Source of the DNA: an uncultured Spirochaetota bacterium
Lineage (GTDB): Bacteria > Spirochaetota > Spirochaetia > SZUA-6 > Fen-1364
Length of the DNA: 64,000 bases
Direction of reading: 5' to 3'
NCBI GenBank assembly: GCA_963734545.1
Contig: CAVTHO010000009.1
Coordinates: forward strand, 146,747 to 210,746
Shown here: positions 1 through 64,000 of the stretch, in pieces
Position numbering within the stretch: the first letter of the stretch is position 1
Layout of the letters: each line of letters opens with the position of its first letter
Translations under genes and position numbers: made by a program
Notes under the pieces: generated by a model
The model's database searches: none
The model's input: only the letters and a program-made list of their open reading frames with translations
Told to the model about the DNA's origin: nothing

Positions 1-93
1 CCGGTGTGAGCTGCGCCGTGCGCTTGTGGGAAAACGAATCCGCCTGGGCGGGCTACGACGGGACCATGCCCGGTCCGGGCTGAGCCGCGTTCA

Positions 94-1194
94 ATGCGCG
101 TCGGGCTCGTGATCTATGGGGAACTCTCGACAGCCTCGGGTGGTTTCCTCTATGACCGGATGCTGGTGGACGCGCTCCGTCGCGGGGGAGATACCGTCGA
201 CGTGATTTCCCTGCCGTGGAGGAGCTACGGCAGGTGCCTCCTTCAGAATCTGGACAGGGGGCTTCGCGCGGCCCTCCTCGCATGGACCGGAGACCTGCTG
301 CTGCAGGACGAGCTGAACCACCCCTCCCTCATTCTTTTCAACAGGGCGCTTACTCGCCCTCGTGCGGCGCCGGTGATCTCGATCGTGCATCACCTGAGAT
401 CCTCCGAGCAGAACCCCGCCTTTGCGCGCGGCGTGTACCGCCGTGTCGAGCGCGCGTACCTGCTGTCCGTCGATGGATTCATCTTCAACAGCCACGCCAC
501 CCGCGGAAGCGTCGAGCGGCTGATCGGTCGTCCTGTCCAGGGGATCGTCGCCACTCCCGGCGGAGACAGGCTGGGTCCCCTGCCGACAGAGGAGGAGGTG
601 CTGCGCCGGTGCAGCGAGAAAGGGCCTCTCCGGGTGCTCTTCGTGGGAAACATCATCCCGCGCAAAGGGCTCATCAGCGTCGTCGACGCATTGGGGCAGG
701 TCCCTTCTCACCTCTGGAGGCTGACCGTCGCCGGCTCGCCCGAAATGAATCCCCGCTACGCGGCGGAGGTCGGCCGCGCCGTTGCCGCGCGCGGCCTGCG
801 AAACAATGTGTGCATGGCCGGCCGGCTCGATGACGCCCGGCTCGCTGAAGCCTACAGGACGCATCACGTCCTCGCGGTGCCCAGCCTGTACGAGGGATTC
901 GGCATCGTCTACCTCGAGGCAATGGGTTTCGGCGTTGTTCCCATAGGCTCCCGGACCGGCGGCGCAGCCGAGGTGATCGAACACGGCAGATCCGGCTGCC
1001 TTGTGCCTCCGGATGATTCGCGCGCGCTTGCGGACGCCATTGCCGGCCTGGCCATTGACCGTGCCTTTCTGCGTGACCTGGCCCTGGAGGCCCGCCGGCG
1101 TTTCCGCACGTTTCCCGGATGGGAGTCAGGCATGACCGCGCTGCGGGAGGACCTCCACGACATGGCCAGGCGCAAGGGAGACCGGCATGGATGA
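94..1194 (+). CDS. Glycosyltransferase family 4 (GT1 fold, retaining)
   Basis: 366-aa ORF with the C-terminal EX7E-type motif region EGFGIVYLEAMGFGVVP...GGAAEVIEHGRSGCLVPPDD that is typical of GT4. Its stop overlaps the start of the next gene by 8 nt. Confidence 0.8.
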   Translation: MRVGLVIYGELSTASGGFLYDRMLVDALRRGGDTVDVISLPWRSYGRCLLQNLDRGLRAALLAWTGDLLLQDELNHPSLILFNRALTRPRAAPVISIVHHLRSSEQNPAFARGVYRRVERAYLLSVDGFIFNSHATRGSVERLIGRPVQGIVATPGGDRLGPLPTEEEVLRRCSEKGPLRVLFVGNIIPRKGLISVVDALGQVPSHLWRLTVAGSPEMNPRYAAEVGRAVAARGLRNNVCMAGRLDDARLAEAYRTHHVLAVPSLYEGFGIVYLEAMGFGVVPIGSRTGGAAEVIEHGRSGCLVPPDDSRALADAIAGLAIDRAFLRDLALEARRRFRTFPGWESGMTALREDLHDMARRKGDRHG

Positions 1195-2086
1195 CGAAAC
1201 CTTCATCCGCTACCTGGCCTCGAAAAGGTCCGTGGACGACCGGGCGTTGAACCGGGGCGTCTGGGATGCAATGATCGCGGCTGCCCGGGACCTGTCCGCA
1301 CGCCCGCCGATTTTTCGACATGCCCCGGGGGGCGGTGCCCAGGTGGACGGTCCCCGGGTGCTCGAGCTCGGCGGCGGCATCGGCACAATGGTGGATCGGG
1401 TTACGGAGGAAGGCCGGCTTCTGCCCGCATCGTGGACCATGATCGACTCGCAGCCCGCGCTGATTGCCAGGGCGCGCCAGAGGCTTGCACACACGGCTCC
1501 CTTTCCCCTCGAGCTGCTTGCCACCGAACTCGATGCCTATCTCGCAACGCCATTTCGGCCGTTTGACCTGGTGATCGCCAACGCTTTCCTCGACCTGCTG
1601 GATCCTCCCCGCGCGCTCCCCGGAATTGCCGGACTATGCAGGCCGGGGGGGCTCGTCCTCTTCTCGATCACGTTCGACGGGCTCACGGTGCTCGAACCGG
1701 AGATCGATCGCGACCTGGACGCCACAATCGTAGCGCTCTACCACCGCACCATGGACGAGCGCACTGCGGGCGGGGAGAGATCAGGGGACAGCCGGTGCGG
1801 AAGGCATCTTCTCACCCTGCTGCCCCGGTGCGGCTACCGGATCGTCGCGGCTGGCTCGTCGGACTGGATCGTTCATCCGCGCAACGGGGAGTATCCCGCG
1901 GACGAGCGCTTCTTCCTGAGCTGCATCCTAGGATTCTTCGAGGAATCCCTTTCCGCAAGAGCCGAGCTCGATCGGACAACCCTTGACCGGTGGCTGCGCG
2001 CGCGGCGTGCGCAGCTTGCAGAAGGCGAGCTCGTGTTCCTGGCGCACCAGCTGGACGTGCTCGCATCCGTGGAAGCTCGTTCGTGA
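1187..2086 (+). CDS. Class I SAM-dependent methyltransferase
   Basis: Motif I-like VLELGGGIGTMVDRV and an acidic motif II (DLVIANAFLDLL). It is translationally coupled to the flanking GT genes. Confidence 0.6.
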   Translation: MDDETFIRYLASKRSVDDRALNRGVWDAMIAAARDLSARPPIFRHAPGGGAQVDGPRVLELGGGIGTMVDRVTEEGRLLPASWTMIDSQPALIARARQRLAHTAPFPLELLATELDAYLATPFRPFDLVIANAFLDLLDPPRALPGIAGLCRPGGLVLFSITFDGLTVLEPEIDRDLDATIVALYHRTMDERTAGGERSGDSRCGRHLLTLLPRCGYRIVAAGSSDWIVHPRNGEYPADERFFLSCILGFFEESLSARAELDRTTLDRWLRARRAQLAEGELVFLAHQLDVLASVEARS

Positions 2087-3411
2087 CGGATACCGGCGCT
2101 CCGGTCGTGATGCTGGCAAGCGGGACCCAGGGCGATGTGCAGCCGTTTCTCGCTCTCGCGCTGGGCCTGCGCAGGGCCGGCATTCCTTCGGTGATCGCCG
2201 CTGCTCCCCGGTATCGATCCCTCGTCGAAACGAGGAACATCGGATTCTCCGCGCTGGAAGGCAACCCGAGCGATCTCATGGCAGGTTCCGGATCCATGGC
2301 CGCGACCCTGAGCAGCGGAGCGGCGCAGGGAATCGCATCCACCGCCCGGTTTCTGCGCGCGGCCCAGTCAGAGTACCGGCGCATGCTCGAATCGGCGGCT
2401 GCGGCCTGCAGACCGGCGCGCGCAATCCTTGCAGGCCTGCCCTCCACCTGGGGTTTTTCCATAGCGGAAGCCCTCGGGGTCCCCTGCATCCTCTGCATGC
2501 TGCAGCCCTTTGGCCGAACGCGCGCCCTTCCCTCGGCGCTCCTGCCCGCGCGCAGGTCCCTCGGACACTGGTACAACCTGTTGAGCTACCGCGTCATCGA
2601 GCAGGCTATGTGGCTGCCCTGGCGGCGCGTCACGAATGCCTGGCGTCGGCAGACGCTGGGGCTGCCGGCACTCCCGATGGCAGGACCCTGGCAGCGGATG
2701 TACGCTTCCGGGTTCTCCTGCCTCTATGGATTCAGCCCCGCGATACTTCAGGCCCCGGTCGACTGGCCTCCCGCCCACGTCATCACGGGCTTCTGGTTCC
2801 TCGAAGAAGAGCCCGTTTGGACGCCCCGTCCCGCCCTGGAGCGGTTCCTTTCCCTCCACGATCCGGCGTTGTACATCGGGTTCGGGAGCATGGGAACGAA
2901 TCACGCCCGCAGAGTGCTTCGAGTTGTCGAGGCCGCCCTCGAGCTGAGCGGGCTGCGCGCCGTGGTTTCTCCCGGCAGTCATTCCCTCGGCCTGAGGTCG
3001 GAAGATCCGCGCCGAATCTTCTTCGAGGAAGAGGTCCCTCACGCCTGGCTCTTCCCGCGGACCGCGGCCGTCATGCACCACGGCGGCGCGGGCACGACCG
3101 CCGAGGGCCTGCGCGCCGGAGTTCCCTCACTCATCTACCCCGGGGCCGCGGACCAGTACTTCTGGGCCGAGCGGATCGCGAGGCTCGGCGCGGGCCCGCG
3201 CCCGGTGGGCCGAGCCGACCTGACGCCTGCCGGCCTGGCGCGACTTTTCACGCGCGTGGCGACGGATCGGGCGATGAGGGAACGGGCCCGGCTCATCGGG
3301 GAGAGAATTCGAGCGGAGAACGGCGTGGAGAGGGCGGTTGAAGAGCTGCTGCCGCTGCTCGGCGGCAGCAGTCTACGCGGGCCCCGTCCCGCCTCGCCTG
3401 CTCGAGAGTGA
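2083..3411 (+). CDS. GT1-family UDP-glycosyltransferase, sterol/MGT (UGT80-like) type
   Basis: The GTG at 2083 overlaps the upstream TGA. The C-terminal donor-binding signature is HHGGAGTTAEGLRAGVPSLIYPGAADQYFWAERIARLGAG. The N-terminus reads VVMLASGTQGDVQPFLALALGLRRAG. The ORF as listed (from 1990) has a spurious Arg/Ala-rich extension. Confidence 0.8.
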   Translation: MTDTGAPVVMLASGTQGDVQPFLALALGLRRAGIPSVIAAAPRYRSLVETRNIGFSALEGNPSDLMAGSGSMAATLSSGAAQGIASTARFLRAAQSEYRRMLESAAAACRPARAILAGLPSTWGFSIAEALGVPCILCMLQPFGRTRALPSALLPARRSLGHWYNLLSYRVIEQAMWLPWRRVTNAWRRQTLGLPALPMAGPWQRMYASGFSCLYGFSPAILQAPVDWPPAHVITGFWFLEEEPVWTPRPALERFLSLHDPALYIGFGSMGTNHARRVLRVVEAALELSGLRAVVSPGSHSLGLRSEDPRRIFFEEEVPHAWLFPRTAAVMHHGGAGTTAEGLRAGVPSLIYPGAADQYFWAERIARLGAGPRPVGRADLTPAGLARLFTRVATDRAMRERARLIGERIRAENGVERAVEELLPLLGGSSLRGPRPASPARE

Positions 3412-4614
3412 CACTATCGCGAAGCCGGCCGCGGCAAATCCGGCGCCCATCCAGTAGGGAGCCGGCGGGCCGAATGCCTGGTGGGCAGCGCCTGCGAGCC
3501 CGGGCCCTGCTATCAGGCACGCGCTCAGAACCGACTGCACGCCTCCCATGACCCGGCCCACCCCTGCTTCCGGAGCGCTGTGCGCCACAAGACTCATGAG
3601 GGATGGAATCCCGAGGCCTGTCCCTATGGCAACCACGCCGAGGAGCGGAAAGAGCATCCAGCCTGCCGGCGCGATGGCGGCAAATGGAAACATCACCACG
3701 GCCGCCGCCGCTCCGATCGATGCAAGCCTCGCTTCTCCCACCCGCGGCGCGACGCGTCCCACGAGGAATCCCTGGGTGAGCACCGCGCAGGCTCCTATGA
3801 ACGTGAAGAACAACCCGTTGGCGGAAGGCGTCCAGCCGAACCGTGCCTGGCTGAAAAGAGGAAATGTCAGGGGCAGGCCGGAGAAGGAGAGGTTCAGCGC
3901 GGCAAGCGTGAGAAGAAACGGCCTGAGAGTGGGGCGGCGAAAGACATCTATGAGGGCGCTGACCGGATTTATACGGAGATTCTGCCGGTCAGCCGTCAAT
4001 CGATCTGGACGGTGGAAATCCCTGATGGCGAAAAACCCGAAGAGGGCATTCCCCAGCGCGATGCCGCTCGCGGCGAACGCGGGAATCCGCAGACCGCGGG
4101 CCCCGAGAAATCCCCCGAGCAACGGGCCCGCAGCCACTCCCAGTCCGACGGCAGCACCCGCCAGACCCAGCCAGCGCGTGCGGTCGGAAGGTCCTGCGCC
4201 GTCGGTGATGTAGGCCTGGGCGGTCGCGAAGCTCCCTCCCACGAGGCCGCCGAAGGCCACTGCGGCGAACAGCACGGCAAGGGACCCGGCAAGGCCGATA
4301 CCCAGGTAAGCGACGAAGCTGCCGAGCAGGCAGGCCACCAGGACCGGCCTCCTGCCGTGCCGATCCGCGAATGATCCGATCACGGGGGCCCCGATGACCT
4401 GCATGACGGCATACGCGGAGCCGAGGGCCCCGGCAAGCAACGCGCCGCCGGCATGGCGCTGGACGTACAGCGGCAGAAGCGGTGCGACCATTCCGAACCC
4501 GGCCATATCGAGGAAGATCGTGACGAGGATGAACGCCAGGCGCGGTTTCGGCATGAACGCCGGCGGATTTCCGAAGCTCTGCATCCCCCCCATGCGTACA
4601 TCGTCTTGCACCAT
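3373..4614 (-). CDS. MFS transporter (DHA1-like)
   Basis: 12-TM hydropathy pattern. Motif A reads GSFADRHGRRPVLVACLLG. The likely start is the ATG at 4614, preceded by GGGGG, so the listed 493-aa ORF carries an N-terminal extension. Confidence 0.8.
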   Translation of the reverse strand: MVQDDVRMGGMQSFGNPPAFMPKPRLAFILVTIFLDMAGFGMVAPLLPLYVQRHAGGALLAGALGSAYAVMQVIGAPVIGSFADRHGRRPVLVACLLGSFVAYLGIGLAGSLAVLFAAVAFGGLVGGSFATAQAYITDGAGPSDRTRWLGLAGAAVGLGVAAGPLLGGFLGARGLRIPAFAASGIALGNALFGFFAIRDFHRPDRLTADRQNLRINPVSALIDVFRRPTLRPFLLTLAALNLSFSGLPLTFPLFSQARFGWTPSANGLFFTFIGACAVLTQGFLVGRVAPRVGEARLASIGAAAAVVMFPFAAIAPAGWMLFPLLGVVAIGTGLGIPSLMSLVAHSAPEAGVGRVMGGVQSVLSACLIAGPGLAGAAHQAFGPPAPYWMGAGFAAAGFAIVSLSSRRGGTGPA

Positions 4615-4640
4615 TCTGCAACCCCCGGCACAATCAGGGT

Positions 4641-5591
4641 GTGCCAGGCGGTCATGAACGGGAAAGCGCGGGCCACGCCTCCGCGGTACGGGCCTACTAC
4701 GAGAGCAACACGCGGCTCTTTCTTGCGCTCGGCATCGGCAGGCGGACGCTCGCCATCCGGCGGGCCGTGTGGGCGGATGGGGTGGATGATCTCGCCGCGG
4801 CCGTGAACTACGTAAACGGCCTTGTTGCGGCCGAAGCGAGGCTGGCCGCGACAAAGGACGGCGCGCTTCGGATTCTCGATATCGGCTGCGGTGTCGGAGG
4901 CAGCCTGCTCTTCCTTGCCGGCGCGGTGAATACGCCGCTCCAGGGGATCGGCGTCACCATCAGCCCGCGGCAAGCCGTCATTGCACGAAGACAGGCGCGC
5001 ATCCGGGGGCTTTCCTCAAGGTGCTCTTTCATCGCGGCGGATTTCGCGCGCCTCACCGGTCTTCCCCGGTTCCCTCTCTCCTTCGCCATCGAGTCATTCG
5101 TCCATTTCACCGCGCCGGCAGAGTTCTTCACCGCGGCGGCAAGATCGCTTGCGCCGGGAGGACGTCTGATGGTGATCGACGATTTCCTCGCCGGTGACCG
5201 GCATTCGCCCAGGGAACGCGGGCTTGTCAGTGCCTTCCGGCAGGGGTGGCTTCTGCCTTCGCTCTGCACGGTCAGGCGCGCGGTCCAGTGCGGCGCTGAA
5301 TGCGGCATGCGCCTGGTGGAAGATCGCGACCTGAGCAGTTTCCTTTCCCGAAAACCCGCAGGCTCGCGGATAGGAAAACCCGCAGGCTCGCGGATGGGAA
5401 AACCCGCAGGCTCGCGGATGGGAAAACCCGCAAGCTCGCGGATGGGTTGGTGGGCCGTGCGCGTCATGCGCGCGCTTCCCGTGCCGTGGCCTTACTGGAG
5501 AAGCACGATGGGAAGCCTCGCCCTGGAAGCCTGCAGGCGGGCAGGGCTGGTCGAATACCATGTCCTCGTGTTCGAGAACCAGCGGGCATGA
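4641..5591 (+). CDS. Class I SAM methyltransferase (CMAS/RebM/SMT-like N-region) with a C-terminal 8-aa tandem repeat
   Basis: Motif I LRILDIGCGVGGSLLFL follows a YYESNTRLFLALG...AVWADG region typical of small-molecule C-/O-methyltransferases. The in-frame repeat KPAGSR(I/M)G occurs four times. The start is uncertain because the divergent MFS start lies only 26 bp away. Confidence 0.65.
   Translation: MPGGHERESAGHASAVRAYYESNTRLFLALGIGRRTLAIRRAVWADGVDDLAAAVNYVNGLVAAEARLAATKDGALRILDIGCGVGGSLLFLAGAVNTPLQGIGVTISPRQAVIARRQARIRGLSSRCSFIAADFARLTGLPRFPLSFAIESFVHFTAPAEFFTAAARSLAPGGRLMVIDDFLAGDRHSPRERGLVSAFRQGWLLPSLCTVRRAVQCGAECGMRLVEDRDLSSFLSRKPAGSRIGKPAGSRMGKPAGSRMGKPASSRMGWWAVRVMRALPVPWPYWRSTMGSLALEACRRAGLVEYHVLVFENQRA
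5349..5444. repeat. 24-bp tandem repeat x4 (GAAAACCCGCAGGCTCGCGGATGG), in-frame inside the methyltransferase CDS
   Basis: Read directly from the sequence: four near-identical units with 1-2 substitutions. Confidence 0.9.
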
Positions 5592-5592
5592 C

Positions 5593-6216
5593 ATGCGCCG
5601 CCTCATGACGGCAGCAGCCTGGAGCGGAATAGCAGGGCCGATCCTCTTCGCCGGCGCGCTGGCCGTCCTCTCATTCGTGGAGCAGGACTTCATGCGCACC
5701 CTTGGCTGGGAGCCGCTCACCGCGGCCACTCGTGACTGGCCCAGCGGCCTGGCCCTGGGTCCCGGGGGCATTGTCATGACCGCGGCGTTCGTCGCATGCG
5801 GGCTGCTCCTCGTGCTCTTCGCGGCCGGACTCCGGCGGGCGTTTCCTGCCGCCCCCGTCTCGGCCCTTGCCGCTATTTTCATGGCCCTGGCTGGATTGGC
5901 CATGAGCTTTCTCGCGTTCTCCACCGACCCCACGAACAGCCAGGGACCCGCCACCCTGCACGGCCGCATCCACGATGCGGCCTTTATTGCTCTCGGTGCA
6001 ACGCTTCTTGTATCGCTCGTGGCCTTTGGTTTCGTATTCCGCACGGACAGGAAGTGGAGCGCGAATGCGGTCATCTCGTGGGTGACGGCGGCGTTGATCG
6101 TCCCGTCATTCACGGCCAAGGGAATCGTCTTCTACTTCTTTCTTGCCTCGTACCTGGTCTGGTGTGAGGCGGCTGCCGTCCGCCTCCTGCGACGCATCGG
6201 CGCTCCGCCTACTTGA
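5593..6216 (+). CDS. Integral membrane protein (DUF998-like), hypothetical
   Basis: Six predicted TM helices. The ATG at 5593 directly follows the methyltransferase stop (ATGACATG). Confidence 0.5.
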   Translation: MRRLMTAAAWSGIAGPILFAGALAVLSFVEQDFMRTLGWEPLTAATRDWPSGLALGPGGIVMTAAFVACGLLLVLFAAGLRRAFPAAPVSALAAIFMALAGLAMSFLAFSTDPTNSQGPATLHGRIHDAAFIALGATLLVSLVAFGFVFRTDRKWSANAVISWVTAALIVPSFTAKGIVFYFFLASYLVWCEAAAVRLLRRIGAPPT

Positions 6217-6811
6217 ACATGTCCACCGTGTCCTGCTTCTTCCTTGCCTGCGCATAGGCAGCGTCGACCTCTTCGTCCTCGAGATATCTGCGGAGATCCG
6301 CCGCCTGCTCGGTGGTGAACACGATCTGGTCGCTGCTGGCAAAGGCTGCGGCGGTCCGCATGACAAGCGTGATGCGCAGCGCGTCTGCGCCCTCCAGCCG
6401 CGCGCTGAAAACGAGCTTGACCTCGCGCGTGCCCTGCGCATCCCATCCCTCGCCGCGGCGGAACATCTGCGCAAGGTCGATCGTGGTGATCTCACGGGTG
6501 ATTTCCACGTTGTTGTCCATCGCGAGCCGCGCCCACTCCTGGAACTTCGCAACGGCTTCACGGAGGGAGGCACGCGCGGGACCTTCCACGATCATCCCGT
6601 ATCGCGGCGCGGAGCTGCCGAAAAGATTCTGTACGCTGATGGCAATGATCCCCGGGTTGTCGGCAAAGGCGAGGAATGTGAGGCCCCGCCTGCTGTCCTT
6701 GATCTGGCCGTAGACCACCGACTGGCCGGTCGGGACCGGGCTCCAGGGAGGCAGGCTCGAACAGCCGGCAATCAGAACCAAGAGAAGGACAAAGACGAAC
6801 GACTTACGCAT
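6209..6811 (-). CDS. Lipoprotein, hypothetical
   Basis: Signal peptide with a lipobox (LVLIAGCSS). No recognisable catalytic motif. It lies directly downstream of the GH5 gene on the same strand, 3-nt gap. Confidence 0.6.
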   Translation of the reverse strand: MRKSFVFVLLLVLIAGCSSLPPWSPVPTGQSVVYGQIKDSRRGLTFLAFADNPGIIAISVQNLFGSSAPRYGMIVEGPARASLREAVAKFQEWARLAMDNNVEITREITTIDLAQMFRRGEGWDAQGTREVKLVFSARLEGADALRITLVMRTAAAFASSDQIVFTTEQAADLRRYLEDEEVDAAYAQARKKQDTVDMFK

Positions 6812-6814
6812 TGC

Positions 6815-8569
6815 TCACTCCCGCTCCAGCTCGATCTGCTCCAGAATCGCCTCGCAGGGCCCCCGGCCGGACCATCGGGGCTCGATTGCGGCGATGCCTT
6901 GTTCGATGGAGAGCTCGGTGGCTACCGGCTGCGGGGAGCTGCCGGTGGCGGGAGAGGCCGCTCCGTAGCTCCAGTCCGCAACAGCGCCTTTGCCGTCGTA
7001 CGCGACGACTTCCAGGCTCACCGAACCCGAAGGACTCGGGACAGCCGCCGGAATCACGACTGCCCGCGCTGCCAGCCGGAGCTTCTCTCCCGGCTTGACC
7101 GGTATGCGATACCCTGTGCCGAGCGCCCAGTCCCGGGTCCCGCGATGCAGGAGGTGAACGGCCGTGGGGGCTCCCGCGGCATCATAGTCTATTCGAAGCG
7201 TGCCCGCTCCCGGGTCCCGGGTCCACAGCATCCCCCAGTCCTCGATGGGCATGATCAGCTTCGGCATCGAGCCTGCATTGAAGCTTTCAAGGGGCACCGG
7301 CTCCCGCGCGCTCGTTCCGCTGACCATTTCCAGGCCCAGGGCCTGGAGGCAGCCGACATCGACGGTACGTCCCTTGAAATGCGCCCTGTCCCGGTAATCC
7401 ACCATGCCCAATCCCTGGTCGTACTCCCACATCGCCCACCCAATATGCAACACCTCGAGGCTCGTGCGGACGTCTGAAATCCAGCGCAAACGATCCTCCG
7501 CGGGCGCCACCTTCTTGTAGACGCCGAACTCACCGCAGAACACGGGAACGCTGTGTGAGCTGCCCCAGTCGGCAGCTCGCGAAAGCTCCTTTCGAATCCG
7601 GGCCGCGTCCCAGCGCTCCTGGCCATACCAGCGGACCTGCTCGCGCGCTTTCGCGTCCCGCAGAATGCCGGCCGCCGCCGCAACCGCTTCAGGGCTCGAA
7701 GGATACGGGATGCCGGCAAGCTGCTTCTGGATCTCGCCGGTCCACTCGGCGCCCTGGTGGGTGAAGGTGAAAGGCTCATACCAATGGAAACTGTAGACGA
7801 CGTTCCCGTCCGCAAGGGGCTTCAGGGCGAGAAGACCATTGATGCCTCCCCATGACTCCCCGGTCGCGATGATCGTGCTCTGCGGGGCGCCGCGCCTGAT
7901 TGCCTCTGCCAGGCGCTCCTGCGCGGGAGGCCACCAGCCGGCGTCTATCTTTTCCACGGTGGACAGGTGCGGCTCGTTCATGACCTCGAAAAAAACGCGC
8001 TCTGTCGAGTAGGCGGCGTATCGGCGCGCAAGGGCTTCCCAGAAGCTTTCGACCCTGGACCTGAAAGCAGCATCGTGCGCCAGCCTGCTTTCAAAATCGT
8101 TGTTCGAGGAGGCGCCGTGAATCGGGTCCACGATCACGGCGAGCCCCGCATCGAGGGCCATGCGGACGGCTTTGTCCACGTACCGGATGGGGTCCAGAAA
8201 TGTTTCCGGCACGGCGTCGTTGTAGAGGACTTCGGGCGCAATGGTCAGCCGGACGACGCTGATGCCGGTTTCCTTGATCAGGGAGAAGTCGCTCTCCGTG
8301 AGCCGGTGTGCGTAGCGTTTCGGGTCGGAGTATGAGGAAAACCAGTTGTCGATATTGATGCCGCGTGCAAGGAGCTGCAGCCGGGCAGAGGGAACACCCC
8401 CGCTCCAGAGCATTGGCGAGGCGAGAATGGCGAGCACGATCGCAAGAGTAACACGCTGCACGGTGACAGGGTATGTCTTCAGACTCGCCCCGGCAAGACC
8501 GGTCCGGAAAGTCGGAAAAAACCGGATTCGATTTTCCGTGCTTTCCATTCCGGTTCTGGTATAATTCAC
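6815..8569 (-). CDS. Glycoside hydrolase family 5 (endoglucanase/mannanase-like) with a C-terminal beta-sandwich domain
   Basis: Catalytic acid/base FEVMNEPH and nucleophile VFCGEFGV. GINIDNWFS is typical of GH5. N-terminal signal peptide. Confidence 0.8.
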   Translation of the reverse strand: MNYTRTGMESTENRIRFFPTFRTGLAGASLKTYPVTVQRVTLAIVLAILASPMLWSGGVPSARLQLLARGINIDNWFSSYSDPKRYAHRLTESDFSLIKETGISVVRLTIAPEVLYNDAVPETFLDPIRYVDKAVRMALDAGLAVIVDPIHGASSNNDFESRLAHDAAFRSRVESFWEALARRYAAYSTERVFFEVMNEPHLSTVEKIDAGWWPPAQERLAEAIRRGAPQSTIIATGESWGGINGLLALKPLADGNVVYSFHWYEPFTFTHQGAEWTGEIQKQLAGIPYPSSPEAVAAAAGILRDAKAREQVRWYGQERWDAARIRKELSRAADWGSSHSVPVFCGEFGVYKKVAPAEDRLRWISDVRTSLEVLHIGWAMWEYDQGLGMVDYRDRAHFKGRTVDVGCLQALGLEMVSGTSAREPVPLESFNAGSMPKLIMPIEDWGMLWTRDPGAGTLRIDYDAAGAPTAVHLLHRGTRDWALGTGYRIPVKPGEKLRLAARAVVIPAAVPSPSGSVSLEVVAYDGKGAVADWSYGAASPATGSSPQPVATELSIEQGIAAIEPRWSGRGPCEAILEQIELERE

Positions 8570-8586
8570 AAAGGATAGGAGATTGC

Positions 8587-8793
8587 ATGGGTGACAAGAG
8601 CATGTTCTGTGCCTACCATGCAGAATGTCCGTTTTTCAACGTCGCTGACGCATCCGAGCTCGTGAAAGTGCTGAGGCACCTGATCTGCCTCCGCACGCAT
8701 ACGAAGTGCGAGATCAGGACAGAGCTGCTGTCCGGCAACAAGGTTCCCGCGGACGCGCATCCCAACATACGCCTGGCGAAATGGCTCAACTGA
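8587..8793 (+). CDS. Small Cys/His-rich hypothetical protein (68 aa)
   Basis: ATG preceded by the AGGAGA RBS. Motifs FCAYHAEC and ICLRTHTKC suggest a metal-binding protein. It sits in a local AT-rich patch between convergent genes. Confidence 0.4.
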   Translation: MGDKSMFCAYHAECPFFNVADASELVKVLRHLICLRTHTKCEIRTELLSGNKVPADAHPNIRLAKWLN

Positions 8794-8840
8794 CAAGAGC
8801 CGCCGGGCCGGTCATCCCTTCATAAGCGGACGGCACACAC

Positions 8841-9470
8841 CTACAGCGAGCGGCAGAACCGGACCATCTCCCGAACCGCCTCGGCCATGTTCTGCGCGTA
8901 CGTGCGGCCTGAGCTCTTGCGCGGCTTGAACGAGTGGTCCCCGTCTTCCAGATATGCCACCCGAATCGCGGCAGACAGCGTGTAGCCGGCAATCTCCTCC
9001 CGGGTCCCGAGCGTATCCCGGGTGCCCTGAAGGATAAGCGTGGGGGTCTTGAGATCCTTCAGGTGCGCCACTCGAAGACTGGCCGGTCTTCCCGCCGGAT
9101 GAAACGGGTAGCCCAGGCAGACCAGACCTTTCACACCGAGCCCGTCCGCCACCATGCTGGCAATCCGTCCACCCATCGACCTTCCGCCAATCACCAGCTC
9201 TGACGGCGAGCCGAGCTGATCCACGACGCCGGCCCAGCAATCCTGCAGCACCTTCGGCGCATCAGGGGCGGTTCTCCTGCCCGTCTTTCGAAACTCCTGC
9301 ATGTAGGGGAACTCGAACCTGATCACTTGAATGGACTCACCGACCAGCGCGTGCGCCATTTCTTCCATGGGCGGAGAGTCCATGAGCGACCCGGCTCCGT
9401 GCGCAAGAACCACGCGCAGCCAGGGCTTCCCGGCTTCCGGGGTGTCGATCAGCAAAGGTACAGTACTCAC
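8841..9470 (-). CDS. Alpha/beta-hydrolase fold protein (COG3571-like predicted hydrolase)
   Basis: GRSMGGRIASM nucleophile elbow (GxSxG) and VVLAHGAGS. The probable start is the GTG at 9470, preceded by GGAGGAGG, so the listed ORF is extended at the N-terminus. Confidence 0.7.
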   Translation of the reverse strand: MSTVPLLIDTPEAGKPWLRVVLAHGAGSLMDSPPMEEMAHALVGESIQVIRFEFPYMQEFRKTGRRTAPDAPKVLQDCWAGVVDQLGSPSELVIGGRSMGGRIASMVADGLGVKGLVCLGYPFHPAGRPASLRVAHLKDLKTPTLILQGTRDTLGTREEIAGYTLSAAIRVAYLEDGDHSFKPRKSSGRTYAQNMAEAVREMVRFCRSL

Positions 9471-9534
9471 GCAGCCTCCTCCGCGCCTATGGCCCCGGTG
9501 CCCGCAGTCACTTACATTGGACTGGGAAACAGGG

Positions 9535-11499
9535 ATGGCTATTGAAGAATATCGCCGCAAAAGAGACTTCAGCAAAACACCCGAACCCGAACCGGGAAAG
9601 CTGGACGTCGGGGGAAACAGGTTCGTCGTCCACCGGCACGAGGCGCGCAACCTCCACTATGATCTGCGGATCCAGGCGGGAGGGGTCCTGTCCTCCTGGG
9701 CCGTGCCGAAAGGATTCTCATACGATCCGGTGGACAAGAGGCTCGCGGTAAGGACCGAGGATCATCCGCTCGAGTACACGAGCTTCGAGGGGGCCATTCC
9801 GCGCGGCCAGTACGGCGCCGGTACGATGCGCATCTGGGACGTCGGGGAATACGAGGTGCGGAAAGCCCCCGACATCCATAGAGCAATCGAGAAGGGAGAA
9901 ATCAAGCTCGAGCTGCGGGGCCGGCGATTGCGCGGGGAATGGCACATGGTGCGCACCAAGGGGGGCGAAGGCAGGGACTGGCTGCTTTTCAAGGCCCGGG
10001 ATCGCTACGCCGGGTCCGGTAGCGACTTGTTCGGAGGCGCGGACATGAGCCGGGCAATCCAGAGACCGCCGCTCGGCAGGATTGCCCGAATGGAAGCCTC
10101 GCCCTGGCCGCTGCCCTTCGATGACCCGGACTGGCTTTTTGAACCGGCGCTGGCAGGGAAGCGCGTGCGCGCGTCGATCGACGGCCCTTCGGTCAGCATC
10201 CGGGCCGGGGCGGAAGACCTTGCCCCGGAGCTGCCGGCCGTTGTGGCGGATCTGGGGAAAATACGCGCGGAGACGCTGCTCTTCGATGGTGTTGTCGTCA
10301 CGGGCGAATCAGCGCCTGTTCTGTACGTCTTTGACGTGCTCTACGCCGAAGAATGGGACCTGAGGCAGCTCGCGCTCCGGGAGCGCAAGGCCGTCCTCCG
10401 TTCGCTCCTGCCGGACCTGAAATGCGTATTCCGGGTCGACCCGGTGGCCGAGCGCGGCTCGGCGCTCGCACAGGCAGCCGCCGAATCGGGGCTGTCGGCG
10501 ATTCTGGCCAAGCGCGCGTCGAGCAGATATCAGGCAGGACTCTCGGAGGACTGGCGGCACATACCGGTTACCGCGGCAAAGACCCGGAACCAGGCCAGGA
10601 AGCCTCCCCGCCCGGCCGAGTTTGCAATAACGAATCCCCGCAAGGTGTACTGGCCCGAGCAGGGATACACGAAAGGGGACCTGCTGGCCTACTACGAGCT
10701 GACCGCGGGCTGGCTCCTCCCTTACCTCAAGGACCGCCCCCTGCACATGTACAGGTGGCCGGATGGAATACGGGGCAAGTCGTTCTATCAGAAGCAGCTC
10801 CCCGAGGGAATTCCCGACTGGATCGAGACGGTGGATGTCGCCAAGGCTGGCGAGGAGCCGACGCACTACATCGTCTGCAACGACCGAAGGACGCTGCTGA
10901 CCCTCGTGAACCTCGGGACCATAGACATTCATCCCTGGCTTTCCCGCAGGGGCAGCCTCGATTCTCCGGACTGGGCGATCCTCGACCTGGACCCCAAGGA
11001 GGCTCCATTCTCGAATGTGATCAAGGTGGCGCGCGTCGTCGGCAAGCTCCTGCGGGGGCTCGGCCTCGAGGCCTACCTGAAGACTTCCGGCTCCACCGGG
11101 CTGCACGTCTGCATCCCGTTGAAGCCCGGCTACACCTACGAGCAGAGCCGCATGTTCTGCGAGGCCGTTGCGCGGCTCGTTGTGCGGGACCATGGTGACA
11201 TCGCGACCGTGGAGCGCGTCATGAGCCGTCGCGGGGGCCGGGTCTACGTGGATTTCCTTCAGAACCGAAGGGAGCAGACGGTCGTCCCGCCGTACGTGGT
11301 GCGGCCGGTGGAAGCTGCGTCGGTCTCGATGCCGCTCGCCTGGGACGAGCTCGAAGGGGAGCTGCGCATCGAGGACTTCACGCTGGCCACGGCACCCGCG
11401 CGCATCGAGAAGACGGGAGACCTTTTTCGCACTGCCCTCGGCAAGGGGCAGGATCTTGCGGGGGCCATCGAAGCCCTGGCGCGTTCCCTCGAGGCCTGA
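9535..11499 (+). CDS. ligD: LigD-like NHEJ polyprotein: phosphoesterase (PE) - degenerate ligase-like module - polymerase/primase (Pol)
   Basis: PE motifs are FVVHRHEARNLHYDLR. Pol motifs are ILDLDPKE, KTSGSTGLHVCIPL and VYVDFLQNRREQ. The middle region aligns to ligase motifs III-V (LLFDGVVV, YVFDVLY, ILAKR), but motif I is ALAG where KxDG is expected. ATG at 9535. Confidence 0.85.
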   Translation: MAIEEYRRKRDFSKTPEPEPGKLDVGGNRFVVHRHEARNLHYDLRIQAGGVLSSWAVPKGFSYDPVDKRLAVRTEDHPLEYTSFEGAIPRGQYGAGTMRIWDVGEYEVRKAPDIHRAIEKGEIKLELRGRRLRGEWHMVRTKGGEGRDWLLFKARDRYAGSGSDLFGGADMSRAIQRPPLGRIARMEASPWPLPFDDPDWLFEPALAGKRVRASIDGPSVSIRAGAEDLAPELPAVVADLGKIRAETLLFDGVVVTGESAPVLYVFDVLYAEEWDLRQLALRERKAVLRSLLPDLKCVFRVDPVAERGSALAQAAAESGLSAILAKRASSRYQAGLSEDWRHIPVTAAKTRNQARKPPRPAEFAITNPRKVYWPEQGYTKGDLLAYYELTAGWLLPYLKDRPLHMYRWPDGIRGKSFYQKQLPEGIPDWIETVDVAKAGEEPTHYIVCNDRRTLLTLVNLGTIDIHPWLSRRGSLDSPDWAILDLDPKEAPFSNVIKVARVVGKLLRGLGLEAYLKTSGSTGLHVCIPLKPGYTYEQSRMFCEAVARLVVRDHGDIATVERVMSRRGGRVYVDFLQNRREQTVVPPYVVRPVEAASVSMPLAWDELEGELRIEDFTLATAPARIEKTGDLFRTALGKGQDLAGAIEALARSLEA

Positions 11500-11516
11500 G
11501 CCCGGCCCGGACCGGG

Positions 11517-12728
11517 TCAGTCGTCCGGATCGTCCCTCCCCTTGTACCTGATCAGGGTGAGGTGCATCTCGCTAGGAAACGCTTTGAGGCATTCCGCTCG
11601 ATGAGGGAGCGCCTTGTCGTGCTGACCCGTGCGGGAGAATATGATTGCGAGATTGCAGTGCGCATCCGGATAGCGGGGCTCGAGGGACAGCGCGGTCTGG
11701 TAGGCATGGATCCCCTCGTCATGCTTGCCAATTGCCACCAGGCAATTGCCCAGATTGTTCCACGCCTCCGCGAAACCACGATCGGCATCGATAGCCTGCA
11801 GGTAACGCTCCGCCGCGTCCGCCTCGCGTCCCAGCTCGTAGAGAACATTTCCGAGGTTGAAGAGCGTTTCCGGATCTGGTTCCGCTTCGAGGGCCCGGCG
11901 GTACGCATCCGCTGCCCGCTGAAGATCGCCGCGCTCCTCGGCCTCCACCGCCTCGGAAAACCACCGGCTGTGGCTCTGGTCGCCTTCCGGGAAGATGGAC
12001 ACGCGGGGAGATGTCATCTCCCGCTCCGTGTCGAAATCCATGAGCCTCTGGCCGCTGGGCTCGGCCCAGCCTCCATCCAGCAGCCGGATGCGCAGCCCGC
12101 TGTCATACGCCTCGAGACGCCCGGCAATCTGTTCTCCATCCGGCACCCACTGGGCGATCTCGGAGAGGCTCTGGCGCAGCAGCGCGGTGGAGACTCCGGA
12201 TGCCGTCAGCCGGCCGAGGTTGCGCGCAAGCAGGATGTCCTTGAACTCGAACCAGGCCAGCCGATTGGCCACGCGCGCGGGAGGGAGCAGCCCTCGGCGC
12301 ATCCAGCTGCGGACCACGGAAAGGGGCTCGTCCACGATGCGGCCCACCTGGGCCGCGGTGTACATTCGGGAGATATCGCTCAATTCTCCTTCGGCGCCGA
12401 TCAAGGCCAGGAACTCGGCCTCGTCCACCAGCCGTATGGGTGCCCCCTGTTTCTTCAGCTCGCGGAAGCGCAGCATGTTGCGCGCAATACCCCCGTCCGG
12501 CGTGAAGTGCCCCGTTGCCTGGCCCGCTATGAGAAGCTCCGTGGTGGTCCCTGGCTCGCGCACGGGGCGGCCGCCGGCCCGGGTGATCCGCTGGACCGCC
12601 TCTGCCCTGTCCATGGAGACCAGACGACCGGTGAGCGCCACTTCCCTGCCGGCGAGCGATTCCTGAGGCGGCACTTTTTCCCTGCGCGGTACCCCGCGCA
12701 TTTCTTCTTCCGTCACGACGTCAGGCAT
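11517..12728 (-). CDS. BRCT domain - MerR-like HTH - TPR repeat protein, function unknown, within the NHEJ operon
   Basis: N-terminal LigA-type BRCT (VALTGRLVSMDRAEAVQRITRAGGRPV...ELLIAGQATG...LVDEAEFLALI). HTH is YTAAQVGRIVDEPLSVVRSWMRRGLL. Three or more C-terminal TPRs. Its start overlaps the ligase stop by 8 nt. Confidence 0.75.
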   Translation of the reverse strand: MPDVVTEEEMRGVPRREKVPPQESLAGREVALTGRLVSMDRAEAVQRITRAGGRPVREPGTTTELLIAGQATGHFTPDGGIARNMLRFRELKKQGAPIRLVDEAEFLALIGAEGELSDISRMYTAAQVGRIVDEPLSVVRSWMRRGLLPPARVANRLAWFEFKDILLARNLGRLTASGVSTALLRQSLSEIAQWVPDGEQIAGRLEAYDSGLRIRLLDGGWAEPSGQRLMDFDTEREMTSPRVSIFPEGDQSHSRWFSEAVEAEERGDLQRAADAYRRALEAEPDPETLFNLGNVLYELGREADAAERYLQAIDADRGFAEAWNNLGNCLVAIGKHDEGIHAYQTALSLEPRYPDAHCNLAIIFSRTGQHDKALPHRAECLKAFPSEMHLTLIRYKGRDDPDD

Positions 12729-13617
12729 CCAGAAGCCCCTCGAACACGGGTGCGCGAAGCAATCCCGCTGAGGTGAGCTCAGCGAAGCTTACCGCGCAGA
12801 ACAGGCCCGGCTCAACCCACCTCGCGCGTTCAGGGCAGGACACGAGCGGCGTGTCTCTCGGCCGCTGTCTCAGGAGCGTGTTGATCCTTTCGCGGACCCC
12901 TTCGGTGAAGCCGCCCCCCACTCTCCCGACATAGCGAAGCGCACCTTCCTGCTCTCCGGGAAGGCCGTTGCTCGCCACGAGCAGGCTCTGGAAGTCATCG
13001 CCATCCTTCTCGATATATCCGATGATGGCAACGTGGACCTGGAGCCGCCGCTTGAACTTCACCCAGGCGCCGTTGCGCTTTCCCGCCGCGTATGTGCTGG
13101 AGAGGCGCTTTGCCACGACTCCTTCAAGGCCCTGCTCGCAGGCCATCCGGTACAGCATCTTTCCTTTGGCGCGGACCCCTTCTGAAAGAATCACGCCCGG
13201 ACACGGGGAATCCTTCATGATCTCTTCGAGGACCCCGCGCCTTTCGGAGAACGGCGCGTCGAGCAGGGAGCGGGACGCGCTGTAGAGGACGTCAAACACG
13301 ACAAAGCTGACCGGCCAGGCGCCGGCACCGTGTCTGCTTTGAAGGACGAGCTCGAAATCAGGCTTGCCGTCGCGAAGAACAACCAGCTCCCCGTCCAGGA
13401 CGAGGCCGTCGGGGAGCGCGGCCAGGCCGGCAAGGGACGGGTAGCGCGCGGTGATATCCACCCCGTTGCGGCTCACAAGGCGATGCGCGCCGCGCTCCAC
13501 CAGGGCCTGCGTGCGGATGCCGTCCCACTTGAACTCGAAGAAATGGGCGTCCGAATCGAATGGCTGGCCGAGGACGGCGAGCATGGGGGGCACGAACCGG
13601 GGAAGCGCCTTATCCAA
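12721..13617 (-). CDS. ATP-dependent DNA ligase (LigD ligase-domain type), standalone
   Basis: Motif I EFKWDGIR, motif III LDGELVV, motif IV FVVFDVLY, motif V EGVVAKR, motif VI WVKFK. The true start is uncertain (ATG 13584, GTG 13593 or TTG 13617). The listed ORF start at 13797 overlaps Ku and is unlikely. Confidence 0.85.
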   Translation of the reverse strand: MDKALPRFVPPMLAVLGQPFDSDAHFFEFKWDGIRTQALVERGAHRLVSRNGVDITARYPSLAGLAALPDGLVLDGELVVLRDGKPDFELVLQSRHGAGAWPVSFVVFDVLYSASRSLLDAPFSERRGVLEEIMKDSPCPGVILSEGVRAKGKMLYRMACEQGLEGVVAKRLSSTYAAGKRNGAWVKFKRRLQVHVAIIGYIEKDGDDFQSLLVASNGLPGEQEGALRYVGRVGGGFTEGVRERINTLLRQRPRDTPLVSCPERARWVEPGLFCAVSFAELTSAGLLRAPVFEGLLDA

Positions 13618-14509
13618 CCTTCTTCTTCTTGGTCGTTGCGGCTTTGGCCGGCTTGGCGCTGGGAGCCTGCTTGAGCCCCGCCTTTGCCGCCTGCTTGTCC
13701 TCCACCGTTGCCTGCGCGCCGCTGGCTGCCTGGGCCTCTGCCACGCTGCGCTTGAGGGCCTCCATGAGATTGATGATCTTCGGCTCCTCGGGGTCACGGA
13801 TCTGGACGACTTCCTTCCCCTCGATCTTCATCTGGATCAGCTTTGTCAGCTTTTCCTTGTACACGTCGTGATACTTTGAAAAGTCGAAGCTCTTGATCAT
13901 CGAGGCTTTGATGAGCGTGTCCGCCAGGGACATTTCCGCATCGGACACTTCCGTTTCAGTGATCTCGTCCTTGAACGCGGAGGCGGCCTTCACCTCGTCC
14001 TTCCGGTTCAGAACGGTCATGGCCAGCACCCCGTCTATCGGCCGCAGCATGACCACCTGCTCTTTCTGGGAGATGACCACCTCGGCCATGGCGCACACCT
14101 GGTTCGCCAGCATGCCCTTCAGCAGAAGGTTGTACGGTTTCTGGCCCACGGGCCCGTCCGGCGTCAGGAAGTAGGTCCGGCCGCCCAGGTAGATCGTGCT
14201 GAGGTCCTCCGGCTTGATGAACCCGTCTATCCGGATGGACTTGTCGCTCTCGGTGCGCAGCTTGTCGATCTCATCCTCGTCGATGATGACATACTGCCCT
14301 TTCGAGTACTCGTAGCCCTTGACGATCTCCTCGCTGCTGACTTCACCAACCTCAGGGGCGAACTTCTTGTACTGGATCCGCGTGTGGGTTTTTGCGTGAA
14401 GCTGGTGGAGCGTGATGTCGCTCCCGGTCGACGTGGACGTATATGCCTTGACTGGCACTGAAACCAGGCTGAGCTTCAAGAACCCCTTCCAACTGGCATG
14501 GGCTGCCAT
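13610..14509 (-). CDS. ku: Ku protein (NHEJ DNA end-binding)
   Basis: N-terminus WKGFLKLSLVSVPVKAY matches the Ku core consensus. Lys-rich C-terminal tail (AKPAKAATTKKKKVG). GAGGAGG RBS upstream. Confidence 0.9.
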   Translation of the reverse strand: MAAHASWKGFLKLSLVSVPVKAYTSTSTGSDITLHQLHAKTHTRIQYKKFAPEVGEVSSEEIVKGYEYSKGQYVIIDEDEIDKLRTESDKSIRIDGFIKPEDLSTIYLGGRTYFLTPDGPVGQKPYNLLLKGMLANQVCAMAEVVISQKEQVVMLRPIDGVLAMTVLNRKDEVKAASAFKDEITETEVSDAEMSLADTLIKASMIKSFDFSKYHDVYKEKLTKLIQMKIEGKEVVQIRDPEEPKIINLMEALKRSVAEAQAASGAQATVEDKQAAKAGLKQAPSAKPAKAATTKKKKVG

Positions 14510-14708
14510 GAACGCCTCCTCGTACTGCCGTCACAGCGGGATGGGACACGGTCGTCGGCTCCCCGAAGCGGCCATACCTTCCCAATTCACTAAGGTATTG
14601 TCGGCATATTTCGAAGTCAACTTCCTGGGACCGGGAAGCGCCTGGCGCGCATGTGTGCACACACGGAGGCGAATACAGGGGCAGGCCCGCACGAGAAATC
14701 CAGGATTC

Positions 14709-14737
14709 TTGACACATAAGGTAGGAATTCATACGAT
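14709..14737 (+). promoter_or_regulatory. Sigma70-like promoter upstream of vapB (TTGACA-17-TACGAT)
   Basis: Near-consensus -35 and -10 hexamers with 17-bp spacing, 7 bp before the vapB ATG region. The surrounding sequence is locally AT-rich. Confidence 0.4.
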
Positions 14738-14743
14738 ATTGGT

Positions 14744-14965
14744 ATGAAAACAACGGTCTCGGAAAAGGGCCAGGTCACCATCCCGAAGGCAATTCGGGAC
14801 AAGCTGGGTCTCCGGCCCGGTACAGTCCTGGACTTCGATGCAATAGAGGGGAAGTTGATAGGAGTGAAAAAGGAGCAGGATGACCGCATCGGCCGATGGC
14901 TCGGCAAGGGATCCCTTCCCGGCGCGCTTTCCGTGGACGACTATCTGCGGCGGATCCGCGGATGA
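14744..14965 (+). CDS. vapB: AbrB/MazE-fold antitoxin (VapB-like)
   Basis: SEKGQVTIPKAIRDKLGL swapped-hairpin motif, 73 aa. Its stop overlaps the downstream PIN gene start (ATGA). Confidence 0.75.
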   Translation: MKTTVSEKGQVTIPKAIRDKLGLRPGTVLDFDAIEGKLIGVKKEQDDRIGRWLGKGSLPGALSVDDYLRRIRG

Positions 14966-15373
14966 TCACCGCAGTGGACAGCTCCGTCATCCTTGACGTG
15001 TTGACCGGGGACCAGGGCAATACGTCTGCGAGCCTCGCCGCTCTGCGAAAAGCTTCGCGGGAAGGCCGGTTGATTGTCAGCGAGAGTGTGGTTGCCGAGG
15101 TTCGGCCGGTATTTGAATCCAATTCCCTCTTCGAGGAGTTTCTGGGGGACTGGGGCCTGGAGTTCATGCCCTCCACGCTGCGCAGCTCGATCCGGGCGGG
15201 CGAGATGTTCCGTCAGATGCTGGCACGGAAGAAAAAGCAGGAGGGCAGGATACTGCCCGGATTTCCTTATTGGCGCGCACGCGCTCGAACACGCTGATCG
15301 ATTGCTTGCCAGGGATCGGGGTTTCCTGCGCGACTACTTCACCGAGCTGGCCCTCTGGGACCCGTCGCGATAG
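14962..15373 (+). CDS. vapC: PIN-domain toxin (VapC-like), reading frame interrupted by a -1/+1 shift near 15230-15265
   Basis: N-terminus [17 protein letters not shown] (PIN Asp) in one frame and C-terminus [22 protein letters not shown] (PIN C-terminal motif) in another. The junction lies near an A5 run. Confidence 0.6.
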
Positions 15374-15416
15374 CCCGCCTGGGAGGGACGCAGGATTGAG
15401 AGACAAAAGGGAGCTG

Positions 15417-16025
15417 ATGCAACTGGAGCTTGCCGAATGGCGCAGACTGACAGGGGAGCTGTATGCGGCGGTACGCACGTCCTCCACGGGAGAGGGCGAG
15501 CAGGCGTGGAGAGCTTTTGTGAACACGCGGAGCGAAATGTTCCGCGCCCACCCTCAATCGCCGCTTACTGCCCGACAAAAGAAGACCTTCCAGGCGCTGC
15601 TCTACTTCCCGTACAATCCGGCCTGGCGATTTCAGGTCCGGGCAGAGCCTCTCGAGACCGCGGCCGCTGCCCGATCGCTGGCCGTCGATCTGCCGGAAGG
15701 AAAGGCCGGTCTCCTGCCTTTTGCGCACGTCCACTTTGCCTCTGTGCAGCTCACGCTGTACTGGATCGAAGGGTACGGTGGGGGACTCTTCCTGCCTTTC
15801 AAGGACAGGACGAACGGCACCGAGACATACGGCGGGGGCCGCTATCTGTACGACACGATCAAGGGCGCGGACCTCGGAGCCGGTCCTGACACGATGCTGC
15901 TCGACTTCAACTTCGCCTACAATCCCTCGTGCGCATACAGCCCGCAGTGGACGTGTCCGCTCGCGCCTGCGGAAAACAACCTGCCGCTGCGTATCGAGGC
16001 GGGAGAGCTTGCTTTCGAAGGGTGA
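15417..16025 (+). CDS. DUF1684 family protein
   Basis: Conserved GGGLFLPFKD..NGTETYGGGRYL...DFNFAYNPSCAYS..W.CPL signature. ATG at 15417 with an AAGGGAG RBS. Confidence 0.8.
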   Translation: MQLELAEWRRLTGELYAAVRTSSTGEGEQAWRAFVNTRSEMFRAHPQSPLTARQKKTFQALLYFPYNPAWRFQVRAEPLETAAAARSLAVDLPEGKAGLLPFAHVHFASVQLTLYWIEGYGGGLFLPFKDRTNGTETYGGGRYLYDTIKGADLGAGPDTMLLDFNFAYNPSCAYSPQWTCPLAPAENNLPLRIEAGELAFEG

Positions 16026-16029
16026 GCGC

Positions 16030-16731
16030 CTATCGCGAGGCCCGCTTCGGCGCTGCCCGCCGTGTGAGCTCCCTGGGCGGCGGCGGGGTGAGGCCTTTGG
16101 TTACCCGCGTCCCGATGGATTTCATCAACGGCCCCACGACCTTCTTGAATGGAATAGCAAGCGGATAGTCGTGATTGTACGGCGCAGCCCAGTGCCGCCC
16201 GATGAGGGTCGCGTAGACCGACAGGGTCTGCTTGGCGGCCATGAAGTCCCGCGCGCTGAGAATCTCGTCGGCAAGTCCGAACGGGATGCTCCGCATGAGC
16301 GAGCCCCGCGCGTACTCCACTGCCCATACTCCATCCGTGAAGTTCATGCCGCAGGCCTGGCCTTTGCCCACGAAGATGCGGTCTCCCGGTCGGTACACCC
16401 GCTTTTCGAACTGCCCCTCGGCGTAGTACCAGGTCTCCCCGTCGATCACCGTGTCCCAGAACGCCACGCGGTGGCGCCCCGAGTGGCCTTCGGAACCGAT
16501 GGGGGTGCCCCAGATCATCACGTACTCCTGGAGCGACGCGAAGTAGAGCTTCATCTGGATCATCGCGCCCCCTGCAATGCTGTAGATCCAGGGCTGGCTG
16601 TTGTCGATATGGCCCGGGTAGCGCTCCTCGACCGCCCGCGCGAACACATCGAACATCTCCGGCTTGCGATGGCCCAGACAGGCCATGGCACACTCATCGA
16701 TCACCTCGGGGTCGAAAATGTATCTCTTCAT
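16030..16731 (-). CDS. ERG2 / sigma-1 receptor family protein (soluble, no N-terminal TM)
   Basis: Clear similarity to sigma-1R/C-8 sterol isomerase: AGGAMIQMKLYFASLQEYVMIWGTPIGSEGHSGRH...WAVEYARGSLMRSIPFGLADEILSARDF versus human SIGMAR1 [35 protein letters not shown]...[28 protein letters not shown]. Confidence 0.85.
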   Translation of the reverse strand: MKRYIFDPEVIDECAMACLGHRKPEMFDVFARAVEERYPGHIDNSQPWIYSIAGGAMIQMKLYFASLQEYVMIWGTPIGSEGHSGRHRVAFWDTVIDGETWYYAEGQFEKRVYRPGDRIFVGKGQACGMNFTDGVWAVEYARGSLMRSIPFGLADEILSARDFMAAKQTLSVYATLIGRHWAAPYNHDYPLAIPFKKVVGPLMKSIGTRVTKGLTPPPPRELTRRAAPKRASR

Positions 16732-16787
16732 GGCTCTCCTCGCATGACACACATGGTAGCCGAGCTTGCATAGGTTGGCAAGGTACT

Positions 16788-18047
16788 CTATGAGATCATC
16801 CTGGCCAGGAACTTCGAACGGAAGGTGTTCCCCATCACCACCCGCTGAACGGGAGGAAGCGCAAGGAACGCCCCCACCACGGCACGGAGAAAGCGATGGC
16901 TCGCAAGGTTGGGATTGTTGAAAAGGAAATTCTGCAGAGTGCCGCGTTCGAGCGCCTGAAGCACAACTCTTTCGACCGTATTCTCGGGCAGGAGGACCCT
17001 CTGTCCGCGCGGGACGAGACGCATTGCTTTCTTCCGGCAGGCAAGACCGCACACCCCGCAGCCGATGCAGAACGTCGAGTCCACGGCAGGCTTCCGGGTC
17101 GCCGGCGTGCTGTCACTCATCTGGATTGCATCAATCGGACAGGCGTCGGCGCACCTCCCGCAGCCCGCGCAGAGCGCGTTATTGCATTCGGCAATGAAGC
17201 GTGATGTCACAAGGATGTTCGGATACCCGAACTTCCTTATTCCGTTGAGGACGGTGCAGCAGCACTTGCAGCAGAGACAGATGAACTGGACGTCCCGCCG
17301 GACATTATCCGCGTTCAGGACGAGCCTCATTTCCTTTGCCCGCGCGAGCAGCTCATGCAGCTCGCTCCTCGATACCGGCCGGGCAAGATTCCTGCGCACC
17401 GCGTAGTCGACGTCCCGCCCGAAGCTCACGCACATCTCCAGCGGGCTCTCGCAATTCTTCTGGCCCAGGTGGAGCATCTTGTGCCGGCACGAGCAGATGC
17501 CGACCGCCGCGCCGGGTGCCTGATCAACCAGGGCGCTTGCTTTCTCATGGTCCAGCACTTCAACGTGCGGCGATGCAACCGCGTCAACGTGGGGGATGGT
17601 GCGCAGGACCGATACTTTCTGACCACGTCCGAAATTGGCTTTGAGGAACTCGTCGCTTCCCAGCAGGTAATCCTTGAAGAGCTTCGCCATGCGGGCAAAA
17701 TCAAGCTCGCCGTCCGTGCGCATCATGGTGTATTCGAAAATCCCGATGACCATGGGCGAGACGGTGTAGTGGAACTCATCACCGATCTCGAGGTCCATGA
17801 CCAGCCCCTTTGCGGCGAGTCTTTCCAGCGCCCGGCGAAGTTTCTCCACCTCGATGCCCGTGATCTGTCGAAGACGCGGAAGTGTCGTGAGCCCCGCGGG
17901 TATCCGGGAAACGAGCTCCGCCTCCTCGACGGTGTACAGCTCACGCAGGACCGCGCGGAGAGCCTCGTTCCATGGAGTGCGGACGGTGAGCCCGTCGATT
18001 GCAGTGCCCAGATCCCGGTAGACATCCTTGGATGCGAGATGACCCAT
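16788..18047 (-). CDS. Fe-S protein with two C-terminal 4Fe-4S ferredoxin-type clusters and an N-terminal winged-helix-like region
   Basis: CAGCGRCADACP and CIGCGVCGLACR CxxCxxCxxxCP motifs, plus an unusual CLCCKCCC run. The ATG at 18047 lies 2 nt after the upstream MFS stop, preceded by GGAGG. Confidence 0.7.
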   Translation of the reverse strand: MGHLASKDVYRDLGTAIDGLTVRTPWNEALRAVLRELYTVEEAELVSRIPAGLTTLPRLRQITGIEVEKLRRALERLAAKGLVMDLEIGDEFHYTVSPMVIGIFEYTMMRTDGELDFARMAKLFKDYLLGSDEFLKANFGRGQKVSVLRTIPHVDAVASPHVEVLDHEKASALVDQAPGAAVGICSCRHKMLHLGQKNCESPLEMCVSFGRDVDYAVRRNLARPVSRSELHELLARAKEMRLVLNADNVRRDVQFICLCCKCCCTVLNGIRKFGYPNILVTSRFIAECNNALCAGCGRCADACPIDAIQMSDSTPATRKPAVDSTFCIGCGVCGLACRKKAMRLVPRGQRVLLPENTVERVVLQALERGTLQNFLFNNPNLASHRFLRAVVGAFLALPPVQRVVMGNTFRSKFLARMIS

Positions 18048-18049
18048 GT

Positions 18050-19306
18050 CTAGCCTCCGGCTGTCTCGGCCGCCGGGCTCTTTCGTGAACCTGCCACGAG
18101 CGCCAGCACCGCGCCGGCCGCAAAGAGGACGATATTCAGAACAAACGGCAGGTCCTTGTTCATGCCGGAGAGAGTTCCGGCAATCCATCCGAACGGTGAC
18201 GTGAGCAGGATGATGCCCACGGCAAGAATCGACAGAATACGGGCGCGTTCCTTCGCGCTTATGGTCAGCACGGTCATCCTGTCCACGAGCGGATTGACGG
18301 CGGCAAAGCTGCACGCTTCCAGGACAACACTGACAATGAGAGAAGGATATCCGTGTTCGGGGGTGGTGATCAGCACCACCTGGCTCGCGACAAACCCGAG
18401 AAACCCGACAACCATCGGCACCTTGAAGTGCATCTTGTTCAGGCGCGGCATCAGGACAATGAAGAATGCGATCATGAAGGCGGATTTGATAAAGGGAAAA
18501 ATGGCAATGCTCTCGGCAGGGAAATGCAGCTTCTCTGTTACGATAATCGCCCAGAAGGTGCCGCTGATCAGGCTGGAAATGCTGAGCACGAGCATAATGC
18601 CGGCGGTAAGCAGGGTCCATGGAGTGCGCACGAGCTCGGACAACACGTGCCTGTACTCGCGGAGCACGTGGAACATGCTCTGATTGCGCGTCTCCTGCAG
18701 ACGGATCTTCCCCTGTGCGGTCTCTTCAGTGATTACATATGTCACGATTGCTTTGACCGCAAACATAAAAGCCGCAAACAGATACAGGCCGCGCATGGTG
18801 GGAATAAGCGAAAAGATGCCGATCAACACCCCTGCCAGCGGCGCGATGAACCCCACGATCAGGTTCGCAATGTAGATCCAGGTGTAGATATCCACCAACT
18901 GACGGGGGTCGGCATCCTCCACCAGCAGGCACGACCATGAATTATGGGTGATGCGCCAGGCGCTGTTGACAACGCCCGCAGCCAGGAAATACCAGAAGTT
19001 CTGCGCCAGTGCCGAGATCAAGGACGGGACCGTCCACGCCAGTATGTCGAAGATCAGGGTGGTGCGGCGGCGTCCCAGCTTGTCGGTCAATACTCCGCTC
19101 AGCAGGGCAAAGGCGATCTGGAACCCCCAACTGATGCTGAGGATCAGGCCGATCTGCCTGTCCGCCAGGCCGAGGGATACCATGTAAATAGAAACATAGG
19201 GGATGTATAGATTGTAGGGGATGGCCCACAAGGGCTCGGTATAGACGCACCCGCGCGGGTTCCCGCGCAGGCTTTTCAGAGTGATGATGAGGGAATGGTC
19301 ATTCAT
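18050..19306 (-). CDS. MFS transporter
   Basis: Twelve TM segments and the motif-A-like LTDKLGRRRT. Probable start at MNDHS (19306). The listed ORF has a long, implausible N-terminal extension. Confidence 0.75.
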   Translation of the reverse strand: MNDHSLIITLKSLRGNPRGCVYTEPLWAIPYNLYIPYVSIYMVSLGLADRQIGLILSISWGFQIAFALLSGVLTDKLGRRRTTLIFDILAWTVPSLISALAQNFWYFLAAGVVNSAWRITHNSWSCLLVEDADPRQLVDIYTWIYIANLIVGFIAPLAGVLIGIFSLIPTMRGLYLFAAFMFAVKAIVTYVITEETAQGKIRLQETRNQSMFHVLREYRHVLSELVRTPWTLLTAGIMLVLSISSLISGTFWAIIVTEKLHFPAESIAIFPFIKSAFMIAFFIVLMPRLNKMHFKVPMVVGFLGFVASQVVLITTPEHGYPSLIVSVVLEACSFAAVNPLVDRMTVLTISAKERARILSILAVGIILLTSPFGWIAGTLSGMNKDLPFVLNIVLFAAGAVLALVAGSRKSPAAETAGG

Positions 19307-19402
19307 TACGTGTATGCGGAAGTATGGAGCGAAATTGACTCCCGCGTCCACGGCACATACTATGGTCCAGAGGGTCACCGGGAGCCGGCAGTCATCGAAT
19401 CG

Positions 19403-20227
19403 ATGGAATCGACCGTCCAAGATCTTGCGCATCTCATGCGGGGCCGCAGGACGCTGGTTCTCAGCGGGGCGGGAATCAGCACGGAGTCGGGAATTCCAGA
19501 CTATCGCGGCCCGAATGGTTCCCTGCGGACGCGCCACCCCATGCAATATCACGAGTTCGTCGGATCCGCGGAAGCGCGCCGGCGATACTGGGCTCGCAGC
19601 GCGATCGGCTGGGCCCAGGTGGGCAAGGCCCTGCCCAACAGGGGCCATGCCGCCATCGCCCGACTCGAGCAGCTCGGGGTCGTCACCGGTGTGATCACGC
19701 AGAACGTCGATGGCCTGCACCAGGCGGCAGGAAGCCGCCGGGTGCTCGAGCTGCACGGCTCGCTCGCGGAAGTCCGCTGCTTGTCGTGCGGTTTCTTGGA
19801 GATGCGCGACCACCTGCAGGGCCGGCTTCTCGAGGAAAACCCTGGATGGGCTTCCTCGCCGGTTGAGGCGGCCCCGGATGGGGACGCCGAGATACCACTT
19901 GAAACCGTGGCTTCCTTTTCGATTCCGAGCTGCCTCCGGTGCGGAGGAGTCCTCAAGCCGGATGTGGTATTCTTCGGTGAGAGCGTGCCCAGGCCCCGAG
20001 TGGAGGCCGCATGGGGCATGCTGGCAGAGGCGGGGTTGCTCCTGGTTGTCGGCTCGTCTCTGGCGATTTTTTCCGGGCTCAGATTTGTGCGCCAGGCGGC
20101 CAGGGAGAACAAGCCTGTGGCCATCGTGAACCAGGGAGATACCCGGGGGGACGAAGTGGCAGCGGTCCGGATAGGAGGGCGCCTGGGTGACGTCCTCCCC
20201 TCGCTGCTGGACGCATTGGAGGGGTGA
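19403..20227 (+). CDS. cobB: NAD-dependent protein deacylase (Sir2 family sirtuin)
   Basis: GAGISTESGIPDYRG, QNVDGLH, HGS and a CxxC...CxxC zinc ribbon (CLSCG...CLRCGG). Start is approximate; the listed start at 19295 would overlap the divergent MFS gene. Confidence 0.8.
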   Translation: MESTVQDLAHLMRGRRTLVLSGAGISTESGIPDYRGPNGSLRTRHPMQYHEFVGSAEARRRYWARSAIGWAQVGKALPNRGHAAIARLEQLGVVTGVITQNVDGLHQAAGSRRVLELHGSLAEVRCLSCGFLEMRDHLQGRLLEENPGWASSPVEAAPDGDAEIPLETVASFSIPSCLRCGGVLKPDVVFFGESVPRPRVEAAWGMLAEAGLLLVVGSSLAIFSGLRFVRQAARENKPVAIVNQGDTRGDEVAAVRIGGRLGDVLPSLLDALEG

Positions 20228-20247
20228 TCGAAAAAAGGAGCTGAAAC

Positions 20248-20835
20248 ATGATGTCGCATCCATTCAAGTGGGTTTCGGAGTCGTCGAGAAAAACGGTCTT
20301 CTGGGTCCTCTTTGGCCTCGCAATACTATTGATGATCGCCCTCCAGGTCCTCGGAGCGCCTTTGAAGACACAGGCCGCGCCGGCAGGAATCGTATCATTC
20401 GAGCTTGCGGGAAGCATCAATGCCGCTGAAAAGATCGTGAGCTCGTGGGACGGGCAGGCAAGGACGTACGCGGGCCTCAACCTGGGACTCGATTATCTGT
20501 TCATTTTCGCGTATGCGGGCGCGATCGGACTGGGGTGCGCTCTTCTTGCAGCAAGCGTTGCCAGGCGCCACAAGGTATTTGCCTCCATTGGATTTGTTCT
20601 CTCCTGGGCACAGCTCCTCGCCGCGGCATGCGATGCAACAGAAAACTACGCGCTCATTTCGCTTCTCCTGGGGTCCAGGGTCAATGGATTGGCCCTTCTT
20701 GCCCGTGCGTGCGCAATACCGAAGTTCCTGATCGTGCTGCTCGGGCTCGCTTACTTTGCCTTTGCCCTCATCGTCCTGCTCGTCTGGGCGGCCCGTCGGA
20801 AGCAAAATCTGCCCTCCGGGATGCAAAGGCGGTAA
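20248..20835 (+). CDS. Membrane protein, hypothetical (4-5 TM)
   Basis: Strong AAAGGAG RBS. Hydrophobic segments only; no recognisable motifs. Confidence 0.5.
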   Translation: MMSHPFKWVSESSRKTVFWVLFGLAILLMIALQVLGAPLKTQAAPAGIVSFELAGSINAAEKIVSSWDGQARTYAGLNLGLDYLFIFAYAGAIGLGCALLAASVARRHKVFASIGFVLSWAQLLAAACDATENYALISLLLGSRVNGLALLARACAIPKFLIVLLGLAYFAFALIVLLVWAARRKQNLPSGMQRR

Positions 20836-20903
20836 GGATCAGGACTCGCGGAAACTGATTTTCGCTGTGCAAATCACCACCTCGGCCTTATAATCCGGGG
20901 CGT

Positions 20904-21933
20904 ATGAAGGCCCTGGTGAAAAAAGGCCCGGGAAAGCGGCTGGAGATGCAGCAGGTCCCGATGCCCGTGGTCGGGGGCAACGATCTGTTGATCCGGGTTA
21001 CCAAGGCCGCCATCTGCGGCACCGACCTGCACATCTGGAACTGGGACGAGTGGTCGCAGCGCACCCTTCGGCCTCCTCTGATCACGGGACACGAGTTCGT
21101 GGGACGGATCGTCGACATGGGCGCCAAGCGTCAGCGGCTACGAGATCGGCGAGCGCGTCTCCGGCGAAGGCCACATCGTCTGCGGCGTCTGCAGGAGCTG
21201 CCGCGCGGGGCGCCGGCACCTCTGCACCAACACGGTCGGCATCGGCGTGAACCGTGACGGCTGCTTTGCGGAGTACCTCTCCCTGCCCGCGCCGAACGCC
21301 TGGCACGTGCACCCGGGGATCCCCTCGGAGATCGCCTGCTTCCTCGACCCGCTGGGAAACGCCACGCACTCTGCCCTCTCCTTCGACCTGGTGGGAGAGG
21401 ACGTTCTGATCACGGGAGCGGGGCCCATCGGCATCATGGCGGCGGCCATCTGCCGGCACTGCGGCGCACAGCGGATCGTCGTCACGGACGTCAACGACTA
21501 CCGCCTGGGGCTTGCTGCCAGGATGGGGGCCACCATGACGGTGAACGTGTCCCGGACCTCCATCGAGGATGCGCGGAAGGAGCTGGGGATCATCGGGTTC
21601 GACATCGGCCTGGAGATGTCGGGAAACGGCGCGGCGTTCGAGTCGATGCTGGAGAACATGTACCACGGCGGGCGTATCGCGCTGCTGGGCATCCTTCCCA
21701 ACTCGACGGGAATCCGCTGGGACCAGGTGATCTTCAAGGGCCTGGTCATCAAGGGGATCTACGGCAGAGAGATCTTCGAGACCTGGTACAAGATGCAGAC
21801 GATGCTGCAGAGCGGGCTCGACGTGAGCCCGGTGCTCACACACCGGTTTCCCTTCGAGCAGTTCGAGAAAGGGTTCGAGGTCATGCAGTCCGGGCAGCTG
21901 CGGCAAGGTGATCCTCGAGATCGCGGAGGATGA
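20904..21933 (+). CDS. tdh: L-threonine 3-dehydrogenase, with an apparent +1 frameshift near 21128
   Basis: Collinear with E. coli Tdh: [10 protein letters not shown]...[16 protein letters not shown], then [32 protein letters not shown] in the next frame. A single extra base near aagcgtc explains the shift. TATAAT lies 14 nt upstream of the ATG. Confidence 0.85.
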
Positions 21934-23158
21934 AGAAGATGCTTGACCATGACGCGCGGAGGGAGCTGGGTGAGCGGATTGCCGAAATCCGTTCCGCGGG
22001 GACGTACAAGGAGGAGCGGGTCATCCAGACGCCGCAGGGGGTGCATCTTCGCGTGCGGCCGGGAAACGAGGTGCTGAACTTCTGCGCCAACAATTATCTC
22101 GGGCTCGCCTCCCACCCGCGGGTGCTCGCTGCCGCGCACGCGGCCTCGACCGCTGGGGATACGGCATGGCGTCGGTGCGTTTCATCTGCGGCACCCAGGA
22201 GGTGCACGCGGAGCTGGAGAAGCGCATGGCGGCGTTCCTGGGCACGGAGGACGCGCTGCTGTACTCTTCCTGCTTCGACGCCAACGGCGGCGTCTTCGAG
22301 CCTCTCCTGGACAAGGACTGCGCGCTCATTACCGACCAGCTCAATCACGCTTCCCTCATAGATGGCGCGCGGCTGTGCAAGGCAAATCGTTTCATCTACG
22401 CCCACGCGGACATGAGCGATCTGGCGGAGAAGCTCGGGGAGGCGTCAACCGCGCGGCTCAGGATGATCGTCACGGACGGGGTTTTCTCCATGGACGGAGA
22501 CCTGGCGAACCTCCCCGAGATCTGCGCGCTTGCCGAGAAGCACAGGGCAATGGTCATGGTGGACGACAGCCACGCCACGGGATTCATCGGCAGGAAAGGC
22601 AGGGGCACGGCGGAGCACTTCGGCGTGACCGGCCGCGTGGACATTATCTCCACGACGTTCGGCAAGGCACTCGGGGGCGCCACGGGAGGATGCCTCGCAG
22701 GCAGGAAGGAGATCGTCGAGCTCCTTCGCCAGAGGAGCAGGCCATACCTGTTCTCCAACTCGCTGGCGCCGGTGGTGGCGGGAGCGAGCATCGCCGTCAT
22801 CGAGATGCTCAGTGAAAGCACCGAGCTGCGCGACAGGCTCGAAGAGAACACGGTCTTTTTCCGGCAGGCCATCACAGACGCGGGATTCGACGTGAAGCCC
22901 GGCATACACCCCATCGTTCCCATCATGCTCTACGAGGAGAGCCGGGCCGTGGAGATGGCGCGCCGGCTCCTGGATGAGGGCATCTACGTCATCGGCTTCT
23001 CCTACCCCGTGGTGCCGAAAGGCCAGGCCCGGATTCGCGTGCAGGTCTCCGCCGTGCACACTCGAAACGACCTGGAAAAGGCCGTGTCGGCATTTGCCCG
23101 GGTGGGAAGGACCATCGGCCTGCTGAAACAGGATGCGCGGAAAAACTTGACCGTGTGA
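21930..23158 (+). CDS. kbl: 2-amino-3-ketobutyrate CoA ligase (glycine C-acetyltransferase), with an apparent frameshift near 22143
   Basis: [16 protein letters not shown]...then [19 protein letters not shown] in another frame; strong collinearity with E. coli Kbl through [26 protein letters not shown] overlaps the tdh stop (ATGA). Confidence 0.85.
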
Positions 23159-23274
23159 GTCGGCCATGTTACGCTTCGAGCGCAATCCGCTGCCTTGCAC
23201 GGCACACCGTGCAGTTCCGCGGATTCGGTCTTCCCGATAAACGTGCCGCCAATCCTGGATTCAGGGGGAGAGGA

Positions 23275-25188
23275 ATGGAAAACACTCTTGTAAAGGTGCA
23301 TTGGTCGGTCGCCCAGAAGTATCCTGATTCAGCTGCACTCATGAGCAAGGACAAGAAAGGTGAGTGGTCCTCGGTCACTTTTCGTCAGTTCGCCGCCTCG
23401 TACGAATGTTTCGGAGCGGGTCTGCTCGAATTCGGCGTGAAAAGAGGTGACCACGTCGGGGTCATTGCCGACAACCGGAAGGAATGGCTGTTCGCCAATC
23501 TGGGCATCCTCGGAATCGGTGCGGCGGATGTTCCCCGCGGCTGCGACACAATGCCCGACGAGGCGCGATTCATCCTCCACCATGCGGATTGTGGAATCAG
23601 CCTTGCGGAAAACGCGGAACAGCTCAGGAAGATCCTGGGAAAGAAAAAGGATCTTCCGCTCCTCAAGACCATCATCGTCATTGACGAGGAGTTCAAGCCG
23701 GAGGACTTCAGGGAGCCGACCGAGGGCGTGCAGATCGTCACCTATCAGCACATCATGGAGCTCGGCAGGAAAAGGCTCGCCGCCGATCCGCAGGCGTACC
23801 GGCGCGAGATGGAGAAGGGAACGCCGGAAGAGCTTGCCACCATCATCTACACCTCGGGTACAACAGGTGAGCCGAAGGGCGTCATGCTCACCCACGGAAA
23901 CTTCCTGCACAATATCCGCACCATCCCGAATGCCATTCACGTGGGACCCACCGACATATTCCTGTCGGTCCTTCCCGTGTGGCACTCCTTCGAGCGCATG
24001 ATCGACAACTTCGCCCTTTCCCAGGGCACGGCCCTTGCGTACTCCAAGCCTGTCGGGAAGATCATGCTCGCCGACATGGCGGCCGTGAAGCCCACGATAA
24101 TGGCGTCGGTTCCCCGGATCTGGGAAGGGGTGCGGGCCGCGATCTACCGCAACGTGAACGAGGAAGGCGGAATCAAGAAGGCGTTGTTCCAATTCTTCGT
24201 TGCTGTGGGCAAAGCTCATGCCGCGGCGTCGGCCCTCGTCCGCGGACTCTTCCCACGGTTCACGCGCAGGTACCGTATCACGGATTTCCTTATCGGCATC
24301 CTTCCCTTCATCCTGCTTTTCCCTCTCAAAGCCCTGGGCAATCTTCTCGTGTTCAAGAAGATCAAGGCCCGGCTGGGAGGACGGTTTCGTTTCACCGTTT
24401 CCGGTGGCGGAGCGCTTCCCCCGTACGTCGACAAGTTCTTCCAGGCCGCGGGAGTGCTCCTCCTGGAAGGGTACGGCCTCACGGAGACCACGCCCGTGGT
24501 ATCCGTGCGGCTGCAGGATCATCCCGTACCGGGCACGATCGGTCCGCTCCTGGCCGAGATGCAGATGAAGCTGCTGGACCCCGAGACGGGTGTGGAAGTG
24601 GGACCGGGGAAAAAGGGAGTCATCTACCTCAAGGGTCCCAACGTCATGAAAGGCTACTACAAGCGGCCTGACAAGACGGCGGAGGTTCTTTCAGCCGATG
24701 GCTGGCTGAACACGGGGGACCTGGGCATGGTCACCTGGAAGGGCGAGATCCGGATAATCGGCAGGACCAAGGAGACAATTGTTCTCCTTGGCGGGGAGAA
24801 CGTCGAGCCGGTTCCAATCGAGGATACGATTCTCGAAAGCGAATACATCGACCAGGTCATGGTGGTCGGCCAGGACCAGAAATTCCTGGCCGCGCTCGTT
24901 GTGCTCAACGATGAAGCGATGGAGAGATACGCGAAGGAGCAGGAGATCGGCTGGACGGACAAGACCGATCTTCTGAACAACTCGCAGATCCTGGAGCTTG
25001 TCTCCGATGAGATCAACTCCCGGGTCAACGCAAAGGGCGGCTTTCGGGAGTTCGAGCGGGTCTTCCGGTTCAAGGTGCTGCCGAAACATTTCCAGCCCGG
25101 CGTGGAGCTCTCCGCCAAGCAGAGCATGAAACGGAGCGTCATCGCCGATATCTACAAAAAGGAAATCGCGGGCTTGTTCGAGATCTAG
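23275..25188 (+). CDS. Long-chain-fatty-acid--CoA ligase (AMP-forming)
   Basis: AMP-binding motif IIYTSGTTGEPKGVMLTHGN. GYGLTET is also present. ATG at 23275 with a GGGGGAGAGG RBS. Confidence 0.85.
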   Translation: MENTLVKVHWSVAQKYPDSAALMSKDKKGEWSSVTFRQFAASYECFGAGLLEFGVKRGDHVGVIADNRKEWLFANLGILGIGAADVPRGCDTMPDEARFILHHADCGISLAENAEQLRKILGKKKDLPLLKTIIVIDEEFKPEDFREPTEGVQIVTYQHIMELGRKRLAADPQAYRREMEKGTPEELATIIYTSGTTGEPKGVMLTHGNFLHNIRTIPNAIHVGPTDIFLSVLPVWHSFERMIDNFALSQGTALAYSKPVGKIMLADMAAVKPTIMASVPRIWEGVRAAIYRNVNEEGGIKKALFQFFVAVGKAHAAASALVRGLFPRFTRRYRITDFLIGILPFILLFPLKALGNLLVFKKIKARLGGRFRFTVSGGGALPPYVDKFFQAAGVLLLEGYGLTETTPVVSVRLQDHPVPGTIGPLLAEMQMKLLDPETGVEVGPGKKGVIYLKGPNVMKGYYKRPDKTAEVLSADGWLNTGDLGMVTWKGEIRIIGRTKETIVLLGGENVEPVPIEDTILESEYIDQVMVVGQDQKFLAALVVLNDEAMERYAKEQEIGWTDKTDLLNNSQILELVSDEINSRVNAKGGFREFERVFRFKVLPKHFQPGVELSAKQSMKRSVIADIYKKEIAGLFEI

Positions 25189-25237
25189 CCGGAGAGGGCG
25201 AAAGGAACGGTCCCGCCGTCGGAGCAGCGGCGCGGGC

Positions 25238-26305
25238 TCAGCGGCCCGCTGTCTTCAGAAGGCGGTCCGGCTTCACGATGCCTTTCTCGGTGATGATGCC
25301 CGTCACGAGGGATGCCGGGGTGACATCGAATGCGGGGTTCCGCGCGCGCGCGCCGGAACTCGCAATCCGTACCGTCCTCGTGATGCCCGCCTCATCGGGG
25401 CCTGCCGCGGTGAGCACCTCCGCTTCTCCCCGCTCTTCGATCGGAATGGAGTCTCCGGTCGGGCACGCGAAGTCGATTGTCGATGTCGGCGCGGCGACGT
25501 AGAAGGAGATCCCGTTCTCCCGTGCAAGGACAGCCTTCTCATAGGTGCCGATCTTGTTTGCCACGTCTCCATTTCTCGCAATCCGATCCGCGCCCACGAT
25601 GACGATGTCCACCTCTCCCCGGCGCATGAAGAAACCCGCCGCGTTGTCGGGAATGACGCGAAACTCGATCCCCTCCCCCGCCAGCTCCCAGGCGGTCAGG
25701 CGCGCTCCCTGGAGACGGGGCCGGGTTTCATCCACCCATACGAAGAGGCGCTTCCCCTCCCGCTTCGCCCTGTACACCGGCGACAGCGCCGTTCCCCAGT
25801 CGGTGAATGCGAGCCATCCCGCGTTGCAGTGGGTGAGCACCCGGGCGCCGTCCCGTATCAGAGGCGCGCCCGCCTCCCCGATCCGCCGGCCCGCATCCAC
25901 GTCCTCCTCCGCAAGCGTGTCCGCCTCCGCGCACGCGGCCTCCCGGGCGCGCGCCACATCGGGGAGGGCACCCAGCGCCGCGGCACGCACGCGGTCAATG
26001 GCGTAGAAGAGGTTCTGCGCCGTGGGACGCGTGGATTTCAGGAGAGACGCGGCGGCGTCCATGTAGGCGCGGAACTCCGTCAAGGAAGCCGGCGCCTCCC
26101 GGGCAGCCTGGGCCACTCCGAATCCCCCCGCCACGCCGATTGCGCCCGCTCCCCTCGTCACCATGTCCTTGATGGCGCGCGCCGTAACGCGATGATCCGG
26201 TGAGTCGAAAATGGCAAACTGGAAGGGCAGCAGGATCTGGTCGATCATGCGCACCGTCCCGCCTTCCCTCCAGACCGTCCGGTAGGGGGTGCCGTTGACG
26301 AGCAT
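25238..26305 (-). CDS. mtnA: S-methyl-5-thioribose-1-phosphate isomerase
   Basis: eIF-2B/MtnA family: VTRGAGAIGVAGGFGVAQAA, THCNAGWLAFTDWGTAL, VIVGADRIARNGDVANKIGT. Start chosen at MLVNGTPYRTVW by analogy with the B. subtilis MtnA N-terminus. Confidence 0.8.
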   Translation of the reverse strand: MLVNGTPYRTVWREGGTVRMIDQILLPFQFAIFDSPDHRVTARAIKDMVTRGAGAIGVAGGFGVAQAAREAPASLTEFRAYMDAAASLLKSTRPTAQNLFYAIDRVRAAALGALPDVARAREAACAEADTLAEEDVDAGRRIGEAGAPLIRDGARVLTHCNAGWLAFTDWGTALSPVYRAKREGKRLFVWVDETRPRLQGARLTAWELAGEGIEFRVIPDNAAGFFMRRGEVDIVIVGADRIARNGDVANKIGTYEKAVLARENGISFYVAAPTSTIDFACPTGDSIPIEERGEAEVLTAAGPDEAGITRTVRIASSGARARNPAFDVTPASLVTGIITEKGIVKPDRLLKTAGR

Positions 26306-26351
26306 GAGGGGAACTATAGCGCACCTTTCGCGGATCAGATAGGATGCGGCC

Positions 26352-27981
26352 ATGGTGCACAGCATCGCCATCGCCGATGTCCCCTCCACCACACCCCTGT
26401 TCGCCGATTTCTGGAAAGGAAAGGAAACCTTTCGCGGCCTTCTTCCCCGGCATTTCATGGATCCGCGCGCCTTCTCGGAGCAGGCCGGCCTGCTTGCCCG
26501 CGCCCGCTACGACCGCGGCACGCTGTGCACGGTGCTCCGCGAGCAGAACGAAAGGTTCGGCGCGGGCGCACAGACGCTGCGGTCCATCGACGCGCTGGAG
26601 GGGCCCGGCTCCATGGTCGTGATCGGAGGTCAGCAGGCCGGGTTGTTCGGCGGCCCCCTCTACACGGTGCACAAGGCCCTGACGATCATCGTGCTCGCCC
26701 GCAGGATGGCGAAACAACTGCGACCGGCCGGTGATCCCCGTGTTCTGGATCGCCTCCGAGGACAGCGATCTCGCGGAGGTGAATCACACCTTCGTTGTCG
26801 ACAGGGACGGTCGGCTGCGGGAGCTTCGTCTGCACGAAGCGGTGGAAGCGAAGCTTCCGGTCTCCCGTGTGCGCCTCGGGGAGGAGATCGGGCCGCTCAT
26901 GAACGAGCTGGCCGCCGCGCTTCCCGAGGCAGATGGCGCGGAGAATGTACTCGCCGACCTGCGGGCGGCGTACGCCCCCGGCCGCACCTATCCGCAGGCC
27001 TTCGGCTCCTGGATGACGAATCTCTTCGGCGAGCAGGGACTGGTGCTCGTCGATCCTTCCGATGTCCGGCTGAAACGGATGGCGCATTCGCTTTTCGAGC
27101 GCGAGATCAGGGAGAACAGCCCGGTGAGCGCCGCGGTCATCGCGCAGACCCGCCGGATGATCGAGGCGGGATACGCGCCGCAGATCGAGCTGCGGGAAGG
27201 GTTCCTCACTCTTTTCCACCAGGACCCTGCCCGGCAGGCCATCGCGCTCCGCAGGAACGGATTCGAGCTGAAGTCGACCGGGAAGACCTTTACAGCGGAG
27301 GAGCTCGCCGGTCTCCTGGAGCGCAGCCCGGAGAGCTTCACTCCCAACGCGGTGCTGCGTCCCCTGTACCAGGACACGCTCTTTCCCACGCTGGCTGCGG
27401 TCCTCGGTCCATCGGAGATCGCCTACTTCTCACAGCTCACGCTGGCCTATGAGCGGATGGGCATCCCGATGCCGATCGTTTTTCCCCGCTCCTCCCTCAC
27501 CCTGGTGGAACCGAAAATGGAGAAGCTCATGGCCAGGCTCGGCGTGGGCCTGAGGGACCTCCTCGTGCGCGGGGAACGAATAATCGACGACATATTGAAG
27601 AGAGACATTCCCGAGTCCCTCACCACGCGGGTCATGGAGGGCAGGGCCTCTGTGACGGCAGCCTGGAAAACGATCATCGGCGAGATCGACACGCTTGATC
27701 CCACGCTGCATCGGACGGCGGAACTGGGATCAGGCAGGGCCCTGCGCCAGTTCGATTTCATGGAAAAGAAGATCGCGCAGGCAGCCCGGAAAAAGAACGG
27801 GATCCTCCGCGGGCAGGTGGAGAGGCTCGTCGCCGCCCTGGCGCCCAGGAACGGCCTGCAGGAGAGGACGCTCACGGCGCTCCCCTTTCTTGCGCGCTAC
27901 GGAAAACAGATTCTCACCCAGGCAGCGGAAGGCATCGATCCGTTCGCCCCCGAGCACAGGGGGCTGGTGGTGGATCAATGA
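26352..27981 (+). CDS. bshC: Bacillithiol biosynthesis cysteine-adding enzyme BshC, with an apparent frameshift near 26725 (CCGG duplication)
   Basis: N-terminus and MVVIGGQQAGLFGGPLYTVHKALTIIVLARRMAKQL in frame 0, then PVIPVFWIASEDSDLAEVNH and the rest of BshC in frame +1. Removing one CCGG restores R-P-V-I. Confidence 0.8.
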
Positions 27982-28700
27982 CGCTGGACATACTGGCATT
28001 CGGCGCGCATCCGGATGACGTGGAGCTGGCCGCGAGCGGTACCCTGATCAAGGCGGGACGCGGCGGCGCGAAAACGGGCGTGATCACCCTCACCCGCGGA
28101 GAGATGGGCACGCGCGGCACTCCCGCCGCGCGGGCGGCTGAGTTCGAGGCGGCAGGTGACGCGATGGGTCTCACTCATCGGGAAATGCTCTCCCTGCCGG
28201 ACGGCAGGCTGGCCCCGGACCAGGGGGCAAAGGAAGCCGTGGTTCGGGAGATCAGGGAGCATCGGCCGCGCATCGTCCTTCTGCCCTATTGGGAGGACAG
28301 GCATCCCGATCACGGCGCCGCTTCACGCATCATCCAGGAGGCGGCATTCCTGGCGGGACTTCGCAAGCTGGAAACCGGCCAGGAGCCGCACCGCCCGTCC
28401 GAGCTTGTCTACTACATGGCCAGCTGGGAGTTCGAGCCGAGCTTTATCGTCGATATCAGCGACGTGATCGAGGACAAGATCAAGGCGATCCAGGCATACG
28501 GCACGCAAGTGCACAATCCGGGCTACGCGGGGAACGAGCCGCCCACCTTCATCTCCAGCCAGCACTTCCAGGAGCTGCTCATGACCCGCATGGCCCACTA
28601 CGGACACCTCATCGGAAAGAAGTACGGGGAGCCCTTCCGCATCAAGGGTCTGATCGAGGTGAAAGACCTGCTGGAGTCTTTCGGAAGCCGGACGTTTTAG
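27978..28700 (+). CDS. bshB: LmbE-family N-acetylglucosaminyl-malate deacetylase
   Basis: LAFGAHPDDVELAASGT and HPDH zinc-binding motifs of the PIG-L/LmbE family. Its start overlaps the bshC stop (ATGA). Confidence 0.85.
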   Translation: MTLDILAFGAHPDDVELAASGTLIKAGRGGAKTGVITLTRGEMGTRGTPAARAAEFEAAGDAMGLTHREMLSLPDGRLAPDQGAKEAVVREIREHRPRIVLLPYWEDRHPDHGAASRIIQEAAFLAGLRKLETGQEPHRPSELVYYMASWEFEPSFIVDISDVIEDKIKAIQAYGTQVHNPGYAGNEPPTFISSQHFQELLMTRMAHYGHLIGKKYGEPFRIKGLIEVKDLLESFGSRTF

Positions 28701-28987
28701 CTCTCCCCTTGCGATGCAGGGGATTGCCTGGTAATGCGCCCCTCTTAATCGTGGATAACAGTCACCGTGGTGTAGCGAGTCGCCGAGCCAAAGCTATGAC
28801 TTACCGCACACTCGCTCTGAGTAATGAAGTGTACTTTCTTCACTTCGGCGAGAAGCTGATTCAATGCGGTTTCAAGTGCCACGGAACGGCCTCCTCCGGG
28901 CTTCGGAGATCAAGCAGCTTCTCATAGTAGAACCACGCGCAGGGAATGCAAGGCCCAATCGGGTGGATGTACAACTCGGCTCGCCGC

Positions 28988-31930
28988 CTAATGGCCCGTT
29001 GGCCCTGAAGGCTTATCTGCGCCTTGCTTCAGAATGATGGTCGCACCCCCTGGCACACCCGACGTCTGCTTTAATTCGATGGAAGCGCCGTTTTCTAGAA
29101 TCTTGATTACCCTCTGCTCCTGGACCACGCGGAACTCAACCGACCGGCTTTCTCCTCCCGTGAGCGCGAGATCGAAAGACTCGGGCTCAATTCTATGGTA
29201 GCTCGGAAGCTGTCCCCCTGCGATACGAAGCACATAGTTTCCCGGTCGCACATCCTGGAAGCTGAAATCCCCATTGGGGCTCGTCAGCTTTCGCCGAATC
29301 TCGGCACCGTTGGCTATTTCGATGATCACGTTTCCGAGGCCCCCGAGTCGTGCGCGATTGGTTTCCCCTGATTCTGCGCCCGATCCTTTCTGATCCAACG
29401 GAAGGTAGGCGCCGGCCTCGTCCGGGAACCCGTACACGCCGACGTTCCCCGTGACCGAGCAACTCTTGATCATCCCTATGGCGAGGGAAATCGTCGACCC
29501 GCTCGGTGCCGTCACCGCCAGAGGCATCGGTTCCACTGGCACCATACCGGGTCTTACGGTCGCCAAATCCACGTGGACGTACTTGGTTCCCGATTGGGGA
29601 AGGTAGAACGTGAACCGTCCCTTCGCATCGCTGAGCGCCGCAAGGCCGTCCAGACGGAGCAGGACCCCTGGCATGGGCTCATCAGTCGAGGCGTTGTACA
29701 CGCGACCCGTTACAGTTGCCGTATCCGGCTTTCGGCTGATCGGCAGATCGAATGGCACCCCATAAGTGAGTTGCAGAGAATAATAGGGCGTCCAGGACTC
29801 CGGATCATAGGTGAGTCCGACATCAAGCTGCGCCGTGAGAGTAGTGCCCCATGAGAAGGCAGTCGTGAGTTTGGCTCCGACGGACGCCAGAAGCTCGGTG
29901 AAACCCGCCTGGCTGAAAATGTAGCTGTTGCCGGCCTTTGCTTCCAGCTGGGTTTTCGCTTTCGAGTATCGAGCGTCCACCTGCCAGCCCGCAACATGTG
30001 AAGCATTCCCGTTTGAATCCAGCCTGCCGTTGTAGAGGAGCGAAGCGGCATACCATGCCGTATCGGCTGGTTGAAACTCGAAAGAGAGGTTGTGCTGTTG
30101 CTCCAGGGACGAAACCCCATTTGCTTTATCGAACTCGAAGCCTGCCGAGGACGCAAGGCCGATGGCGAACGGCTTGAGGGGCTGGCGCAGCGAGAGTCGG
30201 AAGATGTTTTGCCAGGAGTCATATCTCGGCGCGGGAAGCCTGTCTATGCGTCGCCAGTTTTCCCAGTCCAGCCTGAGCCGCATGCCCCACCGTGGTATTT
30301 CTCCCTCCGCGCCCAGAGAGATCTCCATGGTCCGATCTGCCGACAGTTGCGCAGGATCAAGGAGCAGGTTGGCATCAGCCATCGAGAAGCCGCCGTGCAG
30401 GGTGAGGAAGGGGGGCAGGACGCGCACGTGGACGAGCGTACGCAGGGATTGTGTGTCGCTGAACGTTCCCTGAAAACCAGGCCATGCCCTGACGAATCGC
30501 GCGGTCCAGGAAACAGGTTCGAGATTGCCCTGGGACCATGCAAAGACCGCCGGGCGGAGGCTGCCGGAAGTATCGTCCTGGATCGCCGTGTCAAGCTGAA
30601 ACTGGAGGTTCTCCGTCGGATTGTATTGCTGCATCAGGCCGAAGGAAATGCTGTCCGTAATCGGCGAGAAGGCGCTCAGCCCCGCGCGGTACACCACGTC
30701 GTCCCATTGCCCCGATCGGGGAATCGTGAAGTCAGCGGTCCCGCCTATCGCCTGCGCCCCCTGCGGCGACCAGACGTCCTTGTAGTACAGGCCGCCGAAA
30801 CGAAACGGGGAGAGGTTCACCATGCCCCGGATTCCCCGGCCGAACACGTCCTCAGCGAGCAGCGGAGAGATCGCGTAGGGGAGATCCCCCAGCCCCAGCT
30901 CGCCGTAGCGACTCTCGTACTGGAAGCTGTAGCGGTCCGTCGGATTGAAGAGCGGATCAAAAGTGGTGTCGACCCGTTTGCGAAGCTCCAGATCGACTCT
31001 GTGCTCGCCGGCCTCGTCTATGGTGCCATGAGCTTTCACGGATTCCTCGAGACCCGCGGTCAGCTTCTGGTCATAGCCGCTTAAAATTGTCGTCTCGGTG
31101 AAAAACGGCACCGCGTGCGAGAGGATCCTGGCGTCGACCGAAAGTGGGACGACCTCGACAGAGCTTGCGGCAATTGCCAGCGGTGCGCCTGGTCCCGTGG
31201 CTCCAGCTTCCTCAGCCGGATGTAGGCGCACGGTGACCTGGAGGGGGTGGAGCACAGACGTGACCAGCAGCGGGTCCGTACGCACCGCGATGCTGAACAC
31301 TTTTACATCACCGGCAGGCACGATCGTCCCCGCCGCGCCCCCAAGACCGCTGATCTTGAACGGGAACAGGGACCCGCTCGTCACGTCAACCTCGACCTCA
31401 ACGTCCGTGTTCCCGGTGTTGGAAATAACAAAGGATGTCGTGTATTCCTTGCCGGCAATCACGAAAGAGGGGCGTTCCAGGAGCTTCAAATCGAGGGCAA
31501 CCTCGGGCAGGACACGTACTTTGAGGTCGCACCCCGCGCTGAGCGTCGGGTCGTCGAGGTCTTTCACCCGGTACGCAACGACGTACTCTGCGGCGGCGGC
31601 ACGAGACGGAACGAGGAAAGAGACCACGTGAAGGTCGGTCGCCGAAGGCGCCAGGACGAACGGTCCCTCCTGCGTGAGCGCCTTCCAGCCGGGAGGAAGC
31701 GAAGGCTCGAGAATCAGCGTGCGGGCCTGCGGGCCGCTGTTTGATACGGACAGCGCGAAGGTGACTGCCTGCCGGGTATGAACCTCGAGAAGATCCACCC
31801 CTGTCGTCCTCACGGTGACCGGCAGATTCTCCGCACCGGCCGTGGTTGCGACTGCCAGCAGGAGAATCGGGATAAGGCGGCGGAGCACCTTACTGCTTGA
31901 GCACGAGGGTAACGTTGGCGCCGAATACAT
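28988..31930 (-). CDS. Large secreted/outer-membrane protein with three regions; candidate usher-like component
   Basis: N-terminal CARDB/NEW3-like beta-sandwich region. Central ~450-aa amphipathic beta-strand (barrel-like) region. Two C-terminal carboxypeptidase-regulatory-like domains (TGRVYNASTDEPMPGVLLRLDG...AKGRFTF; NGDFSFQDVRPGNYVLRIAGG). The GTG at ~31888 gives an ideal signal peptide (VLRRLIPILLLAVATTAGA/ENLP). Confidence 0.6.
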   Translation of the reverse strand: MYSAPTLPSCSSSKVLRRLIPILLLAVATTAGAENLPVTVRTTGVDLLEVHTRQAVTFALSVSNSGPQARTLILEPSLPPGWKALTQEGPFVLAPSATDLHVVSFLVPSRAAAAEYVVAYRVKDLDDPTLSAGCDLKVRVLPEVALDLKLLERPSFVIAGKEYTTSFVISNTGNTDVEVEVDVTSGSLFPFKISGLGGAAGTIVPAGDVKVFSIAVRTDPLLVTSVLHPLQVTVRLHPAEEAGATGPGAPLAIAASSVEVVPLSVDARILSHAVPFFTETTILSGYDQKLTAGLEESVKAHGTIDEAGEHRVDLELRKRVDTTFDPLFNPTDRYSFQYESRYGELGLGDLPYAISPLLAEDVFGRGIRGMVNLSPFRFGGLYYKDVWSPQGAQAIGGTADFTIPRSGQWDDVVYRAGLSAFSPITDSISFGLMQQYNPTENLQFQLDTAIQDDTSGSLRPAVFAWSQGNLEPVSWTARFVRAWPGFQGTFSDTQSLRTLVHVRVLPPFLTLHGGFSMADANLLLDPAQLSADRTMEISLGAEGEIPRWGMRLRLDWENWRRIDRLPAPRYDSWQNIFRLSLRQPLKPFAIGLASSAGFEFDKANGVSSLEQQHNLSFEFQPADTAWYAASLLYNGRLDSNGNASHVAGWQVDARYSKAKTQLEAKAGNSYIFSQAGFTELLASVGAKLTTAFSWGTTLTAQLDVGLTYDPESWTPYYSLQLTYGVPFDLPISRKPDTATVTGRVYNASTDEPMPGVLLRLDGLAALSDAKGRFTFYLPQSGTKYVHVDLATVRPGMVPVEPMPLAVTAPSGSTISLAIGMIKSCSVTGNVGVYGFPDEAGAYLPLDQKGSGAESGETNRARLGGLGNVIIEIANGAEIRRKLTSPNGDFSFQDVRPGNYVLRIAGGQLPSYHRIEPESFDLALTGGESRSVEFRVVQEQRVIKILENGASIELKQTSGVPGGATIILKQGADKPSGPTGH

Positions 31931-32699
31931 CCTCGTCCCCGCAATCGACGACGATCAGGGCTTTGTAGGAAGGATCCTGGACACCGATCAGATCCACCGT
32001 GAACCGCACCGAGGTCCCCGGATACATCCTCTGTTTCCCGCCGTCGAACTTGCCGACTTTGGTCCCCCTGGAATCGTAGAGCTCGGCCCACAGAGTGCCG
32101 CGCAGCCATCGCTCACCCGTGTTTTGCACGTCGACGAGGAGTAGTCTCTTTTCTTTTTCGCTGACCAGACTGATCTGGCTGAACTTCAAGAGCCGGGTGC
32201 CGGTGGCACCTATGTGGGTCACGATCTGGACCGCGTAGCGCAGCACCTGGCTCACCCCCACGCCGGTGTTCTTCGGCCCGGGCTGGCTGGACTCCGCGGA
32301 CCCTTCCGGGACGGGCTCCACCATGACAACGCTCCAATAGGTCCCGGCCAGCGTTGCATCATTCGGCACCTGGACGCTGAAGTGCAGCGACACGGTCTCA
32401 TTCGGCGGGATCGTAACCTGCTGGGGAGACAGCGTCATCCAGCGGGCATTGGACCTCGGGAGCGCGCCGGGATCTCCGTAGAGCACCTTCCCATCCGCAT
32501 AAAAGAAATAGTCGGTCTGGTAGGTCTTGATCTCCTGCGGCGTTTTCTCGGGATTCTTTACATCGATGGAGCCTTCATAGGTGCGTCCCGGCGCCACCTC
32601 GTACTCACGAGTGAGCGATCCTGTAACGATGATCCCCGCGTAACACGCAAGCGGCGCAGCGAGCAAACCAACCATGACGGCAACGATGCGAACGTTCAT
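31890..32699 (-). CDS. Secreted ~270-aa protein; candidate PapD-like periplasmic chaperone
   Basis: Signal peptide MNVRIVAVMVGLLAAPLACYAG and a GGAGG RBS. Segments RWMTLSPQQVTIPPNETVSLHF and GTYWSVVMVEPVP resemble the PapD N-domain motifs (PPlfrl..tlRi; lfwlNvkeIPp). Call is tentative. Confidence 0.45.
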   Translation of the reverse strand: MNVRIVAVMVGLLAAPLACYAGIIVTGSLTREYEVAPGRTYEGSIDVKNPEKTPQEIKTYQTDYFFYADGKVLYGDPGALPRSNARWMTLSPQQVTIPPNETVSLHFSVQVPNDATLAGTYWSVVMVEPVPEGSAESSQPGPKNTGVGVSQVLRYAVQIVTHIGATGTRLLKFSQISLVSEKEKRLLLVDVQNTGERWLRGTLWAELYDSRGTKVGKFDGGKQRMYPGTSVRFTVDLIGVQDPSYKALIVVDCGDEDVFGANVTLVLKQ

Positions 32700-32717
32700 A
32701 TTCCTCCGGCTCATCTG

Positions 32718-33263
32718 TCAGAACTCCGTCACGGTGTACGTGACGCTCGTTACATCGCTGGGCGTCACCAGATTGGGAGCAGACACGCCACGAATCTGAA
32801 GCTGGCATCGGATGTTTCTCACTGCTGTTCGGGTGTTGCAGCGGAAAAGCTCCGTGGGGACGTTCGTGACCTGCTGATAGACATTCAAGGGTCCGACGAG
32901 GTTGCCCGCGGGGGTGCCATTGTTGGTACGCCGGATCCACAATTGCAGGTTGGCGCCCCAGGTGGCGGTATAGGTCCTGCTGACAGTGACTACCCACCCC
33001 GTCATCCCGCCCGTGAATGGAGCGTTCACTCGCAAAACAGTCTGGTTGGCCGCACTGGTGTAGGTGGTTGTGGTAAAATCTCTTCCCGCTGCCGGAACCG
33101 GTGAGGGCGCGGCCGGGATGGTGACCGTCCAACCGCCGGCGCCGGTCGAGATCACCAAGGCCAGCGGGACGGCGGGCTCTGCGACAACAAGCAAAAACAG
33201 CAGATTGAGAACTAGGCTCCCCGCTCGAACCGGCTGTGGAAGGGATGAAAAAAAATCGCGCAT
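32718..33263 (-). CDS. Small secreted Thr/Val-rich protein (181 aa); candidate minor fibre subunit
   Basis: Hydrophobic N-terminal signal-like region; two Cys (CNTRTAVRNIRC). It follows the attenuator and lies 3 nt upstream of the next gene. Confidence 0.45.
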   Translation of the reverse strand: MRDFFSSLPQPVRAGSLVLNLLFLLVVAEPAVPLALVISTGAGGWTVTIPAAPSPVPAAGRDFTTTTYTSAANQTVLRVNAPFTGGMTGWVVTVSRTYTATWGANLQLWIRRTNNGTPAGNLVGPLNVYQQVTNVPTELFRCNTRTAVRNIRCQLQIRGVSAPNLVTPSDVTSVTYTVTEF

Positions 33264-33264
33264 G

Positions 33265-33312
33265 CGAAAAAAAACGGAGAGGGCCGGATCGAGGCATTAC
33301 GCCTCTCCACTA
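33265..33312 (-). terminator. Intrinsic terminator/attenuator between the first and second genes of the secreted-protein operon
   Basis: On the minus-strand RNA, GGAGAGG-[loop]-CCUCUCC forms a hairpin immediately followed by U8. Confidence 0.55.
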
Positions 33313-33338
33313 GCCCTTCCGTCCTTTCAGTGGTCGGC

Positions 33339-33878
33339 CTAGCTGGCGTCGGTCAATGTGAAGGTCACGGTGACCAGGTGGTTGTCGCCCACAGCGAGGT
33401 TCGCGACAGTATCCACTTGCAAGGTGTACGTCAGCTGCGCTCCATTGGCAGCCTGGCCGGTGACGCAGCTCGGAATCGCCGTGACGATGTTCAGCGCAGC
33501 CGCGCCAATCGTGACAGCTGCACCCGCAGTCCCGCAACCGCCGGTGACCGAGGTCGCCTGCACGTGCAGAGAGGTGCCGGCAGGCGCGGCATCAGCGCCA
33601 CCCCACTGCACGGAAATGTTCCTGTTGGTTCCGGTGGCATTTACCGTGGTATACCACAGATATTTGCTGTTGTCCGTTTGGCCGACAGGGGCCAGTCCTC
33701 CTGCTGCCGGAGCCTGCACGCTCAAAGTGACCGTGGCAACGTTGTTAAGGCTCATCATGACGATTTCAGGCACATTCAGCTGAACCGAATGGGCTGCCGA
33801 GCTGGTTGCGGCAAACGCGCCGGCACCTACAAACAGACAAAGAGCGGCAATTAATAGAGTTTTTCTAATGAAGTTCAT
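33339..33878 (-). CDS. Small secreted Thr/Val/Ala-rich protein (179 aa); candidate major fibre (pilin-like) subunit
   Basis: Strong RBS AAGGAGGACGAAAAATG. Signal peptide MNFIRKTLLIAALCLFVGAGAFA/ATSS. Two Cys in the mature part. It is the first gene of the operon and is followed by the attenuator. Confidence 0.55.
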   Translation of the reverse strand: MNFIRKTLLIAALCLFVGAGAFAATSSAAHSVQLNVPEIVMMSLNNVATVTLSVQAPAAGGLAPVGQTDNSKYLWYTTVNATGTNRNISVQWGGADAAPAGTSLHVQATSVTGGCGTAGAAVTIGAAALNIVTAIPSCVTGQAANGAQLTYTLQVDTVANLAVGDNHLVTVTFTLTDAS

Positions 33879-33994
33879 TTTTCGTCCTCCTTGCTTCTCA
33901 GAACCGGAACGCGTGTTCGCTCACCCGGCCTCTACAAGGAGTATAGTCTCCGCTTTCGCGTAATTCCAGAAAAAGCCCTGCTATTTTCGCCTAT

Positions 33995-34300
33995 CTAGCT
34001 GTTCGTCGCCACCATGTCATAGTCGGTGAACACGACATCCCCGCCGACCAGCTCGGGAGAGTAGACCGATTCGAATCGTTTCACGGCCGCCGATTCACCG
34101 TGGGCCCTGTGCGCAGCCTCGTTGTCGAATATGAAGAAGTGCACGAAGCGTGTCGCATCTTCCTTTTGCTGCCACGCCACGTACAAGCGCGTGCCGGGTT
34201 CGTTGGCTTTCACGAAGCGGACAAACTCCTCGATTGACCTCTTCACCCTATCTACTGCTCGGGCGTTCACCCGGTATTCGGCGATTTGATAGATTGCCAT
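33995..34300 (-). CDS. Antibiotic-biosynthesis-monooxygenase (ABM/Dabb) fold protein
   Basis: ~100-aa ferredoxin-like protein: YVAWQQKEDATRFVHFFIFDNEAAHRAHGES. Confidence 0.6.
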   Translation of the reverse strand: MAIYQIAEYRVNARAVDRVKRSIEEFVRFVKANEPGTRLYVAWQQKEDATRFVHFFIFDNEAAHRAHGESAAVKRFESVYSPELVGGDVVFTDYDMVATNS

Positions 34301-34419
34301 GAGGCCCTCCTATGGGCCTCAAATATATGCAAGAGAATGCTTGCATGTCAAATTCGGCGAAAGCCGCGTGACGACGAACGGTGGACCTCCCCCCGGATCA
34401 GCCTGCGCGCTCCACTCCG

Positions 34420-35777
34420 CTACAGAGCGGCACCGTTTGAGGCGATCACCCTCTGATACCAGTTTGCGCTCTTTTTCCACGTGCGCGCCTGCGTATGAAA
34501 GTCGACGTGGGTAATCCCGAACCGTTTGCTGAACCCGTACGCCCATTCGAAGTTGTCCATCAGCGTCCAGAGAAAGTAGCCTTCCAGCCTCACCCCGTCA
34601 TTGATGGCCCGGTGGGCCTCGGAAAGGTGGGTGGATATGTAGTCGATCCTGTCGTCGTCCTGCACCTGCCCATCCACGACCAGATGGTCAGGAAAGGCAG
34701 CTCCGTTCTCCGTGATGACAATGACCGGGTCGTCATACTCCTTCTTCACCTGCATGAGGATATCGTACAGCCCTTCCGGAAACACCTCCCAGCCCATCTC
34801 CGTCCGCTCGCACTCTTTTCGGAGCGCATGTTGGTACCCGAGGAAGCCTCCCGCGTCGCTCGCGTACACCCTTTCGGGGAAGTAGTAGTTCAGGCCGATG
34901 AAATCAACGGGGTTCGTTTTCAACAGCTCGAAGTCCTGCCGCTCCGTGTGAGGAGCCACTTTGTTCCTGGTATACAGGCTCAAGATGTCGTCTGGATACG
35001 AGCCCTTCAGGACAGGGTCCAGAAACCAGCGATTGGTCTTGCCGTCCGCGAGCCGGGCCGCCTCGATGTCCGACACACCGTCGGTGAATGGATAGACCGG
35101 GTGAACGTCCAGGGCGATGCCGATCCGGTGCTTGCCGGGACTCAGCTGCCGATAGGCCTGTACGCCGAGGGAATGCGCGTGCAGGAGGATGTGCGACGCC
35201 TGCACCGCCGCGCCGAAGTCCTTCAGCCCCGGCGCATGGATTCCCATCTGCATGACCGGCGAACGAGGACACCTGGGGCTCGTTGAGCGTCATCCAGATT
35301 TTCACCCGGTCACCGAGCCGCATGAAGACCGATGCGGCATAGTCGGCAAACCAGCTTGCCGTGTCCCGATTGGTCCAGCCTCCCCTGTCCTGAAGTGACT
35401 GCGGCAAGTCCCAGTGATACAGGGTGGCGGCAGGTTCGATACGCGCCTCCAGCAGCGCGTCCACGAGGGTCTCGTAGAAATCCAATCCTCTTGGATTGTG
35501 CCTTCCGTTTCCCATCGGAAACACGCGCGGCCAGGAAATGGAGAACCGGTAGGACGCCGAGCCCGAGGTCCCGCATGTTCTCGATGTCGTCCCGCCACCT
35601 GTGGTAGTGATCGCAGGCAAGGACCCCGGTCTCCCCGGTCTCGATGGCGCCGGGCACCTGGCAGAAGCGGTCCCAGATCGACTCGCCCTTTCCATTCTCC
35701 CGTGCGGCGCCCTCGATCTGGTAGGCGGCAGTGGCTGCTCCCCAGAGAAACCCCGTCGGAAAACCGCTTGAAGGCAT
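34420..35777 (-). CDS. bglB: GH1 beta-glucosidase, spread over three frames (two apparent frameshifts near 35235 and 35580)
   Basis: [15 protein letters not shown]...[20 protein letters not shown]...WMTLNEP (acid/base), [11 protein letters not shown] (nucleophile), [14 protein letters not shown] lies 9 nt upstream of the ATG at 35777. Confidence 0.8.
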
Positions 35778-35916
35778 GGATTCATTATAGAAACGGCAGT
35801 CCGAGGTGTCAAACAACACTCCGGATTGCGGTGGACCATGCATATCATTAAACCGGTTTGACCGGGAGAGCATCCTTCCGTATCTTAGATTCAAAAGATA
35901 TTCTTCCGGAGCAAAC

Positions 35917-38482
<2,566 letters not shown>

Positions 38483-38496
<14 letters not shown>

Positions 38497-38803
38497 GCGG
38501 CCGGTCCAGCCTCCGGACCGCCGCTGCTGCCTCGAGGGGAACCTGGAAGACCTTGTGCGGCGATGCTCCGCCGAGCTTCAACACCACGCTGCCCGGCGGA
38601 ACGCCGAGGGCTTTTGCCAGGACCCTCGCGACCTCTCCATTCGCCCTGCCCTTTTCGGCAACCGCCCGGACCGAGACGTGGAGCTCCGCGCCGCGGACGC
38701 CGAGAACAGAGTCCTGCCGCGCCCCCGGCTTCGCCTTGACCTTCAGGGTCACGAAATCGGCGTGAATTGAATAGAAGCCTCCCGGATCAGCCAACGCGGT
38801 CAC
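38483..38803 (-). CDS. DUF167 (YggU/UPF0235) family protein
   Basis: [44 protein letters not shown] pattern. Confidence 0.6.
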
Positions 38804-41037
38804 TTCACCTCGAACACAACCCTGTCAGAGCCCCGCGCGCTCGTCAAGGAGATCGAATGAGCTCCGCGTACGAGGGGCACGCTGACCGTGGCAAGCGCTG
38901 CCCCGCGCGCCAATACGACTCCGTCGAATGCCAGCCATGCCTCTTCTCCGCTTCGGACCGCCAGAACGGCGGGAATCCTCTCCGTGCCCGACCTCAGTGT
39001 CTGGTCGAGATAGAATACCTGACCGTTCACGGGAAAAAGAATGCGCACGGATTCATCCGGATCCAGGAAGCTTTCCTGAAGGAGGGCTGCGGGCGCTTTC
39101 GGGTTGGCGTGATACGCGCAGGAGTCCGGCACCTCGGCCGCGTTTCTGAAGTACTCGCTCCGCGTGGATGGACACCATTGCGTCTCCCTCTTGCCGGTGA
39201 GGGTGCAAATCCGCGTCTCCACGACGTGTGCCGGCGCGGCGAAGTCCCTCGAGACCAGGGCGCGGGAATCGCGCGCGGTCAGCCAGGCAAGCACATCGGT
39301 CACGATCTGCGTGGGGACGACGCTGCCCGTCTTGTTGATCACCGTTCTGCCGTCGAAGTTCCCTGCCCAGACGCCCACCGTGTACAGGGGGGTCGCGGCC
39401 ACGCACCAGAGGTTGGTGAACTCGCTCGAGGTGCCGGACTTGAACATGGCGGGGAAGTCAGTGCGGAAATACGTGTGCGTGCCGAAGCCGGTCGCCCGGG
39501 CAGAGGGATCGGAGAGGATGTTGCAGATGATCCATGCGGAAAACGGATCGAAGATCCTGCGGCCCGCTCCGCTTCCGCCGCGCGCCAGAACGAGGTCGGG
39601 CAGGGTGCCGCCGCGCGGAAAGACGGTGAATGCGCGGGTGAGCTCCAGCAGGGAGATCTCCGCGTTGCCGATCGCGGTTCCCAGGCCATACCGGGCCGCT
39701 GCATCGGGGGGCAGGGCGAATCCCAGGTCTGCCAGCGTGCCCAGGAAGCTTTCCAGCCCGACGTGAAAGAGCGTGTAGACCGCGGGCACGTTCAGGGAGC
39801 TGGCCAGCGCGGTGCGCAGCCGCACCACCCCGTGGCTCCTGTTGTCGAAATTCGACGGCTTGTAGCTCACCTCGTCAGACGCTCCGAACACCATCGGCAC
39901 ATCCGGCAGCAGAGTGGCCGCGGTCCACCCTTTCTGGATGGCGCTTGCATACAGAAAAGGCTTGATCGTGGACGCGCTCTGTCTTCGGATGAGCACGCCA
40001 TCCACCTGCCCCGCGTGCGCCGTGTCCCGGAAATCCCCTGATCCCAGCCAGCCGAGCACGGCACCTGTCGCATTCTCGATGACCACCACTGCCGCGTTGG
40101 AGACGCGCGCGGCGGCGTAGCGCTGCAGGGAGAACCGCACCCGGCCCTGTATGAAATCGTTCAAGCCCAGGTCCAGCGTCGTCCGCACCTCGCCGCCGCT
40201 TGTGTCGATATTCCCGCCCGCCACCCGACCGGCGATGTACCGCGCGAAGTGCGGGGCGGCCGCGCCGGGACGCCCTGATTTCGCTCCGCGCACGGCCCGC
40301 TCGATCTCCCCTGCATCGATCCCCAGCCCCTTTTTCACCGCCACATCGCGCGCGGCGGCGATCAGGGCATCAGGATGCTCGAACGGATCATAGAGAGTGG
40401 GATTGCGAGGGATGATGGCCAGGATCAGGAGCTCCGCCGTCGACAGGGTGGACAGCTCTGCCCCGAAATACGTCCAGGCGGCGGCGCCGATCCCGCGCGT
40501 ATTCCGGCCGAACGGCAGGGCGTTCAAGTACAGGGCAAGGATCCTGTCCTTGGTGAGCCGCGACTCGATGCGCAGTGCGTCCCCGGCTTCGACGAGCTTC
40601 GCGAGAACGCTTCGCGGGTGGGGGGATATGATGCGCGCAAGCTGCATCGTGATCGTCGATGCTCCCGATCGTGCGCCATGGCCCCGCACCCGGTCTGCAA
40701 GGGCCCGTACAATGGCGGCCAGGTCCACGCCCGGGTGGAATCGAAACCTTCCGTCCTCGAGCCTTACGAAGATGTCCTCTGCCGCCTTGGGAATCCTGGC
40801 CGGGTCCACCCGCTCCTCGAAGGAGCCCCCCCTTCCCGGCATCAGCGCGATGAGGAAGCCGTGCCGGTCCGTGATTCGCGCCCCCGAGGCGTCCGAGAGA
40901 AAGGCGTCGAACGCAGGCCATGGCAGCCAGAGGAGGGCCGCTGTCAGGAGCGCGGGAGCGCCGATCAGCAGCACGGAGCGCGCAAGGAGCCTCCGGCCGG
41001 GATTCAGCCGCGTCGGGAGGTCCGGGAGCCCAGCCAT
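38800..41037 (-). CDS. pbpC: Penicillin-binding protein 1C (bifunctional GT51 transglycosylase / transpeptidase)
   Basis: GT51 motifs RFRFHPGVD and GASTITMQLARI. Transpeptidase motifs SASTIKPFLYASAI (SxxK), SLNVPAV (SxN) and KSGTS. N-terminal TM anchor. Confidence 0.8.
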   Translation of the reverse strand: MAGLPDLPTRLNPGRRLLARSVLLIGAPALLTAALLWLPWPAFDAFLSDASGARITDRHGFLIALMPGRGGSFEERVDPARIPKAAEDIFVRLEDGRFRFHPGVDLAAIVRALADRVRGHGARSGASTITMQLARIISPHPRSVLAKLVEAGDALRIESRLTKDRILALYLNALPFGRNTRGIGAAAWTYFGAELSTLSTAELLILAIIPRNPTLYDPFEHPDALIAAARDVAVKKGLGIDAGEIERAVRGAKSGRPGAAAPHFARYIAGRVAGGNIDTSGGEVRTTLDLGLNDFIQGRVRFSLQRYAAARVSNAAVVVIENATGAVLGWLGSGDFRDTAHAGQVDGVLIRRQSASTIKPFLYASAIQKGWTAATLLPDVPMVFGASDEVSYKPSNFDNRSHGVVRLRTALASSLNVPAVYTLFHVGLESFLGTLADLGFALPPDAAARYGLGTAIGNAEISLLELTRAFTVFPRGGTLPDLVLARGGSGAGRRIFDPFSAWIICNILSDPSARATGFGTHTYFRTDFPAMFKSGTSSEFTNLWCVAATPLYTVGVWAGNFDGRTVINKTGSVVPTQIVTDVLAWLTARDSRALVSRDFAAPAHVVETRICTLTGKRETQWCPSTRSEYFRNAAEVPDSCAYHANPKAPAALLQESFLDPDESVRILFPVNGQVFYLDQTLRSGTERIPAVLAVRSGEEAWLAFDGVVLARGAALATVSVPLVRGAHSISLTSARGSDRVVFEVK

Positions 41038-41975
41038 GCGAAGAACCTCTCGCCGTAGAACATGAACGCAAGACCGGCAAGGGCCAGGGGCACGCCGAAA
41101 TGGAGCAGCGGCGTGGCGGATTCACCGGCAAAGCCCAGCCCGATCAACAGGGCGATCAGCGGATTCACGAGGGCGTAGCTGACGAGCCTTTCCGCCGGCT
41201 CGACGCTCACCAGGTAGGTGTACGCGCTGAACGCGACGGACCCGACGACGCCGAGGTACAGCACCCCGACGAGCGACGCGGCCGACATGGAAGAAACCAG
41301 GACCGCGGGTGACGGGCCGACGGCCAGGCTGATCACGAGGCAGACGATACCGACGAACAGCATCTGGATGCCGCTGTTCACCGTGTTGTCGCCGCTCACG
41401 GGGAACCGATGCCCGAGGCTGGTGGCCAGACCCCACGACAGCATCCCCACCAGGCCGATCACCACGGAAGGGTTGAGGCTCGATCTGAGCGAATGCCCGT
41501 TGTACAGCAGCACCGCCACTCCGCCGAATCCGATCACGACTCCCAGCACGCGTGCCAGCGTAAGACGCTTGCGCAGCAGCAGACGGTCAAAAACGGCGAC
41601 CACGATCGGAGCGGAAGAGGCAAGAAGCGCGGCGATGTAGCTGTCGATATTGCGTTCCGCGATCGTGATTCCTCCATTGCCCACCATGAGGAGCAGGACG
41701 CCGAGGATCACGGAGGAGACGACATTGCGCGGCGAGGGCAGGCGCCTCAGGCCGCCACGGGCAGCCGACGCTCCCAGGAGAAGCGCGCCTCCGATGGTCC
41801 ATCGGATCGCAAGAACCCAGGCGGGGGAAATCGTGGCAACCGATTGACGGATGAAAAAGTAGGTCGAGCCCCAGACCACATAGATGGTGGCATAGCAGGC
41901 CACAATGACGGCGGGTTGGCGCCGCGGCACCCTGCCCGGTACTCCGTGCGGTTCGCTGAGGGGAGATCGTTTCAT
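41004..41975 (-). CDS. EamA/DMT-superfamily transporter
   Basis: Ten TM segments in two EamA repeats. Start taken at MKRSPLSE (41975); the listed ORF carries a long upstream extension. Confidence 0.7.
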   Translation of the reverse strand: MKRSPLSEPHGVPGRVPRRQPAVIVACYATIYVVWGSTYFFIRQSVATISPAWVLAIRWTIGGALLLGASAARGGLRRLPSPRNVVSSVILGVLLLMVGNGGITIAERNIDSYIAALLASSAPIVVAVFDRLLLRKRLTLARVLGVVIGFGGVAVLLYNGHSLRSSLNPSVVIGLVGMLSWGLATSLGHRFPVSGDNTVNSGIQMLFVGIVCLVISLAVGPSPAVLVSSMSAASLVGVLYLGVVGSVAFSAYTYLVSVEPAERLVSYALVNPLIALLIGLGFAGESATPLLHFGVPLALAGLAFMFYGERFFAWLGSRTSRRG

Positions 41976-42119
41976 TCGGGCGTGTCCGTGAATCTTGTAC
42001 CATTTTTGCGCGGAACAGGCCAAGGCGCCCCGTAGACAGGGATGGCGAGGGGCGCCGAGTCCAGGGAAGGACGGCAGGCGCCCTTGCCCAAGGAGGCCGC
42101 GAGAATCTACCATCCGCGC

Positions 42120-43163
42120 ATGCAAAAGAACGCACCCCGTTTCGTTGTGGTGGGGCCAGGGGCCATCGGCGGCGCGACCGCGGCACTGCTTGCACGGGCC
42201 GGCAACGATGTCACCCTGGTGTGCAAGGACGGAGAGCTTGCCGCCCGAGTGTCCAGGCAGGGCCTGCGGATTCGGGGCGCCAGGGGCGACGCGAGCGTGC
42301 GCCTGCCGGCGGTCGCCGCAATCGAGGCTTTGGCGGGTGAGTTCGACTACGGGCTCATCGCGGTCAAGGCGCCTGACCTGCCCGACGCGGCCCGGCGCCT
42401 CCTTCCTTTCCTGCGCCCCGACTCGCTCGTCGTGTCCATGCAGAACGGCATCTGCGTGGATGCGCTGGCTGCCGTGGTGGGCGCGGCGCGGACGGTCGGG
42501 TGCGTGGTGGGATGGGGCTCCACAATGCTCGCCCCGGGCGATATCGATGTCACCTCCACCGGCGAGCTTCTCATCGGCATGGCTGCCGGGGACGGCGGCG
42601 GGCGCCTGGAGACGCTGAAGAAGGCGCTGGACTCGGTTGCCGACACCCTGATCGTGAAGGACGTCCTCAGTCACCTGTACTCGAAGCTCATCATCAACTC
42701 CTGCATCACATCCGTCGGCGCGCTCTGCGGGCTTCCCATGGGCAGGATGCTGGGCCGGCGCGATGCGCGGTCTCTCTTTGTCGCGATCATGCGCGAGGCC
42801 ATTGCAGTGGCCGACGCGATCGGGCTCACGGTGCCCGAATACGGAGGCAGGCTGGACTACTACACGTTCCTCCGCGGGTCAGGGCCGCTTGCCGCGCTGC
42901 GGCGCTCGATCCTTCTCCGCCTGATCGGATTCAAGTACCGGCGCCTCCGGTCCTCCAGCCTGCAGTCCCTCGAGCGGGGCCGGAAAACCGAAATCGACTA
43001 TTTCAACGGCTACATCGTGCGGCGGGGAAAGGAGAAAGGCGTGCCGACCCCGGTCAATGCCATGATCGTCGCGCGCGTGAAAGAGATCGAGGCAGGCACG
43101 CGCGCGATCTCCACGAAAAACCTCGCCGGTGTTGACATCCCCCCCGTCATCCCCGTACCTTAG
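42120..43163 (+). CDS. panE: 2-dehydropantoate 2-reductase (ApbA/PanE family ketopantoate reductase)
   Basis: N-terminal Rossmann FVVVGPGAIGGATAALLARAGNDVTLV and the ApbA C-terminal domain (KTEIDYFNGYIVRRGKEKGVPTPVN). Confidence 0.75.
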   Translation: MQKNAPRFVVVGPGAIGGATAALLARAGNDVTLVCKDGELAARVSRQGLRIRGARGDASVRLPAVAAIEALAGEFDYGLIAVKAPDLPDAARRLLPFLRPDSLVVSMQNGICVDALAAVVGAARTVGCVVGWGSTMLAPGDIDVTSTGELLIGMAAGDGGGRLETLKKALDSVADTLIVKDVLSHLYSKLIINSCITSVGALCGLPMGRMLGRRDARSLFVAIMREAIAVADAIGLTVPEYGGRLDYYTFLRGSGPLAALRRSILLRLIGFKYRRLRSSSLQSLERGRKTEIDYFNGYIVRRGKEKGVPTPVNAMIVARVKEIEAGTRAISTKNLAGVDIPPVIPVP

Positions 43164-43168
43164 CGGGC

Positions 43169-44961
43169 ATGACCGGCAACGAGCTGAGGCGCATTTACAT
43201 CGATTTTTTCAAGGAAAAGGGCCACGCGGAGATCTCCGGAAAGTCCCTCATCCCGGAGAACGACCCCACTGTTCTCTTCACCACGGCGGGGATGCACCCC
43301 CTGGTGCCCTATATCCTGGGAGAGCCGCATCCCGCGGGAAAGAGGCTGGTGGACTGCCAGAAGTGCATGCGCACGGACGACATCGACGAGGTGGGCGACT
43401 CCGCGCACCTCACCTTCTTCGAAATGCTGGGCAACTGGTCCCTGGGGGACTACTTCAAGAAGGACGCCATCGCGTTCAGCTACGAGTTCCTCACGTCGCC
43501 CCGGTGGCTGGGCTTCTCCGCGGATTCGCTTTCCGTGACCGTCTTCGCGGGAGACGGCGAGGTGCCGCCGGATCACGAGGCGGCGGAGAACTGGAAATCC
43601 ATCGGCATTCCGGAGGAACGCATCCATTTCCTGCCGCCGCAAGGACAACTGGTGGGGACCGGCGGGTCAGACCGGACCGTGCGGCCCGGACACGGAGATG
43701 TTCATCGACACGCGGCAGTCCCCGCCTGCGGCCCCGACTGCAAGCCGGGGTGCCATTGCGGAAAGTACATCGAGGTCTGGAACGACGTGTTCATGCAGTA
43801 CAACAAGACCGCGGACGGAAAGTACCTGCCCCTCGCGCAGAAGACCGTGGACACGGGCATGGGGGTCGAGCGCACCCTCGCCATGATCCAGGGAAAGAAG
43901 ACCGTCTTCGAGACCGAGCTGTTCTGGCCGATCATCGAGCATCTTCAAGAAATCACGGGCAGGACGTACGGCGCCGAGCCGGCGGTCGACACGTCCTTCC
44001 GCATCATCGCGGATCACCTGCGCTCCTCCGTGTTCATCATCGGGGACGACCGGGGCGTGAAACCCTCCAATCTCGGCCAGGGCTACATCCTGCGCCGGCT
44101 CATCCGCCGCACCATCCGTCACGGCCGCAAGCTCGGCCTGGAGGGCAGCTTCCTCGGGGCGCTGGCCGCTCGATGTCATTGCCATCTATGAGGAGTTCTA
44201 TCCCGAGCTGCGCGAGCGCGCGGAGATGATCACGACGGAGCTGGGGCTGGAGGAAGAGCGGTTCTCCGAGACTCTGCAGAAGGGCGAGCAAGAGTTCGAA
44301 AAGCTGCTGCCCAATCTCATGAAGAACCCGCAGAAGATCATCCCGGGCCGCGTGGCGTTCCGCCTCTACGACACCTATGGGTTTCCCATCGAGATCACGG
44401 AGGAGCTGGCGCGCGAGCACGGCATGGCCGTGGACAGGAAGGGATTCGACGAGGCCTTCGAGAAGCACCAGGAGCTGTCCAAGGCGGGCGCGGAGAAGAT
44501 CTTCAAGGGCGGCCTGGCCGACCATTCGGAGATGACTACCCGGCTGCACACCGCCACCCATCTCCTCCACCAGGCGCTTCGCATGGTGCTGGGCACGCAC
44601 GTGGCGCAGAAGGGCTCCAACATCACCGTCGAGCGGCTTCGATTCGACTTCTCCCACCCCCAGCCCATGACGGAGGAGGAAGTCCGCAAGGTCGAGGCGA
44701 TCGTGAACGAGCAGATTGCCCGCAAGCTGCCCGTGACCATGGAGGTCATGACCATCGAGGAGGCGCGCGCCGCCTCGCGCCATCGCGCTGTTCGGGGAGA
44801 AGTACGCGGAAAAAGTGAAGGTCTACACGATCGGGGACTTCTCCAAGGAAGTCTGCGGAGGACCGCACGTGGAAAACACGGGCGTTCTGGGCAGGTTCGT
44901 CATCCAGAAAGAGCAGTCATCCTCGTCCGGCGTCAGGAGAATCCGCGCGGTGCTGGAATAG
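43169..44961 (+). CDS. alaS: Alanine--tRNA ligase, short form ending after the editing domain, with four or more apparent frameshifts
   Basis: N-terminus LFTTAGMHP...[44 protein letters not shown] lies in an alternate frame, then [29 protein letters not shown]. Editing-domain [24 protein letters not shown]. The C-terminus [35 protein letters not shown]...RRIRAVLE sits in another frame ending at TAG ~44959. No C-Ala domain is encoded. Confidence 0.85.
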
Positions 44962-44987
44962 CCTTCCGCGGTACTCCGCGGAGTTGG
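44962..44987. repeat. REP-like palindromic element CCTTCCGCGGTACTCCGCGGAGTTGG immediately 3' of the alaS stop
   Basis: A near-identical copy lies at 58303-58329, 3' of the ABC permease stop. Related GCGCGGTACTCCGCGC units occur three times at 47205-47290. Confidence 0.5.
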
Positions 44988-45055
44988 GCCGAAGGCCGCG
45001 CCTACAGGGCTCGCTAAAGTGCATCCCTGCACTCGCTCGCCCTCGCCATCCCTGG

Positions 45056-46517
45056 CTACGCCGGCTTCTGCAGCTTCTCCAGCAGCTCGCCGATCCCGAG
45101 GTTCTTGATCCCCATGCGCTGCGCGCGCACGAGCACCTCCAGCGCCTTTTCCTTCTTGTCCAGGGCGAGCCAGCTCTGCGCGATCTCGATGTAGAGCCGC
45201 GGATTCTTCGCGTCGTTGACCAGCAGCCCGGAGAGGCTCTCGATGGCCTCCAGGTAGTTGCCCTTCTCCTTGTTGATGAGGGCGAGCCCGAGGACCGCGT
45301 AGCTGTCGAACTCGATGTTCAGCGCCTTGCTGTAGTATTCCCGGGCGGTGTCGAGCTCGTTCATTGCGCGGTAGGAATCTCCGATGCGGGTCAGGATGAC
45401 CTTGTTGTCGGGGTCGGCATCCAGGATTTTCTGCCAGTAGAACAGCGACTCCTGCGGATCGTTCATCCCGCGGTAGCAGTCCGCGAGCCCGAAGAGGGCG
45501 TAGAAGTTGTTGGGCTGGATCTCGAGCGCCTTCTTGAAGTACGGGATGCCCTTCTCGTAGGTCTTGAGCTTGCGGTAGCAGTTGCCTATGGAGGTCAGCA
45601 CCCAGATGTTCTTCGGGTCCTTCTCGTGCATCCGCTCCCAGTAGCGTGAGCGCCTCCCGGTACTCCTTCAGGTCGAAGTGCAGGTAGCCCAGCCCGGTGA
45701 GAGCATACGGGTTGCCCGGATCGATCTCCAGGATCTTGTGGTAGATTTCCTTGGACCTGTTGAAGTCCAGCACCTTGCGATACGCGTCGGCGATCCGGGT
45801 GAGCACCGTCACGTCGCTGTCGCCCTGGTCCAGGTACTTCTCCCAGATCTCGATGGCCCTGTGGAACTGCTTCAGGGACCGGTAGCTGTCCGCCAGCCCG
45901 ACGAGGGCGTACTTGTTTCCCTCGTGATGCGTGAGGCAGTCCTCGTAGTAGCGGATGGCCTCGTGGTAGGACTTGCGCTTGCGCGCCGCGTCCCCCATGC
46001 CCACGAGGGCGTAGTTGTTCTGAGGCTCCACTTCGAGGATGCGGCGGAAGTTCTCCTCCGCCTCCGCAATGTGGTCCTCCTTGAGGAGCTGGTAGCCCCT
46101 CTTGGAAAGCTCGGATATCGACGCCGGGACGGGCGCGGACGTCTTCTCCTCGTTGCTCATTGTATTTTCGATTTCCCCTCTGCCAGCCATTGTTTCATTA
46201 CCATGTGCGATTTTTTCCACCATCGCGGCGATCTTGTCCGGAGCGGGGGCCAGCCAGTACGCCTGCAGGGCCTCGAGCGGCTTTCCCCCCTTGGCGTGGT
46301 GGTCTCCTATTCTGATCAGTCCATCGGAATACTTCGTGGTGATGAATATCCGCTGTGCGAGGCCGAACTCACCCTTATTGAACAACTGGTTGCCCTTTCT
46401 AATGAGCGCCGCTCGCTGCTCGCTAGTGAGTGGCGCTGGTTTCTCGCCCGTTACCTTCAGAAAGCCGCCTGAGGGCAACTTTTTAAGGATGTCCTGGGTG
46501 CTCATCCTTGCCTTCAC
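45056..46517 (-). CDS. TPR-repeat protein, with one apparent frameshift near 45625
   Basis: Ten or more TPR motifs (e.g. NYALVGMGDAARKRKSYHEAIRYYEDCL) across two frames. The N-terminal ~130 aa are non-TPR. Confidence 0.6.
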
Positions 46518-46593
46518 TTCAAGATACTTGATTAATTCAGCTAGAGTAAATAGCTCGGGCCGCGATCACGGCACGAACGGAGCCTGCGGCCCT

Positions 46594-47190
46594 CTATCCG
46601 ATTCGCCCTTTCGAGGACATTTCCTCGCTGCTTGCCTCGTACGCCTGGTGCAACGCCTTGCCCAGCGCCTTGAAGGCCGCCTCCGCCATGTGATGGCTGT
46701 TCTCCCCTCTGCGGATGTCCACGTGCAGGCTGATGCGCGCCTGCGACGCGAGGGCGGTGAAGAACTCACGGAGAAGAGAGAGGTCGAATGTTCCCGCCAT
46801 GGGCTGGGGAAAAGACGCGTGCCAGGACAAGGTGGGCCTGCCGCACACGTCGATCGTCACCTCTGCCAGCGCCTCGTCCATCGGGACCACGGCATGGCCG
46901 AATCGCGTCACGTGCCCGGTCTTGGCCAGCACATCGGCAAAGGCCTGTCCCAGCACGAGCCCCGTGTCCTCCACCATGTGATGGGCGTCCACCTCGAGGT
47001 CTCCGGTGCCTTCCAGGCTGAGGCCCAGCCTGCCATGAAACGACATGCTCGTCAGGAGATGGTCCAGAAACGGCAGACCGGTGCGAATTGCTCCCGGGAC
47101 GGCTGTGTCCGGGTCGAGGGTAAGGGTGATGTCTGTCTCTCGCGTCTTGCGCGTGACCTGCACTTTCCGGGACGGCACTCCGAGTTCCAC
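46594..47190 (-). CDS. hisB: Imidazoleglycerol-phosphate dehydratase
   Basis: IGPD signatures ETDITLTLD, HMVEDTG and HHMAEAAFKALG. Confidence 0.9.
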   Translation of the reverse strand: MELGVPSRKVQVTRKTRETDITLTLDPDTAVPGAIRTGLPFLDHLLTSMSFHGRLGLSLEGTGDLEVDAHHMVEDTGLVLGQAFADVLAKTGHVTRFGHAVVPMDEALAEVTIDVCGRPTLSWHASFPQPMAGTFDLSLLREFFTALASQARISLHVDIRRGENSHHMAEAAFKALGKALHQAYEASSEEMSSKGRIG

Positions 47191-47204
47191 CTTTCCGGCG
47201 CGGT

Positions 47205-47290
47205 ACTCCGCGCATTCGCTTCAATCCGGCGCGGTACTCCGCGCATTCGCTTCAAACCTGCGTGGTACTCCGCGCATTTATCCCTATTGT
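47205..47290. repeat. Three tandem ~29-bp direct repeats, each with the palindrome GCGCGGTACTCCGCGC, in the hisB upstream region
   Basis: CCGGCGCGGTACTCCGCGCATTCGCTTCAA twice, then a degenerate third copy. Confidence 0.7.
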
Positions 47291-47330
47291 ATACACCCGA
47301 CGCTGAAAATCAAATCCGGCGCCTGGACCG

Positions 47331-50046
47331 CTACGCGTGCACCACCTCCCTGCCGTTCCTCGCGCGTACTATCGCGCGCACGTAGATCTTCGCGATTTCG
47401 TTGAGGATGATCGTGGAGAAGGACAGCAGCCACACAATGCCCCACTGGAGAGCGTCCAGTCCGACGAGCTTGAAGTAGGAGGCGAGTCCGGGGACCAGGA
47501 CGACGATCACCTGCATGAAAGAGCAGAGAAAAAAAGCGCCGATGAGCCAGCGGTTCTTGAAAATGCCGACCGAGATCAGGGACTTGGTGATATGACGGGT
47601 GTTGAAGGCGTGGAAGAGCTGGCTGAGGCTCAGCACGCAGAAGGCCATGGTGCGCGCCAGGGGGAGCCCTGTTTCTTCGCCGCCGCCCAGGGACAGGCCG
47701 ATGAGGTAGGCTGCCAGGGCGAGGGAGCCTTTCACCAACCCGTTGAGAATGATGAAGGGCACGCCGCCGTGCGCAAAAAGGCTCTCCTTCGGGTTGCGCG
47801 GTTTTTCCCTGATGGCGTCCGGGTCGCCGGGATCCATGCCGAGGGCGAGGGCGGGAAACGTGTCCGTCACCAGGTTGACCCACAGCAGGTGGATGGGCAG
47901 GAGCGGAATGGGCATGCCGATGAGGATCGGGAAAAAGATACAGAGGATCTCGCCGAGGTTGCACGAGAGGAGAAAGAATATCGCCTTGCGGATGTTGGCG
48001 TAGATGTGGCGGCCTTCCTCGACGGCCTTGACGATGGTCTTGAAGTTGTCGTCGGCGAGGATGATGTCCGACGCGCCTTTTGCCACGTCCGTCCCGGTGA
48101 CGCCCATGGCGACCCCGATGTCCGCCGCCTTCAGGCTGGGCGCGTCATTCACGCCGTCTCCGGTCATCGAAACGACATGCCCATCCGCCCGGAATGCCTT
48201 CACGATGCGCACCTTGTGCTCGGGTGACACGCGCGCAAAGACGCGGACCGTCTTGACGCGCCCCGTCAGGGCGGGGTCGCTCAGCGTGTCGATTTCCGGG
48301 CCGGAGAGGGCCTCATCCTCGCTCTTCGCTATCTCGAGGGCACGGGCGATGGCGAGGGCGGTGGCCTTGTGGTCTCCGGTGATCATGGCCACCCCGATGC
48401 CGGACGCCCTGCAGACCGCGATGGAATCCTTGACCTCCAGCCGCGGCGGATCGATCATGCCGACGATGCCGAGGAATACGAGTCCCTCCTCGAGCCCCGC
48501 GCCCTCGGGCTTTTCGGAATCTTCCAGCTCGCGGTAGGCGGCGCCGAGGACGCGCAGGGCCCTGCCCGGCCATCTCGTCCGCCTCGGCAAGGATCGCTTC
48601 CTTGCGCCGTTTGTCCAGGGCCACGGCTGACCCGTCCGACATGACCCGGTCGCAGGACTCCAGGAGCCGGTCTGCCGCGCCCTTGGTCATCACGAGGCGC
48701 TGGGCGCCGCGGGCATGGACGGTGCTCATCATCTTGCGGTCCGAATCGAAGGGCAGCTCCCCGATGCGGGGTGCGTCTGCAAGGATGACCGACTTGCAGA
48801 TCCCCGCGGCGTTTGACAATTCGAGGAGGGCGATCTCGGTCGGATCGCCGGTCGCATCATCCGGGTTGCAGGCGGTGACGCCGGGCGCCCCGAGGGAGGC
48901 ATCATTGCACAGAGCTATCGCCTCCAGCAGGAGCCGCTGGCCGGACCGCGAGGCATCGATGGACGATGCGTTTCCAGATGCGCCGTCCGCGGACCATTCC
49001 ACGACGGACATCCTGTTCCGGGTGAGGGTTCCTGTCTTGTCGGAGCAGATCATGGTGACGGCCCCCAGGGTCTCGACAGCCGGAAGGCGGCGGACGATCG
49101 CCTTCTCCCTGCTCATGCGCTGGACGCCGATGGCGAGCACGATCGTCACGATCGCGACGAGGCCCTCGGGGACGGCGGCCACTGCGAGGGACACCGCGGT
49201 GAGGAAGAGCTCGAACAGCGTTTTCTCCGCGATGAGCCCGCGCCGGATAAGCTCCTCGCCCACGGCGATGGCGAACAGGAAGCCACAGAAAATGAGGATG
49301 ACCACGCCGAGCTTCCTGCCGAAATCGTCCAGCTTCTTCTGGAGGGGAGTCTCTTCCTGCTCCTCCGCATCGAGCATCGTGGCGATGCGCCCCAGCTCGG
49401 TGTCCATGCCCGTCCCGACGGCGAGTCCCAGGCCGCGGCCATAGGTGGCCAGGGTCGAGGAATACCCCATGTTGAGCCGGTCGCCGAGGGCCGAGTCCCC
49501 GTCCACGACCAGGTCGGCGCGCTTCTCCACGGGGACCGACTCGCCGGTGAGCGAGGCCTCCTCCACCTTGAGGTTGACCGCCTCGATCCAGCGCAGGTCG
49601 CAGGGTATCACGCGTCCCGCCTCGATCACGACGACGTCCCCGGGCACCACCTCATCCGAGGCGATCTCGCGGGGCGAACAGTCCCGCACGACGACGGCCC
49701 TGGGCGCGGAGAGTTTCTTCAATGCCTCGAGGGCTTTCTCCGCCTTCGATTCCTGGATGACTCCGACCACCGCATTGATGATGACCACGGCGAGTATAAT
49801 CACCGCGTCCGACCCTTCGCCGAGGAGGACGGAGATGCCGGCCGCGGCCAGGAGGATGTAGATGAGGACGTCCTGAAACTGCTCCAGCACGCGCCGGAAG
49901 AGGCTCTTGCGCTTCCTGGCGGCGAGGCGGTTGGGGCCGCAGGTCTCGAGCCTGCGCGCCGCCTCTGCCGAGTCGAGGCCCCTCGAGGGATCGACACGGA
50001 GCGCGGCAATCGCCTGGGCAGTCGTCTTGACGTGCCATTGATCCAT
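47331..50046 (-). CDS. P-type cation-transporting ATPase (P2-type, Ca2+/Mg2+-like), with one apparent frameshift near 48560
   Basis: Phosphorylation site ICSDKTGTLT, TGES, MITGDHKATALAIA, VSMTGDGVNDAPSLKAADIGVAMG. Strong AAAGGAGG RBS before the ATG at 50046. Confidence 0.85.
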
Positions 50047-50329
50047 CACATCCTCCTTTCTGCAAAAAAAAATCGCCCGGCCGCGGCGTTGCCGTCGCCA
50101 CCAGGCGATTGGTCTTGCTGACACTCGCGTGCAACGTGGACCGGGTCCGCGGCTCGTGATTCCTGTCTCCGCGGGATGACAGGCAGATGCCGCTCGCCGT
50201 GCTGACGATCCACGATCACCGGAGCCTCGAAGCTCCGGAGAAGCTACTCCCCATTCGCTGCCGGTATTATAGGGCCCCTCCCGGGATTGCACAAGTGACG
50301 GCAGAAGGCGTCCAGGGGACCGGCGCTCC

Positions 50330-52954
50330 TCAGCCGGCGGCGCGCGCGAGGGCCCGCCGGACCTCGGAGGCAAGCACCGAGGCCACGACCGGTTTCAGAA
50401 GGTAGGGCAGCCGTGTCTCCTCGAGGAAGGACCGGGTGACCGGATTGAGACTGTCACCGGTGATATAAATCAGGCGCCTGAGCAGTCCGGGGCGGCTGAC
50501 ACGGATCCACTCGTAGAGCTCCTTGCCGTCGCGGTCCGGCATCCTGAAGTCCGAGATCACGAGGGAATAAGCAGTCCCGTAGGCCAGGAGTGCGACCGCC
50601 TCCTGTCCATTCGCGGCGCTGTCCACCATGCACCCGAGGCTCTCCAGGTAATGATACACGAACTCCCGGATGGCCGGCTCGTCCTCTGCAACGAGGATCA
50701 ATGCGCCTGCCAGGTCGATCTCGCCGGCCGGTTCCGGCTCCTGTTCCCCGTCGCCGGCAGGCAGCTCCACGGTGAATGCGGTGCCCTCGCCGGGGACGCT
50801 CCGCACGCTGATATCGCCGCCCAGGGCCTCCACGATCGCGAGGGACACGGCCAGCCCGAGCCCGGTGCCGCCGATTTCCCGGCGCGTGGTGAAAAATGGA
50901 TCGAACACCTTTCCGAGCTGCTGGGGCGCAATGCCCTGCCCCGTGTCGGAGACCTCCGCCCAGACACGGCCGATGTCTCTCCAGGTCCGCACGCGAAGCT
51001 TCCGCTCACGCGTCGCGGTATCCCGCGGATTCGGCGTCGCGGTATCCCGCGGATTCGGCGTCGCGGTATCCCGCGGATTCGGCGTCTCGGTATCCCACGG
51101 ATTCTCCGGGCCCGGCATCGCGGGTTCGCCGAGCGCGTGCTCGGCATTGTCCACCAGGTTGTGAAAAACCTCCCAGAGCTGGTCCGGGTCAGCCATGACA
51201 GCAGGGATGCCGTCGGTGAGCTCCAACGACACCTCGATCCCCGCTGCCTCCAGACTGCCCCGGCGCAGCTCGATCACCGAGGCGGCGGCGCTGTTCATGG
51301 AGCACGCCTCTCTTTTTTGCGGGCGCTCGGCCGAGGTGCCGAGAAGCCCCTGCACGATGCCCTGGGCGCGCATTGCCTCGGCGAGGACCCGGTCGAGATC
51401 CTGCTGCAGCGCCGCGTGGGTGCGCCCGCGCACCCGCGCCATCTCCATCGAGGCGGTGATTCCGGCCACCGCGTTGCGCAGCTCGTGCGCCACCCTGGAG
51501 ACGATCTCACCGAGCGCGGCGAGCTTCTCCGACCTCCGCAGCTTCTCCTCCATGCGCTTTCTCTGGGTGATGTCCCGCGCAATGCCGTGGATCTCAGCCT
51601 CACCGTGCGCACCGCCGCTGCGCACGCTTTCCAGCTCGAGGATCACCTCTTCCCCCAACCGGGTGAGCAGGGTGAGCTCGCGCGGCAGGGCGCCCGGCGT
51701 GGTGAGCGGCCCGCCGCCGCTCTGCAGCAGTCTCTCCCGTGCGTCCGGCGCCATGAAGTCGGGGAGCCTCTTTCCGAGGATCTGATCGAGCGGATAGCCC
51801 AGCACGCGCTCCGCCCGCGAGTTGATGAAGACGATCTTCCTCGACGCGTCCAGCGAGAAAATGATGTCGCGCGCGTTTTCCGTGACGTGGCGGTAGCGCC
51901 TCTCGGAGACCTCGAGGGCCGCCGTCCTTTCCCGAAGGTGCCGCACCATGTCGTTGAACGAGCGGGAAAGTACCCCGATCTCGTCCGCGGAGTGGGAAGG
52001 GATCTGGTACTGGAGATCTCCGCTCGCGATCCTCACGGTGCCTCGGAGCAGCGCATCGAGGGAACGCGAATACAGCCGCGCGACGATCACCGCCACGAAC
52101 ATGGCCATGGCCAGCCCGATGAGCACCAGGAGCAAGGACCGGCGCAGCACGAGAGAAACAGGGAAAAACGCCTTGGCCAGCGGCTGTTGAATGTAGACGG
52201 TCCATCCCAGCCCGGGCACCGCGCTGCTCACGAGGAGAGTGTCCCGCATCGAGGGAGAGCCGGGCCCGGCGGGGGCTTCACGGCGAAGGACAGCCGCCTT
52301 GTCCGGATACGCGATGAGCGTCCCTTCGGCGGAGACTACGTATGCGAATCCCCCGGGCCCCGCGTCGATGTCGTCGATGAGCCGCCAGATTTTCTCCAGC
52401 GAGAACCGGGCCACCAGGGAGATACCTCGCCGGGGAGCGATGACAAAGGTCATGCTGGGCAGACCGTGGAAGTCGATCTCCACCGGTGAAGTCCACGCCG
52501 TCCCCTGCATGGCATTCCGCAGCGCCTCGGGGGGAAACTCCCCCATGTCCACCGATCCCAGCCGATTGTCCGCCTTGATTGCCCCGGTACGGTCCACGAC
52601 CACGACGGTATCGAAGATCGCAGATTCCATCACCTTCTTTTCCAGCAGCACGCTGCTCACCCAGGGCATGCGGTCGAGGAACTCCAGGACGGCCGCGTTT
52701 TCCGAGAGGTCACGGCGCGCACCCTCGATGTAGCTGCTGATCTCCCCCGCGGCCCTTCGGGCAATCTGCTCGTTGCGCTGCCGCACGTTGAGCCGGAGCT
52801 GCTCGGTGGCGAACCGCACGATGAAACCGGCCGTAAGGGAGACGGAGAGGACGAGGAGGACGATGCTCCCGAGGGCGAGCTTCACCCACATTTGATGCAG
52901 GAAGGGCAACTCTGTCTTGTCCGGGCTCCATCCAGGTGACTCTTTGCGGCGCAT
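50330..52954 (-). CDS. Hybrid sensor histidine kinase (TM/HAMP-like - PAS - HisKA - HATPase_c - receiver)
   Basis: H-box AHELRNAVAGI, N-box HNLVDNAEHA, G-boxes DTGQGI and GTGLGLAV, C-terminal REC (ILVAEDEP...ISDFRMPDRDG). A 4x 8-aa repeat (TPNPRDTA) sits between the N and G1 boxes. Confidence 0.8.
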   Translation of the reverse strand: MRRKESPGWSPDKTELPFLHQMWVKLALGSIVLLVLSVSLTAGFIVRFATEQLRLNVRQRNEQIARRAAGEISSYIEGARRDLSENAAVLEFLDRMPWVSSVLLEKKVMESAIFDTVVVVDRTGAIKADNRLGSVDMGEFPPEALRNAMQGTAWTSPVEIDFHGLPSMTFVIAPRRGISLVARFSLEKIWRLIDDIDAGPGGFAYVVSAEGTLIAYPDKAAVLRREAPAGPGSPSMRDTLLVSSAVPGLGWTVYIQQPLAKAFFPVSLVLRRSLLLVLIGLAMAMFVAVIVARLYSRSLDALLRGTVRIASGDLQYQIPSHSADEIGVLSRSFNDMVRHLRERTAALEVSERRYRHVTENARDIIFSLDASRKIVFINSRAERVLGYPLDQILGKRLPDFMAPDARERLLQSGGGPLTTPGALPRELTLLTRLGEEVILELESVRSGGAHGEAEIHGIARDITQRKRMEEKLRRSEKLAALGEIVSRVAHELRNAVAGITASMEMARVRGRTHAALQQDLDRVLAEAMRAQGIVQGLLGTSAERPQKREACSMNSAAASVIELRRGSLEAAGIEVSLELTDGIPAVMADPDQLWEVFHNLVDNAEHALGEPAMPGPENPWDTETPNPRDTATPNPRDTATPNPRDTATRERKLRVRTWRDIGRVWAEVSDTGQGIAPQQLGKVFDPFFTTRREIGGTGLGLAVSLAIVEALGGDISVRSVPGEGTAFTVELPAGDGEQEPEPAGEIDLAGALILVAEDEPAIREFVYHYLESLGCMVDSAANGQEAVALLAYGTAYSLVISDFRMPDRDGKELYEWIRVSRPGLLRRLIYITGDSLNPVTRSFLEETRLPYLLKPVVASVLASEVRRALARAAG
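51011..51106. repeat. 24-bp tandem repeat x4 (CGTCGCGGTATCCCGCGGATTCGG), in-frame within the HATPase domain of the hybrid kinase
   Basis: Read directly from the sequence. The fourth unit is degenerate. Confidence 0.9.
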
Positions 52955-53085
52955 GAGGCCGCCATTGTGCCCTTTGGGGCCCCGGGCATCAAGCCAGCCA
53001 CGAATGCCACGGAATACCGTGGCCGCGGTCTCTGTGACATTCGCGGCCTCGAATATCGCGCGGTGACCCCGGCTGCGAGTCTCCG

Positions 53086-54351
53086 TTGACGGCTGACAGG
53101 CGAGGGCTTACAGTTCGCCGGGACATGACAAAAAGCATACCGGGCACGCTCCCCGCGGCGGCGGTTTCAGGGGCGCTCCATCTGCTTGCGCTTCTCCAGT
53201 TCATTGCTCATCGCGGCCAGTACAGCCTGCCGGCCGAATGGACGCGCGACTTCTGCCTTCTCCTGGGACTGTCATTTCTCCTTCTCGTTGTGATGCACGT
53301 CGCGCCTTCGCTCCGCGCCCGCGTCGCCGCGGCGGTGGTCAAGACAGTCGCGTTCCTCATCGTCGGAGTGCCTTTCGGAGCCTTCCTGGACATCCGCTAC
53401 ATGCTCATGTTTTCCCTTCTGTTGGACGCGAGCTTCGCTTTCCCTCCCCCCGTTGACATCGCGCTCTCCGCTGCGGCGCTGACAGGATCCGCTCTCTTCC
53501 TCGTTCCGATGAACGCTTTCTCCGTTCCCCTGGCGTCGCCGCGGCTCCTCGATTGGGCTTCGTTCTTCTTCATCGGTGCTTCGCTCCTGCTTCTTCTTGC
53601 CTTCACGCGCAGGCTCTCGGGACGCGACAAGGAGAACGGAGCGAGAATCGCGTCCCTGAATGAGCTCATATCAAAGCTCATGAGCACCAGCAGGGATTAC
53701 CTGGAGTACGCGGCCCGGGTCGAGCGGGAGTCAACGGAGAACGAGCGCAACAGGATCACCCAGGACCTCCATGACGTCGTGGGTCAGGCCTTCACGAACA
53801 TTTATGCCATGATGGACGCCTCCCTCAAGCATCCCCCCTCGCTCCCCGCGGAGACAGGGGAGCTTCATGCCTGGGCAAAGGAGCAGGCGCAGAAGGGGCT
53901 GAACGAGACGCGCGCCATCCTCTACCAGCTCCGCTCCATTCGTGAGAAAGAACCGACAGGCATCCTCGCCATAAAAAACCTCGTGGACACTTTCAGCTAC
54001 TCCACGAAGGTGAAAGTCAGGGTCGAGTGGGGGAATCTTCCCTGGGAAGTGGGAGAAGTCCTGGATGCCGTGCTCTACCGGCTCGTGCAGGAGTCCCTCG
54101 TGAACGCTTTCCGACATGGCAACGCCACCGAGATCCAGATACACTTCTGGGTGGGCGAGGATACCCTCTCCGTGGACATACAGGACAATGGCAAGGGCAG
54201 CCTTGCCGCAAAGAAGGGCATCGGGCAGGAGAGCATGGAGAGCCGGGTCCTGGCGGTCGGCGGCGCCATCACGTTTGCCGGCAGCAGCCAGGGCTACAAC
54301 GTGCATGCGACCTTCCCCAGGAGCCTCGCAATCGCGGGCGGGCACGCGTGA
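53086..54351 (+). CDS. Membrane sensor histidine kinase, NarL-partner type (HisKA_3 + HATPase_c)
   Basis: Five or more N-terminal TM helices. H-box ERNRITQDLHDVVGQAF. N-box LVQESLVNAFRHGNAT. G-box DNGKG. Confidence 0.8.
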   Translation: MTADRRGLTVRRDMTKSIPGTLPAAAVSGALHLLALLQFIAHRGQYSLPAEWTRDFCLLLGLSFLLLVVMHVAPSLRARVAAAVVKTVAFLIVGVPFGAFLDIRYMLMFSLLLDASFAFPPPVDIALSAAALTGSALFLVPMNAFSVPLASPRLLDWASFFFIGASLLLLLAFTRRLSGRDKENGARIASLNELISKLMSTSRDYLEYAARVERESTENERNRITQDLHDVVGQAFTNIYAMMDASLKHPPSLPAETGELHAWAKEQAQKGLNETRAILYQLRSIREKEPTGILAIKNLVDTFSYSTKVKVRVEWGNLPWEVGEVLDAVLYRLVQESLVNAFRHGNATEIQIHFWVGEDTLSVDIQDNGKGSLAAKKGIGQESMESRVLAVGGAITFAGSSQGYNVHATFPRSLAIAGGHA

Positions 54352-55010
54352 AGATACTCATCGTGGATGACCAGAAGCTCTTTGCCGATTCGCTCAAGAA
54401 AGTCCTCCTCTCGGAAGACCGGTCCGTCGAGAGCGTGGCCATTGCGTACAACGGCGCGGAGGCCCTCGCCGAGATGCTGAAAGAGGCGCCGGACGTCATC
54501 CTGATGGACATTCACATGCCCGTCATGGATGGCATCGAGGCAACCCGCCTGATTCATCGCAAGTACCCTGGCGTGAGAATCCTGATGCTCACGACCTTCG
54601 GATACGACGAGTACGTCAAGGCGGCCCTGGACAAGGGCGCCGTGGGGTACCTGCTGAAGGACATCTCTTCCTCCGAGCTGCTGGCCTCCATCCGCGCTGC
54701 GCAAGGCGGAGTGCGCATCATCTCACCGCAGGTACTGGAGGGGATCGCGGGGGTGCAGCGCCGCCCCCCCGAAGGACCGAGAGTGCCGCCCTGGCTCAGG
54801 GACCTCACCGGGCGCGAGAGGGACATCCTCGTGCTGGCGATGAAAGGGTTCAGCAACGAGGAGATAGCGGAGAAGGTCTTTCTCAGCCTGCAGACGGTGA
54901 AAAACTACCTCAGCTCGATCTACGGAAAGCTGGGGGTGGAGAACAGGTTCCAGGCAATGCGGCTCGCAATGGAGTTCAAGATCGACTCGCTCGTAGACAC
55001 GGATGCGTAG
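54348..55010 (+). CDS. Response regulator, NarL/FixJ (LuxR-type HTH) family
   Basis: The GTG overlaps the kinase stop (GTGA). ILIVDDQ...ILMDIHMPVMDG receiver. C-terminal LuxR HTH LTGRERDILVLAMKGFSNEEIAEKVFLSLQTVKNYLSSIYGKLGV. Confidence 0.85.
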   Translation: MKILIVDDQKLFADSLKKVLLSEDRSVESVAIAYNGAEALAEMLKEAPDVILMDIHMPVMDGIEATRLIHRKYPGVRILMLTTFGYDEYVKAALDKGAVGYLLKDISSSELLASIRAAQGGVRIISPQVLEGIAGVQRRPPEGPRVPPWLRDLTGRERDILVLAMKGFSNEEIAEKVFLSLQTVKNYLSSIYGKLGVENRFQAMRLAMEFKIDSLVDTDA

Positions 55011-55064
55011 CGCGCGGAACGCCCCCGATGACGGGACATAGCCAGGGAGGGCGAGGCCGCGAAA

Positions 55065-55143
55065 TCGGTACTTTCGTACCGGCGATTGTGACTTCCGTAA
55101 CTTGCGGGCCCTCCCTGCCCCGCCCACACTGCGATTGAGTGTG
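55065..55143 (+). promoter_or_regulatory. Two palindromes (CGGTACTTTCGTACCG; CCACACT-N7-AGTGTGG) upstream of the sugar ABC operon; candidate operators
   Basis: Perfect inverted repeats in the 220-bp intergenic region between the LuxR-type regulator and the binding-protein gene. Confidence 0.3.
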
Positions 55144-55229
55144 GATGCCTCACGCCGGGGCCGGCCTTTCCATCATCCCCGGTTCACGGCGGACGCGCTC
55201 ACATCACTCTCGAATCGAAGGAGGTTGGC

Positions 55230-56486
55230 ATGAAAAAACTCATTGGTGTCGTGATGGCGGTCGCGCTCGCTGCCGGCGTCTCGTTCACCGCAGACGGGGC
55301 GCCTGTCACCATCTCTTACATGACCTGGGACTCAGGCGTCGGCTTCGACATCACGCAGAAGGCCGTCGATGCCTTCCAGATCAAGTTTCCCAACATCAAA
55401 GTTGAGCTGCAGAGCGTGCCCCAGGGCTACGACGAGAAGGTGATGACGGCCAACGCGGCAGGCAACACGCCGGACGGCCTCCTGATGTGGAACACATCTC
55501 AGTTCGCGGAGGCGGGTGTCGTGGAGAGCCTTTCGCCCTACATCGCCAGGGACAAGTACAACATGAACAAGTTCCTGCCGGTCCTGAAGGCATGGACGGA
55601 GTACAAGGGCGGCACGTGGGGGCTTCCCAAGGACTGGACGCCGCGCGTCATCTGGTACAACAGGAAGGTGTTCGACGACGCGGGCGTCGCGTATCCCCAG
55701 GACGGGTGGACGTGGGCAGACTTTACCGCCACGGTCAAGAAGCTCACCAACGGCAAGCCGGGCAAGGACGCCCGCTACGGATACGTGGCGATCCCCGGGC
55801 ACACCTATGCCATCCAGCAGTACATCTGGTCAAATGGCGGAGACCTGGTGAGCAAAGACGGCCGGACGGCTACCGGCTACATCAACTCCTCCAGGGTCGT
55901 CGAGGTCGTGAAGTGGTACAAGGGCCTGTATGACATGTCGATCACCACCGGCGCCCAGGACCAGTACCAGAACCTCGGGCAGACCGAGTTTCAGTCCGGT
56001 ATAATCGGCATGATGGACAACGGCGTGTGGCCCCTTGCCACCTTCAAGGACGACAAGAGCCTGAGCTTCGACATCGTGGCCCCGCCTGTCCCGAGGAAGG
56101 GAGCGGCCTTGAAGCCCATCATCCACAGCGCGACCTGGTCCATGTTCGGCAAGGCGAAGAACAAGGACGCAACGTGGCAGCTCATCAAGTTCCTTGCCGA
56201 CCCTGAAGGCCTGCGGATCCTCACCAAGGGCTTCTGGGCAATCCCGAGCATTTCTTCGATCAGCGAGGAGATGGGTTTCACAAAGGACCCCATCCTCAGG
56301 AAGTTCGTCCAGGTCGGCAGCAGGCCCACTATTGCTCCCGTGTTCGTGCGCAGCCCGAAGTGGTTCGAGGCCGACAACGAGTTCCTGGCCGCTCTCCAGA
56401 GCATCTTCATCTCCGGCGCGGATATCCAGTCGACGCTCGACGCCGCGGCGGCGAAGATGGATAAAATCCTGCAGGGAACCAGGTAG
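55230..56486 (+). CDS. ABC transporter extracellular solute-binding protein (family 1, carbohydrate)
   Basis: Signal peptide MKKLIGVVMAVALAAGVSF. Trp/Tyr-rich sugar-binding-protein pattern. Confidence 0.85.
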   Translation: MKKLIGVVMAVALAAGVSFTADGAPVTISYMTWDSGVGFDITQKAVDAFQIKFPNIKVELQSVPQGYDEKVMTANAAGNTPDGLLMWNTSQFAEAGVVESLSPYIARDKYNMNKFLPVLKAWTEYKGGTWGLPKDWTPRVIWYNRKVFDDAGVAYPQDGWTWADFTATVKKLTNGKPGKDARYGYVAIPGHTYAIQQYIWSNGGDLVSKDGRTATGYINSSRVVEVVKWYKGLYDMSITTGAQDQYQNLGQTEFQSGIIGMMDNGVWPLATFKDDKSLSFDIVAPPVPRKGAALKPIIHSATWSMFGKAKNKDATWQLIKFLADPEGLRILTKGFWAIPSISSISEEMGFTKDPILRKFVQVGSRPTIAPVFVRSPKWFEADNEFLAALQSIFISGADIQSTLDAAAAKMDKILQGTR

Positions 56487-56560
56487 GTTCTCTTGAAAAA
56501 GGACCGGGGGGCGCCGGCTCCCCGGTCCTCCGGTGAACGGGAAAGGCATCGGCACCAGAA

Positions 56561-57466
56561 ATGAGACACCTAGGCGCGTCCGCCCGCGAACGTTTTTCCG
56601 GCTTCCTCTTCATCTCGCCCTGGTTGATCGGCTTCATTGCATTCTACGCGGGCCCCATGCTCTTCTCGTTCATCGTGAGCTTCACCAACTGGGATTTCTT
56701 CAAGAACATGACCTTCGTGGGCCTGCGCAACTATTTCAGGATTTTCAGCCCTGATGAGTATGCGCTGCCCGGCCTGCTGAAGACTTTCCTCTTTGTGGGC
56801 CTGGAGGTGCCGCTCCAGCTCATCGGCGCGCTTGCCATTGCGCAGCTCCTGACGAGGAAGCTCAGGGGCGTCAACCTCGCGCGCAGCCTCGTGTACCTTC
56901 CTGCCGTGATCTCGGGTCCTGCGGGAGGCCTCATCTGGCGCTTCATGCTCGGCAAGCAGACGGGGATCTTCAATTACTTCCTGTCGTTCTTCGGCGTGAA
57001 GCCGATTCCCTGGATCGATGACCCTCACTACGCGCTGTTCTCCATCATCTGCATCGGGCTCTGGGCGGTGGGACAGCCCATGATCCTCTTCCTCGCGGCG
57101 CTGCAGGGCGTACCCGACGTCTTCTACGAAGCCGCGGAAGTGGACGGGGCAAGCGCGACGCGGAAGTTCTTCCGCATCACGCTGCCGATGATATCACCCA
57201 CGATACTGTTGAATGTGATCATCATCATGATCAACCAGTTCCAGATGCTGGCGCCTCTGATCGTCATCACCTCGGGGGGACCCGCCAAGGCGACATACCT
57301 CTACTCCTACGTGGAATACGACAACGCGTTCCGGTTCATGAAAATGGGCTATGCCTCGTCTCTCTCGTGGCTCATGTTCGTCATCATGCTCGTCGTCACG
57401 CTCCTTTTGTTCCGGTCCTCCCGCAGGTGGGTGTTCTCCTACAGCGAAAGGGGAGATATCCTGTGA
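56561..57466 (+). CDS. ABC sugar transporter permease (MalF/UgpA-like)
   Basis: Six TM segments; EAA-like loop AAEVDGASATRKFFRITLP. Confidence 0.85.
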   Translation: MRHLGASARERFSGFLFISPWLIGFIAFYAGPMLFSFIVSFTNWDFFKNMTFVGLRNYFRIFSPDEYALPGLLKTFLFVGLEVPLQLIGALAIAQLLTRKLRGVNLARSLVYLPAVISGPAGGLIWRFMLGKQTGIFNYFLSFFGVKPIPWIDDPHYALFSIICIGLWAVGQPMILFLAALQGVPDVFYEAAEVDGASATRKFFRITLPMISPTILLNVIIIMINQFQMLAPLIVITSGGPAKATYLYSYVEYDNAFRFMKMGYASSLSWLMFVIMLVVTLLLFRSSRRWVFSYSERGDIL

Positions 57467-58302
57467 GGGCCTCGCGCGTGGGGAGCATTGCGGGAGCAGG
57501 CGTTCGCTACCTCATCCTGCTCGCGGTGAGCGTCGTGTTCCTCTTCCCCGTCTACTGGGTGTTCCTCAAGGCAATCAATGGACCCATCGCCATCTTTCAG
57601 TATCCCCCCGACATCTACCCCGTTCGGTTCAGCCTGGCCAATTTCCAGAATGCCTTCCACAATTTCCACCTGGCCAGGAACTTCCTCAATACGCTCAAGA
57701 TCATGGGCTTCGCGCTGGTGGGCGCTTCCCTTTCCTCCGCGGTTGTCGGATTCGGATTCGCGCGGATGCGTTTTCGGGGAAGAAACCTGCTCTTCATCGT
57801 GGTGATCGCGAGCATATTCGTCCCCTGGGACGTGAAGGTGATCCCTCAGTTCATGGAGTTCAGCGCGCTGGGATGGATCAACACCTACCTGCCCCTGCTC
57901 GTGCCCCTGTTCTTCGGCTATCCCTTCTACATATTCATATTCCGCCAGTTCATCACACAGATCCCGTACGAGCTCGACGAATCAGCCATCATAGACGGCT
58001 GCAGCCGCGTGGGCATCTTCATCCGGATCATTCTGCCGAACCTCACCCCGCCGTTCATCACCGTACTCGTCTACGAGTTCGTGCGGGTCTGGAACGACTT
58101 CCTCGACCCTCTCATTTACCTGAACAAGTCCAGCACCTATACGCTGAGCCTCGGCATCTACCACATCATCTCTCCGTGGTTCATGGACTGGGGGGCCCTG
58201 CTCGCCGCTTCGGCCCTCTCCGTCCTCTTCCCGGTTGTGCTATTCTTCGTATTGCAGAAATATCTCTTCGGAGGCCTCGTGCTCTCCGGGATCAAAGCGT
58301 AG
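57463..58302 (+). CDS. ABC sugar transporter permease (MalG/UgpE-like)
   Basis: The GTG overlaps the upstream stop (GTGA). EAA loop DESAIIDGCSRVGIFIRIILP. Confidence 0.85.
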   Translation: MRASRVGSIAGAGVRYLILLAVSVVFLFPVYWVFLKAINGPIAIFQYPPDIYPVRFSLANFQNAFHNFHLARNFLNTLKIMGFALVGASLSSAVVGFGFARMRFRGRNLLFIVVIASIFVPWDVKVIPQFMEFSALGWINTYLPLLVPLFFGYPFYIFIFRQFITQIPYELDESAIIDGCSRVGIFIRIILPNLTPPFITVLVYEFVRVWNDFLDPLIYLNKSSTYTLSLGIYHIISPWFMDWGALLAASALSVLFPVVLFFVLQKYLFGGLVLSGIKA

Positions 58303-58329
58303 CCCTTCCGCGGTAGTCCGCGGAGTTGG
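58303..58329. repeat. Second copy of the REP-like element (CCCTTCCGCGGTAGTCCGCGGAGTTGG), followed by a nested GC-rich hairpin (58330-58375)
   Basis: Identical apart from 2 nt to the 44962 copy. Both begin right after a TAG stop codon. Confidence 0.5.
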
Positions 58330-58389
58330 ATGGCGAGGTCGGCCGAGGCCATGGATGGCCGAAAGGCCGACCGTTGAGGGAGGGTTACT

Positions 58390-59541
58390 GTGACAAAGAC
58401 ACTCGCGGCCGTTCCCCCCATGGGATGGAATTCATGGAATGGCCTCGGCGCCCGGGTGAGCGAGAAGTCAGTTCGGGAGGTGGCGGCAGCGCTCGCGTCA
58501 TCCGGCATGCGCGAGCTGGGCTACCGGTATGTGGTGATCGACGACTGCTGGTCGATGAAGACGCGGGATTCCCATGGCAACCTGGTGCCGGACCGCGAAC
58601 GGTTCCCCAACGGGATGGCGGCGCTGGCCGAATTCGTGCACTCGCTCGGCATGAAGCTCGGGATCTATTCCGATGCGGCCGAGCTCACGTGCGGCAAATA
58701 CCTGGGAAGCCTCGATTTCGAGGAGCAGGATGCAGCCCTGTGGGCCTCGTGGGGAATCGATTTCCTCAAATATGACTACTGCCACGCGCCTGCCGACCAG
58801 CTGACGGCAATTGCACGCTACCGACGCATGGGCGAAGCGCTCCGATCGACAGGACGCGAGTTTCTCTTCAGCGCCTGTGAGTGGGGCGGGAGGAGCCCCT
58901 GGCTCTGGGCGCGAGATATCGGGGCTCAGATGTGGCGCGCAACCGCGGACGTCCTGGACAGCTGGACGGATGTCTTTGTCCCCCAGGCTAACTGGACAGG
59001 GATTGGAATCGACACCGCCATAGAGGCAGCTGTTCCACTGCACGAGTACGCGGGTCCCGGCGGCTGGAACGACCTTGACATGCTCGTCATCGGCCTCAAG
59101 GGCCGCGGAAACATCCCGGGTGAAGGGGCCACGTTCTTCGAATACCGATCACAGATGTCGATGTGGTGCATGCTGTGCTCGCCTCTTATGATCGGCTGTG
59201 ACATCACCGCCATGGACGAGAAGACCCGCGAGCTCTTGACGAATCCGGAGGTGATCGCGCTGGACCAGGATCCGCTGGGAAAACAGGCAATGCGCATCCG
59301 GTCCGGGTCGGGTCAGGAAGTCTGGAAGAAGCCCCTGTCGGACGGCTCCACGGCCCTTGCGCTGCGCAACAGAGCGTCGAGCGCCGCCGATATTGCGGTG
59401 CGCGCCGGCGACCTGGGCCTGCTCGACTCATACAGGGGGCGCGTACGCGATCTCTGGAAGCATGAAGACGGAGACTTCAGCTCACCGCTCTCCCGCCGGG
59501 TTCTGCCGCACGATACCGTGCTGCTGAAGATCGGGCCGTAG
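58390..59541 (+). CDS. Alpha-galactosidase (GH27)
   Basis: PPMGWNSWN, YVVIDDCW, FLKYDYC(H) and CEWG motifs of GH27. GTG start with a GAGGGAGGG RBS. Confidence 0.85.
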   Translation: MTKTLAAVPPMGWNSWNGLGARVSEKSVREVAAALASSGMRELGYRYVVIDDCWSMKTRDSHGNLVPDRERFPNGMAALAEFVHSLGMKLGIYSDAAELTCGKYLGSLDFEEQDAALWASWGIDFLKYDYCHAPADQLTAIARYRRMGEALRSTGREFLFSACEWGGRSPWLWARDIGAQMWRATADVLDSWTDVFVPQANWTGIGIDTAIEAAVPLHEYAGPGGWNDLDMLVIGLKGRGNIPGEGATFFEYRSQMSMWCMLCSPLMIGCDITAMDEKTRELLTNPEVIALDQDPLGKQAMRIRSGSGQEVWKKPLSDGSTALALRNRASSAADIAVRAGDLGLLDSYRGRVRDLWKHEDGDFSSPLSRRVLPHDTVLLKIGP

Positions 59542-59547
59542 AGCCTC

Positions 59548-62166
59548 CTACGTGCAGAGCCTCACCAGGGTGAGGCGGCGCGATCGCAGTCGAACCTCCG
59601 CCATCCCATCGACAACCGGCAGGGCATCACGATCGTCCTCGAGCGTTCCGCAGAGAAATGCGGCGCGCACGGGCGCTCCGCCGGGCCGCAGCCGGGCCGT
59701 CGTCTCATCCCTCCCCACGCATGTCAGGCGCAGCATGGTTCCCCGGCCGTCTGCCGCCGGCTTTGCATGATTGACGAGGACCCCTTCCCCTTCAACCACG
59801 AGCAGCCTGCCCTCCCGCGCGCCATTCGTGACGAACGCCGGATGCGCGAGCAGGGGGTGGATGAACTCTCGCGCGCACGGGATGAGCCCTGCCGCGTCCG
59901 CGGCAGAGGATGTCAAAAACCCGTATCGAAGCACGGTGAGGCCGGGCTGGGTAAGGGGGTAGTTGGTGTACCAGTAGTTGTTCATCGGCCAGGCCAGAAG
60001 GAGCGGTCTTTCCGGCCGCGGCACTTCACCGAGCAGCCGGCCGAATCCGAATCCGCCTGCCTGCACGAGCGTTGCGTCCGGACAGAAGAGGGCAGCCACC
60101 CGGCCCGCGCCCTGCATGGCCGCGAAGGTGTCGACGCTCATCCATCCTCGACTGCTTCCCGGAAGCTGCTCCCTGTCGAGCTCCACCGGCACTCCTGCCG
60201 TGTCGAACAGGCACTGCCACGAGGCGGGGAGATCGAGCGGAAAGGCGAAGTAGATTGACTCAGGCTCCGTGCAGTCCGTCTTGTCCAGTGCTGCCTCCAG
60301 CTCCATGCAGGGAGAGTCGGCCCGCAGGGTGATTCGCTGCCGCAGGCTCCTGACCCCGGGCGCTTCCAGATACCGGATGAAGGAGATCGAGTCGGCGTCC
60401 CGTTCGACGCCGAGAGAGAGCAGGCGGGAGGCCCGCCGCCGCTCGGCGCGCCACCCGGTTTTCCAGCAGTGCTGATCGAGCTTCTCCCTTTCCAGGTCCC
60501 GTTCATAGAAGGCCTTCCGCGTGCCGTCAAAGAGCGGGTCGGGCCGCTCATGCACGACATCGAAGAAAGCATATTCGCTCTCTCTCGGAACAGCTTCCCA
60601 TCCCAGGGTCTTGTCGAGAAGCGAGGTGACGCGTCCCGTGGAGGAATCGAATGAAAGCCGATGGAAGGGCGACTCGATGATTGTCGAGGTTCCTCCCTGC
60701 ACACGGGATGCAAGCCCGGGATTTCTCGGGGCGGGTACAAGACCGGAGAGCGGCAATTTCATCCAGCCGAAAGCCGGCAGCTCGAAGGGACCGTAGACGA
60801 CACCGCGCGCACGTCCCTCGGCCTGCTCCGCCCAGGTGAAACGGACACTCCGCAGGCTCTTGCCCGGTTGCTTCCACGTGTCGGGCACCCGCACGTACGC
60901 CCGGCGCGCCGTTTGAACGGGATTCAGTATAAGGAGGTGATCGGGTCTCGCGGACTGCGCCGGATTGGCCGCCAGGCTTTCCAGCTCGCCGATGAGCAGG
61001 TATTCCGCGCGCTCGCGCGCCTGATGTGCAAGCGCGGTCTTCAAAGCGGATTGCGCACGCGCGGGAGGCAGCTCGGGCGCGGGGTCCCAGTAGGTCCACG
61101 TATGCTCGCAGAACAGCGCGAGGTCCGCCCACGCCTGATCGGAGACTTTCTTCGCGGCCGCCCTGCGCGGAATCCCGGCTCCCCGCTCCTCGGCCGCGCG
61201 GGCCCCGGAGAGCAGCTCCGCGCGCTCGAGAGTGAACCGCGCCTTCCTGCTCACCGCTGTCTCGTACGCCGTGCTGCCACTGCCGAAGCTCCAATAGTCG
61301 GTCCAGTCGCCGCTCAGCACCGGGAGGGAGGCGGGTGCAATCCTGCGGAGCCGCGCGAGCAGGTCCGCAGGAGTGACGTAGCGGATAGGGGGAGTGCCGA
61401 CCGACTCATTCCATTGCCTGATGAGCCCCGCCACCCAGGGATTCGGCGGCGAATTGTCCCAAGCTTCAGGGGAGTTGGTGGTCGTCAGGTAGAGGAAGTC
61501 ATGCGGGTATCCGCTTTGCTCGAGGCGCGCGCAGAAGCCTGACAGGCCTTCCCGCATTCGCTCTATGGAATTGTCCCAGGTCCTCAGGAGCTGATCGAAC
61601 ATCGTGTAGTGGCTGCCGTTCATGACCAGGAGCCTGCGCCCCGAGGGGGCTGTCCAGAGGAAGACCCCCGGTCGCGGTGAGACGAAATGTCCGTTGTCAA
61701 TATTCACTGCCATGGTCAACAGCTCGATGCCCGCGTCCATCATCAGGTCCGCGAGCGGCCACGCGACGCCATTCACGTCATGCTGGTTGAGGGTGACAAT
61801 GGGAATCCCGAACCTGCGTCGCAGCGCCCCGAGCGGGGCAAGCTGGCGGCTGAGAATCTCGGCGCTGCACAACGGCGACGTGTTGTACTGCATTGCCGAG
61901 ATGCCAAGGCGCCCCTGGGAGAGAAAGGTCTGGAACCGGTGGAGGTCCTTCTCGTCCGCGGTCTCCATCCAGCGCAGGACAGGCGCGGTTACCTCGCAGG
62001 TCCATTTGGGCCGCGAGTGCGCGGGCCAGTCGGCAGTCTCCGACAGCATCTCGAGCGCCTGGTCGATGTATTCGCTGTGGAGCTCCCAGACGATGGGCGG
62101 GGAGTGCGTGTAGCCCACGTCCAGGTGGCTGTGATGCAGGACGAGGATCTCCCGGATCTCCGGCAT
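59548..62166 (-). CDS. GH38-family alpha-mannosidase-like glycoside hydrolase
   Basis: N-terminus LVLHHSHLDVGYT (GH38 metal-binding signature). 872 aa, uninterrupted. Confidence 0.75.
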   Translation of the reverse strand: MPEIREILVLHHSHLDVGYTHSPPIVWELHSEYIDQALEMLSETADWPAHSRPKWTCEVTAPVLRWMETADEKDLHRFQTFLSQGRLGISAMQYNTSPLCSAEILSRQLAPLGALRRRFGIPIVTLNQHDVNGVAWPLADLMMDAGIELLTMAVNIDNGHFVSPRPGVFLWTAPSGRRLLVMNGSHYTMFDQLLRTWDNSIERMREGLSGFCARLEQSGYPHDFLYLTTTNSPEAWDNSPPNPWVAGLIRQWNESVGTPPIRYVTPADLLARLRRIAPASLPVLSGDWTDYWSFGSGSTAYETAVSRKARFTLERAELLSGARAAEERGAGIPRRAAAKKVSDQAWADLALFCEHTWTYWDPAPELPPARAQSALKTALAHQARERAEYLLIGELESLAANPAQSARPDHLLILNPVQTARRAYVRVPDTWKQPGKSLRSVRFTWAEQAEGRARGVVYGPFELPAFGWMKLPLSGLVPAPRNPGLASRVQGGTSTIIESPFHRLSFDSSTGRVTSLLDKTLGWEAVPRESEYAFFDVVHERPDPLFDGTRKAFYERDLEREKLDQHCWKTGWRAERRRASRLLSLGVERDADSISFIRYLEAPGVRSLRQRITLRADSPCMELEAALDKTDCTEPESIYFAFPLDLPASWQCLFDTAGVPVELDREQLPGSSRGWMSVDTFAAMQGAGRVAALFCPDATLVQAGGFGFGRLLGEVPRPERPLLLAWPMNNYWYTNYPLTQPGLTVLRYGFLTSSAADAAGLIPCAREFIHPLLAHPAFVTNGAREGRLLVVEGEGVLVNHAKPAADGRGTMLRLTCVGRDETTARLRPGGAPVRAAFLCGTLEDDRDALPVVDGMAEVRLRSRRLTLVRLCT

Positions 62167-62176
62167 GAGGAGTCGG

Positions 62177-63929
62177 CTACTCTCTCTCGTGCAGCAGCAC
62201 CTTGAGCTGCTTGATCTCGCTCACGAGCCGGTCCCTGCCCATCTCCCTGAACCGGCGCGGCACCATCTCGCGGCTCGTGCACTCCAGCACCGCCACAAGG
62301 TTCTGCAGCTCGATCTCGTGCGGATACGCGGGCGGCATGAAGTCCTGAATCGTTTCCTCCAGGTCCCCCTTTGTCACGAAGACGTGGTTGTTCATCGCGG
62401 AGAGGAACTTGGCGCGAATGAGCACCGATTCGAGGTCAGCGCCCGAGAACTCGTATTTGTACCGACGGAAGAGGTCGGCCACGTTCGTCTTCTGCATGCG
62501 CAGGTTGAGCTTCTTGACCAGCGTGGCGAACAGGTCTTCTTTCTCCTCTATGTTTTCCGGGTAGAAAAGGGCGAGGTGCTCCTCCGCCCTCCCCTGCCGC
62601 TTGAGGTCGATCGGCAGAAGGTCCGGACGGCAGGTAATGAGAAACCAGATTATCTTTCCCCGGTACTCGGTGTTTCCCATGAAGGAGGCGATCTGGCCGA
62701 AGATCCTGTTGCTCGTTCCCGAATCCCCGTCCTGGTTCCTGTCTCCCAGGAAAGCGTCCGCTTCGTCGATCATCACCCCGACGGGCGCCATGGCCTTGAG
62801 GATGTTGAGGATCTTCTCCAGATTGCTCTCCGTGACGCCCTGCCACTTGGAGCGGAAATTGCGGAACTTCACGATCGGGATGCCGATATCCCCTGTAAAG
62901 GCGGTGACCATGAAGCTCTTGCCCGTGCCCACCGGACCGGGCAATGAGATACCCCATGGGCAGCACGTCGAACCGGCTCTCGCGGATGGCCTTTGCGGCG
63001 CTGCGAAACCTCTTTTTCACGAAATCGTGACCGGAGACGGCCGAAAGGTCGTGCTCGCTCTCGATGAACTCCAGGAGGCCGACCGCTTCCGCCTCGATAA
63101 TCTGCTTCTTCTTCTCTTTCAGATAGCCGAGCCCGATCTCCCGGTCCTCCTGGAAGCTCTCCGCGGCGAGCTGGTTGAGGTTCACGAGGTTCAGGCCGCT
63201 CGTGATGCCGGCGAACTCGGGTATGGTGAGCGTTTCCTCCAGCAGGAGCTTGCCGTTCCTGTCCAGGAAATGCAGGAAGCTCTCCCGCACTTTCTCGTCC
63301 GGAATGGGGAGGTTCACCTTGATTGCGCTGGGTGAGCGCACGATGGTCGGGTTGAGGTCCGCCAGGTTCTCCGTAAGAAGGAGGATCGATACGTCGCCCT
63401 GCGTGAAGATCGGATCATTGGCCCAGCGATTGAGGGTGACCAGGCAGTAGCGGTCCTCGTCGGTATAGCGGGAGATATCCGTGTTGGGGACCACCGTTTC
63501 AGAGTAGTCGATGATGAGCACGATGCGCTTGTTGTGCGTGATATTGGCGTAGAAGTATTTCTCCAGATGGCTGAGCGCCTTCACCGGATTGCGTGAGAGC
63601 AGGTTTCCCGGCGTGGCGTGCGGCATGAGATGCTTCATCTTCTCCAGATAGTCTTTTTTCATTTCGGGCTTGCAGAAGCTCACCCCAGAGGAGCGGTCAT
63701 AGAAAACGATGATGTCCCTGTTTCCGAAAAGCACCTCGGACACGTAGTCCTGTATCTTCACGAAATTGAACTCCCCCTCTTTCATCTTGTGAGGGAGAAA
63801 ATCCCGTATGTTGCCGGAAAGCAGATAGAGATTCGCGGTCTTCGAGCAGTACTTGTAGGAAAGCTCCTGCGCCCAGGCAGGGAGCACCTTGATGAAGGGC
63901 AAATTCTTGACAATGAGCTGTTCAGCCAT
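62177..63929 (-). CDS. AAA+ ATPase with a ~330-aa uncharacterised N-terminal domain; one apparent frameshift near 62940
   Basis: Walker A GPVGTGKSF and Walker B VMIDEAD. Sensor-2 region SGADLESVLIRAKFL. GGGAGGGG RBS. Locally lower GC than neighbouring genes. Confidence 0.65.
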
Positions 63930-64000
63930 CGTTCCCCTCCCAAGGAATAGATAAGCTACCTATGAGTATAGGGGCAAAAACAGTACGCCGTCAACCTTCG

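Follow-up and report, generated by a model that had tools for sequence, protein, structure and literature searches.

[quoted passage not shown] Several described systems bear on the locus considered here. Agrobacterium tumefaciens, with LigD1 and the LigD2/Ku2-Ku3-LigC2 locus, carries a LigD paralogue in which one module is truncated and inactive, and its LigD gene adjoins an oppositely transcribed operon of Ku and a minimal ligase (PMC1920237). In M. smegmatis, as summarised in PMC5663958, NHEJ persists in a ligase-dead LigD mutant with intact polymerase and nuclease domains, where LigC seals about 20% of the breaks. For human DNA ligase IV, a function in end synapsis apart from catalysis has been described (PMC3549972). 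The literature searched in full text, including a LigD structural review and comparative genomics of NHEJ, contained no description of a LigD lacking the catalytic lysine (K-less) or the OB domain (OB-less).

The window analysed here is a stretch of 64,000 nucleotides of DNA from an uncultured Spirochaetota bacterium (contig CAVTHO010000009.1). The original prediction, which placed a ligase-dead LigD with intact 3'-phosphoesterase (PE) and polymerase (POL) domains at 9535..11499, was confirmed by domain matches, profile alignments and a family census. The term polyprotein used for it is a misnomer, as the gene product of 654 aa is a multidomain protein, in which a pseudo-nucleotidyltransferase (pseudo-NTase) domain stands in place of the ligase (LIG) module. 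The gene and the parts of its product are as follows.

9535..11499, plus strand: gene of the PE/pseudo-NTase/POL protein, 654 aa (ORF, homologue starts and lengths, Pfam and NCBIfam matches, AF2 model)
9535..10005, plus strand: PE domain with preserved catalytic residues, aa 1-157 (PF13298, TIGR02777, 2lj6 alignment)
10006..10092, plus strand: conserved linker between PE and pseudo-NTase, aa 158-186 (YAGSGSDLFGGADMSRA...), with an ordered structure predicted (conservation, pLDDT, dN/dS)
10093..10569, plus strand: pseudo-NTase domain, aa 187-345, with no OB domain after it (profile match, hhalign, AF2, Foldseek, census, dN/dS)
10147..10164, plus strand: motif I remnant ALAGKR, aa 205-210, replacing KxDGxR (profile alignments and family census)
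10570..10623, plus strand: variable, disordered linker, aa 346-363, in place of the lost OB domain (dN/dS, identity, pLDDT)
10624..11499, plus strand: primase-polymerase (POL, AEP) domain with preserved catalytic motifs, aa 364-654 (PF21686, TIGR02778, structure alignments)

The open reading frame spans 9331..11499 of the plus strand, and its best start is the ATG at 9535 (MAIEEY...), which gives 654 aa. The same start and length are found in the three closest homologues, P0001-P0003 (98, 91 and 84% identity, 100% coverage), and the full-length AF2 model reaches a pLDDT of 88.5 and a pTM of 0.84. The protein remains under the cut-offs of the full-length LigD models TIGR02776 (311.7 bits, cut-off 373.2) and PRK05972 (500.2, cut-off 895), as well as under those of PRK09632 (383.8, cut-off 989) and PRK09633 (221.8, cut-off 774). 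A scan of 9300..11700 for promoters and terminators returned nothing above the shuffled expectation.

The PE domain corresponds to Pfam LigD_N (PF13298) at aa 33-140 (E 3e-41) and scores 200.5 bits with TIGR02777 (cut-off 144). In the alignment to the P. aeruginosa LigD PE (2lj6) it keeps RKRDF, HRH, LHYDLR and EDHPLEY, and the metal and phosphate ligands of LigD PE (His, His, Asp, Arg, His and Tyr) are present. The POL domain corresponds to Pfam LigD_Prim-Pol (PF21686) at aa 379-631 (E 3e-87) and scores 248.7 bits with TIGR02778 (cut-off 214.7). Its motifs DLDP, KTSGSTGLHV and YVDFLQN align with the mycobacterial and archaeal PolDoms 5op0, 6sa0 and 5dmu, and both the catalytic DxD...D and the SGxxGxH motif of AEP are found. 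Judged by these aligned catalytic residues, both domains would be functional, as had been predicted.

The recognition of the middle domain depends on the family profile. From the single sequence, Pfam gives only a sub-threshold partial match to DNA_ligase_A_M at aa 258-340 (23.2 bits, cut-off 26.2), and a profile from 30 family members was needed for a significant full-length alignment to the NTase domain. With this profile, M. tuberculosis LigD is matched in its NTase domain (1vs0, residues 11-185; E 1.3e-23) and so is the neighbouring stand-alone ligase (hhalign probability 99.1%), and therefore the motif correspondences are not due to chance. In motif I, KxDGxR is replaced by ALAGKR, with both the Lys nucleophile and the Asp being Ala. 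In the motif census of 116 family sequences, the Lys position reads A54/R16/E15/K7/V5 and the Asp position V, A or P, and Gly208 and Arg210 are invariant. Motif III has changed from DGE to DGV, and V, I or M occupies the Glu position in 116/116 sequences. Both of these changes had been predicted and are borne out in the two profile alignments and the census; the alignment to 1vs0 gives Ala at both motif I positions and no conserved Lys and Asp. In motif IV, EGxxxK reads SAILAK, where the Glu has given way to Ser and Lys326 is invariant in the family. The substitution of WVKFK by WRHIP, which had been assigned to motif VI, is correct, but the label is not: the pentapeptide is motif V (WxKxK), both lysines of which are gone (H/P), and the true motif VI sits in the OB domain. 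Motif Ia (SRxG) is also missing, motif IIIa (YVFDVLY, with the aromatic Y264) is retained, and a further deletion of about 20 residues lies between motifs III and IIIa in the small clade that contains the 654-aa protein. With the ligase model TIGR02779, the protein scores 60.4 bits against a cut-off of 227.75.

The original prediction did not notice that the whole OB domain, together with motif VI, is missing from the 654-aa protein. Pfam gives no DNA_ligase_A_C (PF04679) match in the protein, and phmmer and tblastn searches of its gene and of the 33 family loci returned no OB match; the sole OB-domain match in the window is the stand-alone ligase. Only the 18 variable residues of the linker at aa 346-363 separate the pseudo-NTase from the POL domain, and they show a mean pairwise identity of 0.17 and, at aa 354-360 of the full-length model, a pLDDT below 50. 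In the PE-to-pseudo-NTase linker, Y158, D170, A174 and M186 are nearly invariant, and the pLDDT is 76-90 in the same model. Because the Lys nucleophile, the Glu of motifs III and IV, the lysines of motif V and the OB domain with motif VI are absent, the 654-aa protein would be unable to form ligase-AMP or to seal DNA, and on the evidence of these residues the proteins of the PE/pseudo-NTase/POL clade almost certainly cannot ligate.

A survey of K-less LigD paralogues had been proposed with the original prediction. The architecture is shared by more than 115 homologues, which come from Spirochaetota, Planctomycetota and Acidobacteriota, and the 120 best matches, at 52-98% identity, have it. Complete MAG chromosomes such as OZ250169, OZ253561 and OZ242313 also carry the family. 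P0150 and P0196 are forms with Q or R for the Lys in which DG and DGE are kept. Across 80 genome loci, KxDG is absent from 33/33 OB-less proteins and kept in 47/47 OB-containing ones (Fisher p 3e-23). The loci are not phylogenetically independent of one another, since in the neighbour-joining (NJ) tree the pseudo-domains group as a single clade. Long-branch attraction may exaggerate the monophyly of this clade.

The 654-aa gene is located next to a minus-strand operon that starts with Ku, and it is flanked by the following genes.

13610..14509, minus strand: Ku gene, which opens the operon, 299 aa (PF02735, E 3e-44; TIGR02772, 255 bits, cut-off 150)
12721..13617, minus strand: stand-alone ATP-dependent ligase with NTase and OB domains, about 298 aa (PF01068, PF04679, TIGR02779, 1vs0)
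11517..12728, minus strand: third gene of the operon, 403 aa, with a BRCT-like N-terminus, a MerR HTH and TPR repeats (Pfam MerR_1 and TPR; NCBIfam)
8841..9440, minus strand: Abhydrolase_11 gene, start approximate (PF20408, E 6e-73)

The Ku gene lies 2.1 kb from the 654-aa gene. The pairing with the Ku-ligase operon, which had been described as divergent, is convergent: the 654-aa gene and the operon meet tail to tail, their stop codons (at 11499 and 11517) being 17 bp apart. The true divergent neighbour is the Abhydrolase_11 gene, whose upstream position is conserved in Spirochaetota loci only. The BRCT/MerR/TPR gene sits between the stand-alone ligase and the 654-aa gene. No second NHEJ set was found in the window, where Ku, an intact ligase, PE and POL occur once each.

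The stand-alone ligase probably starts at a TTG that overlaps the Ku stop, as read from the sequence. It belongs to the LigD-LIG type (TIGR02779, 230.0 bits, barely above the cut-off of 227.75) and not to the LigC type (PRK08224, 104, cut-off 296), and it matches 1vs0 with an E of 1e-33. Its earlier description as a bona fide ligase holds for motifs I-V, which are intact (KWDG, DGE, FDVLY, EGVVAK, WVKFK), but not for the non-canonical C-terminus, which ends with GLLDA (stop) where motif VI, GLRxDK, is expected. Motif VI assists self-adenylylation in other ATP-dependent ligases. A comparison of C-termini showed that its Arg and Lys are absent from all 18 orthologues of the stand-alone ligase; the loss of the Lys is not unique to the partner ligase, because eight canonical LigD-type proteins of the sample are also without it.

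For the BRCT/MerR/TPR protein, NCBIfam gives matches with the BRCT portions of LigA and Pol III epsilon, and Pfam BRCT reaches only E 0.13. In a PDB sequence search its matches were dominated by TPR and none was informative on the N-terminus. The gene is present in 15/32 pseudo-ligase loci versus 0/48 canonical LigD loci. Being specific to the pseudo-ligase clusters, it may encode a new accessory NHEJ factor.

The neighbourhood recurs in other genomes. Of 32 loci, 17 have the stand-alone ligase and 12 have Ku within 10 kb of the pseudo-ligase gene, and the Ku/stand-alone ligase operon lies beside the gene in Spirochaetota, in Planctomycetota/Brocadiaceae and in one unclassified MAG. The convergent Ku, ligase and BRCT/MerR/TPR genes are directly downstream also in L004, L008, L009, L011, L013, L020, L030, L059 and L075. 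Convergent Ku and ligase without the BRCT/MerR/TPR gene occur in L023 and L041, and in L003 a helicase-nuclease gene intervenes. The stand-alone ligases form their own clade in the NJ tree, and its subclades roughly mirror those of the pseudo-domain. In eight Acidobacteriota members neither Ku nor a ligase was found within 10 kb, and thus the partnership is not visible everywhere. The four conserved genes upstream in these loci (SLT, a GT4 glycosyltransferase and two unknowns) were considered as partners and rejected, as they probably reflect lineage synteny and are unrelated to repair.

The middle domain is predicted to keep the adenylylation fold of covalent nucleotidyltransferases. The AF2 model of this domain alone has a pLDDT of 89.2 and a pTM of 0.83, and Foldseek ranks ATP-dependent DNA ligases at the top, among them 1vs0 (E 5e-10, TM 0.65); with the predicted structure as the query, the probability is 1.0 for 3rr5, 1vs0, 6bkg and others, at TM 0.63-0.72. 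In three close pairs, the dN/dS of the pseudo-NTase is 0.16, 0.11 and 0.11, with 0.05-0.10 over PE and POL (0.05-0.09 for PE and 0.06-0.08 for POL by domain) and 0.13-0.21 for the PE-to-pseudo-NTase linker. By its homology, its loss of catalytic residues and the purifying selection on it, the middle domain is a pseudoenzyme. The opposite reading would take the segment for a neutrally decaying relic, a mere PE-POL spacer of immaterial sequence. The pseudo-NTase is 1.5-3x less constrained than PE and POL in terms of dN/dS, its mean pairwise identity is lower (0.52 versus 0.68), and the single sequence falls below the Pfam cut-off. The looser constraint and the lineage-specific deletion of about 20 residues in the clade of the 654-aa protein would fit a spacer under loose constraint as opposed to a module for a specific interaction. 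However, the dN/dS of 0.11-0.16 is far under that of the true linker alongside, which replaces the OB domain (0.49-0.74 at aa 346-363), and 15 columns, including W200, E203, G208, R210, D267, K326 and W340, are invariant in sequences down to 36% identity. The fold is confidently predicted and the domain persists in at least three phyla. Since the selection analysis shows constraint, a neutral relic is disfavoured and appears very unlikely. The notion that sequencing or assembly errors produced the substitutions, or that the gene is a pseudogene, could draw on the indel-type errors which the original prediction reported elsewhere in the window and on the split ligase matches in some related nanopore MAG loci (L003, L004). 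It is refuted by homologue conservation, equal lengths and purifying selection, and its probability is negligible: the frame of 654 aa is intact, the independent metagenome sequences P0001-P0003 have the same length and the same motif I remnant, the selection signal is strong, and the features are common to more than 100 homologues. The earlier statement that the substitutions are unlikely to stem from such indel-type errors has thus been upheld.

Two further explanations would give the domain a part in ligation. The 654-aa protein might still ligate by means of a non-canonical cofactor or nucleophile, e.g., another lysine such as K209 or the invariant K326. Several residues of the nucleotide pocket survive, namely Arg210 of motif I, Y264 of motif IIIa and Lys326 of motif IV, and the public names of the family are 'non-homologous end-joining DNA ligase' or 'bifunctional ... 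LigD'. These names, however, stem from the POL-domain model TIGR02778 and not from any ligase model, and the Glu of motifs III and IV, the lysines of motif V, motif Ia and the OB domain with motif VI are all missing together, which makes such an activity highly improbable. K209 was rejected as the alternative nucleophile because its position is not conserved (R 67, K 24, others Q/T/S/A). Alternatively, the dead NTase could serve specifically to dock or activate the stand-alone ligase, so that the two would make a split LigD holoenzyme, co-evolved and mutually required for recruitment or adenylylation. Such a complex is favoured by the co-location of the two genes in 17/32 loci of at least three lineages, by the roughly congruent substructure of the two clades, by the missing motif VI Arg and Lys in 18/18 partner ligases and by the purifying selection on the pseudo-domain. 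Nevertheless, simple co-inheritance of the gene cluster also predicts congruent trees, and a nearby ligase is lacking in the Acidobacteriota members. ATP-dependent ligases usually act as monomers, and heterodimers of two NTase domains are not known. A co-evolved pair of this kind is therefore considered unlikely, and it is equally doubtful that the dead NTase is the obligate half of a holoenzyme, recruiting, positioning or activating the co-evolving ligase, which the BRCT/MerR/TPR protein might join. If true, it would constitute a previously undescribed multi-component bacterial NHEJ machine in Spirochaetota, Planctomycetota and their relatives.

The explanation that probably applies is a ligase-dead LigD descendant, in which PE and POL process the ends, the stand-alone ligase seals and the dead NTase is kept for a non-catalytic role. 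The ancestor would be a PE-LIG-POL DNA ligase D, from which the 654-aa protein would descend as a naturally ligase-dead form. Its PE domain, predicted to be active, would act as a 3'-phosphatase and trim 3'-ribonucleotides, and the POL domain, also predicted to be active, would fill gaps and perform templated and untemplated addition with a preference for rNTPs. Together they would heal and remodel the broken DNA ends held by Ku. The ligase module would be reduced to a domain of NTase fold without ligase-AMP formation or sealing. Strand sealing would occur in trans, by the stand-alone NTase and OB ligase co-transcribed with Ku and the BRCT/MerR/TPR protein; this ligase, encoded beside Ku, is the most likely sealing enzyme. 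The dead domain is not decaying junk: purifying selection maintains it, in all likelihood for a structural role outside catalysis. It might keep PE and POL arranged as they were in LigD, or offer DNA, Ku or the stand-alone ligase a surface to dock on. The division of labour put forward in the original prediction is supported by comparative evidence, since the loss of residues and of the OB domain, the conserved architecture of the clade, the constraint and the recurrent Ku/ligase operon are consistent with it. The parts that did not hold are the divergent pairing and the motif labelling; the OB deletion had been missed, and the eight Acidobacteriota members lack these neighbours.

The family has consequences for how NHEJ is annotated and studied. 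Counting of LIG domains as a sign of conventional NHEJ would misclassify the genomes carrying PE/pseudo-NTase/POL proteins. What was engineered in ligase-dead LigD mutants in the laboratory has a counterpart in nature in this family, and an NTase core kept under selection across phyla argues for a non-catalytic role of the LigD LIG module. Such a role has also been raised for eukaryotic ligase IV, and the family offers a natural system for testing it.

Among the known systems, canonical PE-LIG-POL LigD (e.g., of Pseudomonas aeruginosa; PRK05972/TIGR02776) has the same domain order as the 654-aa protein. Its PE and POL domains have homologues in the 654-aa protein in which every catalytic residue is present (2lj6 and 2fao matches), the middle domain is homologous to the LIG NTase, and the gene is likewise close to Ku. 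In contrast to canonical LigD, the 654-aa protein has no Lys nucleophile, no Glu in motifs III and IV and no motif V lysines; with the OB domain and motif VI deleted, it is about 200 aa shorter and fails the cut-offs of the full-length models. In Agrobacterium the dead module is POL, with all ligase motifs present, and the partner ligase is of the LigC type, whereas here the dead module is LIG and the partner is of the LigD-LIG type (TIGR02779). The ligase-dead LigD and LigC of M. smegmatis, as summarised in PMC5663958, would be functionally the situation proposed for the 654-aa protein and its separate ligase. That case is a laboratory point mutant with fold and OB domain intact, while the present one would be natural, ancient and clade-wide, with the OB domain lost and the partner in the Ku operon.

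The split archaeal NHEJ of Methanocella paludicola (5dmu, 5dmp) also has the ligase on a polypeptide of its own, apart from the end-processing activities. Among solved structures, the POL domain is closest to the M. paludicola NHEJ polymerase 5dmu (E 1e-53), and the M. paludicola PE, 5dmp, matches with an E of 3e-41. There, PE and POL are separate proteins with no ligase-like remnant, whereas here both are fused via the dead NTase. By analogy with ligase IV, a ligase module may matter for end joining apart from catalysis, and the predicted pseudo-domain superposes on the LigIV catalytic-core structures 6bkg and 9cqc. Ligase IV differs in being catalytically competent and in its domain context (tandem BRCT, XRCC4), and the analogy would be a functional one only.

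The LigD-like gene lies in an open reading frame at 9331..11499 (+), and its product is a 654-aa protein from the ATG at 9535 (MAIEEYRRKRDF...), a start picked to match the homologues. Three independent metagenome proteins (P0001-P0003) have the same length and start, with 98, 91 and 84% identity. The domain matches are as follows:

aa 33-140: LigD 3'-phosphoesterase (PE) domain, Pfam E 3e-41
aa 258-340: ATP-dependent ligase adenylylation domain, partial and sub-threshold, Pfam 23.2 bits vs a cut-off of 26.2
aa 379-631: LigD primase-polymerase (POL) domain, Pfam E 3e-87

There is no Pfam match to the ligase C-terminal (OB) domain in the protein. The NCBIfam PE and POL domain models score above their cut-offs, the LigD ligase-domain model reaches 60 bits vs a cut-off of 228, and all full-length LigD models remain below threshold. 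An 18-residue linker alone separates the middle segment, the pseudo-NTase (aa 187-345), from POL. In alignments with solved domains from P. aeruginosa, mycobacteria and M. paludicola, the ligands of PE and the catalytic motifs of POL pair with their counterparts, in agreement with the original prediction that both sets of motifs are intact. As read from its sequence, the protein is most likely a natural ligase-dead LigD.

The middle segment was described by A1, a 30-sequence profile cut from the alignment of 116 full-length family members. A1 matches 1vs0, the M. tuberculosis LigD ligase domain, over its NTase half (residues 11-185, E 1.3e-23), with archaeal and human ATP-dependent ligases as the next matches, and it aligns with the neighbouring ligase of the window with an hhalign probability of 99.1%. 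In the profile alignment to 1vs0, motif I reads ALAGKR, with Lys and Asp absent.

Ligase motifs of the middle segment (canonical form; window protein; state among 116 family members)
Motif I: KxDGxR; ALAGKR; Lys position A54/R16/E15/K7/V5, Asp position mostly V/A/P, Gly and Arg invariant
Motif III: DGE; DGV; V, I or M throughout
Motif IIIa: aromatic-x-FDxLY; YVFDVLY; retained
Motif IV: EGxxxK; SAILAK; Glu lost, Lys invariant
Motif V: WxKxK; WRHIP; Trp invariant, both Lys lost

Motif Ia (SRxG) is replaced as well. The A1 alignments and the motif counts over 116 sequences show that the substitutions proposed originally are all real. The change from WVKFK to WRHIP had been assigned to motif VI, but this stretch is motif V; the real motif VI belongs to the OB domain, which is wholly missing, a loss that the prediction had overlooked. 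In the window protein and P0001-P0005, about 20 residues (consensus ALDxxGRPSxxALxxxLxxG) are also missing between motifs III and IIIa (window 10297..10320 (+), about aa 255-262); the rest of the family keeps this segment in the 116-sequence alignment. The dead domain has thus been reduced further in one lineage, the small clade of the window protein.

The dN/dS values, obtained by the Nei-Gojobori method for the window gene vs the DNA of two close homologues, are 0.05-0.10 for PE, 0.06-0.08 for POL, 0.11-0.16 for the pseudo-NTase and 0.49-0.74 for the linker at the former OB position. The family-wide mean pairwise identity gives the same picture (PE 0.68, POL 0.68, pseudo-NTase 0.52, linker 0.17). 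The pseudo-NTase is thus somewhat less constrained than the PE and POL catalytic domains. The AlphaFold2 model of the middle segment is confident (pLDDT 89.2), and Foldseek matches it to the adenylylation domains of ATP-dependent DNA ligases, 1vs0 and ligase IV among them. In the full-length model (pLDDT 88.5, pTM 0.84), disorder is confined to the OB-replacing linker and one POL loop. The dN/dS values, the identity pattern and the confident predicted ligase fold mark the domain as a maintained pseudoenzyme module.

All of the best 120 database matches (52-98% identity) carry PE and POL Pfam matches and a ligase match that is weak at most, and 105 of them are 650-700 aa long. The dead ligase module is neither an artefact nor private to the window genome. 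A scan with A1, using one genome per species, gave 80 loci, whose proteins were classed by domain references from the window. PE-NTase-POL proteins without an OB domain are encoded at 33 loci, none with KxDG, while the OB domain is present at the remaining 47, all with K-x-D-G; Fisher's test for this association gives p = 3e-23, the loci being phylogenetically non-independent. The OB-less proteins occur in Spirochaetota (the nearest relatives of the window), Acidobacteriota (Marinacidobacterales among them), Planctomycetota (with Brocadiaceae) and unclassified MAGs. A neighbour-joining tree of NTase domains groups the dead domains in one clade; the stand-alone ligases encoded beside them make up another, placed within the active LigD-type ligases. 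When 1.84 billion cluster representatives were searched exhaustively with a profile, 22 of the top 150 were clusters of the pseudo-ligase type. Among OB-less proteins, P0150 (717 aa) and P0196 (730 aa) have motif I Lys replaced by Gln or Arg and keep the DG and the motif III DGE; they may be less-decayed, intermediate or independent stages of ligase-module decay.

The gene neighbourhood in the window consists of:

8841..~9440, minus strand: Abhydrolase_11 (PF20408) gene, the true divergent upstream neighbour of the LigD-like gene
11517..12728, minus strand: 403-aa protein with a BRCT-like N-terminus, MerR-type HTH (aa 123-189) and TPR repeats (aa ~250-385), third in the operon
12721..13617, minus strand: stand-alone NTase+OB ligase, second in the operon
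13610..14509, minus strand: Ku, first in the operon

The BRCT call comes from NCBIfam, in which LigA and Pol III epsilon match through their BRCT parts; Pfam BRCT reaches only E 0.13. The ligase probably starts at a TTG that overlaps the stop codon of Ku (ttggataa, 13610..13617), and its own stop overlaps the start of the BRCT/MerR/TPR gene (12721..12728), which suggests translational coupling along the operon. The operon had been described as divergent from the LigD-like gene; since it ends on the minus strand 17 bp from the LigD-like stop codon, the pairing is convergent. No second Ku, ligase, PE, POL or OB sequence was found elsewhere in the window. The flanks (6815..8569 (-), 15270..16025 (+), 16030..17112 (-), 21082..25188 (+)) hold ordinary chromosomal genes, which encode a GH5 cellulase-family protein, DUF1684, an ERG2/sigma-1-receptor-like protein, a zinc-type dehydrogenase, an aminotransferase and an AMP-binding enzyme, and nothing in the genes flanking the cluster points to a mobile element or a plasmid.

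Neighbourhoods within 10 kb were compared between 32 distinct loci of the OB-less type and 48 canonical LigD loci. Near the OB-less gene, a stand-alone ligase is found at 17/32 loci, the BRCT/MerR/TPR gene at 15/32, in each case adjoining the ligase, and Ku at 12/32. The BRCT/MerR/TPR gene occurs at 0/48 canonical loci, which makes its product a candidate for an NHEJ accessory factor or regulator confined to this type of cluster. Spirochaetota, Planctomycetota/Brocadiaceae and one unclassified MAG share the arrangement, mostly with the convergent order kept; at eight Acidobacteriota loci, neither Ku nor a ligase lies within 10 kb. The divergent Abhydrolase_11 position (10/32 vs 2/48 canonical) is conserved in Spirochaetota loci only.

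Additional nuclease-like genes were noted at some loci. In one Spirochaetota subclade (L001, 12031..15441 (+); also L002, L003, L005, L006, L010, L012, L084), a ~1136-aa protein with RNase_H_2/PolB-exonuclease-like and SF1 helicase (AAA_11/AAA_12) domains is encoded directly 3' of the LigD-like gene, abutting its stop, between it and the ligase genes; this gene is absent from the window. In Acidobacteriota (L015, 11502..12137 (-); also L017, L024, L027, L028), the gene for a 211-aa stand-alone PolB-exonuclease-like/RNase_H_2 protein follows closely downstream of the LigD-like gene on the opposite strand, at most ~3 kb away, and synteny also covers four same-strand genes upstream (SLT, unknown, GT4 glycosyltransferase, unknown).

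The stand-alone ligase itself deviates at its C-terminus, which reads ...LRAPVFEGLLDA* (12721..12765 (-)) where canonical LigD-type ligases carry motif VI GLRxDK. Both the Arg and the Lys are absent in 18/18 orthologous partner ligases (GLIEE, GLVDD and similar). This loss keeps alive the idea that the dead domain and the partner ligase are a co-evolved working pair, which we regard as improbable. The deviation is not unique to the partner ligases, because the Lys is also missing from eight canonical LigD-type proteins of the sample and the Arg from one. It may bear on how efficiently the partner ligase, whose activity is predicted, would self-adenylylate.

The most likely reading remains the proposed division of labour between a ligase-dead end processor and a separate Ku-operon ligase, without the divergent pairing. 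PE and POL would process DNA ends that Ku holds, leaving the sealing to the ligase of the operon. A non-catalytic role, probably architectural or docking, would account for the retention of the dead NTase core. The analysis shows the architecture, the lost residues, the predicted fold, the constraint and the synteny, and we infer from these the activities and the partnership.

No description of an OB-less dead-ligase LigD family was found in the literature searched. Database names for its members are LigD or NHEJ ligase, apparently derived from the POL-domain model. The components and the pathway are familiar; a fixed, selected, OB-less dead ligase module with a dedicated gene cluster appears undescribed in that literature. 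The family is notable for NHEJ and ligase specialists and bears on annotation, and it is not categorically new.

An experimental precedent for a ligase-dead LigD comes from M. smegmatis. As summarised in PMC5663958, a mutant LigD there that has lost its ligase function and keeps working polymerase and nuclease domains still participates in NHEJ, and LigC seals about 20% of breaks. For ligase IV, too, a role in synapsis that does not depend on catalysis is described (PMC3549972). Agrobacterium LigD1 resembles the window protein in carrying one naturally inactive module; there, however, the inactive module is POL (PMC1920237), whereas here it is the ligase.

Follow-up and report, generated by a model that had tools for sequence, protein, structure and literature searches.

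The 64-kb stretch of DNA analyzed here (the window), from a spirochaete of soil or peat, carries a gene whose product, judged by its sequence and predicted structure, is a genuine member of the ERG2/sigma-1 receptor family lacking the N-terminal helix. Our best reading, to which we would give roughly an even chance, is that this protein isomerizes double bonds in steroid-like substrates, either in the cytoplasm or as a peripheral protein, within a reductive ring-modifying pathway and not in sterol synthesis. The copy in the window is an orphan, with its partners absent within 64 kb, and the indications of such a pathway come from the loci of related genomes (as described below).

16030 to 16731, minus strand: ERG2/sigma-1 receptor-like coding sequence (233 aa; PF04622 match)

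The original prediction of homology to ERG2 and the sigma-1 receptor is well borne out. The protein, whose ATG is preceded by a ribosome-binding site (AGGAGAG), matches PF04622 (ERG2_Sigma1R) with an E-value of 5.3e-45 and 153.8 bits (cut-off 21) over profile positions 20-202 of 210. It also matches sigma-1 receptor PDB chains (E 5e-30 to 2e-29) over ∼175 residues, a longer stretch than the ∼130 residues initially claimed. The AlphaFold2 model, built with a 150-sequence alignment (pLDDT 96.3, pTM 0.90), predicts a cupin-like barrel and three C-terminal helices. It shares the architecture of 5HK1 (cupin-like β-barrel, N-terminal helices and C-terminal membrane-facing helices), and Foldseek superimposes it on 5hk1, 6djz and 7w2b with an rmsd of 1.2 Å and TM scores of 0.72-0.83, the superposition of the predicted model spanning 176-184 residues of the human and Xenopus receptors. 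As many as 42 sigma-1 receptor chains were matched by the model, and the superposed entries include the progesterone- and DHEA-sulfate-bound ones. The next-best hits were generic small cupins (query TM 0.35-0.38).

Compared with the animal sigma-1 receptor (SIGMAR1; 5HK1, 6DJZ, 7W2B, 8W4B), the bacterial protein belongs to the same Pfam family and is predicted to combine the same cupin-like barrel and flanking helices with a similar hydrophobic pocket, at 33-36% sequence identity. Unlike the receptor, it has no N-terminal transmembrane helix, as had been proposed: its N-terminus falls at the position of receptor residue ∼34, and no 19-residue segment is transmembrane-like (Kyte-Doolittle maximum 1.09 vs 2.24 in the human receptor). 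At its C-terminus it has one helix more than the receptor (aa 190-214), together with a tail rich in basic residues and proline. Without the N-terminal anchor, the protein would be either cytoplasmic or attached to the membrane surface via its C-terminal helices and basic tail.

The Tyr/Asp/Glu constellation of the receptor site is present in the bacterial protein. The residues were assigned by alignments with the human receptor sequence, the local motifs HSGRY, WAEI and SDTIISG of which were confirmed in the literature (PMC12398221):

16522 to 16524, minus strand: codon of Tyr70, aligned with human sigma-1 receptor Tyr103 of the ligand pocket
16453 to 16455, minus strand: codon of Asp93, aligned with sigma-1 receptor Asp126
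16315 to 16317, minus strand: codon of Glu139, aligned with Glu172 of the sigma-1 receptor, the acidic residue central to the binding/catalytic site

A tyrosine occupies the position of Tyr70 in 115 of 120 sequences in the family alignment, which comprises 118 representatives, the query protein and the human receptor. All three residues lie within blocks at least 80% conserved among the aligned homologues of 80 genomes, as is the motif FWDTVIDGE, and Glu139 is nearly invariant among the aligned homologues. The barrel interior of the subfamily is extremely conserved. The position of Asp93 is a phenylalanine in the fungal-type ERG2 ("YFE") clade.

The hint of steroid chemistry comes from the loci of related genomes, where the ERG2-like gene is accompanied by short-chain dehydrogenases/reductases (SDR), 3β-HSD/HpnA/SdmB-like dehydrogenases and SRD5A-type steroid 5α-reductases. 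At least one of these genes occurs within 3.1 kb in 61 of 80 loci, and within 300 bp in 49, against a background of 3 matches in 694 kb elsewhere in the same loci. For example, locus L090, from an Anaeromyxobacteraceae genome, contains a tightly packed operon of SRD5A, 3β-HSD-like and SDR genes (independent gene calls) convergent on the ERG2-like gene, and the cultured Rugosimonospora africana NBRC 104875 (L029) has an SRD5A and a 3β-HSD-like gene that are likewise convergent on it. For the SRD5A neighbour, matches to known structures include a bacterial steroid reductase (7c83; E 2e-86) and human SRD5A2 (7bw1; E 1e-51). Bacterial SRD5A/DET2 homologues have been reported to reduce steroids (PMC11301207) and to rescue a plant det2 mutant (PMC11131428). 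In Anaeromyxobacteraceae, an extended SDR located upstream has its best matches to HpnA and the sterol demethylase SdmB, albeit below the curated cut-offs; SDR and extended SDR are broad families, and their best NCBIfam scores all fall below such cut-offs. A literature search for PF04622 in bacteria, or for an association of ERG2 with SRD5A, returned nothing specific.

In the window, a search of the ∼3 kb around the ERG2-like gene revealed no SDR, no extended SDR and no reductase of the PF02544 family, and tblastn with the partner genes gave no match at E 1e-3 across the whole 64 kb. Among 22 Spirochaetota loci, an SDR is present in 10 and SRD5A in none, so the oxidoreductase module may not exist in this organism at all. 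The link to sterol-like lipids suggested by the original prediction is thus only partly upheld: steroid-like chemistry is plausible, with its support coming from the SRD5A/3β-HSD-like/SDR clusters of related genomes and not from the window.

In the mechanism that we propose, a hydrophobic polycyclic substrate of the steroid or triterpenoid type would be bound inside the cupin barrel, where the Glu139/Asp93/Tyr70 site would mediate a proton transfer that shifts a ring double bond. The bacterial subfamily would act together with a few NAD(P)H enzymes encoded in the same module, namely a classical SDR, an extended SDR resembling 3β-HSD, HpnA and SdmB, and a steroid 5α-reductase of the SRD5A1/2 type. 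Its likely task would be the isomerization within a reductive conversion of rings A/B, leading from a 3-hydroxy-ene via a 3-oxo-ene and a saturated 3-oxo compound to a 3-hydroxy product. The substrates would be sterol-like lipids that are taken up or scavenged and not synthesized de novo. The isomerase activity is extrapolated from fungal ERG2, with which the protein shares the family and the conserved equivalents of Glu172 and Tyr103. A double-bond isomerase would be the most economical function to assume; the steroid-like nature of the substrate is likewise tentative. A functional analogue may be the Δ5-3-ketosteroid isomerase (KSI, NTF2 fold), whose fold and sequence are unrelated to those of the ERG2-like protein. 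KSI, which uses a Tyr/Asp/Asp site, catalyses the isomerization that links the reaction of a 3β-hydroxysteroid dehydrogenase to that of a Δ4-reductase.

A competing interpretation, in which the protein would serve de novo sterol synthesis by the bacterium as a canonical C-8 sterol isomerase (Δ8 to Δ7), draws on the family membership and on the automatic naming of many relatives as "C-8 sterol isomerase" (IMG), as well as on the C-8 isomerase homologues already reported in sterol-producing Myxococcota (Plesiocystis/Enhygromyxa), methanotrophs (Methylotuvimicrobium) and a Calothrix strain (PMC2817430, PMC10202945, PMC13277303, PMC8237579). In those bacteria, however, OSC, CYP51 and demethylase genes share the genome or the gene cluster with the isomerase gene, whereas the present subfamily was never found beside a cyclase. 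Neither an SHC/OSC-like ORF nor a cyclase motif or tblastn match was detected in 1.57 Mb (the window plus 91 loci), the motif scan being independent of the tblastn query. Pfam scans of 35 window ORFs revealed no sterol-pathway family, and neither a cyclase nor other genes of such a pathway were seen near the gene or at the homologue loci. Fungal ERG2, moreover, is membrane-anchored and operates within an O2-dependent sterol pathway, whereas the bacterial protein lacks the anchor and has, like the receptor, Asp where ERG2 has Phe. Sterol synthesis requires O2, and the subfamily is carried by known anaerobic lineages (Dehalococcoidia, for example) as well as by Spirochaetaceae and Bifidobacteriaceae of termite guts. 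Taken together, this makes a canonical sterol isomerase very unlikely. A non-catalytic, receptor- or chaperone-like protein with steroids or hydrophobic amines as its ligands, which it might carry or sequester, would be in line with the receptor-type Asp/Glu pair, the level of identity to sigma-1 receptors and the fact that the same pocket holds steroids in receptor crystal structures (8w4b, 8wue). The animal receptor, whose D126-type site the bacterial protein shares, resides in the ER membrane, is regulated by ligands and is not known to act as an isomerase or any other enzyme. On the other hand, the bacterial relatives cluster with oxidoreductases, and the tightness of this clustering with three such enzymes across phyla points to a pathway enzyme; the extreme conservation of the barrel interior fits catalysis, though it is compatible with binding too. 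We therefore regard a purely binding role as doubtful.

A further explanation involves the immediate neighbours of the gene:

18050 to 19306, minus strand: MFS transporter (418 aa; PF07690, E 8.6e-24)
16788 to 18047, minus strand: multi-cluster Fe-S protein (419 aa; Fer4 dicluster at aa 289-345)
16732 to 16787, minus strand: gap between the Fe-S and ERG2-like genes (56 bp), containing paired sigma-70-like hexamers and the ribosome-binding site AGGAGAG
15270 to 16025, plus strand: convergent DUF1684 gene (PF07920, E 4e-40)

The ORFs of the same-strand MFS, Fe-S and ERG2-like series and of the convergent DUF1684 gene are where they had been placed. The MFS gene ends 2 bp ahead of the Fe-S gene start. 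The DUF1684 gene probably starts downstream of 15270 and comes to within 4 bp of the ERG2-like stop codon; it is also present in the related loci L001/L088 and L078. A divergent Sir2 gene is present as well. In the Fe-S protein, which has more than 1000 homologues, 18 Cys are invariant and the CLCCKCCC run noted earlier occupies aa 257-264; only its Fer4/ferredoxin dicluster region matches known families, the N-terminal 280 residues and the Cys-rich motifs remaining unmatched. The spacing of 2 bp and 56 bp on one strand is compatible with co-transcription of the three genes in this lineage.

One could imagine the three genes as a single working unit in this lineage, with the MFS protein importing a hydrophobic substrate, the Fe-S protein reducing it or sensing redox state, and the ERG2-like protein isomerizing or binding it. 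Their short gaps are in line with this idea, as are the retention of the Fe-S/ERG2 pair in L001/L088 and L078 and the occurrence, in another peat spirochaete, of an MFS gene in an oxidoreductase cluster near an ERG2-like homologue. However, the arrangement is confined to the window and the loci of its two nearest relatives, L001 and L078, and is missing from 78 of the 80 other genomes, so the operon originally proposed stands as a same-strand series with short gaps and not as one conserved beyond close relatives. In L001/L088, an insert of ∼840 bp with an opposite-strand ORF lies between the MFS and Fe-S genes, and in the three other genomes checked (L085-L087) the Fe-S family occurs on its own. 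Furthermore, the ERG2-like gene is preceded by a putative promoter (TTGCCA-17-TACCAT at 16781-16753, a consensus match) and evolves 3-4 times slower than its neighbours. The MFS/Fe-S neighbourhood is a recent, approximately genus-level arrangement that probably carries no information on the function of the ERG2-like gene; a functional tie to the Fe-S protein is probably lacking, the ERG2-like gene appears to be independent of both neighbours, and a single working unit is unlikely. The slow evolution bears as well on whether the gene belongs to the spirochaete at all. A contaminant, or a very recent eukaryote-derived transfer without a bacterial role, might be suspected of a family first known from eukaryotes and spread patchily across bacteria. 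The family can hardly be called "overwhelmingly eukaryotic", as it was at first, given that close relatives occur in at least 92 bacterial species-representative genomes (Spirochaetota, Myxococcota, Actinomycetota and Chloroflexota) as well as in 739 protein clusters built with a 90% identity threshold. The dN/dS of the ERG2-like gene relative to L001 is 0.042 (0.11-0.16 for four neighbouring genes), and the gene is under strong purifying selection. Its GC3 is similar to that of the host, the Spirochaetota copies form a single clade in the tree, synteny is kept in two independent metagenome-assembled genomes, and the best matches of the eukaryote type are only ∼35% identical. Contamination or recent transfer, a concern already voiced in the original prediction, was rejected on these grounds (synteny, GC, single clade and dN/dS), its residual probability being negligible; as judged from dN/dS, GC3 and the single clade, the gene is native to the spirochaete genome and functional.

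Two more distant genes had been put forward as hints of sterol or terpenoid modification:

1987 to 3411: GT1 glycosyltransferase (Glyco_transf_28 and EryCIII-like_C domains)
4557 to 5591: methyltransferase (CMAS, 30.6 bits vs a cut-off of 27)

Both genes exist, yet they are located more than 10 kb from the ERG2-like gene, on the far side of a cellulase gene and a set of DNA end-joining genes, and they were rejected as pathway partners because they are generic and distant.

Taken alone, the window yields a modest result, an orphan gene copy unexplained by its neighbours; the wider subfamily is where the significance would lie. For the sigma-1 receptor, a drug target, there is still debate over the natural ligand and the ancestral activity; a bacterial relative that is soluble, highly conserved and equipped with the same pocket would lend itself readily to expression, crystallization and assays. 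The repeated clustering with SRD5A and steroid-type dehydrogenases provides a testable hypothesis for the function of bacterial SRD5A/DET2 homologues, whose role has been stated to be unknown (PMC11131428), and points to a candidate route by which microbes might convert sterols to stanols. In its boldest form, which we consider possible though rather improbable, the hypothesis is that the anchor-less sigma-1 receptor-like proteins are the isomerase of an undescribed bacterial pathway that, with an SRD5A-type 5α-reductase, a 3β-HSD-like enzyme and an SDR, acts in anoxic soils, peat and guts and converts environmental sterols or 3-oxygenated triterpenoids there to saturated products of the stanol type. 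If true, this would reveal which organisms and genes hydrogenate sterols in these environments, establish the receptor-type (Asp126) branch of the family as catalytically active, and offer a tractable soluble model for the steroid pocket of the animal receptor.

The 233-aa product of the ERG2-like gene belongs, as the original prediction proposed, to the ERG2/sigma-1 receptor family. Its match to the Pfam ERG2_Sigma1R profile (E 5.3e-45, 153.8 bits over a cut-off of 21) covers profile positions 20-202 of 210, and it aligns with the human and Xenopus sigma-1 receptor crystal structures over ~175 residues (E 5e-30 to 2e-29). A structure model built on a 150-sequence alignment (pLDDT 96.3, pTM 0.90; a single sequence gave pLDDT 35) was placed by Foldseek on 42 sigma-1 receptor chains (rmsd 1.2 Å, TM 0.72-0.83), progesterone- and DHEA-sulfate-bound entries among them. 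The next matches were generic small cupins with a TM of about 0.35 on the query.

The alignment equates Tyr103, Asp126 and Glu172 of the human receptor with Tyr70, Asp93 and Glu139 of the ERG2-like protein (the motifs of the human sequence used are confirmed by PMC12398221 and fit the PDB matches). The protein starts at receptor residue ~34, where the cytosolic domain of the receptor begins, and contains no transmembrane-like stretch (hydropathy maximum 1.09 vs 2.24 for the receptor), in agreement with the predicted lack of an N-terminal membrane helix. Past the receptor's C-terminus the model continues with an additional helix, predicted with confidence (aa 190-214, net charge +5), and a tail that is basic and rich in proline. 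The protein is predicted to be cytoplasmic and may lie on the membrane surface. Across four phyla, most columns of the subfamily barrel (residues 45-165) show 80% identity or more. In the wider alignment, a branch that we take to be fungal-type ERG2, by comparison with the yeast sequence, has Phe at the position occupied by Asp in both the ERG2-like protein and the receptor ('YFE' vs 'YDE').

The family had been described as overwhelmingly eukaryotic, a view that did not survive the searches. A word-indexed search returned 739 clusters (90% identity), among them many that IMG already calls 'C-8 sterol isomerase'. Scanning bacterial species-representative genomes gave 92 matching stretches, from which 80 loci were retained. 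Across the superfamily as a whole, HMMER run exhaustively on 1.84 billion cluster representatives returned 672 at E ≤ 0.001, and many of these lack the anchor too. Carriers among the matching genomes (taxon labels from record titles) are Spirochaetota, Anaeromyxobacteraceae and other Myxococcota, Micromonosporaceae (including the cultured Rugosimonospora africana and R. acidiphila), other Actinomycetota and Dehalococcoidia/Chloroflexia; some of the genomes come from termite guts. Bacterial ERG2 homologues are on record from Plesiocystis and Mycobacteria (PMC2817430), C-8 isomerase genes have been described in sterol producers (PMC10202945, PMC13277303), and it has been remarked that 'the evolution of ERG2 is complex' (PMC8237579). 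No paper on the anchor-less subfamily was found in the literature searched.

The most informative result is a conserved, cross-phylum association of this anchor-less subfamily with steroid-type redox genes. When every ORF lying up to 7 kb from the homologue was clustered over the 80 loci, three recurrent neighbour families emerged: a classical short-chain dehydrogenase (SDR; adh_short), an extended SDR (Epimerase/3Beta_HSD) and a PF02544 'steroid 5α-reductase' membrane protein (SRD5A). In 61 of the 80 loci at least one of them lies no farther than 3.1 kb away, and in 49 the distance is 300 bp or less (by group, the partner loci are 33/35 in Myxococcota, 6/6 in Chloroflexota, 11/16 in Actinomycetota and 10/22 in Spirochaetota). 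Farther than 4 kb from the homologue, the same queries match only 3 times across 694 kb of these loci. Locus L090, with independent gene calls and precomputed Pfam, holds a tightly packed operon of SRD5A, 3β-HSD-like and SDR genes that is convergent on the ERG2-like gene and overlaps it; SRD5A and the extended SDR occupy the same convergent position in R. africana. Myxococcaceae, several Actinomycetota and Dehalococcoidia have the SDR 33-163 bp upstream on the same strand. In a peat spirochaete the convergent SDR precedes an aldo-keto reductase, an MFS gene, a further five genes of SDR or 3β-HSD-like type and a TetR regulator; the dense redox run downstream of its ERG2-like/SDR pair (L081-L084, 12965-20486) comprises five SDRs, two 3β-HSD-like extended SDRs, the aldo-keto reductase and the MFS gene, next to the TetR gene.

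Among known structures, the SRD5A neighbour aligns with the bacterial steroid reductase 7c83 (E 2e-86) and with human SRD5A2 (E 1e-51); its match to the enoyl-CoA reductase type is only weak. For the upstream extended SDR of Anaeromyxobacteraceae the best matches are HpnA (247 bits) and the sterol demethylase SdmB (210 bits), both below curated cut-offs. Steroid reduction by bacterial SRD5A/DET2 homologues has been reported for Treponema denticola in work cited in PMC11301207, and a Leifsonia DET2 homologue rescues an Arabidopsis det2 mutant, its bacterial role being stated as unknown (PMC11131428). No description of the ERG2-like/SRD5A/3β-HSD-like/SDR association was found in the literature searched.

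None of the three partner families was matched within the 64-kb window (tblastn, E 1e-3), where the ERG2-like gene is an orphan member of the subfamily. The re-located ORFs confirmed the predicted coordinates and order of three consecutive minus-strand genes in 16030-19306:

18050-19306, minus strand, MFS transporter (418 aa)
16788-18047, minus strand, Fe-S protein (419 aa), starting 2 bp past the MFS stop codon
16030-16731, minus strand, ERG2-like ORF (233 aa)

A 56-bp gap with an internal AGGAGAG ribosome-binding site precedes the ERG2-like ORF; the predicted convergent DUF1684 gene is present, 4 bp separating its end from the stop codon of the ERG2-like ORF, and a Sir2 deacetylase gene is divergent from the MFS gene. 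A PIN-domain (VapC-like) ORF and a small ORF before it (14720-15297, plus strand) resemble a toxin-antitoxin pair between Ku and DUF1684.

The proposed MFS/Fe-S/ERG2 operon found no such backing. In tblastn against the 80 loci, the window Fe-S, MFS, DUF1684 and Sir2 proteins matched only in the two closest relatives, L001 and L078 (the ERG2-like match in L078 is shortened, 116 aa). In the closest (L001/L088) some 840 bp, with a called ORF on the opposite strand, separate the MFS gene from the Fe-S gene. Members of the large Fe-S family (>1000 matches) at 55% and 65% identity are solitary in other genomes, with neither an MFS nor an ERG2-like neighbour. The arrangement is therefore recent, at about genus level. 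The gap upstream of the ERG2-like gene contains a sigma-70-like hexamer pair (consensus match only), and the homologue is monocistronic in a peat spirochaete. Co-transcription in the window is possible, yet carries no weight as evidence for shared function.

The CLCCKCCC run noted in the Fe-S protein is real and lies among 18 cysteines invariant in 114 homologues (CxC-x11-C-x6-C, CxCCxCCC and two ferredoxin motifs). This uncharacterised family of about 420 aa is usually encoded by a solitary gene; its matches to known families are restricted to the ferredoxin dicluster part, the conserved N-terminal ~180 residues having no Pfam match. The closest relative has a RuBisCO large-subunit family gene (L088/L089, 3819-5015), probably encoding a RuBisCO-like protein, upstream of its Sir2-MFS region, where it adjoins Zn-ADH and ABC transporter genes.

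The sterol-like context suggested inside the window was likewise not supported, leaving the observation and the homology as the parts of the original prediction that stand. The two genes concerned are generic and lie more than 10 kb from the ERG2-like gene, past a GH5 cellulase and an end-joining set:

1987-3411, GT1 gene with Glyco_transf_28 and EryCIII-like_C domains
4557-5591, generic class I methyltransferase, marginal CMAS score

Pfam scans of 35 window ORFs showed housekeeping and assorted genes and no cyclase, P450 or sterol-pathway families. The non-homologous end-joining set is complete (9331-14509) and also flanks the locus in L088:

9331-11499, plus strand, LigD phosphoesterase and primase-polymerase
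11517-12788, minus strand, MerR-TPR protein among the end-joining genes
~12721-13827, minus strand, ligase-like ORF
13610-14509, minus strand, Ku

Adjacent BshC and PIG-L-type deacetylase genes (26683-28700, plus strand) suggest that this spirochaete-like genome encodes bacillithiol synthesis; since the match to BshC begins at profile position 120, the ORF may be truncated. Three genes (a threonine-dehydrogenase-like Zn-ADH, an alanyl-tRNA synthetase and a P-type cation ATPase) each appear split in two overlapping ORFs (20904-21933, plus; 43136-45017, plus; 47331-50394, minus), which suggests assembly indel errors, pseudogenes being less likely.

Contamination or very recent transfer of the ERG2-like gene is unlikely, since its dN/dS against L001 is 0.042 at dS 0.58 (0.11-0.16 for four neighbouring genes), its codon-position GC is similar to that of its neighbours, and neighbour-joining on BLOSUM distances groups the Spirochaetota copies in a single clade. 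The very low dN/dS also indicates that the protein is in use. In this lineage either the partners are encoded elsewhere in the genome or the ERG2-like protein works alone.

Overall, fold, preserved acidic site and steroid-type neighbours indicate a putative enzyme that would relocate a double bond within the rings of a steroid-like substrate. Either acid or base catalysis would in principle be compatible with the Tyr/Asp/Glu set, and the bond would be moved from Δ5 to Δ4 (ketosteroid isomerase-like) or between Δ8 and Δ7 (ERG2-like). The protein would then act within a reductive sequence of dehydrogenase, isomerase, Δ4-reductase and ketoreductase. No cyclase-like ORF was detected in any of the homologue loci, which were searched with an SHC query. 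Neighbourhoods free of cyclases, together with carriers that include lineages known as anaerobes, speak for a protein that modifies acquired sterols or triterpenoids and against O2-dependent de novo synthesis.

Follow-up and report, generated by a model that had tools for sequence, protein, structure and literature searches.

Single-base insertions that split conserved genes of an uncultured spirochaete probably reflect a consensus merged from related strains

We analyzed a stretch of 64,000 nt from an uncultured Spirochaetota bacterium (called the window throughout). Eleven of its genes carried frame-breaking events, 19 in total and each of one base, which were identified by collinear HMM hits, by tblastn comparison with intact orthologues and by aligning the DNA with that of relatives (Table 1). 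The positions were assigned at the level of single bases with the aid of DNA alignments to intact relatives, tblastn and direct reading of the sequence, and six independent assemblies of relatives were used for comparison (L001, L004, L006, L010, L087 and L088). All frameshifts that had been listed in the initial annotation were found to exist by the HMM, tblastn and DNA-level comparisons, and nearly all of them were located within 5 bp of the position given there; the event in the TPR gene was 21 bp off. Two frameshifts were added to that list, one in tdh (21894) and one in a gene for a hypothetical protein of 115 amino acids (46205).

Table 1. Genes and intergenic sites with single-base events in the window. 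The last column gives the coordinate of the initial annotation, followed by the refined one.
Feature	Position	Strand	Event	Initial and refined coordinate
vapC (PIN toxin)	ORF from 14962	+	one extra base, 15225..15262; interval contains A5 run	15240, now about 15225-15262
tdh (L-threonine 3-dehydrogenase)	20904..21943	+	two +1 insertions: 21124-21127, 21892-21894	21128, now 21127
kbl (glycine C-acetyltransferase)	21930..23158	+	1-bp deletion between 22145 and 22146	22143, now 22146
bshC	about 26388-27981	+	one +1 insertion, 26720..26727	26725, now 26720-26727
GH1 beta-glucosidase	34420..35777	-	two +1 insertions: 35250, 35554-35558	
clpB	35917..38496	+	three +1 insertions: 36161-36163, 36841-36843, 38061-38065	36165, now 36161; 36838, now 36841; 38060, now 38061
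alaS (short 595-aa spirochaete-type AlaRS)	43169..44961	+	five +1 insertions: 43633-43638, 43712, 43717-43718, 44166-44172, 44773-44778	43640, now 43636-38; 43715, now 43712 plus 43718; 44170, now 44168; 44775, now 44777
TPR protein (361 aa)	45056..46142	-	one +1 insertion, 45644-45646	45625, now 45646
115-aa hypothetical gene	46160..46508	-	one +1 insertion at 46205	
P-type (Ca-type) ATPase	about 47331-50100	-	one +1 insertion, 48557..48569	48560, now 48557-69
AAA+ ATPase	62177-63929	-	one +1 insertion, 62939..62941, just before Walker A motif (L087 comparison included)	62940, now 62939-41
Intergenic extra bases relative to L001	35903-4, 38794, 43145, 46513, 46539			

A Ku/LigD end-joining set is also encoded in the window, and Rfam and tRNA scans yielded no matches. 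Additional frameshifts were suspected in the Ku/ligase/TPR region (11.5-14.5 kb), the Fer4/MFS region (16-20 kb) and, at 53-55 kb, a histidine kinase/response regulator pair, but these turned out to be ordinary adjoining genes. Of the high-GC ORFs on the minus strand, those at 44823-46517, 18050-20263 and 41004-42674 are long but in part spurious, and they do not represent genes of that length. As described initially, the long genes for GH38, a hybrid kinase, FadD and PBP1C were intact at the level of the ORF or of the orthologues; for GH38, a search of the GTDB representative genomes with peptide patterns revealed no relative.

The spectrum of events was highly asymmetric, with 18 insertions of one base and a single deletion of one base, located in kbl (binomial p = 8e-5). 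When the indels were undone, i.e. 18 bases were taken out and one was put in, all 10 genes tested became single ORFs with zero internal stop codons. The corrected lengths were identical to those of the orthologues for Tdh (346 aa), the GH1 enzyme (451 aa), ClpB (858 aa), AlaRS (595 aa) and the TPR protein (361 aa), and the frame-corrected proteins were 89-99% identical to their close orthologues. Every insertion was specific for the window, and the genes that could be compared were full-length in L001-L004, L006, L010, L087 and L088. At the DNA level the closest relative was L006 with 94%, followed by the others with 86-89%; the collections searched contained no assembly of the same species. 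The ORFs disrupted by the events were at least as conserved as their intact neighbours.

The alaS gene was affected most severely. Four or more shifts had been proposed for it, and five insertions were found, three of which are packed within 82 bp. The two AlaRS fragments recognized by the model NF002436 (595 positions) matched it at positions 1-333 and 352-532, and the C-terminus was present in a third frame. Their scores were 518.5 and 289.5 bits, compared with a curated cut-off of 529 bits, and the sum of the two can serve as a rough guide only. The initial shift pushes the conserved stretch KDNWWGP..TGPCGP out of frame. A compensating +1/-1 pair, which had been proposed for this part of the gene, does not exist; one +1 insertion is followed by two further +1 insertions, resulting in a net shift of +3. 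In addition, the ORF at 42042-43163, which precedes alaS, is panE and, contrary to the earlier reading, lies outside alaS. After correction, AlaRS was 96.0% identical to the protein of L001 and 95-96% identical to intact 595-aa proteins, and none of the 212 columns found to be invariant across 110 homologues was changed. The short form of AlaRS occurred in 80 of 80 related genomes among the matches listed, from Treponema to Leptospira.

The clpB gene was divided into four ORFs, which matched the model TIGR03346 (853 positions) at positions 1-77, 79-304, 304-708 and 713-852 and thus covered the whole model collinearly. The corrected ClpB has the same length as the proteins of L001, L087 and L088, and its identity to the L001 protein was 95.1%. 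Each of the three sites carries two alleles that occur in relatives, namely AGC/ACC, CTC-AGG/CTG-CGG and GCC/TGC.

The remaining genes showed the same arrangement of collinear fragments. The Tdh fragments matched NF003808 at HMM positions 1-78 and 75-332, and the corrected protein, equal in length to the L006 orthologue, was 97.7% identical to it. The Kbl fragments matched NF005394 at positions 5-69 and 66-396; the site reads GCGGCC[A]TCGACC in L006, and the bracketed base is missing in the window. Corrected Kbl was 97.5% identical to Kbl of L006. For BshC (TIGR03998 at positions 2-112 and 110-526; 530 aa after correction), the frameshift is present, but it had been ascribed to a CCGG duplication of 4 bp, whereas the length difference to L001 is 1 bp. 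Three fragments of the GH1 enzyme matched TIGR03356 at positions 1-68, 67-184 and 171-427, and the corrected ORF has the length of that of L001. The corrected TPR protein was 98.6% identical to the L001 protein, and the site carries both a C and a G, matching the L001 and L088 alleles for Ser and Thr. Upon removal of the G at position 46205, 30 of 30 flanking bases of the 115-aa gene matched L001, and the corrected product was 92% identical. The P-type ATPase fragments matched TIGR01522 at positions 9-475 and 485-851; correction yielded ORFs of 922 aa for this ATPase and 583 aa for the AAA+ ATPase. In the case of vapC, the PIN match ends at position 47 of the 120 HMM positions, the C-terminal motif resumes in the +1 frame, and removal of any one base within 15225-15262 results in an ORF of 136 aa. 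No orthologue could serve as a reference for vapC, since L010 and L008 lack the vapBC module. The vapC event lies in a strain-specific module, close to an A5 run; it may have a different cause, or vapC may be a real toxin pseudogene.

The events were not spread evenly. The first 19 kb were clean, and the events were concentrated in the genes that are most conserved among the relatives. Between positions 1 and 19306, no frameshifting indel was detected in coding sequences in the comparison with L010, which comprised about 17 kb of aligned sequence with 85-87% identity and lacked the vapBC module. The nucleotide similarity to relatives was 91.0% for clpB, 89.9% for alaS, 91.6% for the TPR gene, 91.7% for the 115-aa gene, 94.4% for tdh and 97.4% for kbl. 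Event-free neighbours were less similar to the relatives, with 82.9% for PBP1C, 84.4% for EamA, 80.5% for PF1765 and 86.1% for hisB. Clumping by position was moderate, as variance/mean tests gave p values of 0.07-0.08 and the three largest gaps a value of 0.006; for the clean first 20.9 kb the value was 0.002, in a test that was picked after the data had been seen. The intergenic extra bases relative to L001 may represent the same artefact or real divergence.

Next, the sequence context of the events was considered. The shifts had been assigned to GG, CC and A5 runs, which was mostly wrong, since a run length of 1 was found for at least 8 of the 15 events that were scored, and the longest run involved had a length of 3. 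Classic homopolymer errors of nanopore, HiFi, 454 or Ion Torrent data would instead be expected in runs, typically with a length of 4 or more, and with deletions no rarer than insertions. Together with the 18:1 excess of insertions, this led us to reject slips of the homopolymer type; only the vapC event is near an A5 run. A common sequence or a methylation-like motif was not apparent in the contexts listed. In 8 of 8 events that could be compared with several references, the references were split, i.e. different relatives favoured the removal of different neighbouring bases, such that the window contained a union of alleles. For example, CTCA[C][G]CATG combines Ser AGC of L001 with Thr ACC of L087 and L088, and AAC[T]GC[C]CTC combines GCC of L001 with TGC of L088 and L005. 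As a null model, 4000 random insertions were simulated in the same genes with the same references. The simulated insertions were split 31% of the time, compared with 8 of 8 observed (p = 8.5e-5), which ruled out pure random-insertion noise as the sole cause. An informal tally of codon phases had seemed to argue against a merging of alleles. It was dropped in favour of the reference-split test because the gap placement by the aligner varied with the reference.

A second contig showed similar damage. L005 is a 278-kb ENA contig (contig_19348; assembly ERZ25039480) of a different relative, and its clpB gene contains one-base insertions of a like kind at different positions, e.g. GTC+G, GGG+C and CTC+G; these insertions unite synonymous alleles found in L001 and L088. 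In the split test, 4 of 7 events were split, compared with a null expectation of 23%; this result was marginal (p = 0.05), and 3 of 7 events showed no split. The shared signature suggests that the problem is systematic for such datasets.

We conclude that the events are almost certainly technical artefacts of some kind and not mutations of the organism. The proposal that they are sequence errors rather than pseudogenes is supported by the intact orthologues, the full-length corrected proteins, the 18:1 ratio of insertions and the damage in L005. Judging from the sequence comparisons, we favour a consensus merged from strains as the specific mechanism in this Spirochaetia MAG, with a probability of roughly 0.78. 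Reads of two related haplotypes, from co-occurring strains or close species, would have been piled together where they are similar, i.e. in the most conserved genes. Some single-base or double-base differences between the haplotypes would have been represented as an insertion plus a deletion instead of a mismatch. The consensus would then retain both alleles in tandem, leading to a +1 frameshift, and in one case it would retain neither allele, leading to the -1 shift in kbl. We infer a second haplotype in the sample as well as the sequencing platform and the behaviour of the assembler or polisher; a long-read origin of the assembly is most likely.

Precedents for parts of this scheme exist. 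In collapsed diploid assemblies, neighbouring allelic variants misalign reads and thereby introduce INDEL errors (PMC8445201). The collapsed (mosaic) consensus of Trypanosoma brucei Lister 427 resembles the scheme proposed for the window in that apparent frameshifts truncate ORFs where neighbouring allelic variants shift the read alignment; the INDEL errors of Lister 427 vanish once the haplotypes are separated, and they are uneven and track the location of the variants (PMC8445201). In contrast to Lister 427, the alleles in the window would belong to strains or species of a metagenome and not to homologous chromosomes, and the evidence is comparative and does not stem from phased reads. The window also resembles frameshift-fragmented long-read assemblies of isolates and metagenomes, in which indels of 1 bp split conserved genes into collinear ORFs (IDEEL-type truncation; Sereika et al. 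2022, PMC9262707; Kastor, PMC12007338; proovframe, 10.1101/2021.08.23.457338). This problem is reportedly more severe in bins of low coverage and in communities like those of soil, and more frameshift errors have been reported for ONT soil metagenomes (PMC13087279). However, errors in nanopore and HiFi consensus sequences are typically homopolymer-linked (PMC12007338, PMC9262707), and deletions outnumbered insertions in the nanopore assemblies examined (PMC12007338), whereas 18 of 19 events in the window were insertions and most of them were outside runs. Hence the consensus behaviour assumed here departs from the textbook.

The strongest competitor, which we nevertheless regard as unlikely, is ordinary residual read noise, i.e. 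random indels of single reads from one haplotype in a long-read assembly that has a low depth and is unpolished or underpolished. Fragmented ORFs, intact orthologues and patchiness are all known from frameshift-ridden long-read MAGs, and L005, which has a contig name in the style of Flye, has a like problem. Also, an allele split is lacking in three L005 events and in those events of the window for which a single reference was available. However, read noise would produce the union of alleles in 31% of cases and not in 8 of 8, and an 18:1 excess of insertions without a preference for homopolymers is not the reported profile of nanopore or HiFi data. Furthermore, zero errors of the substitution type were present at the 212 invariant AlaRS columns in spite of five indels in the gene, and noise caused by low depth would not track the conservation among relatives, as the events do.

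It is very improbable that the frameshifts are genuine mutations, generated by decay, a mutator phenotype or insertions of the NHEJ type and rescued by paralogues or at the level of expression. Second copies of the genes elsewhere in the genome would be compatible with the window data, vapC is possibly a real toxin pseudogene, and the Ku/LigD set might provide the machinery, as end joining by Ku and LigD is a repair route known for adding single bases. Decaying bacterial genomes, such as those of Mycobacterium leprae and of recent endosymbionts, contain many conserved genes that are interrupted by frameshifts. However, pseudogene decay also brings about larger deletions, a deletion bias, nonsense codons and substitutions of conserved residues. 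No such traits were found here, and the disrupted genes include that for the one type of AlaRS that the clade has. Five independent insertions would have had to occur in the essential 1.8-kb alaS gene, pushing KDNWWGP..TGPCGP out of frame, and yet the invariant residues were kept and no nonsense codon arose. Natural indels in bacteria reportedly show a bias towards deletions (Mira, Ochman and Moran 2001) and an association with repeats, whereas the window is insertion-biased. In addition, the relatives are intact at every site, and like insertions occur elsewhere in the unrelated L005 contig. A variant of this view, in which a peatland spirochaete population recently acquired about 18 +1 insertions via error-prone Ku/LigD joining, in genes that are essential or conserved and include that for its only AlaRS type, and survives by second copies or +1 decoding, is even less probable. 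Least probable of all is programmed recoding, in which +1 ribosomal frameshifting or transcriptional slippage bypasses the shifts: almost all events share the +1 sign, but the contexts are heterogeneous without a common slippery motif or homopolymer, the sites are conserved in no relative, several events occur per gene, with three within 82 bp in alaS, and we know of no such recoding for these families.

In the merged-strain reading, the errors are insertions that keep both alleles, concentrated in those genes that are best conserved between relatives living together, and not the familiar homopolymer slips, so that homopolymer-aware polishing would miss them. A frameshift-aware or haplotype-aware correction would repair such errors. 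Automated ORF calls between 20.9 and 64 kb are expected to be fragmented, and the completeness or pseudogene statistics of the MAG to be distorted. AlaRS, ClpB, Tdh, Kbl, BshC, the GH1 enzyme, the P-type ATPase and others should be annotated as intact, which removes a false biological signal.

Same-strand frame switches were found in a codon-usage frame plot at the sites where the initial annotation had named frameshifts. NCBIfam scans of stop-to-stop pieces gave abutting, collinear model coordinates for ClpB (four pieces), GH1 (three), Tdh, Kbl, BshC, the P-type ATPase and AlaRS; the observation of frameshifts is confirmed. Every junction was placed by tblastn with intact orthologues; for the ATPase, AAA+ and vapC genes the junction was located by inspecting the sequence itself. 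The coding events comprised 18 insertions versus one deletion (binomial p = 8e-5). A compensating pair had been proposed in alaS, and the excursion itself is real, because on reading three frames across 43560-43800 a conserved 24-residue AlaRS stretch was seen to leave the frame and to re-enter it about 80 bp later; however, the census lists +1 events only (43636, 43712 and 43718). The HMM alignment of AlaRS passed straight through this excursion, and an apparent two-base insertion at 43717 consisted of two single events, each uniting two alleles (ACG/ACC and A/G). The upstream ORF previously assigned to alaS is panE (2-dehydropantoate 2-reductase). A few extra bases were also present between genes, at 35903, 38794, 43145, 46513 and 46539; these may be events of the same kind or genuine divergence.

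Coordinates of frame-breaking events and of other features in the window
Feature	Position	Strand	Change	Remark
vapC	about 15240		+1	
tdh	21127		+1	
tdh	21894		+1	
kbl	22146		-1	
bshC	26720-27		+1	
GH1	35250		+1	
GH1	35554		+1	
clpB	36161		+1	
clpB	36841		+1	
clpB	38061		+1	
alaS	43636		+1	
alaS	43712		+1	
alaS	43718		+1	
alaS	44168		+1	
alaS	44777		+1	
TPR	45646		+1	
115-aa gene	46205		+1	
ATPase	48557-69		+1	
AAA+	62940		+1	
End-joining gene set	9331-14509			complete
LigD-like protein	9331-11499			phosphoesterase and primase-polymerase domains; internal ligase domain matches weakly
ATP-dependent DNA ligase	12721-13797			separate gene
Ku	13610-14509			
vapB-vapC module	14623-15417			AbrB/SpoVT-type; PIN
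ERG2/sigma-1 receptor family protein	16030-17052	-		PF04622, E = 2e-45
Long open frame	18050-20263	-		largely spurious; MFS and Sir2 on opposite strand
kbl fragment P0152	22166-23158			330 aa
Segment with GH38 gene	28700-34400			G+C 0.59-0.60
Long open frame	41004-42674	-		largely spurious; EamA
panE	42042-43163	+		
alaS	43169-44961			
Long open frame	44823-46517	-		largely spurious; TPR and 115-aa gene
Sugar-utilisation cluster	55230-62166			ABC solute-binding protein, two permeases
GH27 alpha-galactosidase	58390-59541			in sugar-utilisation cluster
GH38-N-like protein	59548-62166			second, divergent, 872 aa; in sugar-utilisation cluster

The reference set consisted of six independent assemblies of relatives, which span about 35 kb of the window and share its gene order. 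It included JGI metagenome contigs L001 to L003 (86-89% DNA identity; bshC-bshB-GH1-clpB-PF1765-PBP1C-EamA-alaS-TPR-115aa-hisB-ATPase), ENA contig k141_501614 (L004), a JGI contig with tdh-kbl (L006, 94%), a 130-kb JGI contig covering window 1-19306 (L010, 85-87%) and two GTDB MAGs (L087 and L088). The genes in all of these assemblies were intact. Frame-corrected AlaRS and Kbl were 95-97% identical to metagenome-contig proteins, those with an organism name being labelled 'Spirochaetia bacterium'. Among the AlaRS matches listed, the closest GTDB representatives were two uncultured Spirochaetia MAGs (86-87%), including a SPRUCE peatland MAG, followed by Rectinema and Treponema-type genomes (about 70-73%). 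One database protein, P0152, is identical to the 330-aa kbl fragment of the window.

Gene content differs locally between the window and its relatives. The vapBC module is contig-specific, with about 100 bp at this place in L010 and L008. The segment of about 5.7 kb encoding a 980-aa GH38 alpha-mannosidase-like protein, an ABM monooxygenase and several ORFs that match no family is not in L001, where bshB directly adjoins GH1; its G+C is somewhat lower than the 63% of the window, and no close relatives of the GH38 protein were found among GTDB representative genomes. The panE gene between EamA and alaS has no counterpart at this place in L001-L003; in L004, radical-SAM and oxidoreductase genes stand there instead. 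The window also encodes a strong match to the ERG2/sigma-1 receptor family, best known from eukaryotes. Three long open frames were judged largely spurious and attributed to high G+C, the real genes being shorter or in another frame or strand. The 64 kb yielded no tRNA or tmRNA genes and no Rfam hit at or above a family's gathering score.

Deleting the 18 inserted bases and adding one base turned the ten tested genes into single ORFs without internal stops, at orthologue lengths (tdh 346, GH1 451, clpB 858, alaS 595 and TPR 361 aa); the eleventh, vapC, was restored to 136 aa. The corrected proteins were 89-99% identical to close orthologues and at least as conserved as those of unbroken neighbours (PBP1C 85%, EamA 89%, hisB 90%). 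Had a decaying gene taken up five independent real mutations, many substitutions should have accumulated alongside them; in corrected AlaRS, none of 212 alignment columns invariant across 110 homologues was changed. This AlaRS is of the short form (NF002436; about 595 aa), which lacks the C-terminal C-Ala domain, and the same length class is seen in Treponema, Breznakiella, Rectinema and one Leptospira MAG. Because the form occurs in 80 of the 80 related genomes listed, from Treponema to Leptospira, it is a housekeeping enzyme. Moreover, natural bacterial indels show a deletion bias and are tied to repeats, the opposite of what the window shows. Together, these findings support the original view that the frameshifts are artefacts and not pseudogenes. 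The vapC event has no reference and lies close to an A5 run, inside a module specific to the strain; it may represent another type of error or a genuine toxin pseudogene.

The attribution of the shifts to GG/CC/A5 runs did not hold. Each possible single-base removal was scored against orthologue proteins. Of the 15 scored events, at least 8 lay outside any run, and no event involved a run of more than three bases. The consensus errors reported for nanopore and HiFi are tied mainly to homopolymers (PMC12007338; PMC9262707), and in the nanopore assemblies examined in PMC12007338 deletions outnumbered insertions. At the window's events, different relatives favoured removal of different, adjacent bases, so that the window carries the union of two alleles. 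At 36161 (CTCA-C-G-CATG), L001 has AGC (Ser) versus ACC (Thr) in L087/L088. At 36841 (CT-G-C-A-GG), L001 has CTC AGG, and removal of A yields CTG CGG, following CTG CGC of L088 and the further relative L005; all variants encode Leu-Arg. At 38061 (AAC-T-GC-C-CTC), GCC in L001 stands against TGC in L088/L005, and at 45646 the window holds C as well as G, corresponding to the Ser and Thr alleles found in L001 and L088. Such a split was found at all eight multi-reference events, compared with 31% of 4000 random insertions simulated in these genes and tested against the identical set of references (p = 8.5e-5), the alleles being compared through relatives at 80-94% identity.

L005 (ENA/NCBI contig_19348, ENA ERZ25039480, 277,804 bp), from a different relative at about 80% identity, showed the same one-base insertion type. 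Within 2428-9921 and 11846-20376, its clpB, GH1, PBP1C and EamA genes were fragmented and alaS was clean. Its clpB carried eight or nine one-base insertions and no one-base deletions, at positions different from those in the window; GTC+G, GGG+C and CTC+G are plain unions of synonymous L001/L088 alleles. Four of seven L005 events were split versus a 23% null (p = 0.05). Two systems that the window lacks, type I restriction-modification and an AbiE pair, lie downstream of alaS in L005.

The event genes were those most similar to relatives at the DNA level (clpB 91.0, alaS 89.9, TPR 91.6, 115-aa 91.7, tdh 94.4, kbl 97.4%), and event-free neighbours were lower (PBP1C 82.9, EamA 84.4, PF1765 80.5, hisB 86.1%). 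Positional clumping was moderate (variance/mean, p = 0.07-0.08; sum of the three largest gaps, p = 0.006). The first 20.9 kb were nearly empty of events (p = 0.002, in a test picked after seeing the data), and against L010 no frameshifting indels were found in the first 19.3 kb, where gaps were only intergenic or multiples of three.

We infer a union-of-alleles consensus, a more specific and testable cause than the indel errors first suggested. Conserved genes would have drawn in reads from another, related haplotype of the sample, and some SNVs or adjacent double differences may have been encoded in the pile-up as an insertion plus a deletion. A consensus keeping both alleles would yield +1, and one keeping neither, as presumably happened once in kbl, -1. 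The same cause of frameshifts has been described for collapsed diploid assemblies (PMC8445201), and a frameshift excess has been reported for nanopore soil metagenomes (PMC13087279). The frameshifts are not a biological feature, and their biological interest is low; they have some practical value for annotation and polishing strategy.

What the first reader, a model, noticed from the sequence alone, without database searches (positions are those of the whole stretch)
28988..33878. Four-gene operon of signal-peptide proteins resembling a chaperone-usher fibre system, with an internal attenuator after the first gene
The minus-strand order is: a 179-aa and a 181-aa Thr/Val/Ala-rich secreted protein; a 274-aa secreted protein whose segments (RWMTLSPQQVTIPPNETVSLHF, YWSVVMVEPVP) resemble PapD-like chaperone N-domain motifs; and a 980-aa protein with an N-terminal beta-sandwich, a central amphipathic beta-barrel-like region and two C-terminal beta-sandwich (CarbopepD_reg-like) domains. 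This reproduces the major subunit / minor subunit / chaperone / usher logic. A GC hairpin plus U8 lies between the first and second genes (33265-33312), as in fimbrial operons that over-produce the major subunit. The genes are tightly packed (3-nt and overlapping junctions). None of the four has a confident family assignment from motifs alone, so this may be an undescribed surface-fibre or secretion-assembly system.
Basis: partly seen in the sequence, partly recalled or inferred. Interest (0 to 1): 0.8.

Follow-up and report, generated by a model that had tools for sequence, protein, structure and literature searches.

The report
New chaperone-usher-like surface fibre operon
This four-gene operon most likely encodes an undescribed type of chaperone-usher-like machine that exports small subunits, probably as a surface fibre; it occurs in at least 14 bacterial phyla, and its chaperone is related to the WxL-interacting proteins of Gram-positive bacteria.

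Summary
Four co-directional, tightly packed minus-strand genes sit at 33878-28988: A (179 aa), B (181), C (274) and D (980). A strong hairpin plus U8 lies between A and B.

- **D (usher-like):** two N-terminal Ig-like domains, a barrel of about 26 strands, and two C-terminal sandwich domains. Full-length FimD and PapC are its best Foldseek matches (E 1e-13). It does not match Pfam Usher, and I saw no plug domain.
- **A and B (subunits):** they have no Pfam or NCBIfam family. They share a homologous C-terminal half. Their last beta-strand ends at the extreme C-terminus.

The A(n)-B-C-D order recurs in about 80 loci from at least 14 diderm phyla. Terminator-like hairpins are enriched after A genes. 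I found no description of the module.

Most likely it is a new class of chaperone-usher-like assembly system. Fibre formation and donor-strand exchange are inferred, not shown.

The parts
33886..33892 (-). Shine-Dalgarno AAGGAGG, 7 nt upstream of the ATG of gene A. It is the only strong ribosome-binding site in the operon.
   Evidence: Sequence read.
33339..33878 (-). Gene A: 179-aa secreted Thr/Val/Ala-rich protein, the putative major subunit. The mature protein starts with a long alternating beta-strand segment and ends in ...VTVTFTLTDAS.
   Evidence: ORF. No Pfam or NCBIfam family. Family alignment A3. Homologous to B in the C-terminal half. The terminal strand lies 1-6 residues from the C-terminus in 131 of 144 A sequences.
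33267..33327 (-). Intrinsic-terminator-like hairpin (GC-rich stem GGAGAGG...CCTCTCC with an inner stem) followed by U8 at 33274-33267. It ends 3 nt before the ATG of B and is a putative attenuator that sets the A:B/C/D ratio.
   Evidence: -37.9 kcal/mol, z -2.95. Equivalent hairpins follow A genes in other phyla. No Rfam match.
32718..33263 (-). Gene B: 181-aa secreted protein, the putative minor subunit (initiator, adaptor or terminator). Family motifs are GxWxxTID, WRVDVxK, LYVRRTSDG and YSTTVxYTVxD.
   Evidence: Alignment A4. No Pfam family. hhalign to A: 96% probability, E 3.7e-9.
31890..32714 (-). Gene C: 274-aa periplasmic two-domain PapD-like / WxLIP-like chaperone. Domain 1 covers about aa 29-168 and domain 2 about aa 176-271. 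A flexible loop (136-159) precedes the last strand of domain 1. There is no C-terminal membrane helix.
28988..31930 (-). Gene D: 980-aa usher-like outer-membrane protein (whole gene).
31148..31819 (-). D, aa 38-261: two N-terminal Ig-like (PapD-like clan / NPCBM_assoc-type) domains, presumed periplasmic docking domains.
   Evidence: DSSP. Pfam hits among 36 family members: NPCBM_assoc, FixG_C, Cep192, HYDIN, ASH and MSP. The first domain aligns to domain 1 of C at 92.5% probability, but the aligned stretch includes the signal peptide.
29732..31120 (-). D, aa 271-733: transmembrane beta-barrel of about 26 predicted strands, with no plug-sized insertion.
29105..29719 (-). D, aa 738-942: two C-terminal CarboxypepD_reg-like beta-sandwich domains, in the position of usher CTD1 and CTD2.
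   Evidence: Pfam PF13620, E 2.3e-10, two stretches. 36 of 36 family members hit it. DSSP.

Best explanation
The four genes encode a chaperone-usher-like assembly system of a class that has not been described.

**Proposed mechanism**
1. All four products are exported by Sec.
2. In the periplasm, the soluble two-domain chaperone C captures the small subunits A and B. It most likely does so by lending a beta-strand (the last strand of its first domain, RYAVQIVTHIG, which follows a flexible loop) to an incomplete beta-sandwich whose final strand is the subunit's extreme C-terminus.
3. C delivers the subunits to D, a barrel of about 26 strands in the outer membrane with two periplasmic Ig-like domains on each side.
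4. At D, the N-terminal strand of the next subunit replaces the chaperone strand, and the growing A polymer is threaded to the cell surface.
5. B, a paralogue of A present once per operon, acts as a minor subunit that starts, adapts or terminates and anchors the fibre.
6. The strong ribosome-binding site of A and the leaky terminator after it make A far more abundant than B, C and D.

**Evolution.** C is a true homologue of the WxL-interacting proteins of Firmicutes. Those clusters lack an outer-membrane component, and their chaperone carries a membrane anchor. The WxL clusters therefore look like the single-membrane counterpart of this module.

**Shown:** gene arrangement, conservation, the folds of C and D, C-WxLIP homology, A-B homology, and the presence and recurrence of the hairpin.

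**Inferred:** subunit fold, donor-strand complementation and exchange, polymerisation, topology of the D domains, and terminator function.
For: - **Operon anatomy:**
- **C homology:** hhalign to WxLIP gives 97.6%, E 4.7e-12, over 216 columns spanning both domains. 43 of 62 members weakly hit Pfam WxLIP_PGBD.
- **D architecture:** two Ig-like domains, an approximately 26-strand barrel, two sandwich domains.
- **Subunits:** A and B are homologous (96%, E 3.7e-9). They are secreted, 140-160 aa when mature, and rich in alternating Thr/Val strands. The last strand ends 1-6 residues from the C-terminus in 131 of 144 A and 55 of 65 B sequences. Tandem A paralogues are common.
- **Conservation:** the A(n)-B-C-D order holds across about 80 loci in at least 14 phyla.
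- **Family size:** the C family has 733, 1927 and 5939 50%-identity clusters at E <= 1e-30, 1e-10 and 1e-3.
- **Regulation:** terminator-like hairpins are enriched after A genes.
- **Precedents:** AF2 predicts a WxLIP strand inserting into WxL (PMC10599100). The PDB holds a WxL-WxLIP complex, 9i25. CPR Pam pili use membrane-anchored PapD-like chaperones and donor-strand exchange (bioRxiv 10.64898/2026.03.03.709456).
Against: - No structure was obtained for A or B, so the key feature (an incomplete Ig fold plus an N-terminal donor strand) is untested.
- D does not match Pfam Usher. None of 36 members shows it among the 25 listed families.
- D has about 26 rather than 24 predicted strands and no plug domain.
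- The Foldseek TM-scores to ushers are low (0.23-0.37). Ig-rich ciliary proteins also score E about 1e-12, so part of the signal comes from generic Ig-like domains.
- The D model rests on only 10 sequences (pTM 0.54).
- C matches no PapD_N or PapD_C Pfam model.
- A and B show no significant profile similarity to WxL domains once signal peptides are removed.
- B has no visible ribosome-binding site, and terminator read-through is unmeasured.
- No experimental data exist for any member.
Confidence: 0.6

Rival explanations
1. Surface-display or secretion system without polymerisation. C chaperones A and B, and D translocates them. The subunits end up as monomers or small complexes attached to the cell surface, or are released, as currently proposed for WxL proteins held on the wall by WxLIP. 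No fibre forms.
For: The closest relatives of C are WxLIP proteins, whose partners are described as wall-bound surface proteins rather than fibres (PMC10599100 and PMC9772566). No two-domain adhesin-type subunit was found; the long A and B ORFs were ORF-calling artefacts. D has no plug domain and differs from ushers in strand number.
Against: The terminator after A and the strong SD point to a large excess of one subunit, as expected for a polymer. Tandem A paralogues are typical of pilins. The C-terminal strand placement matches the donor-strand logic. CPR pili show that PapD-like chaperones of this wider kind do build fibres.
Confidence: 0.2
2. An extremely divergent member of the known archaic (sigma) chaperone-usher pathway. 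Its proteins have drifted below the detection limit of the Pfam Usher, PapD and SCPU models, so nothing new in kind is present.
For: The folds of C and D match CU chaperones and ushers. Archaic CU systems are known to be phylogenetically widespread (PMC9452303 abstract). The C-termini of B (YSTTVxYTV) recall the terminal strand of spore-coat-U-type pilins; this comes from my memory of the family and was not tested.
Confidence: 0.1
3. An uptake or porin complex. D is a substrate channel. A, B and C are periplasmic or surface binding proteins, comparable to a Sus-like or TonB-independent nutrient system.
Against: There is no TonB box or plug domain. The neighbours are not conserved across loci apart from a sigma-54 response regulator in 28 of 84 loci. 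C has a chaperone fold, not a ligand-binding fold. The overall domain order of D matches ushers best.
Confidence: 0.05

Closest known systems
Chaperone-usher pili (classical Fim/Pap, alternative CFA/I, archaic Csu/CupE)
   Different: None of the four proteins matches Usher, PapD_N/C, Fimbrial or SCPU at the sequence level. D has about 26 strands and no plug. Its N-terminal part is two PapD-like Ig domains instead of the usher NTD, and its C-terminal domains are CarboxypepD_reg-type. The gene order is subunits-chaperone-usher. The hosts are mainly environmental Spirochaetota, Planctomycetota, Desulfobacterota, Ignavibacteriota, Zixibacteria and others.
WxL gene clusters of Firmicutes (small and large WxL proteins + WxLIP = DUF916/DUF3324 + LPXTG protein; Csc clusters of L. 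plantarum)
   Different: WxLIP has a C-terminal transmembrane helix, which C lacks. WxL clusters have no barrel protein but do have LPXTG proteins or sortase. A and B have no WxL Pfam hit and no significant profile similarity to WxL, although two motifs fall in the same order (WRVDVxK versus GWxLxVK; YSTTVxYTV versus YxxTLTWxL). WxL domains are about 91% Firmicutes (PMC9772566), whereas this module is found in diderm phyla.
Pam pili of Candidate Phyla Radiation bacteria (bioRxiv 10.64898/2026.03.03.709456)
   Same: These are recently found Ig-fold pilins assembled by donor-strand exchange with PapD/FimC-like chaperones, outside the classical CU families. They show that this chaperone principle is used far beyond Proteobacteria.
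   Different: Pam chaperones are membrane-anchored, and there is no usher because there is no outer membrane. Pam pilins are two-domain proteins reported as exclusive to CPR.

Membership tests
Chaperone-usher pathway (Pfam Usher PF00577; PapD_N PF00345 / PapD_C PF02753) | Periplasmic chaperone with two Ig-like domains in the PapD arrangement | tested here: met
Chaperone-usher pathway (Pfam Usher PF00577; PapD_N PF00345 / PapD_C PF02753) | Sequence membership of the outer-membrane protein in the Usher family | tested here: not met
   No Usher hit for the window protein at E <= 1. None among the 25 listed families for 36 D homologues at E <= 0.1.
Chaperone-usher pathway (Pfam Usher PF00577; PapD_N PF00345 / PapD_C PF02753) | Usher architecture: N-terminal periplasmic domain, 24-strand barrel with an internal plug domain, two C-terminal sandwich domains | tested here: inconclusive
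   The flanking domains and large barrel are present, and FimD and PapC are the best PDB matches. However, about 26 strands are predicted and there is no plug-sized insert. The model has pTM 0.54 and I could not inspect its coordinates.
Chaperone-usher pathway (Pfam Usher PF00577; PapD_N PF00345 / PapD_C PF02753) | Subunits with an incomplete Ig fold lacking the last strand, plus an N-terminal donor strand (donor-strand complementation and exchange) | not tested
WxL cluster (WxL PF13731; WxLIP_PGBD PF06030 + WxLIP_HBD PF11797) | WxLIP protein: DUF916 + DUF3324 tandem domains | tested here: met
WxL cluster (WxL PF13731; WxLIP_PGBD PF06030 + WxLIP_HBD PF11797) | C-terminal transmembrane helix on WxLIP | tested here: not met
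   C ends at residue 274, directly after the last strand of domain 2. The alignment to WxLIP stops before the roughly 60-residue tail of WxLIP.
WxL cluster (WxL PF13731; WxLIP_PGBD PF06030 + WxLIP_HBD PF11797) | Partner proteins carrying a WxL domain with two Trp-x-Leu motifs | tested here: inconclusive
   No WxL Pfam hit in 56 A or 57 B sequences. hhalign to 14-15 small WxL proteins gives 9-56% probability, depending on whether signal peptides are included. The motif order is similar. The WxL profile was small.
WxL cluster (WxL PF13731; WxLIP_PGBD PF06030 + WxLIP_HBD PF11797) | Monoderm host with LPXTG or sortase partner and no outer-membrane component | tested here: not met
   The module always carries the barrel protein D (75 of 82 loci have D directly after C). 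No LPXTG protein recurs nearby.

The most novel reading that the evidence does not exclude
This would be a fourth, previously unrecognised lineage of donor-strand (chaperone-usher-type) fibre machinery, widespread in environmental diderm bacteria. It would also be the ancestral or sister form of the Firmicutes WxL clusters. On that reading, WxLIP is a membrane-tethered assembly chaperone, and WxL proteins are donor-strand-complemented subunits left behind when the outer membrane and its usher were lost.
Probability: 0.4. Interest if true: 0.85.

Novelty: new variant of a known kind. Interest (0 to 1): 0.74.

Why it matters
- **Scope of the principle.** Chaperone-usher pili are a textbook paradigm, known almost entirely from Proteobacteria. 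A separate module built on the same principle, with hundreds to thousands of family clusters in at least 14 phyla, would extend that principle across the bacterial tree. Those phyla include Spirochaetota, Planctomycetota, Desulfobacterota, Ignavibacteriota, Zixibacteria, Armatimonadota and Synergistota.
- **A different usher design.** D has about 26 strands, no plug, and PapD-like N-terminal domains.
- **A mechanistic hypothesis for WxL clusters.** It links the diderm machine to the poorly understood WxL surface-protein clusters of enterococci, listeriae and lactobacilli, which are involved in virulence. The testable idea is chaperone-type strand donation by WxLIP.
- **Outer-membrane loss.** The comparison bears on how surface machines were remodelled when an outer membrane was lost.
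- **Experiments are feasible.** Two cultured hosts carry the module: Thiocapsa marina 5811 and Thiohalocapsa marina DSM 19078.

Tried and rejected
1. **PDB sequence searches** with C, the C profile and the A profile found nothing meaningful. The C-WxLIP link is visible only by fold and by profile-profile comparison.
2. **Word-indexed homologue searches for D.** Both were swamped by CarboxypepD_reg candidates and returned only 10 relatives. The D model therefore rests on a thin alignment. I recovered D homologues from the loci instead.
3. **A and B against WxL.** The first local hhalign runs gave 56-86% probability, but that was largely signal-peptide similarity. After trimming, it fell to 0.2-17%. 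I therefore do not claim WxL membership.
4. **Apparent long B and A proteins (318-434 aa).** They might have been two-domain adhesins, but they are longest-ORF artefacts in GC-rich DNA or a frameshift fusion.
5. **Sigma-54 promoter upstream of A in the window.** There is none, although 8 of 74 other loci have a canonical one before the first A gene and 28 of 84 have an NtrC-type regulator nearby.
6. **Exact look-up of the window D protein** gave no contig.
7. **Organism.** The window's organism stayed unidentified.
8. **AFDB fold library.** It was unavailable.
9. **Rfam.** It found nothing in the region.
10. **Lipoprotein reading of A and C.** I rejected it. There is no canonical lipobox, and the Cys is not conserved in the families.
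Full report
**1. What is in the sequence**

| Gene | Coordinates | Length |
|---|---|---|
| A | 33878-33339 | 179 aa |
| B | 33263-32718 | 181 aa |
| C | 32714-31890 | 274 aa |
| D | 31930-28988 | 980 aa |

- A is preceded by a strong Shine-Dalgarno sequence (AAGGAGG, 7-nt spacer).
- Downstream of A comes a GC-rich hairpin and a run of eight U. This ends 3 nt before the ATG of B.
- The 91-nt stretch folds at -37.9 kcal/mol, z = -2.95 against shuffles.
- B and C are 3 nt apart, with a GGAG inside the end of B.
- C and D overlap by 41 nt, or are 1 nt apart if D starts at the GTG at 31888.
- All four begin with signal-peptide-like segments. I judged these by eye, and they fit the models (helix 4-23 in C, disordered 1-35 in D).
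- There is no Rfam family in the region and no second copy of any of the four families in the window.
- The flanks are unrelated genes. Downstream, convergent, are bshB1 and bshC. Upstream are an ABM-domain gene and a GH1 beta-glucosidase.

**2. The genes form a conserved module**

- The C protein has 580 relatives in the word-indexed search.
- An exhaustive profile search found 733, 1927 and 5939 50%-identity clusters at E <= 1e-30, 1e-10 and 1e-3.
- I collected 84 loci and assigned their ORFs with profiles seeded from the window proteins.
- Among 82 non-duplicate loci, D directly follows C in 75 and B directly precedes C in 59.
- The order A(1-n)-B-C-D occurs in 50 loci. A(n)-C-D without a recognisable B occurs in 14, mostly Ignavibacteriota and Bacteroidota.
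- The record titles name Spirochaetota, Planctomycetota, Desulfobacterota ('Deltaproteobacteria'), Bdellovibrionota, Gammaproteobacteria (including the cultured Thiocapsa marina 5811 and Thiohalocapsa marina DSM 19078) and Ignavibacteriota/Bacteroidota.
- They also name Zixibacteria, Armatimonadota, Acidobacteriota, Synergistota, KSB1, Eisenbacteria, Riflebacteria and two 'Clostridia' MAGs.
- The only recurrent neighbour is an NtrC-type sigma-54 response regulator, in 28 of 84 loci.
- A canonical -24/-12 promoter precedes the first A gene in 8 of 74 loci and never precedes B, C or D. The window has neither feature.
- The window's closest C relatives are from Spirochaetales MAGs (61% identity). 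Its host is therefore probably a spirochaete, but that is an inference.

**3. C is a PapD-like chaperone and a homologue of WxLIP**

- With 62 sequences, the AF2 model is confident (pLDDT 92.9, pTM 0.83). It shows two beta-sandwich domains and a less ordered loop (136-159) before the last strand of domain 1.
- Pilus chaperones follow: CfaA 12.8, YadV 12.3, CupB2 11.8, SafB 11.8, CsuC 11.6, FimC 11.6 and PapD 10.5.
- Pfam gives only sub-threshold WxLIP_PGBD hits. These occur in 43 of 62 family members, and 4 also hit WxLIP_HBD.
- To test homology properly, I retrieved eleven WxLIP and fifteen neighbouring small WxL genes from annotated Firmicutes plasmids.
- The profile-profile comparison of the C family with WxLIP gives 97.6% probability, E 4.7e-12, over 216 columns spanning both domains.
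- C ends right after domain 2 and lacks the transmembrane helix that defines full-length WxLIP (PMC10599100). It should therefore be a soluble periplasmic protein.

**4. D is an usher-like outer-membrane protein, but not a member of the Usher family**

- The model (10 sequences; pLDDT 82.1, pTM 0.54) shows two Ig-like domains at aa 38-140 and 146-261.
- Next comes an uninterrupted run of about 26 long strands (271-733), then two sandwich domains (738-834, 860-942).
- Pfam confirms two CarboxypepD_reg domains.
- Across 36 homologues, Pfam finds CarboxypepD_reg in 36, NPCBM_assoc in 29 and PapD-like-clan Ig families (Cep192, HYDIN, ASH, MSP) in many. Porin_4 or OMP_b-brl appears in 12. Usher is not among the 25 families listed.
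- Foldseek over all PDB chains is more telling. Full-length FimD and PapC complexes fill the top ranks (E 1.2e-13 to 1e-12, about 780-950 aligned columns).
- The next outer-membrane barrels are six or more orders of magnitude weaker: OccK 1e-7, BauA 1e-6, LptD 2e-6.
- Caveats: TM-scores are low (0.23-0.37), and Ig-repeat ciliary proteins also reach E about 1e-12. Part of the score therefore reflects generic Ig-like domains.
- I saw no plug-sized insertion, and the strand count differs from the 24 of ushers.
- The first N-terminal domain of D aligns with domain 1 of C (92.5%), but the aligned stretch includes the signal peptide.

**5. A and B are paralogous small secreted subunits with no known family**

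- Neither they nor 56 and 57 homologues match any Pfam or NCBIfam model in a consistent way.
- The A profile finds nothing in the PDB by sequence.
- Their C-terminal halves are homologous (96% probability, E 3.7e-9).
- The mature proteins begin directly with conserved alternating-hydrophobic strand segments: A has TVTxxVxAIxEIxVxG and B has AIxIxVTGxWxxTI.
- They end with a conserved strand: A has TVTxTLTD and B has YSTTVxYTVxD.
- That final strand lies 1-6 residues from the C-terminus in 131 of 144 A and 55 of 65 B sequences.
- These are the features expected of donor-strand subunits. In that scheme the C-terminal strand lines the groove filled by the chaperone, and the N-terminal strand is donated to a neighbour. 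I could not model the subunits, so this remains an inference.
- Many loci carry several A paralogues, about 15 in one Bacteriovoracaceae locus. Such arrays are common for pilin genes.
- Comparison with small WxL proteins was not significant after signal peptides were removed, although two motifs occur in the same order.

**6. The attenuator**

- Using one fixed criterion (hairpin <= -10 kcal/mol ending within 3 nt of a T-rich octamer), such sites follow 30 of 140 A genes. They follow only 4 of 67 B, 10 of 83 C and 7 of 82 D genes. The odds ratio is 2.7 and p = 0.001.
- The positive loci include Spirochaetales, Pirellulales, Thiodiazotropha, Desulfobacterota and Ignavibacteria.
- The feature is therefore a recurrent trait of the module and not a peculiarity of this window.
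- Its function as a partial terminator that over-produces A is inferred.

**7. Mechanism proposed**

- The subunits are exported by Sec and captured by C through strand complementation.
- C delivers them to the periplasmic domains of D.
- The subunits polymerise by strand exchange and are extruded through the barrel.
- A is the bulk subunit and B is a once-per-fibre minor subunit.
- Precedents:
  - AF2 predicts a WxLIP hairpin strand inserting into WxL (PMC10599100).
  - A WxL-WxLIP complex is in the PDB (9i25).
  - CPR bacteria build donor-strand pili with membrane-anchored PapD-like chaperones and no usher (bioRxiv 10.64898/2026.03.03.709456).
- The main rival reading is the same export route without polymerisation, as in the current model of WxL surface complexes. 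Weaker rivals are a highly diverged archaic CU system and an uptake channel.

**8. Comparison and novelty**

- The module works like a chaperone-usher system, but it fails sequence membership for every defining CU family.
- It shares a true homologue (C/WxLIP) with the WxL clusters. It fails their other defining features: the membrane helix, the WxL domains, the LPXTG partner and the monoderm context.
- Six searches of the paper library found no description of the diderm module. The library is incomplete, so prior description elsewhere cannot be excluded.
- I rate it a new variant of a known kind. It combines an unexpectedly wide distribution with a link to WxL clusters that could redefine what WxLIP does.

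**9. Limits**

- There are no structures for A or B.
- The D model is built from a thin alignment, and I could not inspect its coordinates.
- There was no signal-peptide predictor.
- The organism is unidentified.
- The assembly around the operon contains frame-shifted housekeeping genes, so single-base details such as the U-run length and the B start may be imperfect.
- No experimental data exist for any member.

Noticed in passing
window 35806-38765 (+), 26352-27981 (+), 34420-35990 (-): clpB, bshC and a GH1 beta-glucosidase are each split over two or three reading frames. This points to indel errors in the assembly rather than real pseudogenes. The four operon ORFs are intact. An independent assembly of the same locus splits D into 805 + 179 aa.
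   Followed up: partly
window 26731-28700 (+): bshC and bshB1 (bacillithiol biosynthesis) lie convergent to the operon. That is notable if the host is a spirochaete, as the nearest C homologues suggest.
   Followed up: no
L043 (uncultured Bacteriovoracaceae), whole locus: About 15 A-type paralogues surround a single B-C-D set. Ignavibacteriota and Bacteroidota loci (L061, L062, L068, L069, L073, L075, L076) have 3-6 A genes, no recognisable B, and an extra A gene after D.
   Followed up: partly
L005 4235-5599 and 27 other loci; L005, L007, L015, L020, L022, L035, L054 upstream of the first A gene: An NtrC-type sigma-54 response regulator neighbours the module in 28 of 84 loci. A canonical TGGCAC-N5-TTGC promoter precedes the first A gene in 8 of 74 loci. 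Neither is present in the window.
   Followed up: partly
L007 (uncultured Treponemataceae), 1372-8920: Two modules sit in tandem on one contig: A-C-D followed by A-B-C.
   Followed up: no
L091 (B. anthracis pXO1, 4292-6053) and L093 (B. cereus plasmid): WxL + WxLIP gene pairs on Bacillus virulence and conjugative plasmids lie next to CpaF/VirB11-type ATPase genes. Of the 300 plasmid records with a WxLIP match, 169 are from Bacillus.
   Followed up: no
window 31511-31819 (D aa 38-140) versus C domain 1: The first N-terminal Ig-like domain of D aligns with the first domain of the chaperone C (hhalign 92.5%). Two D homologues weakly hit Pfam WxLIP_PGBD. This may be a chaperone-like domain built into the barrel protein, but the aligned stretch includes the signal peptide.
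   Followed up: partly
window 33995-34300 (-): A 101-aa ABM (antibiotic biosynthesis monooxygenase-like) gene lies directly upstream of A, in both this assembly and an independent one. It is not conserved next to the module in other loci.
   Followed up: no
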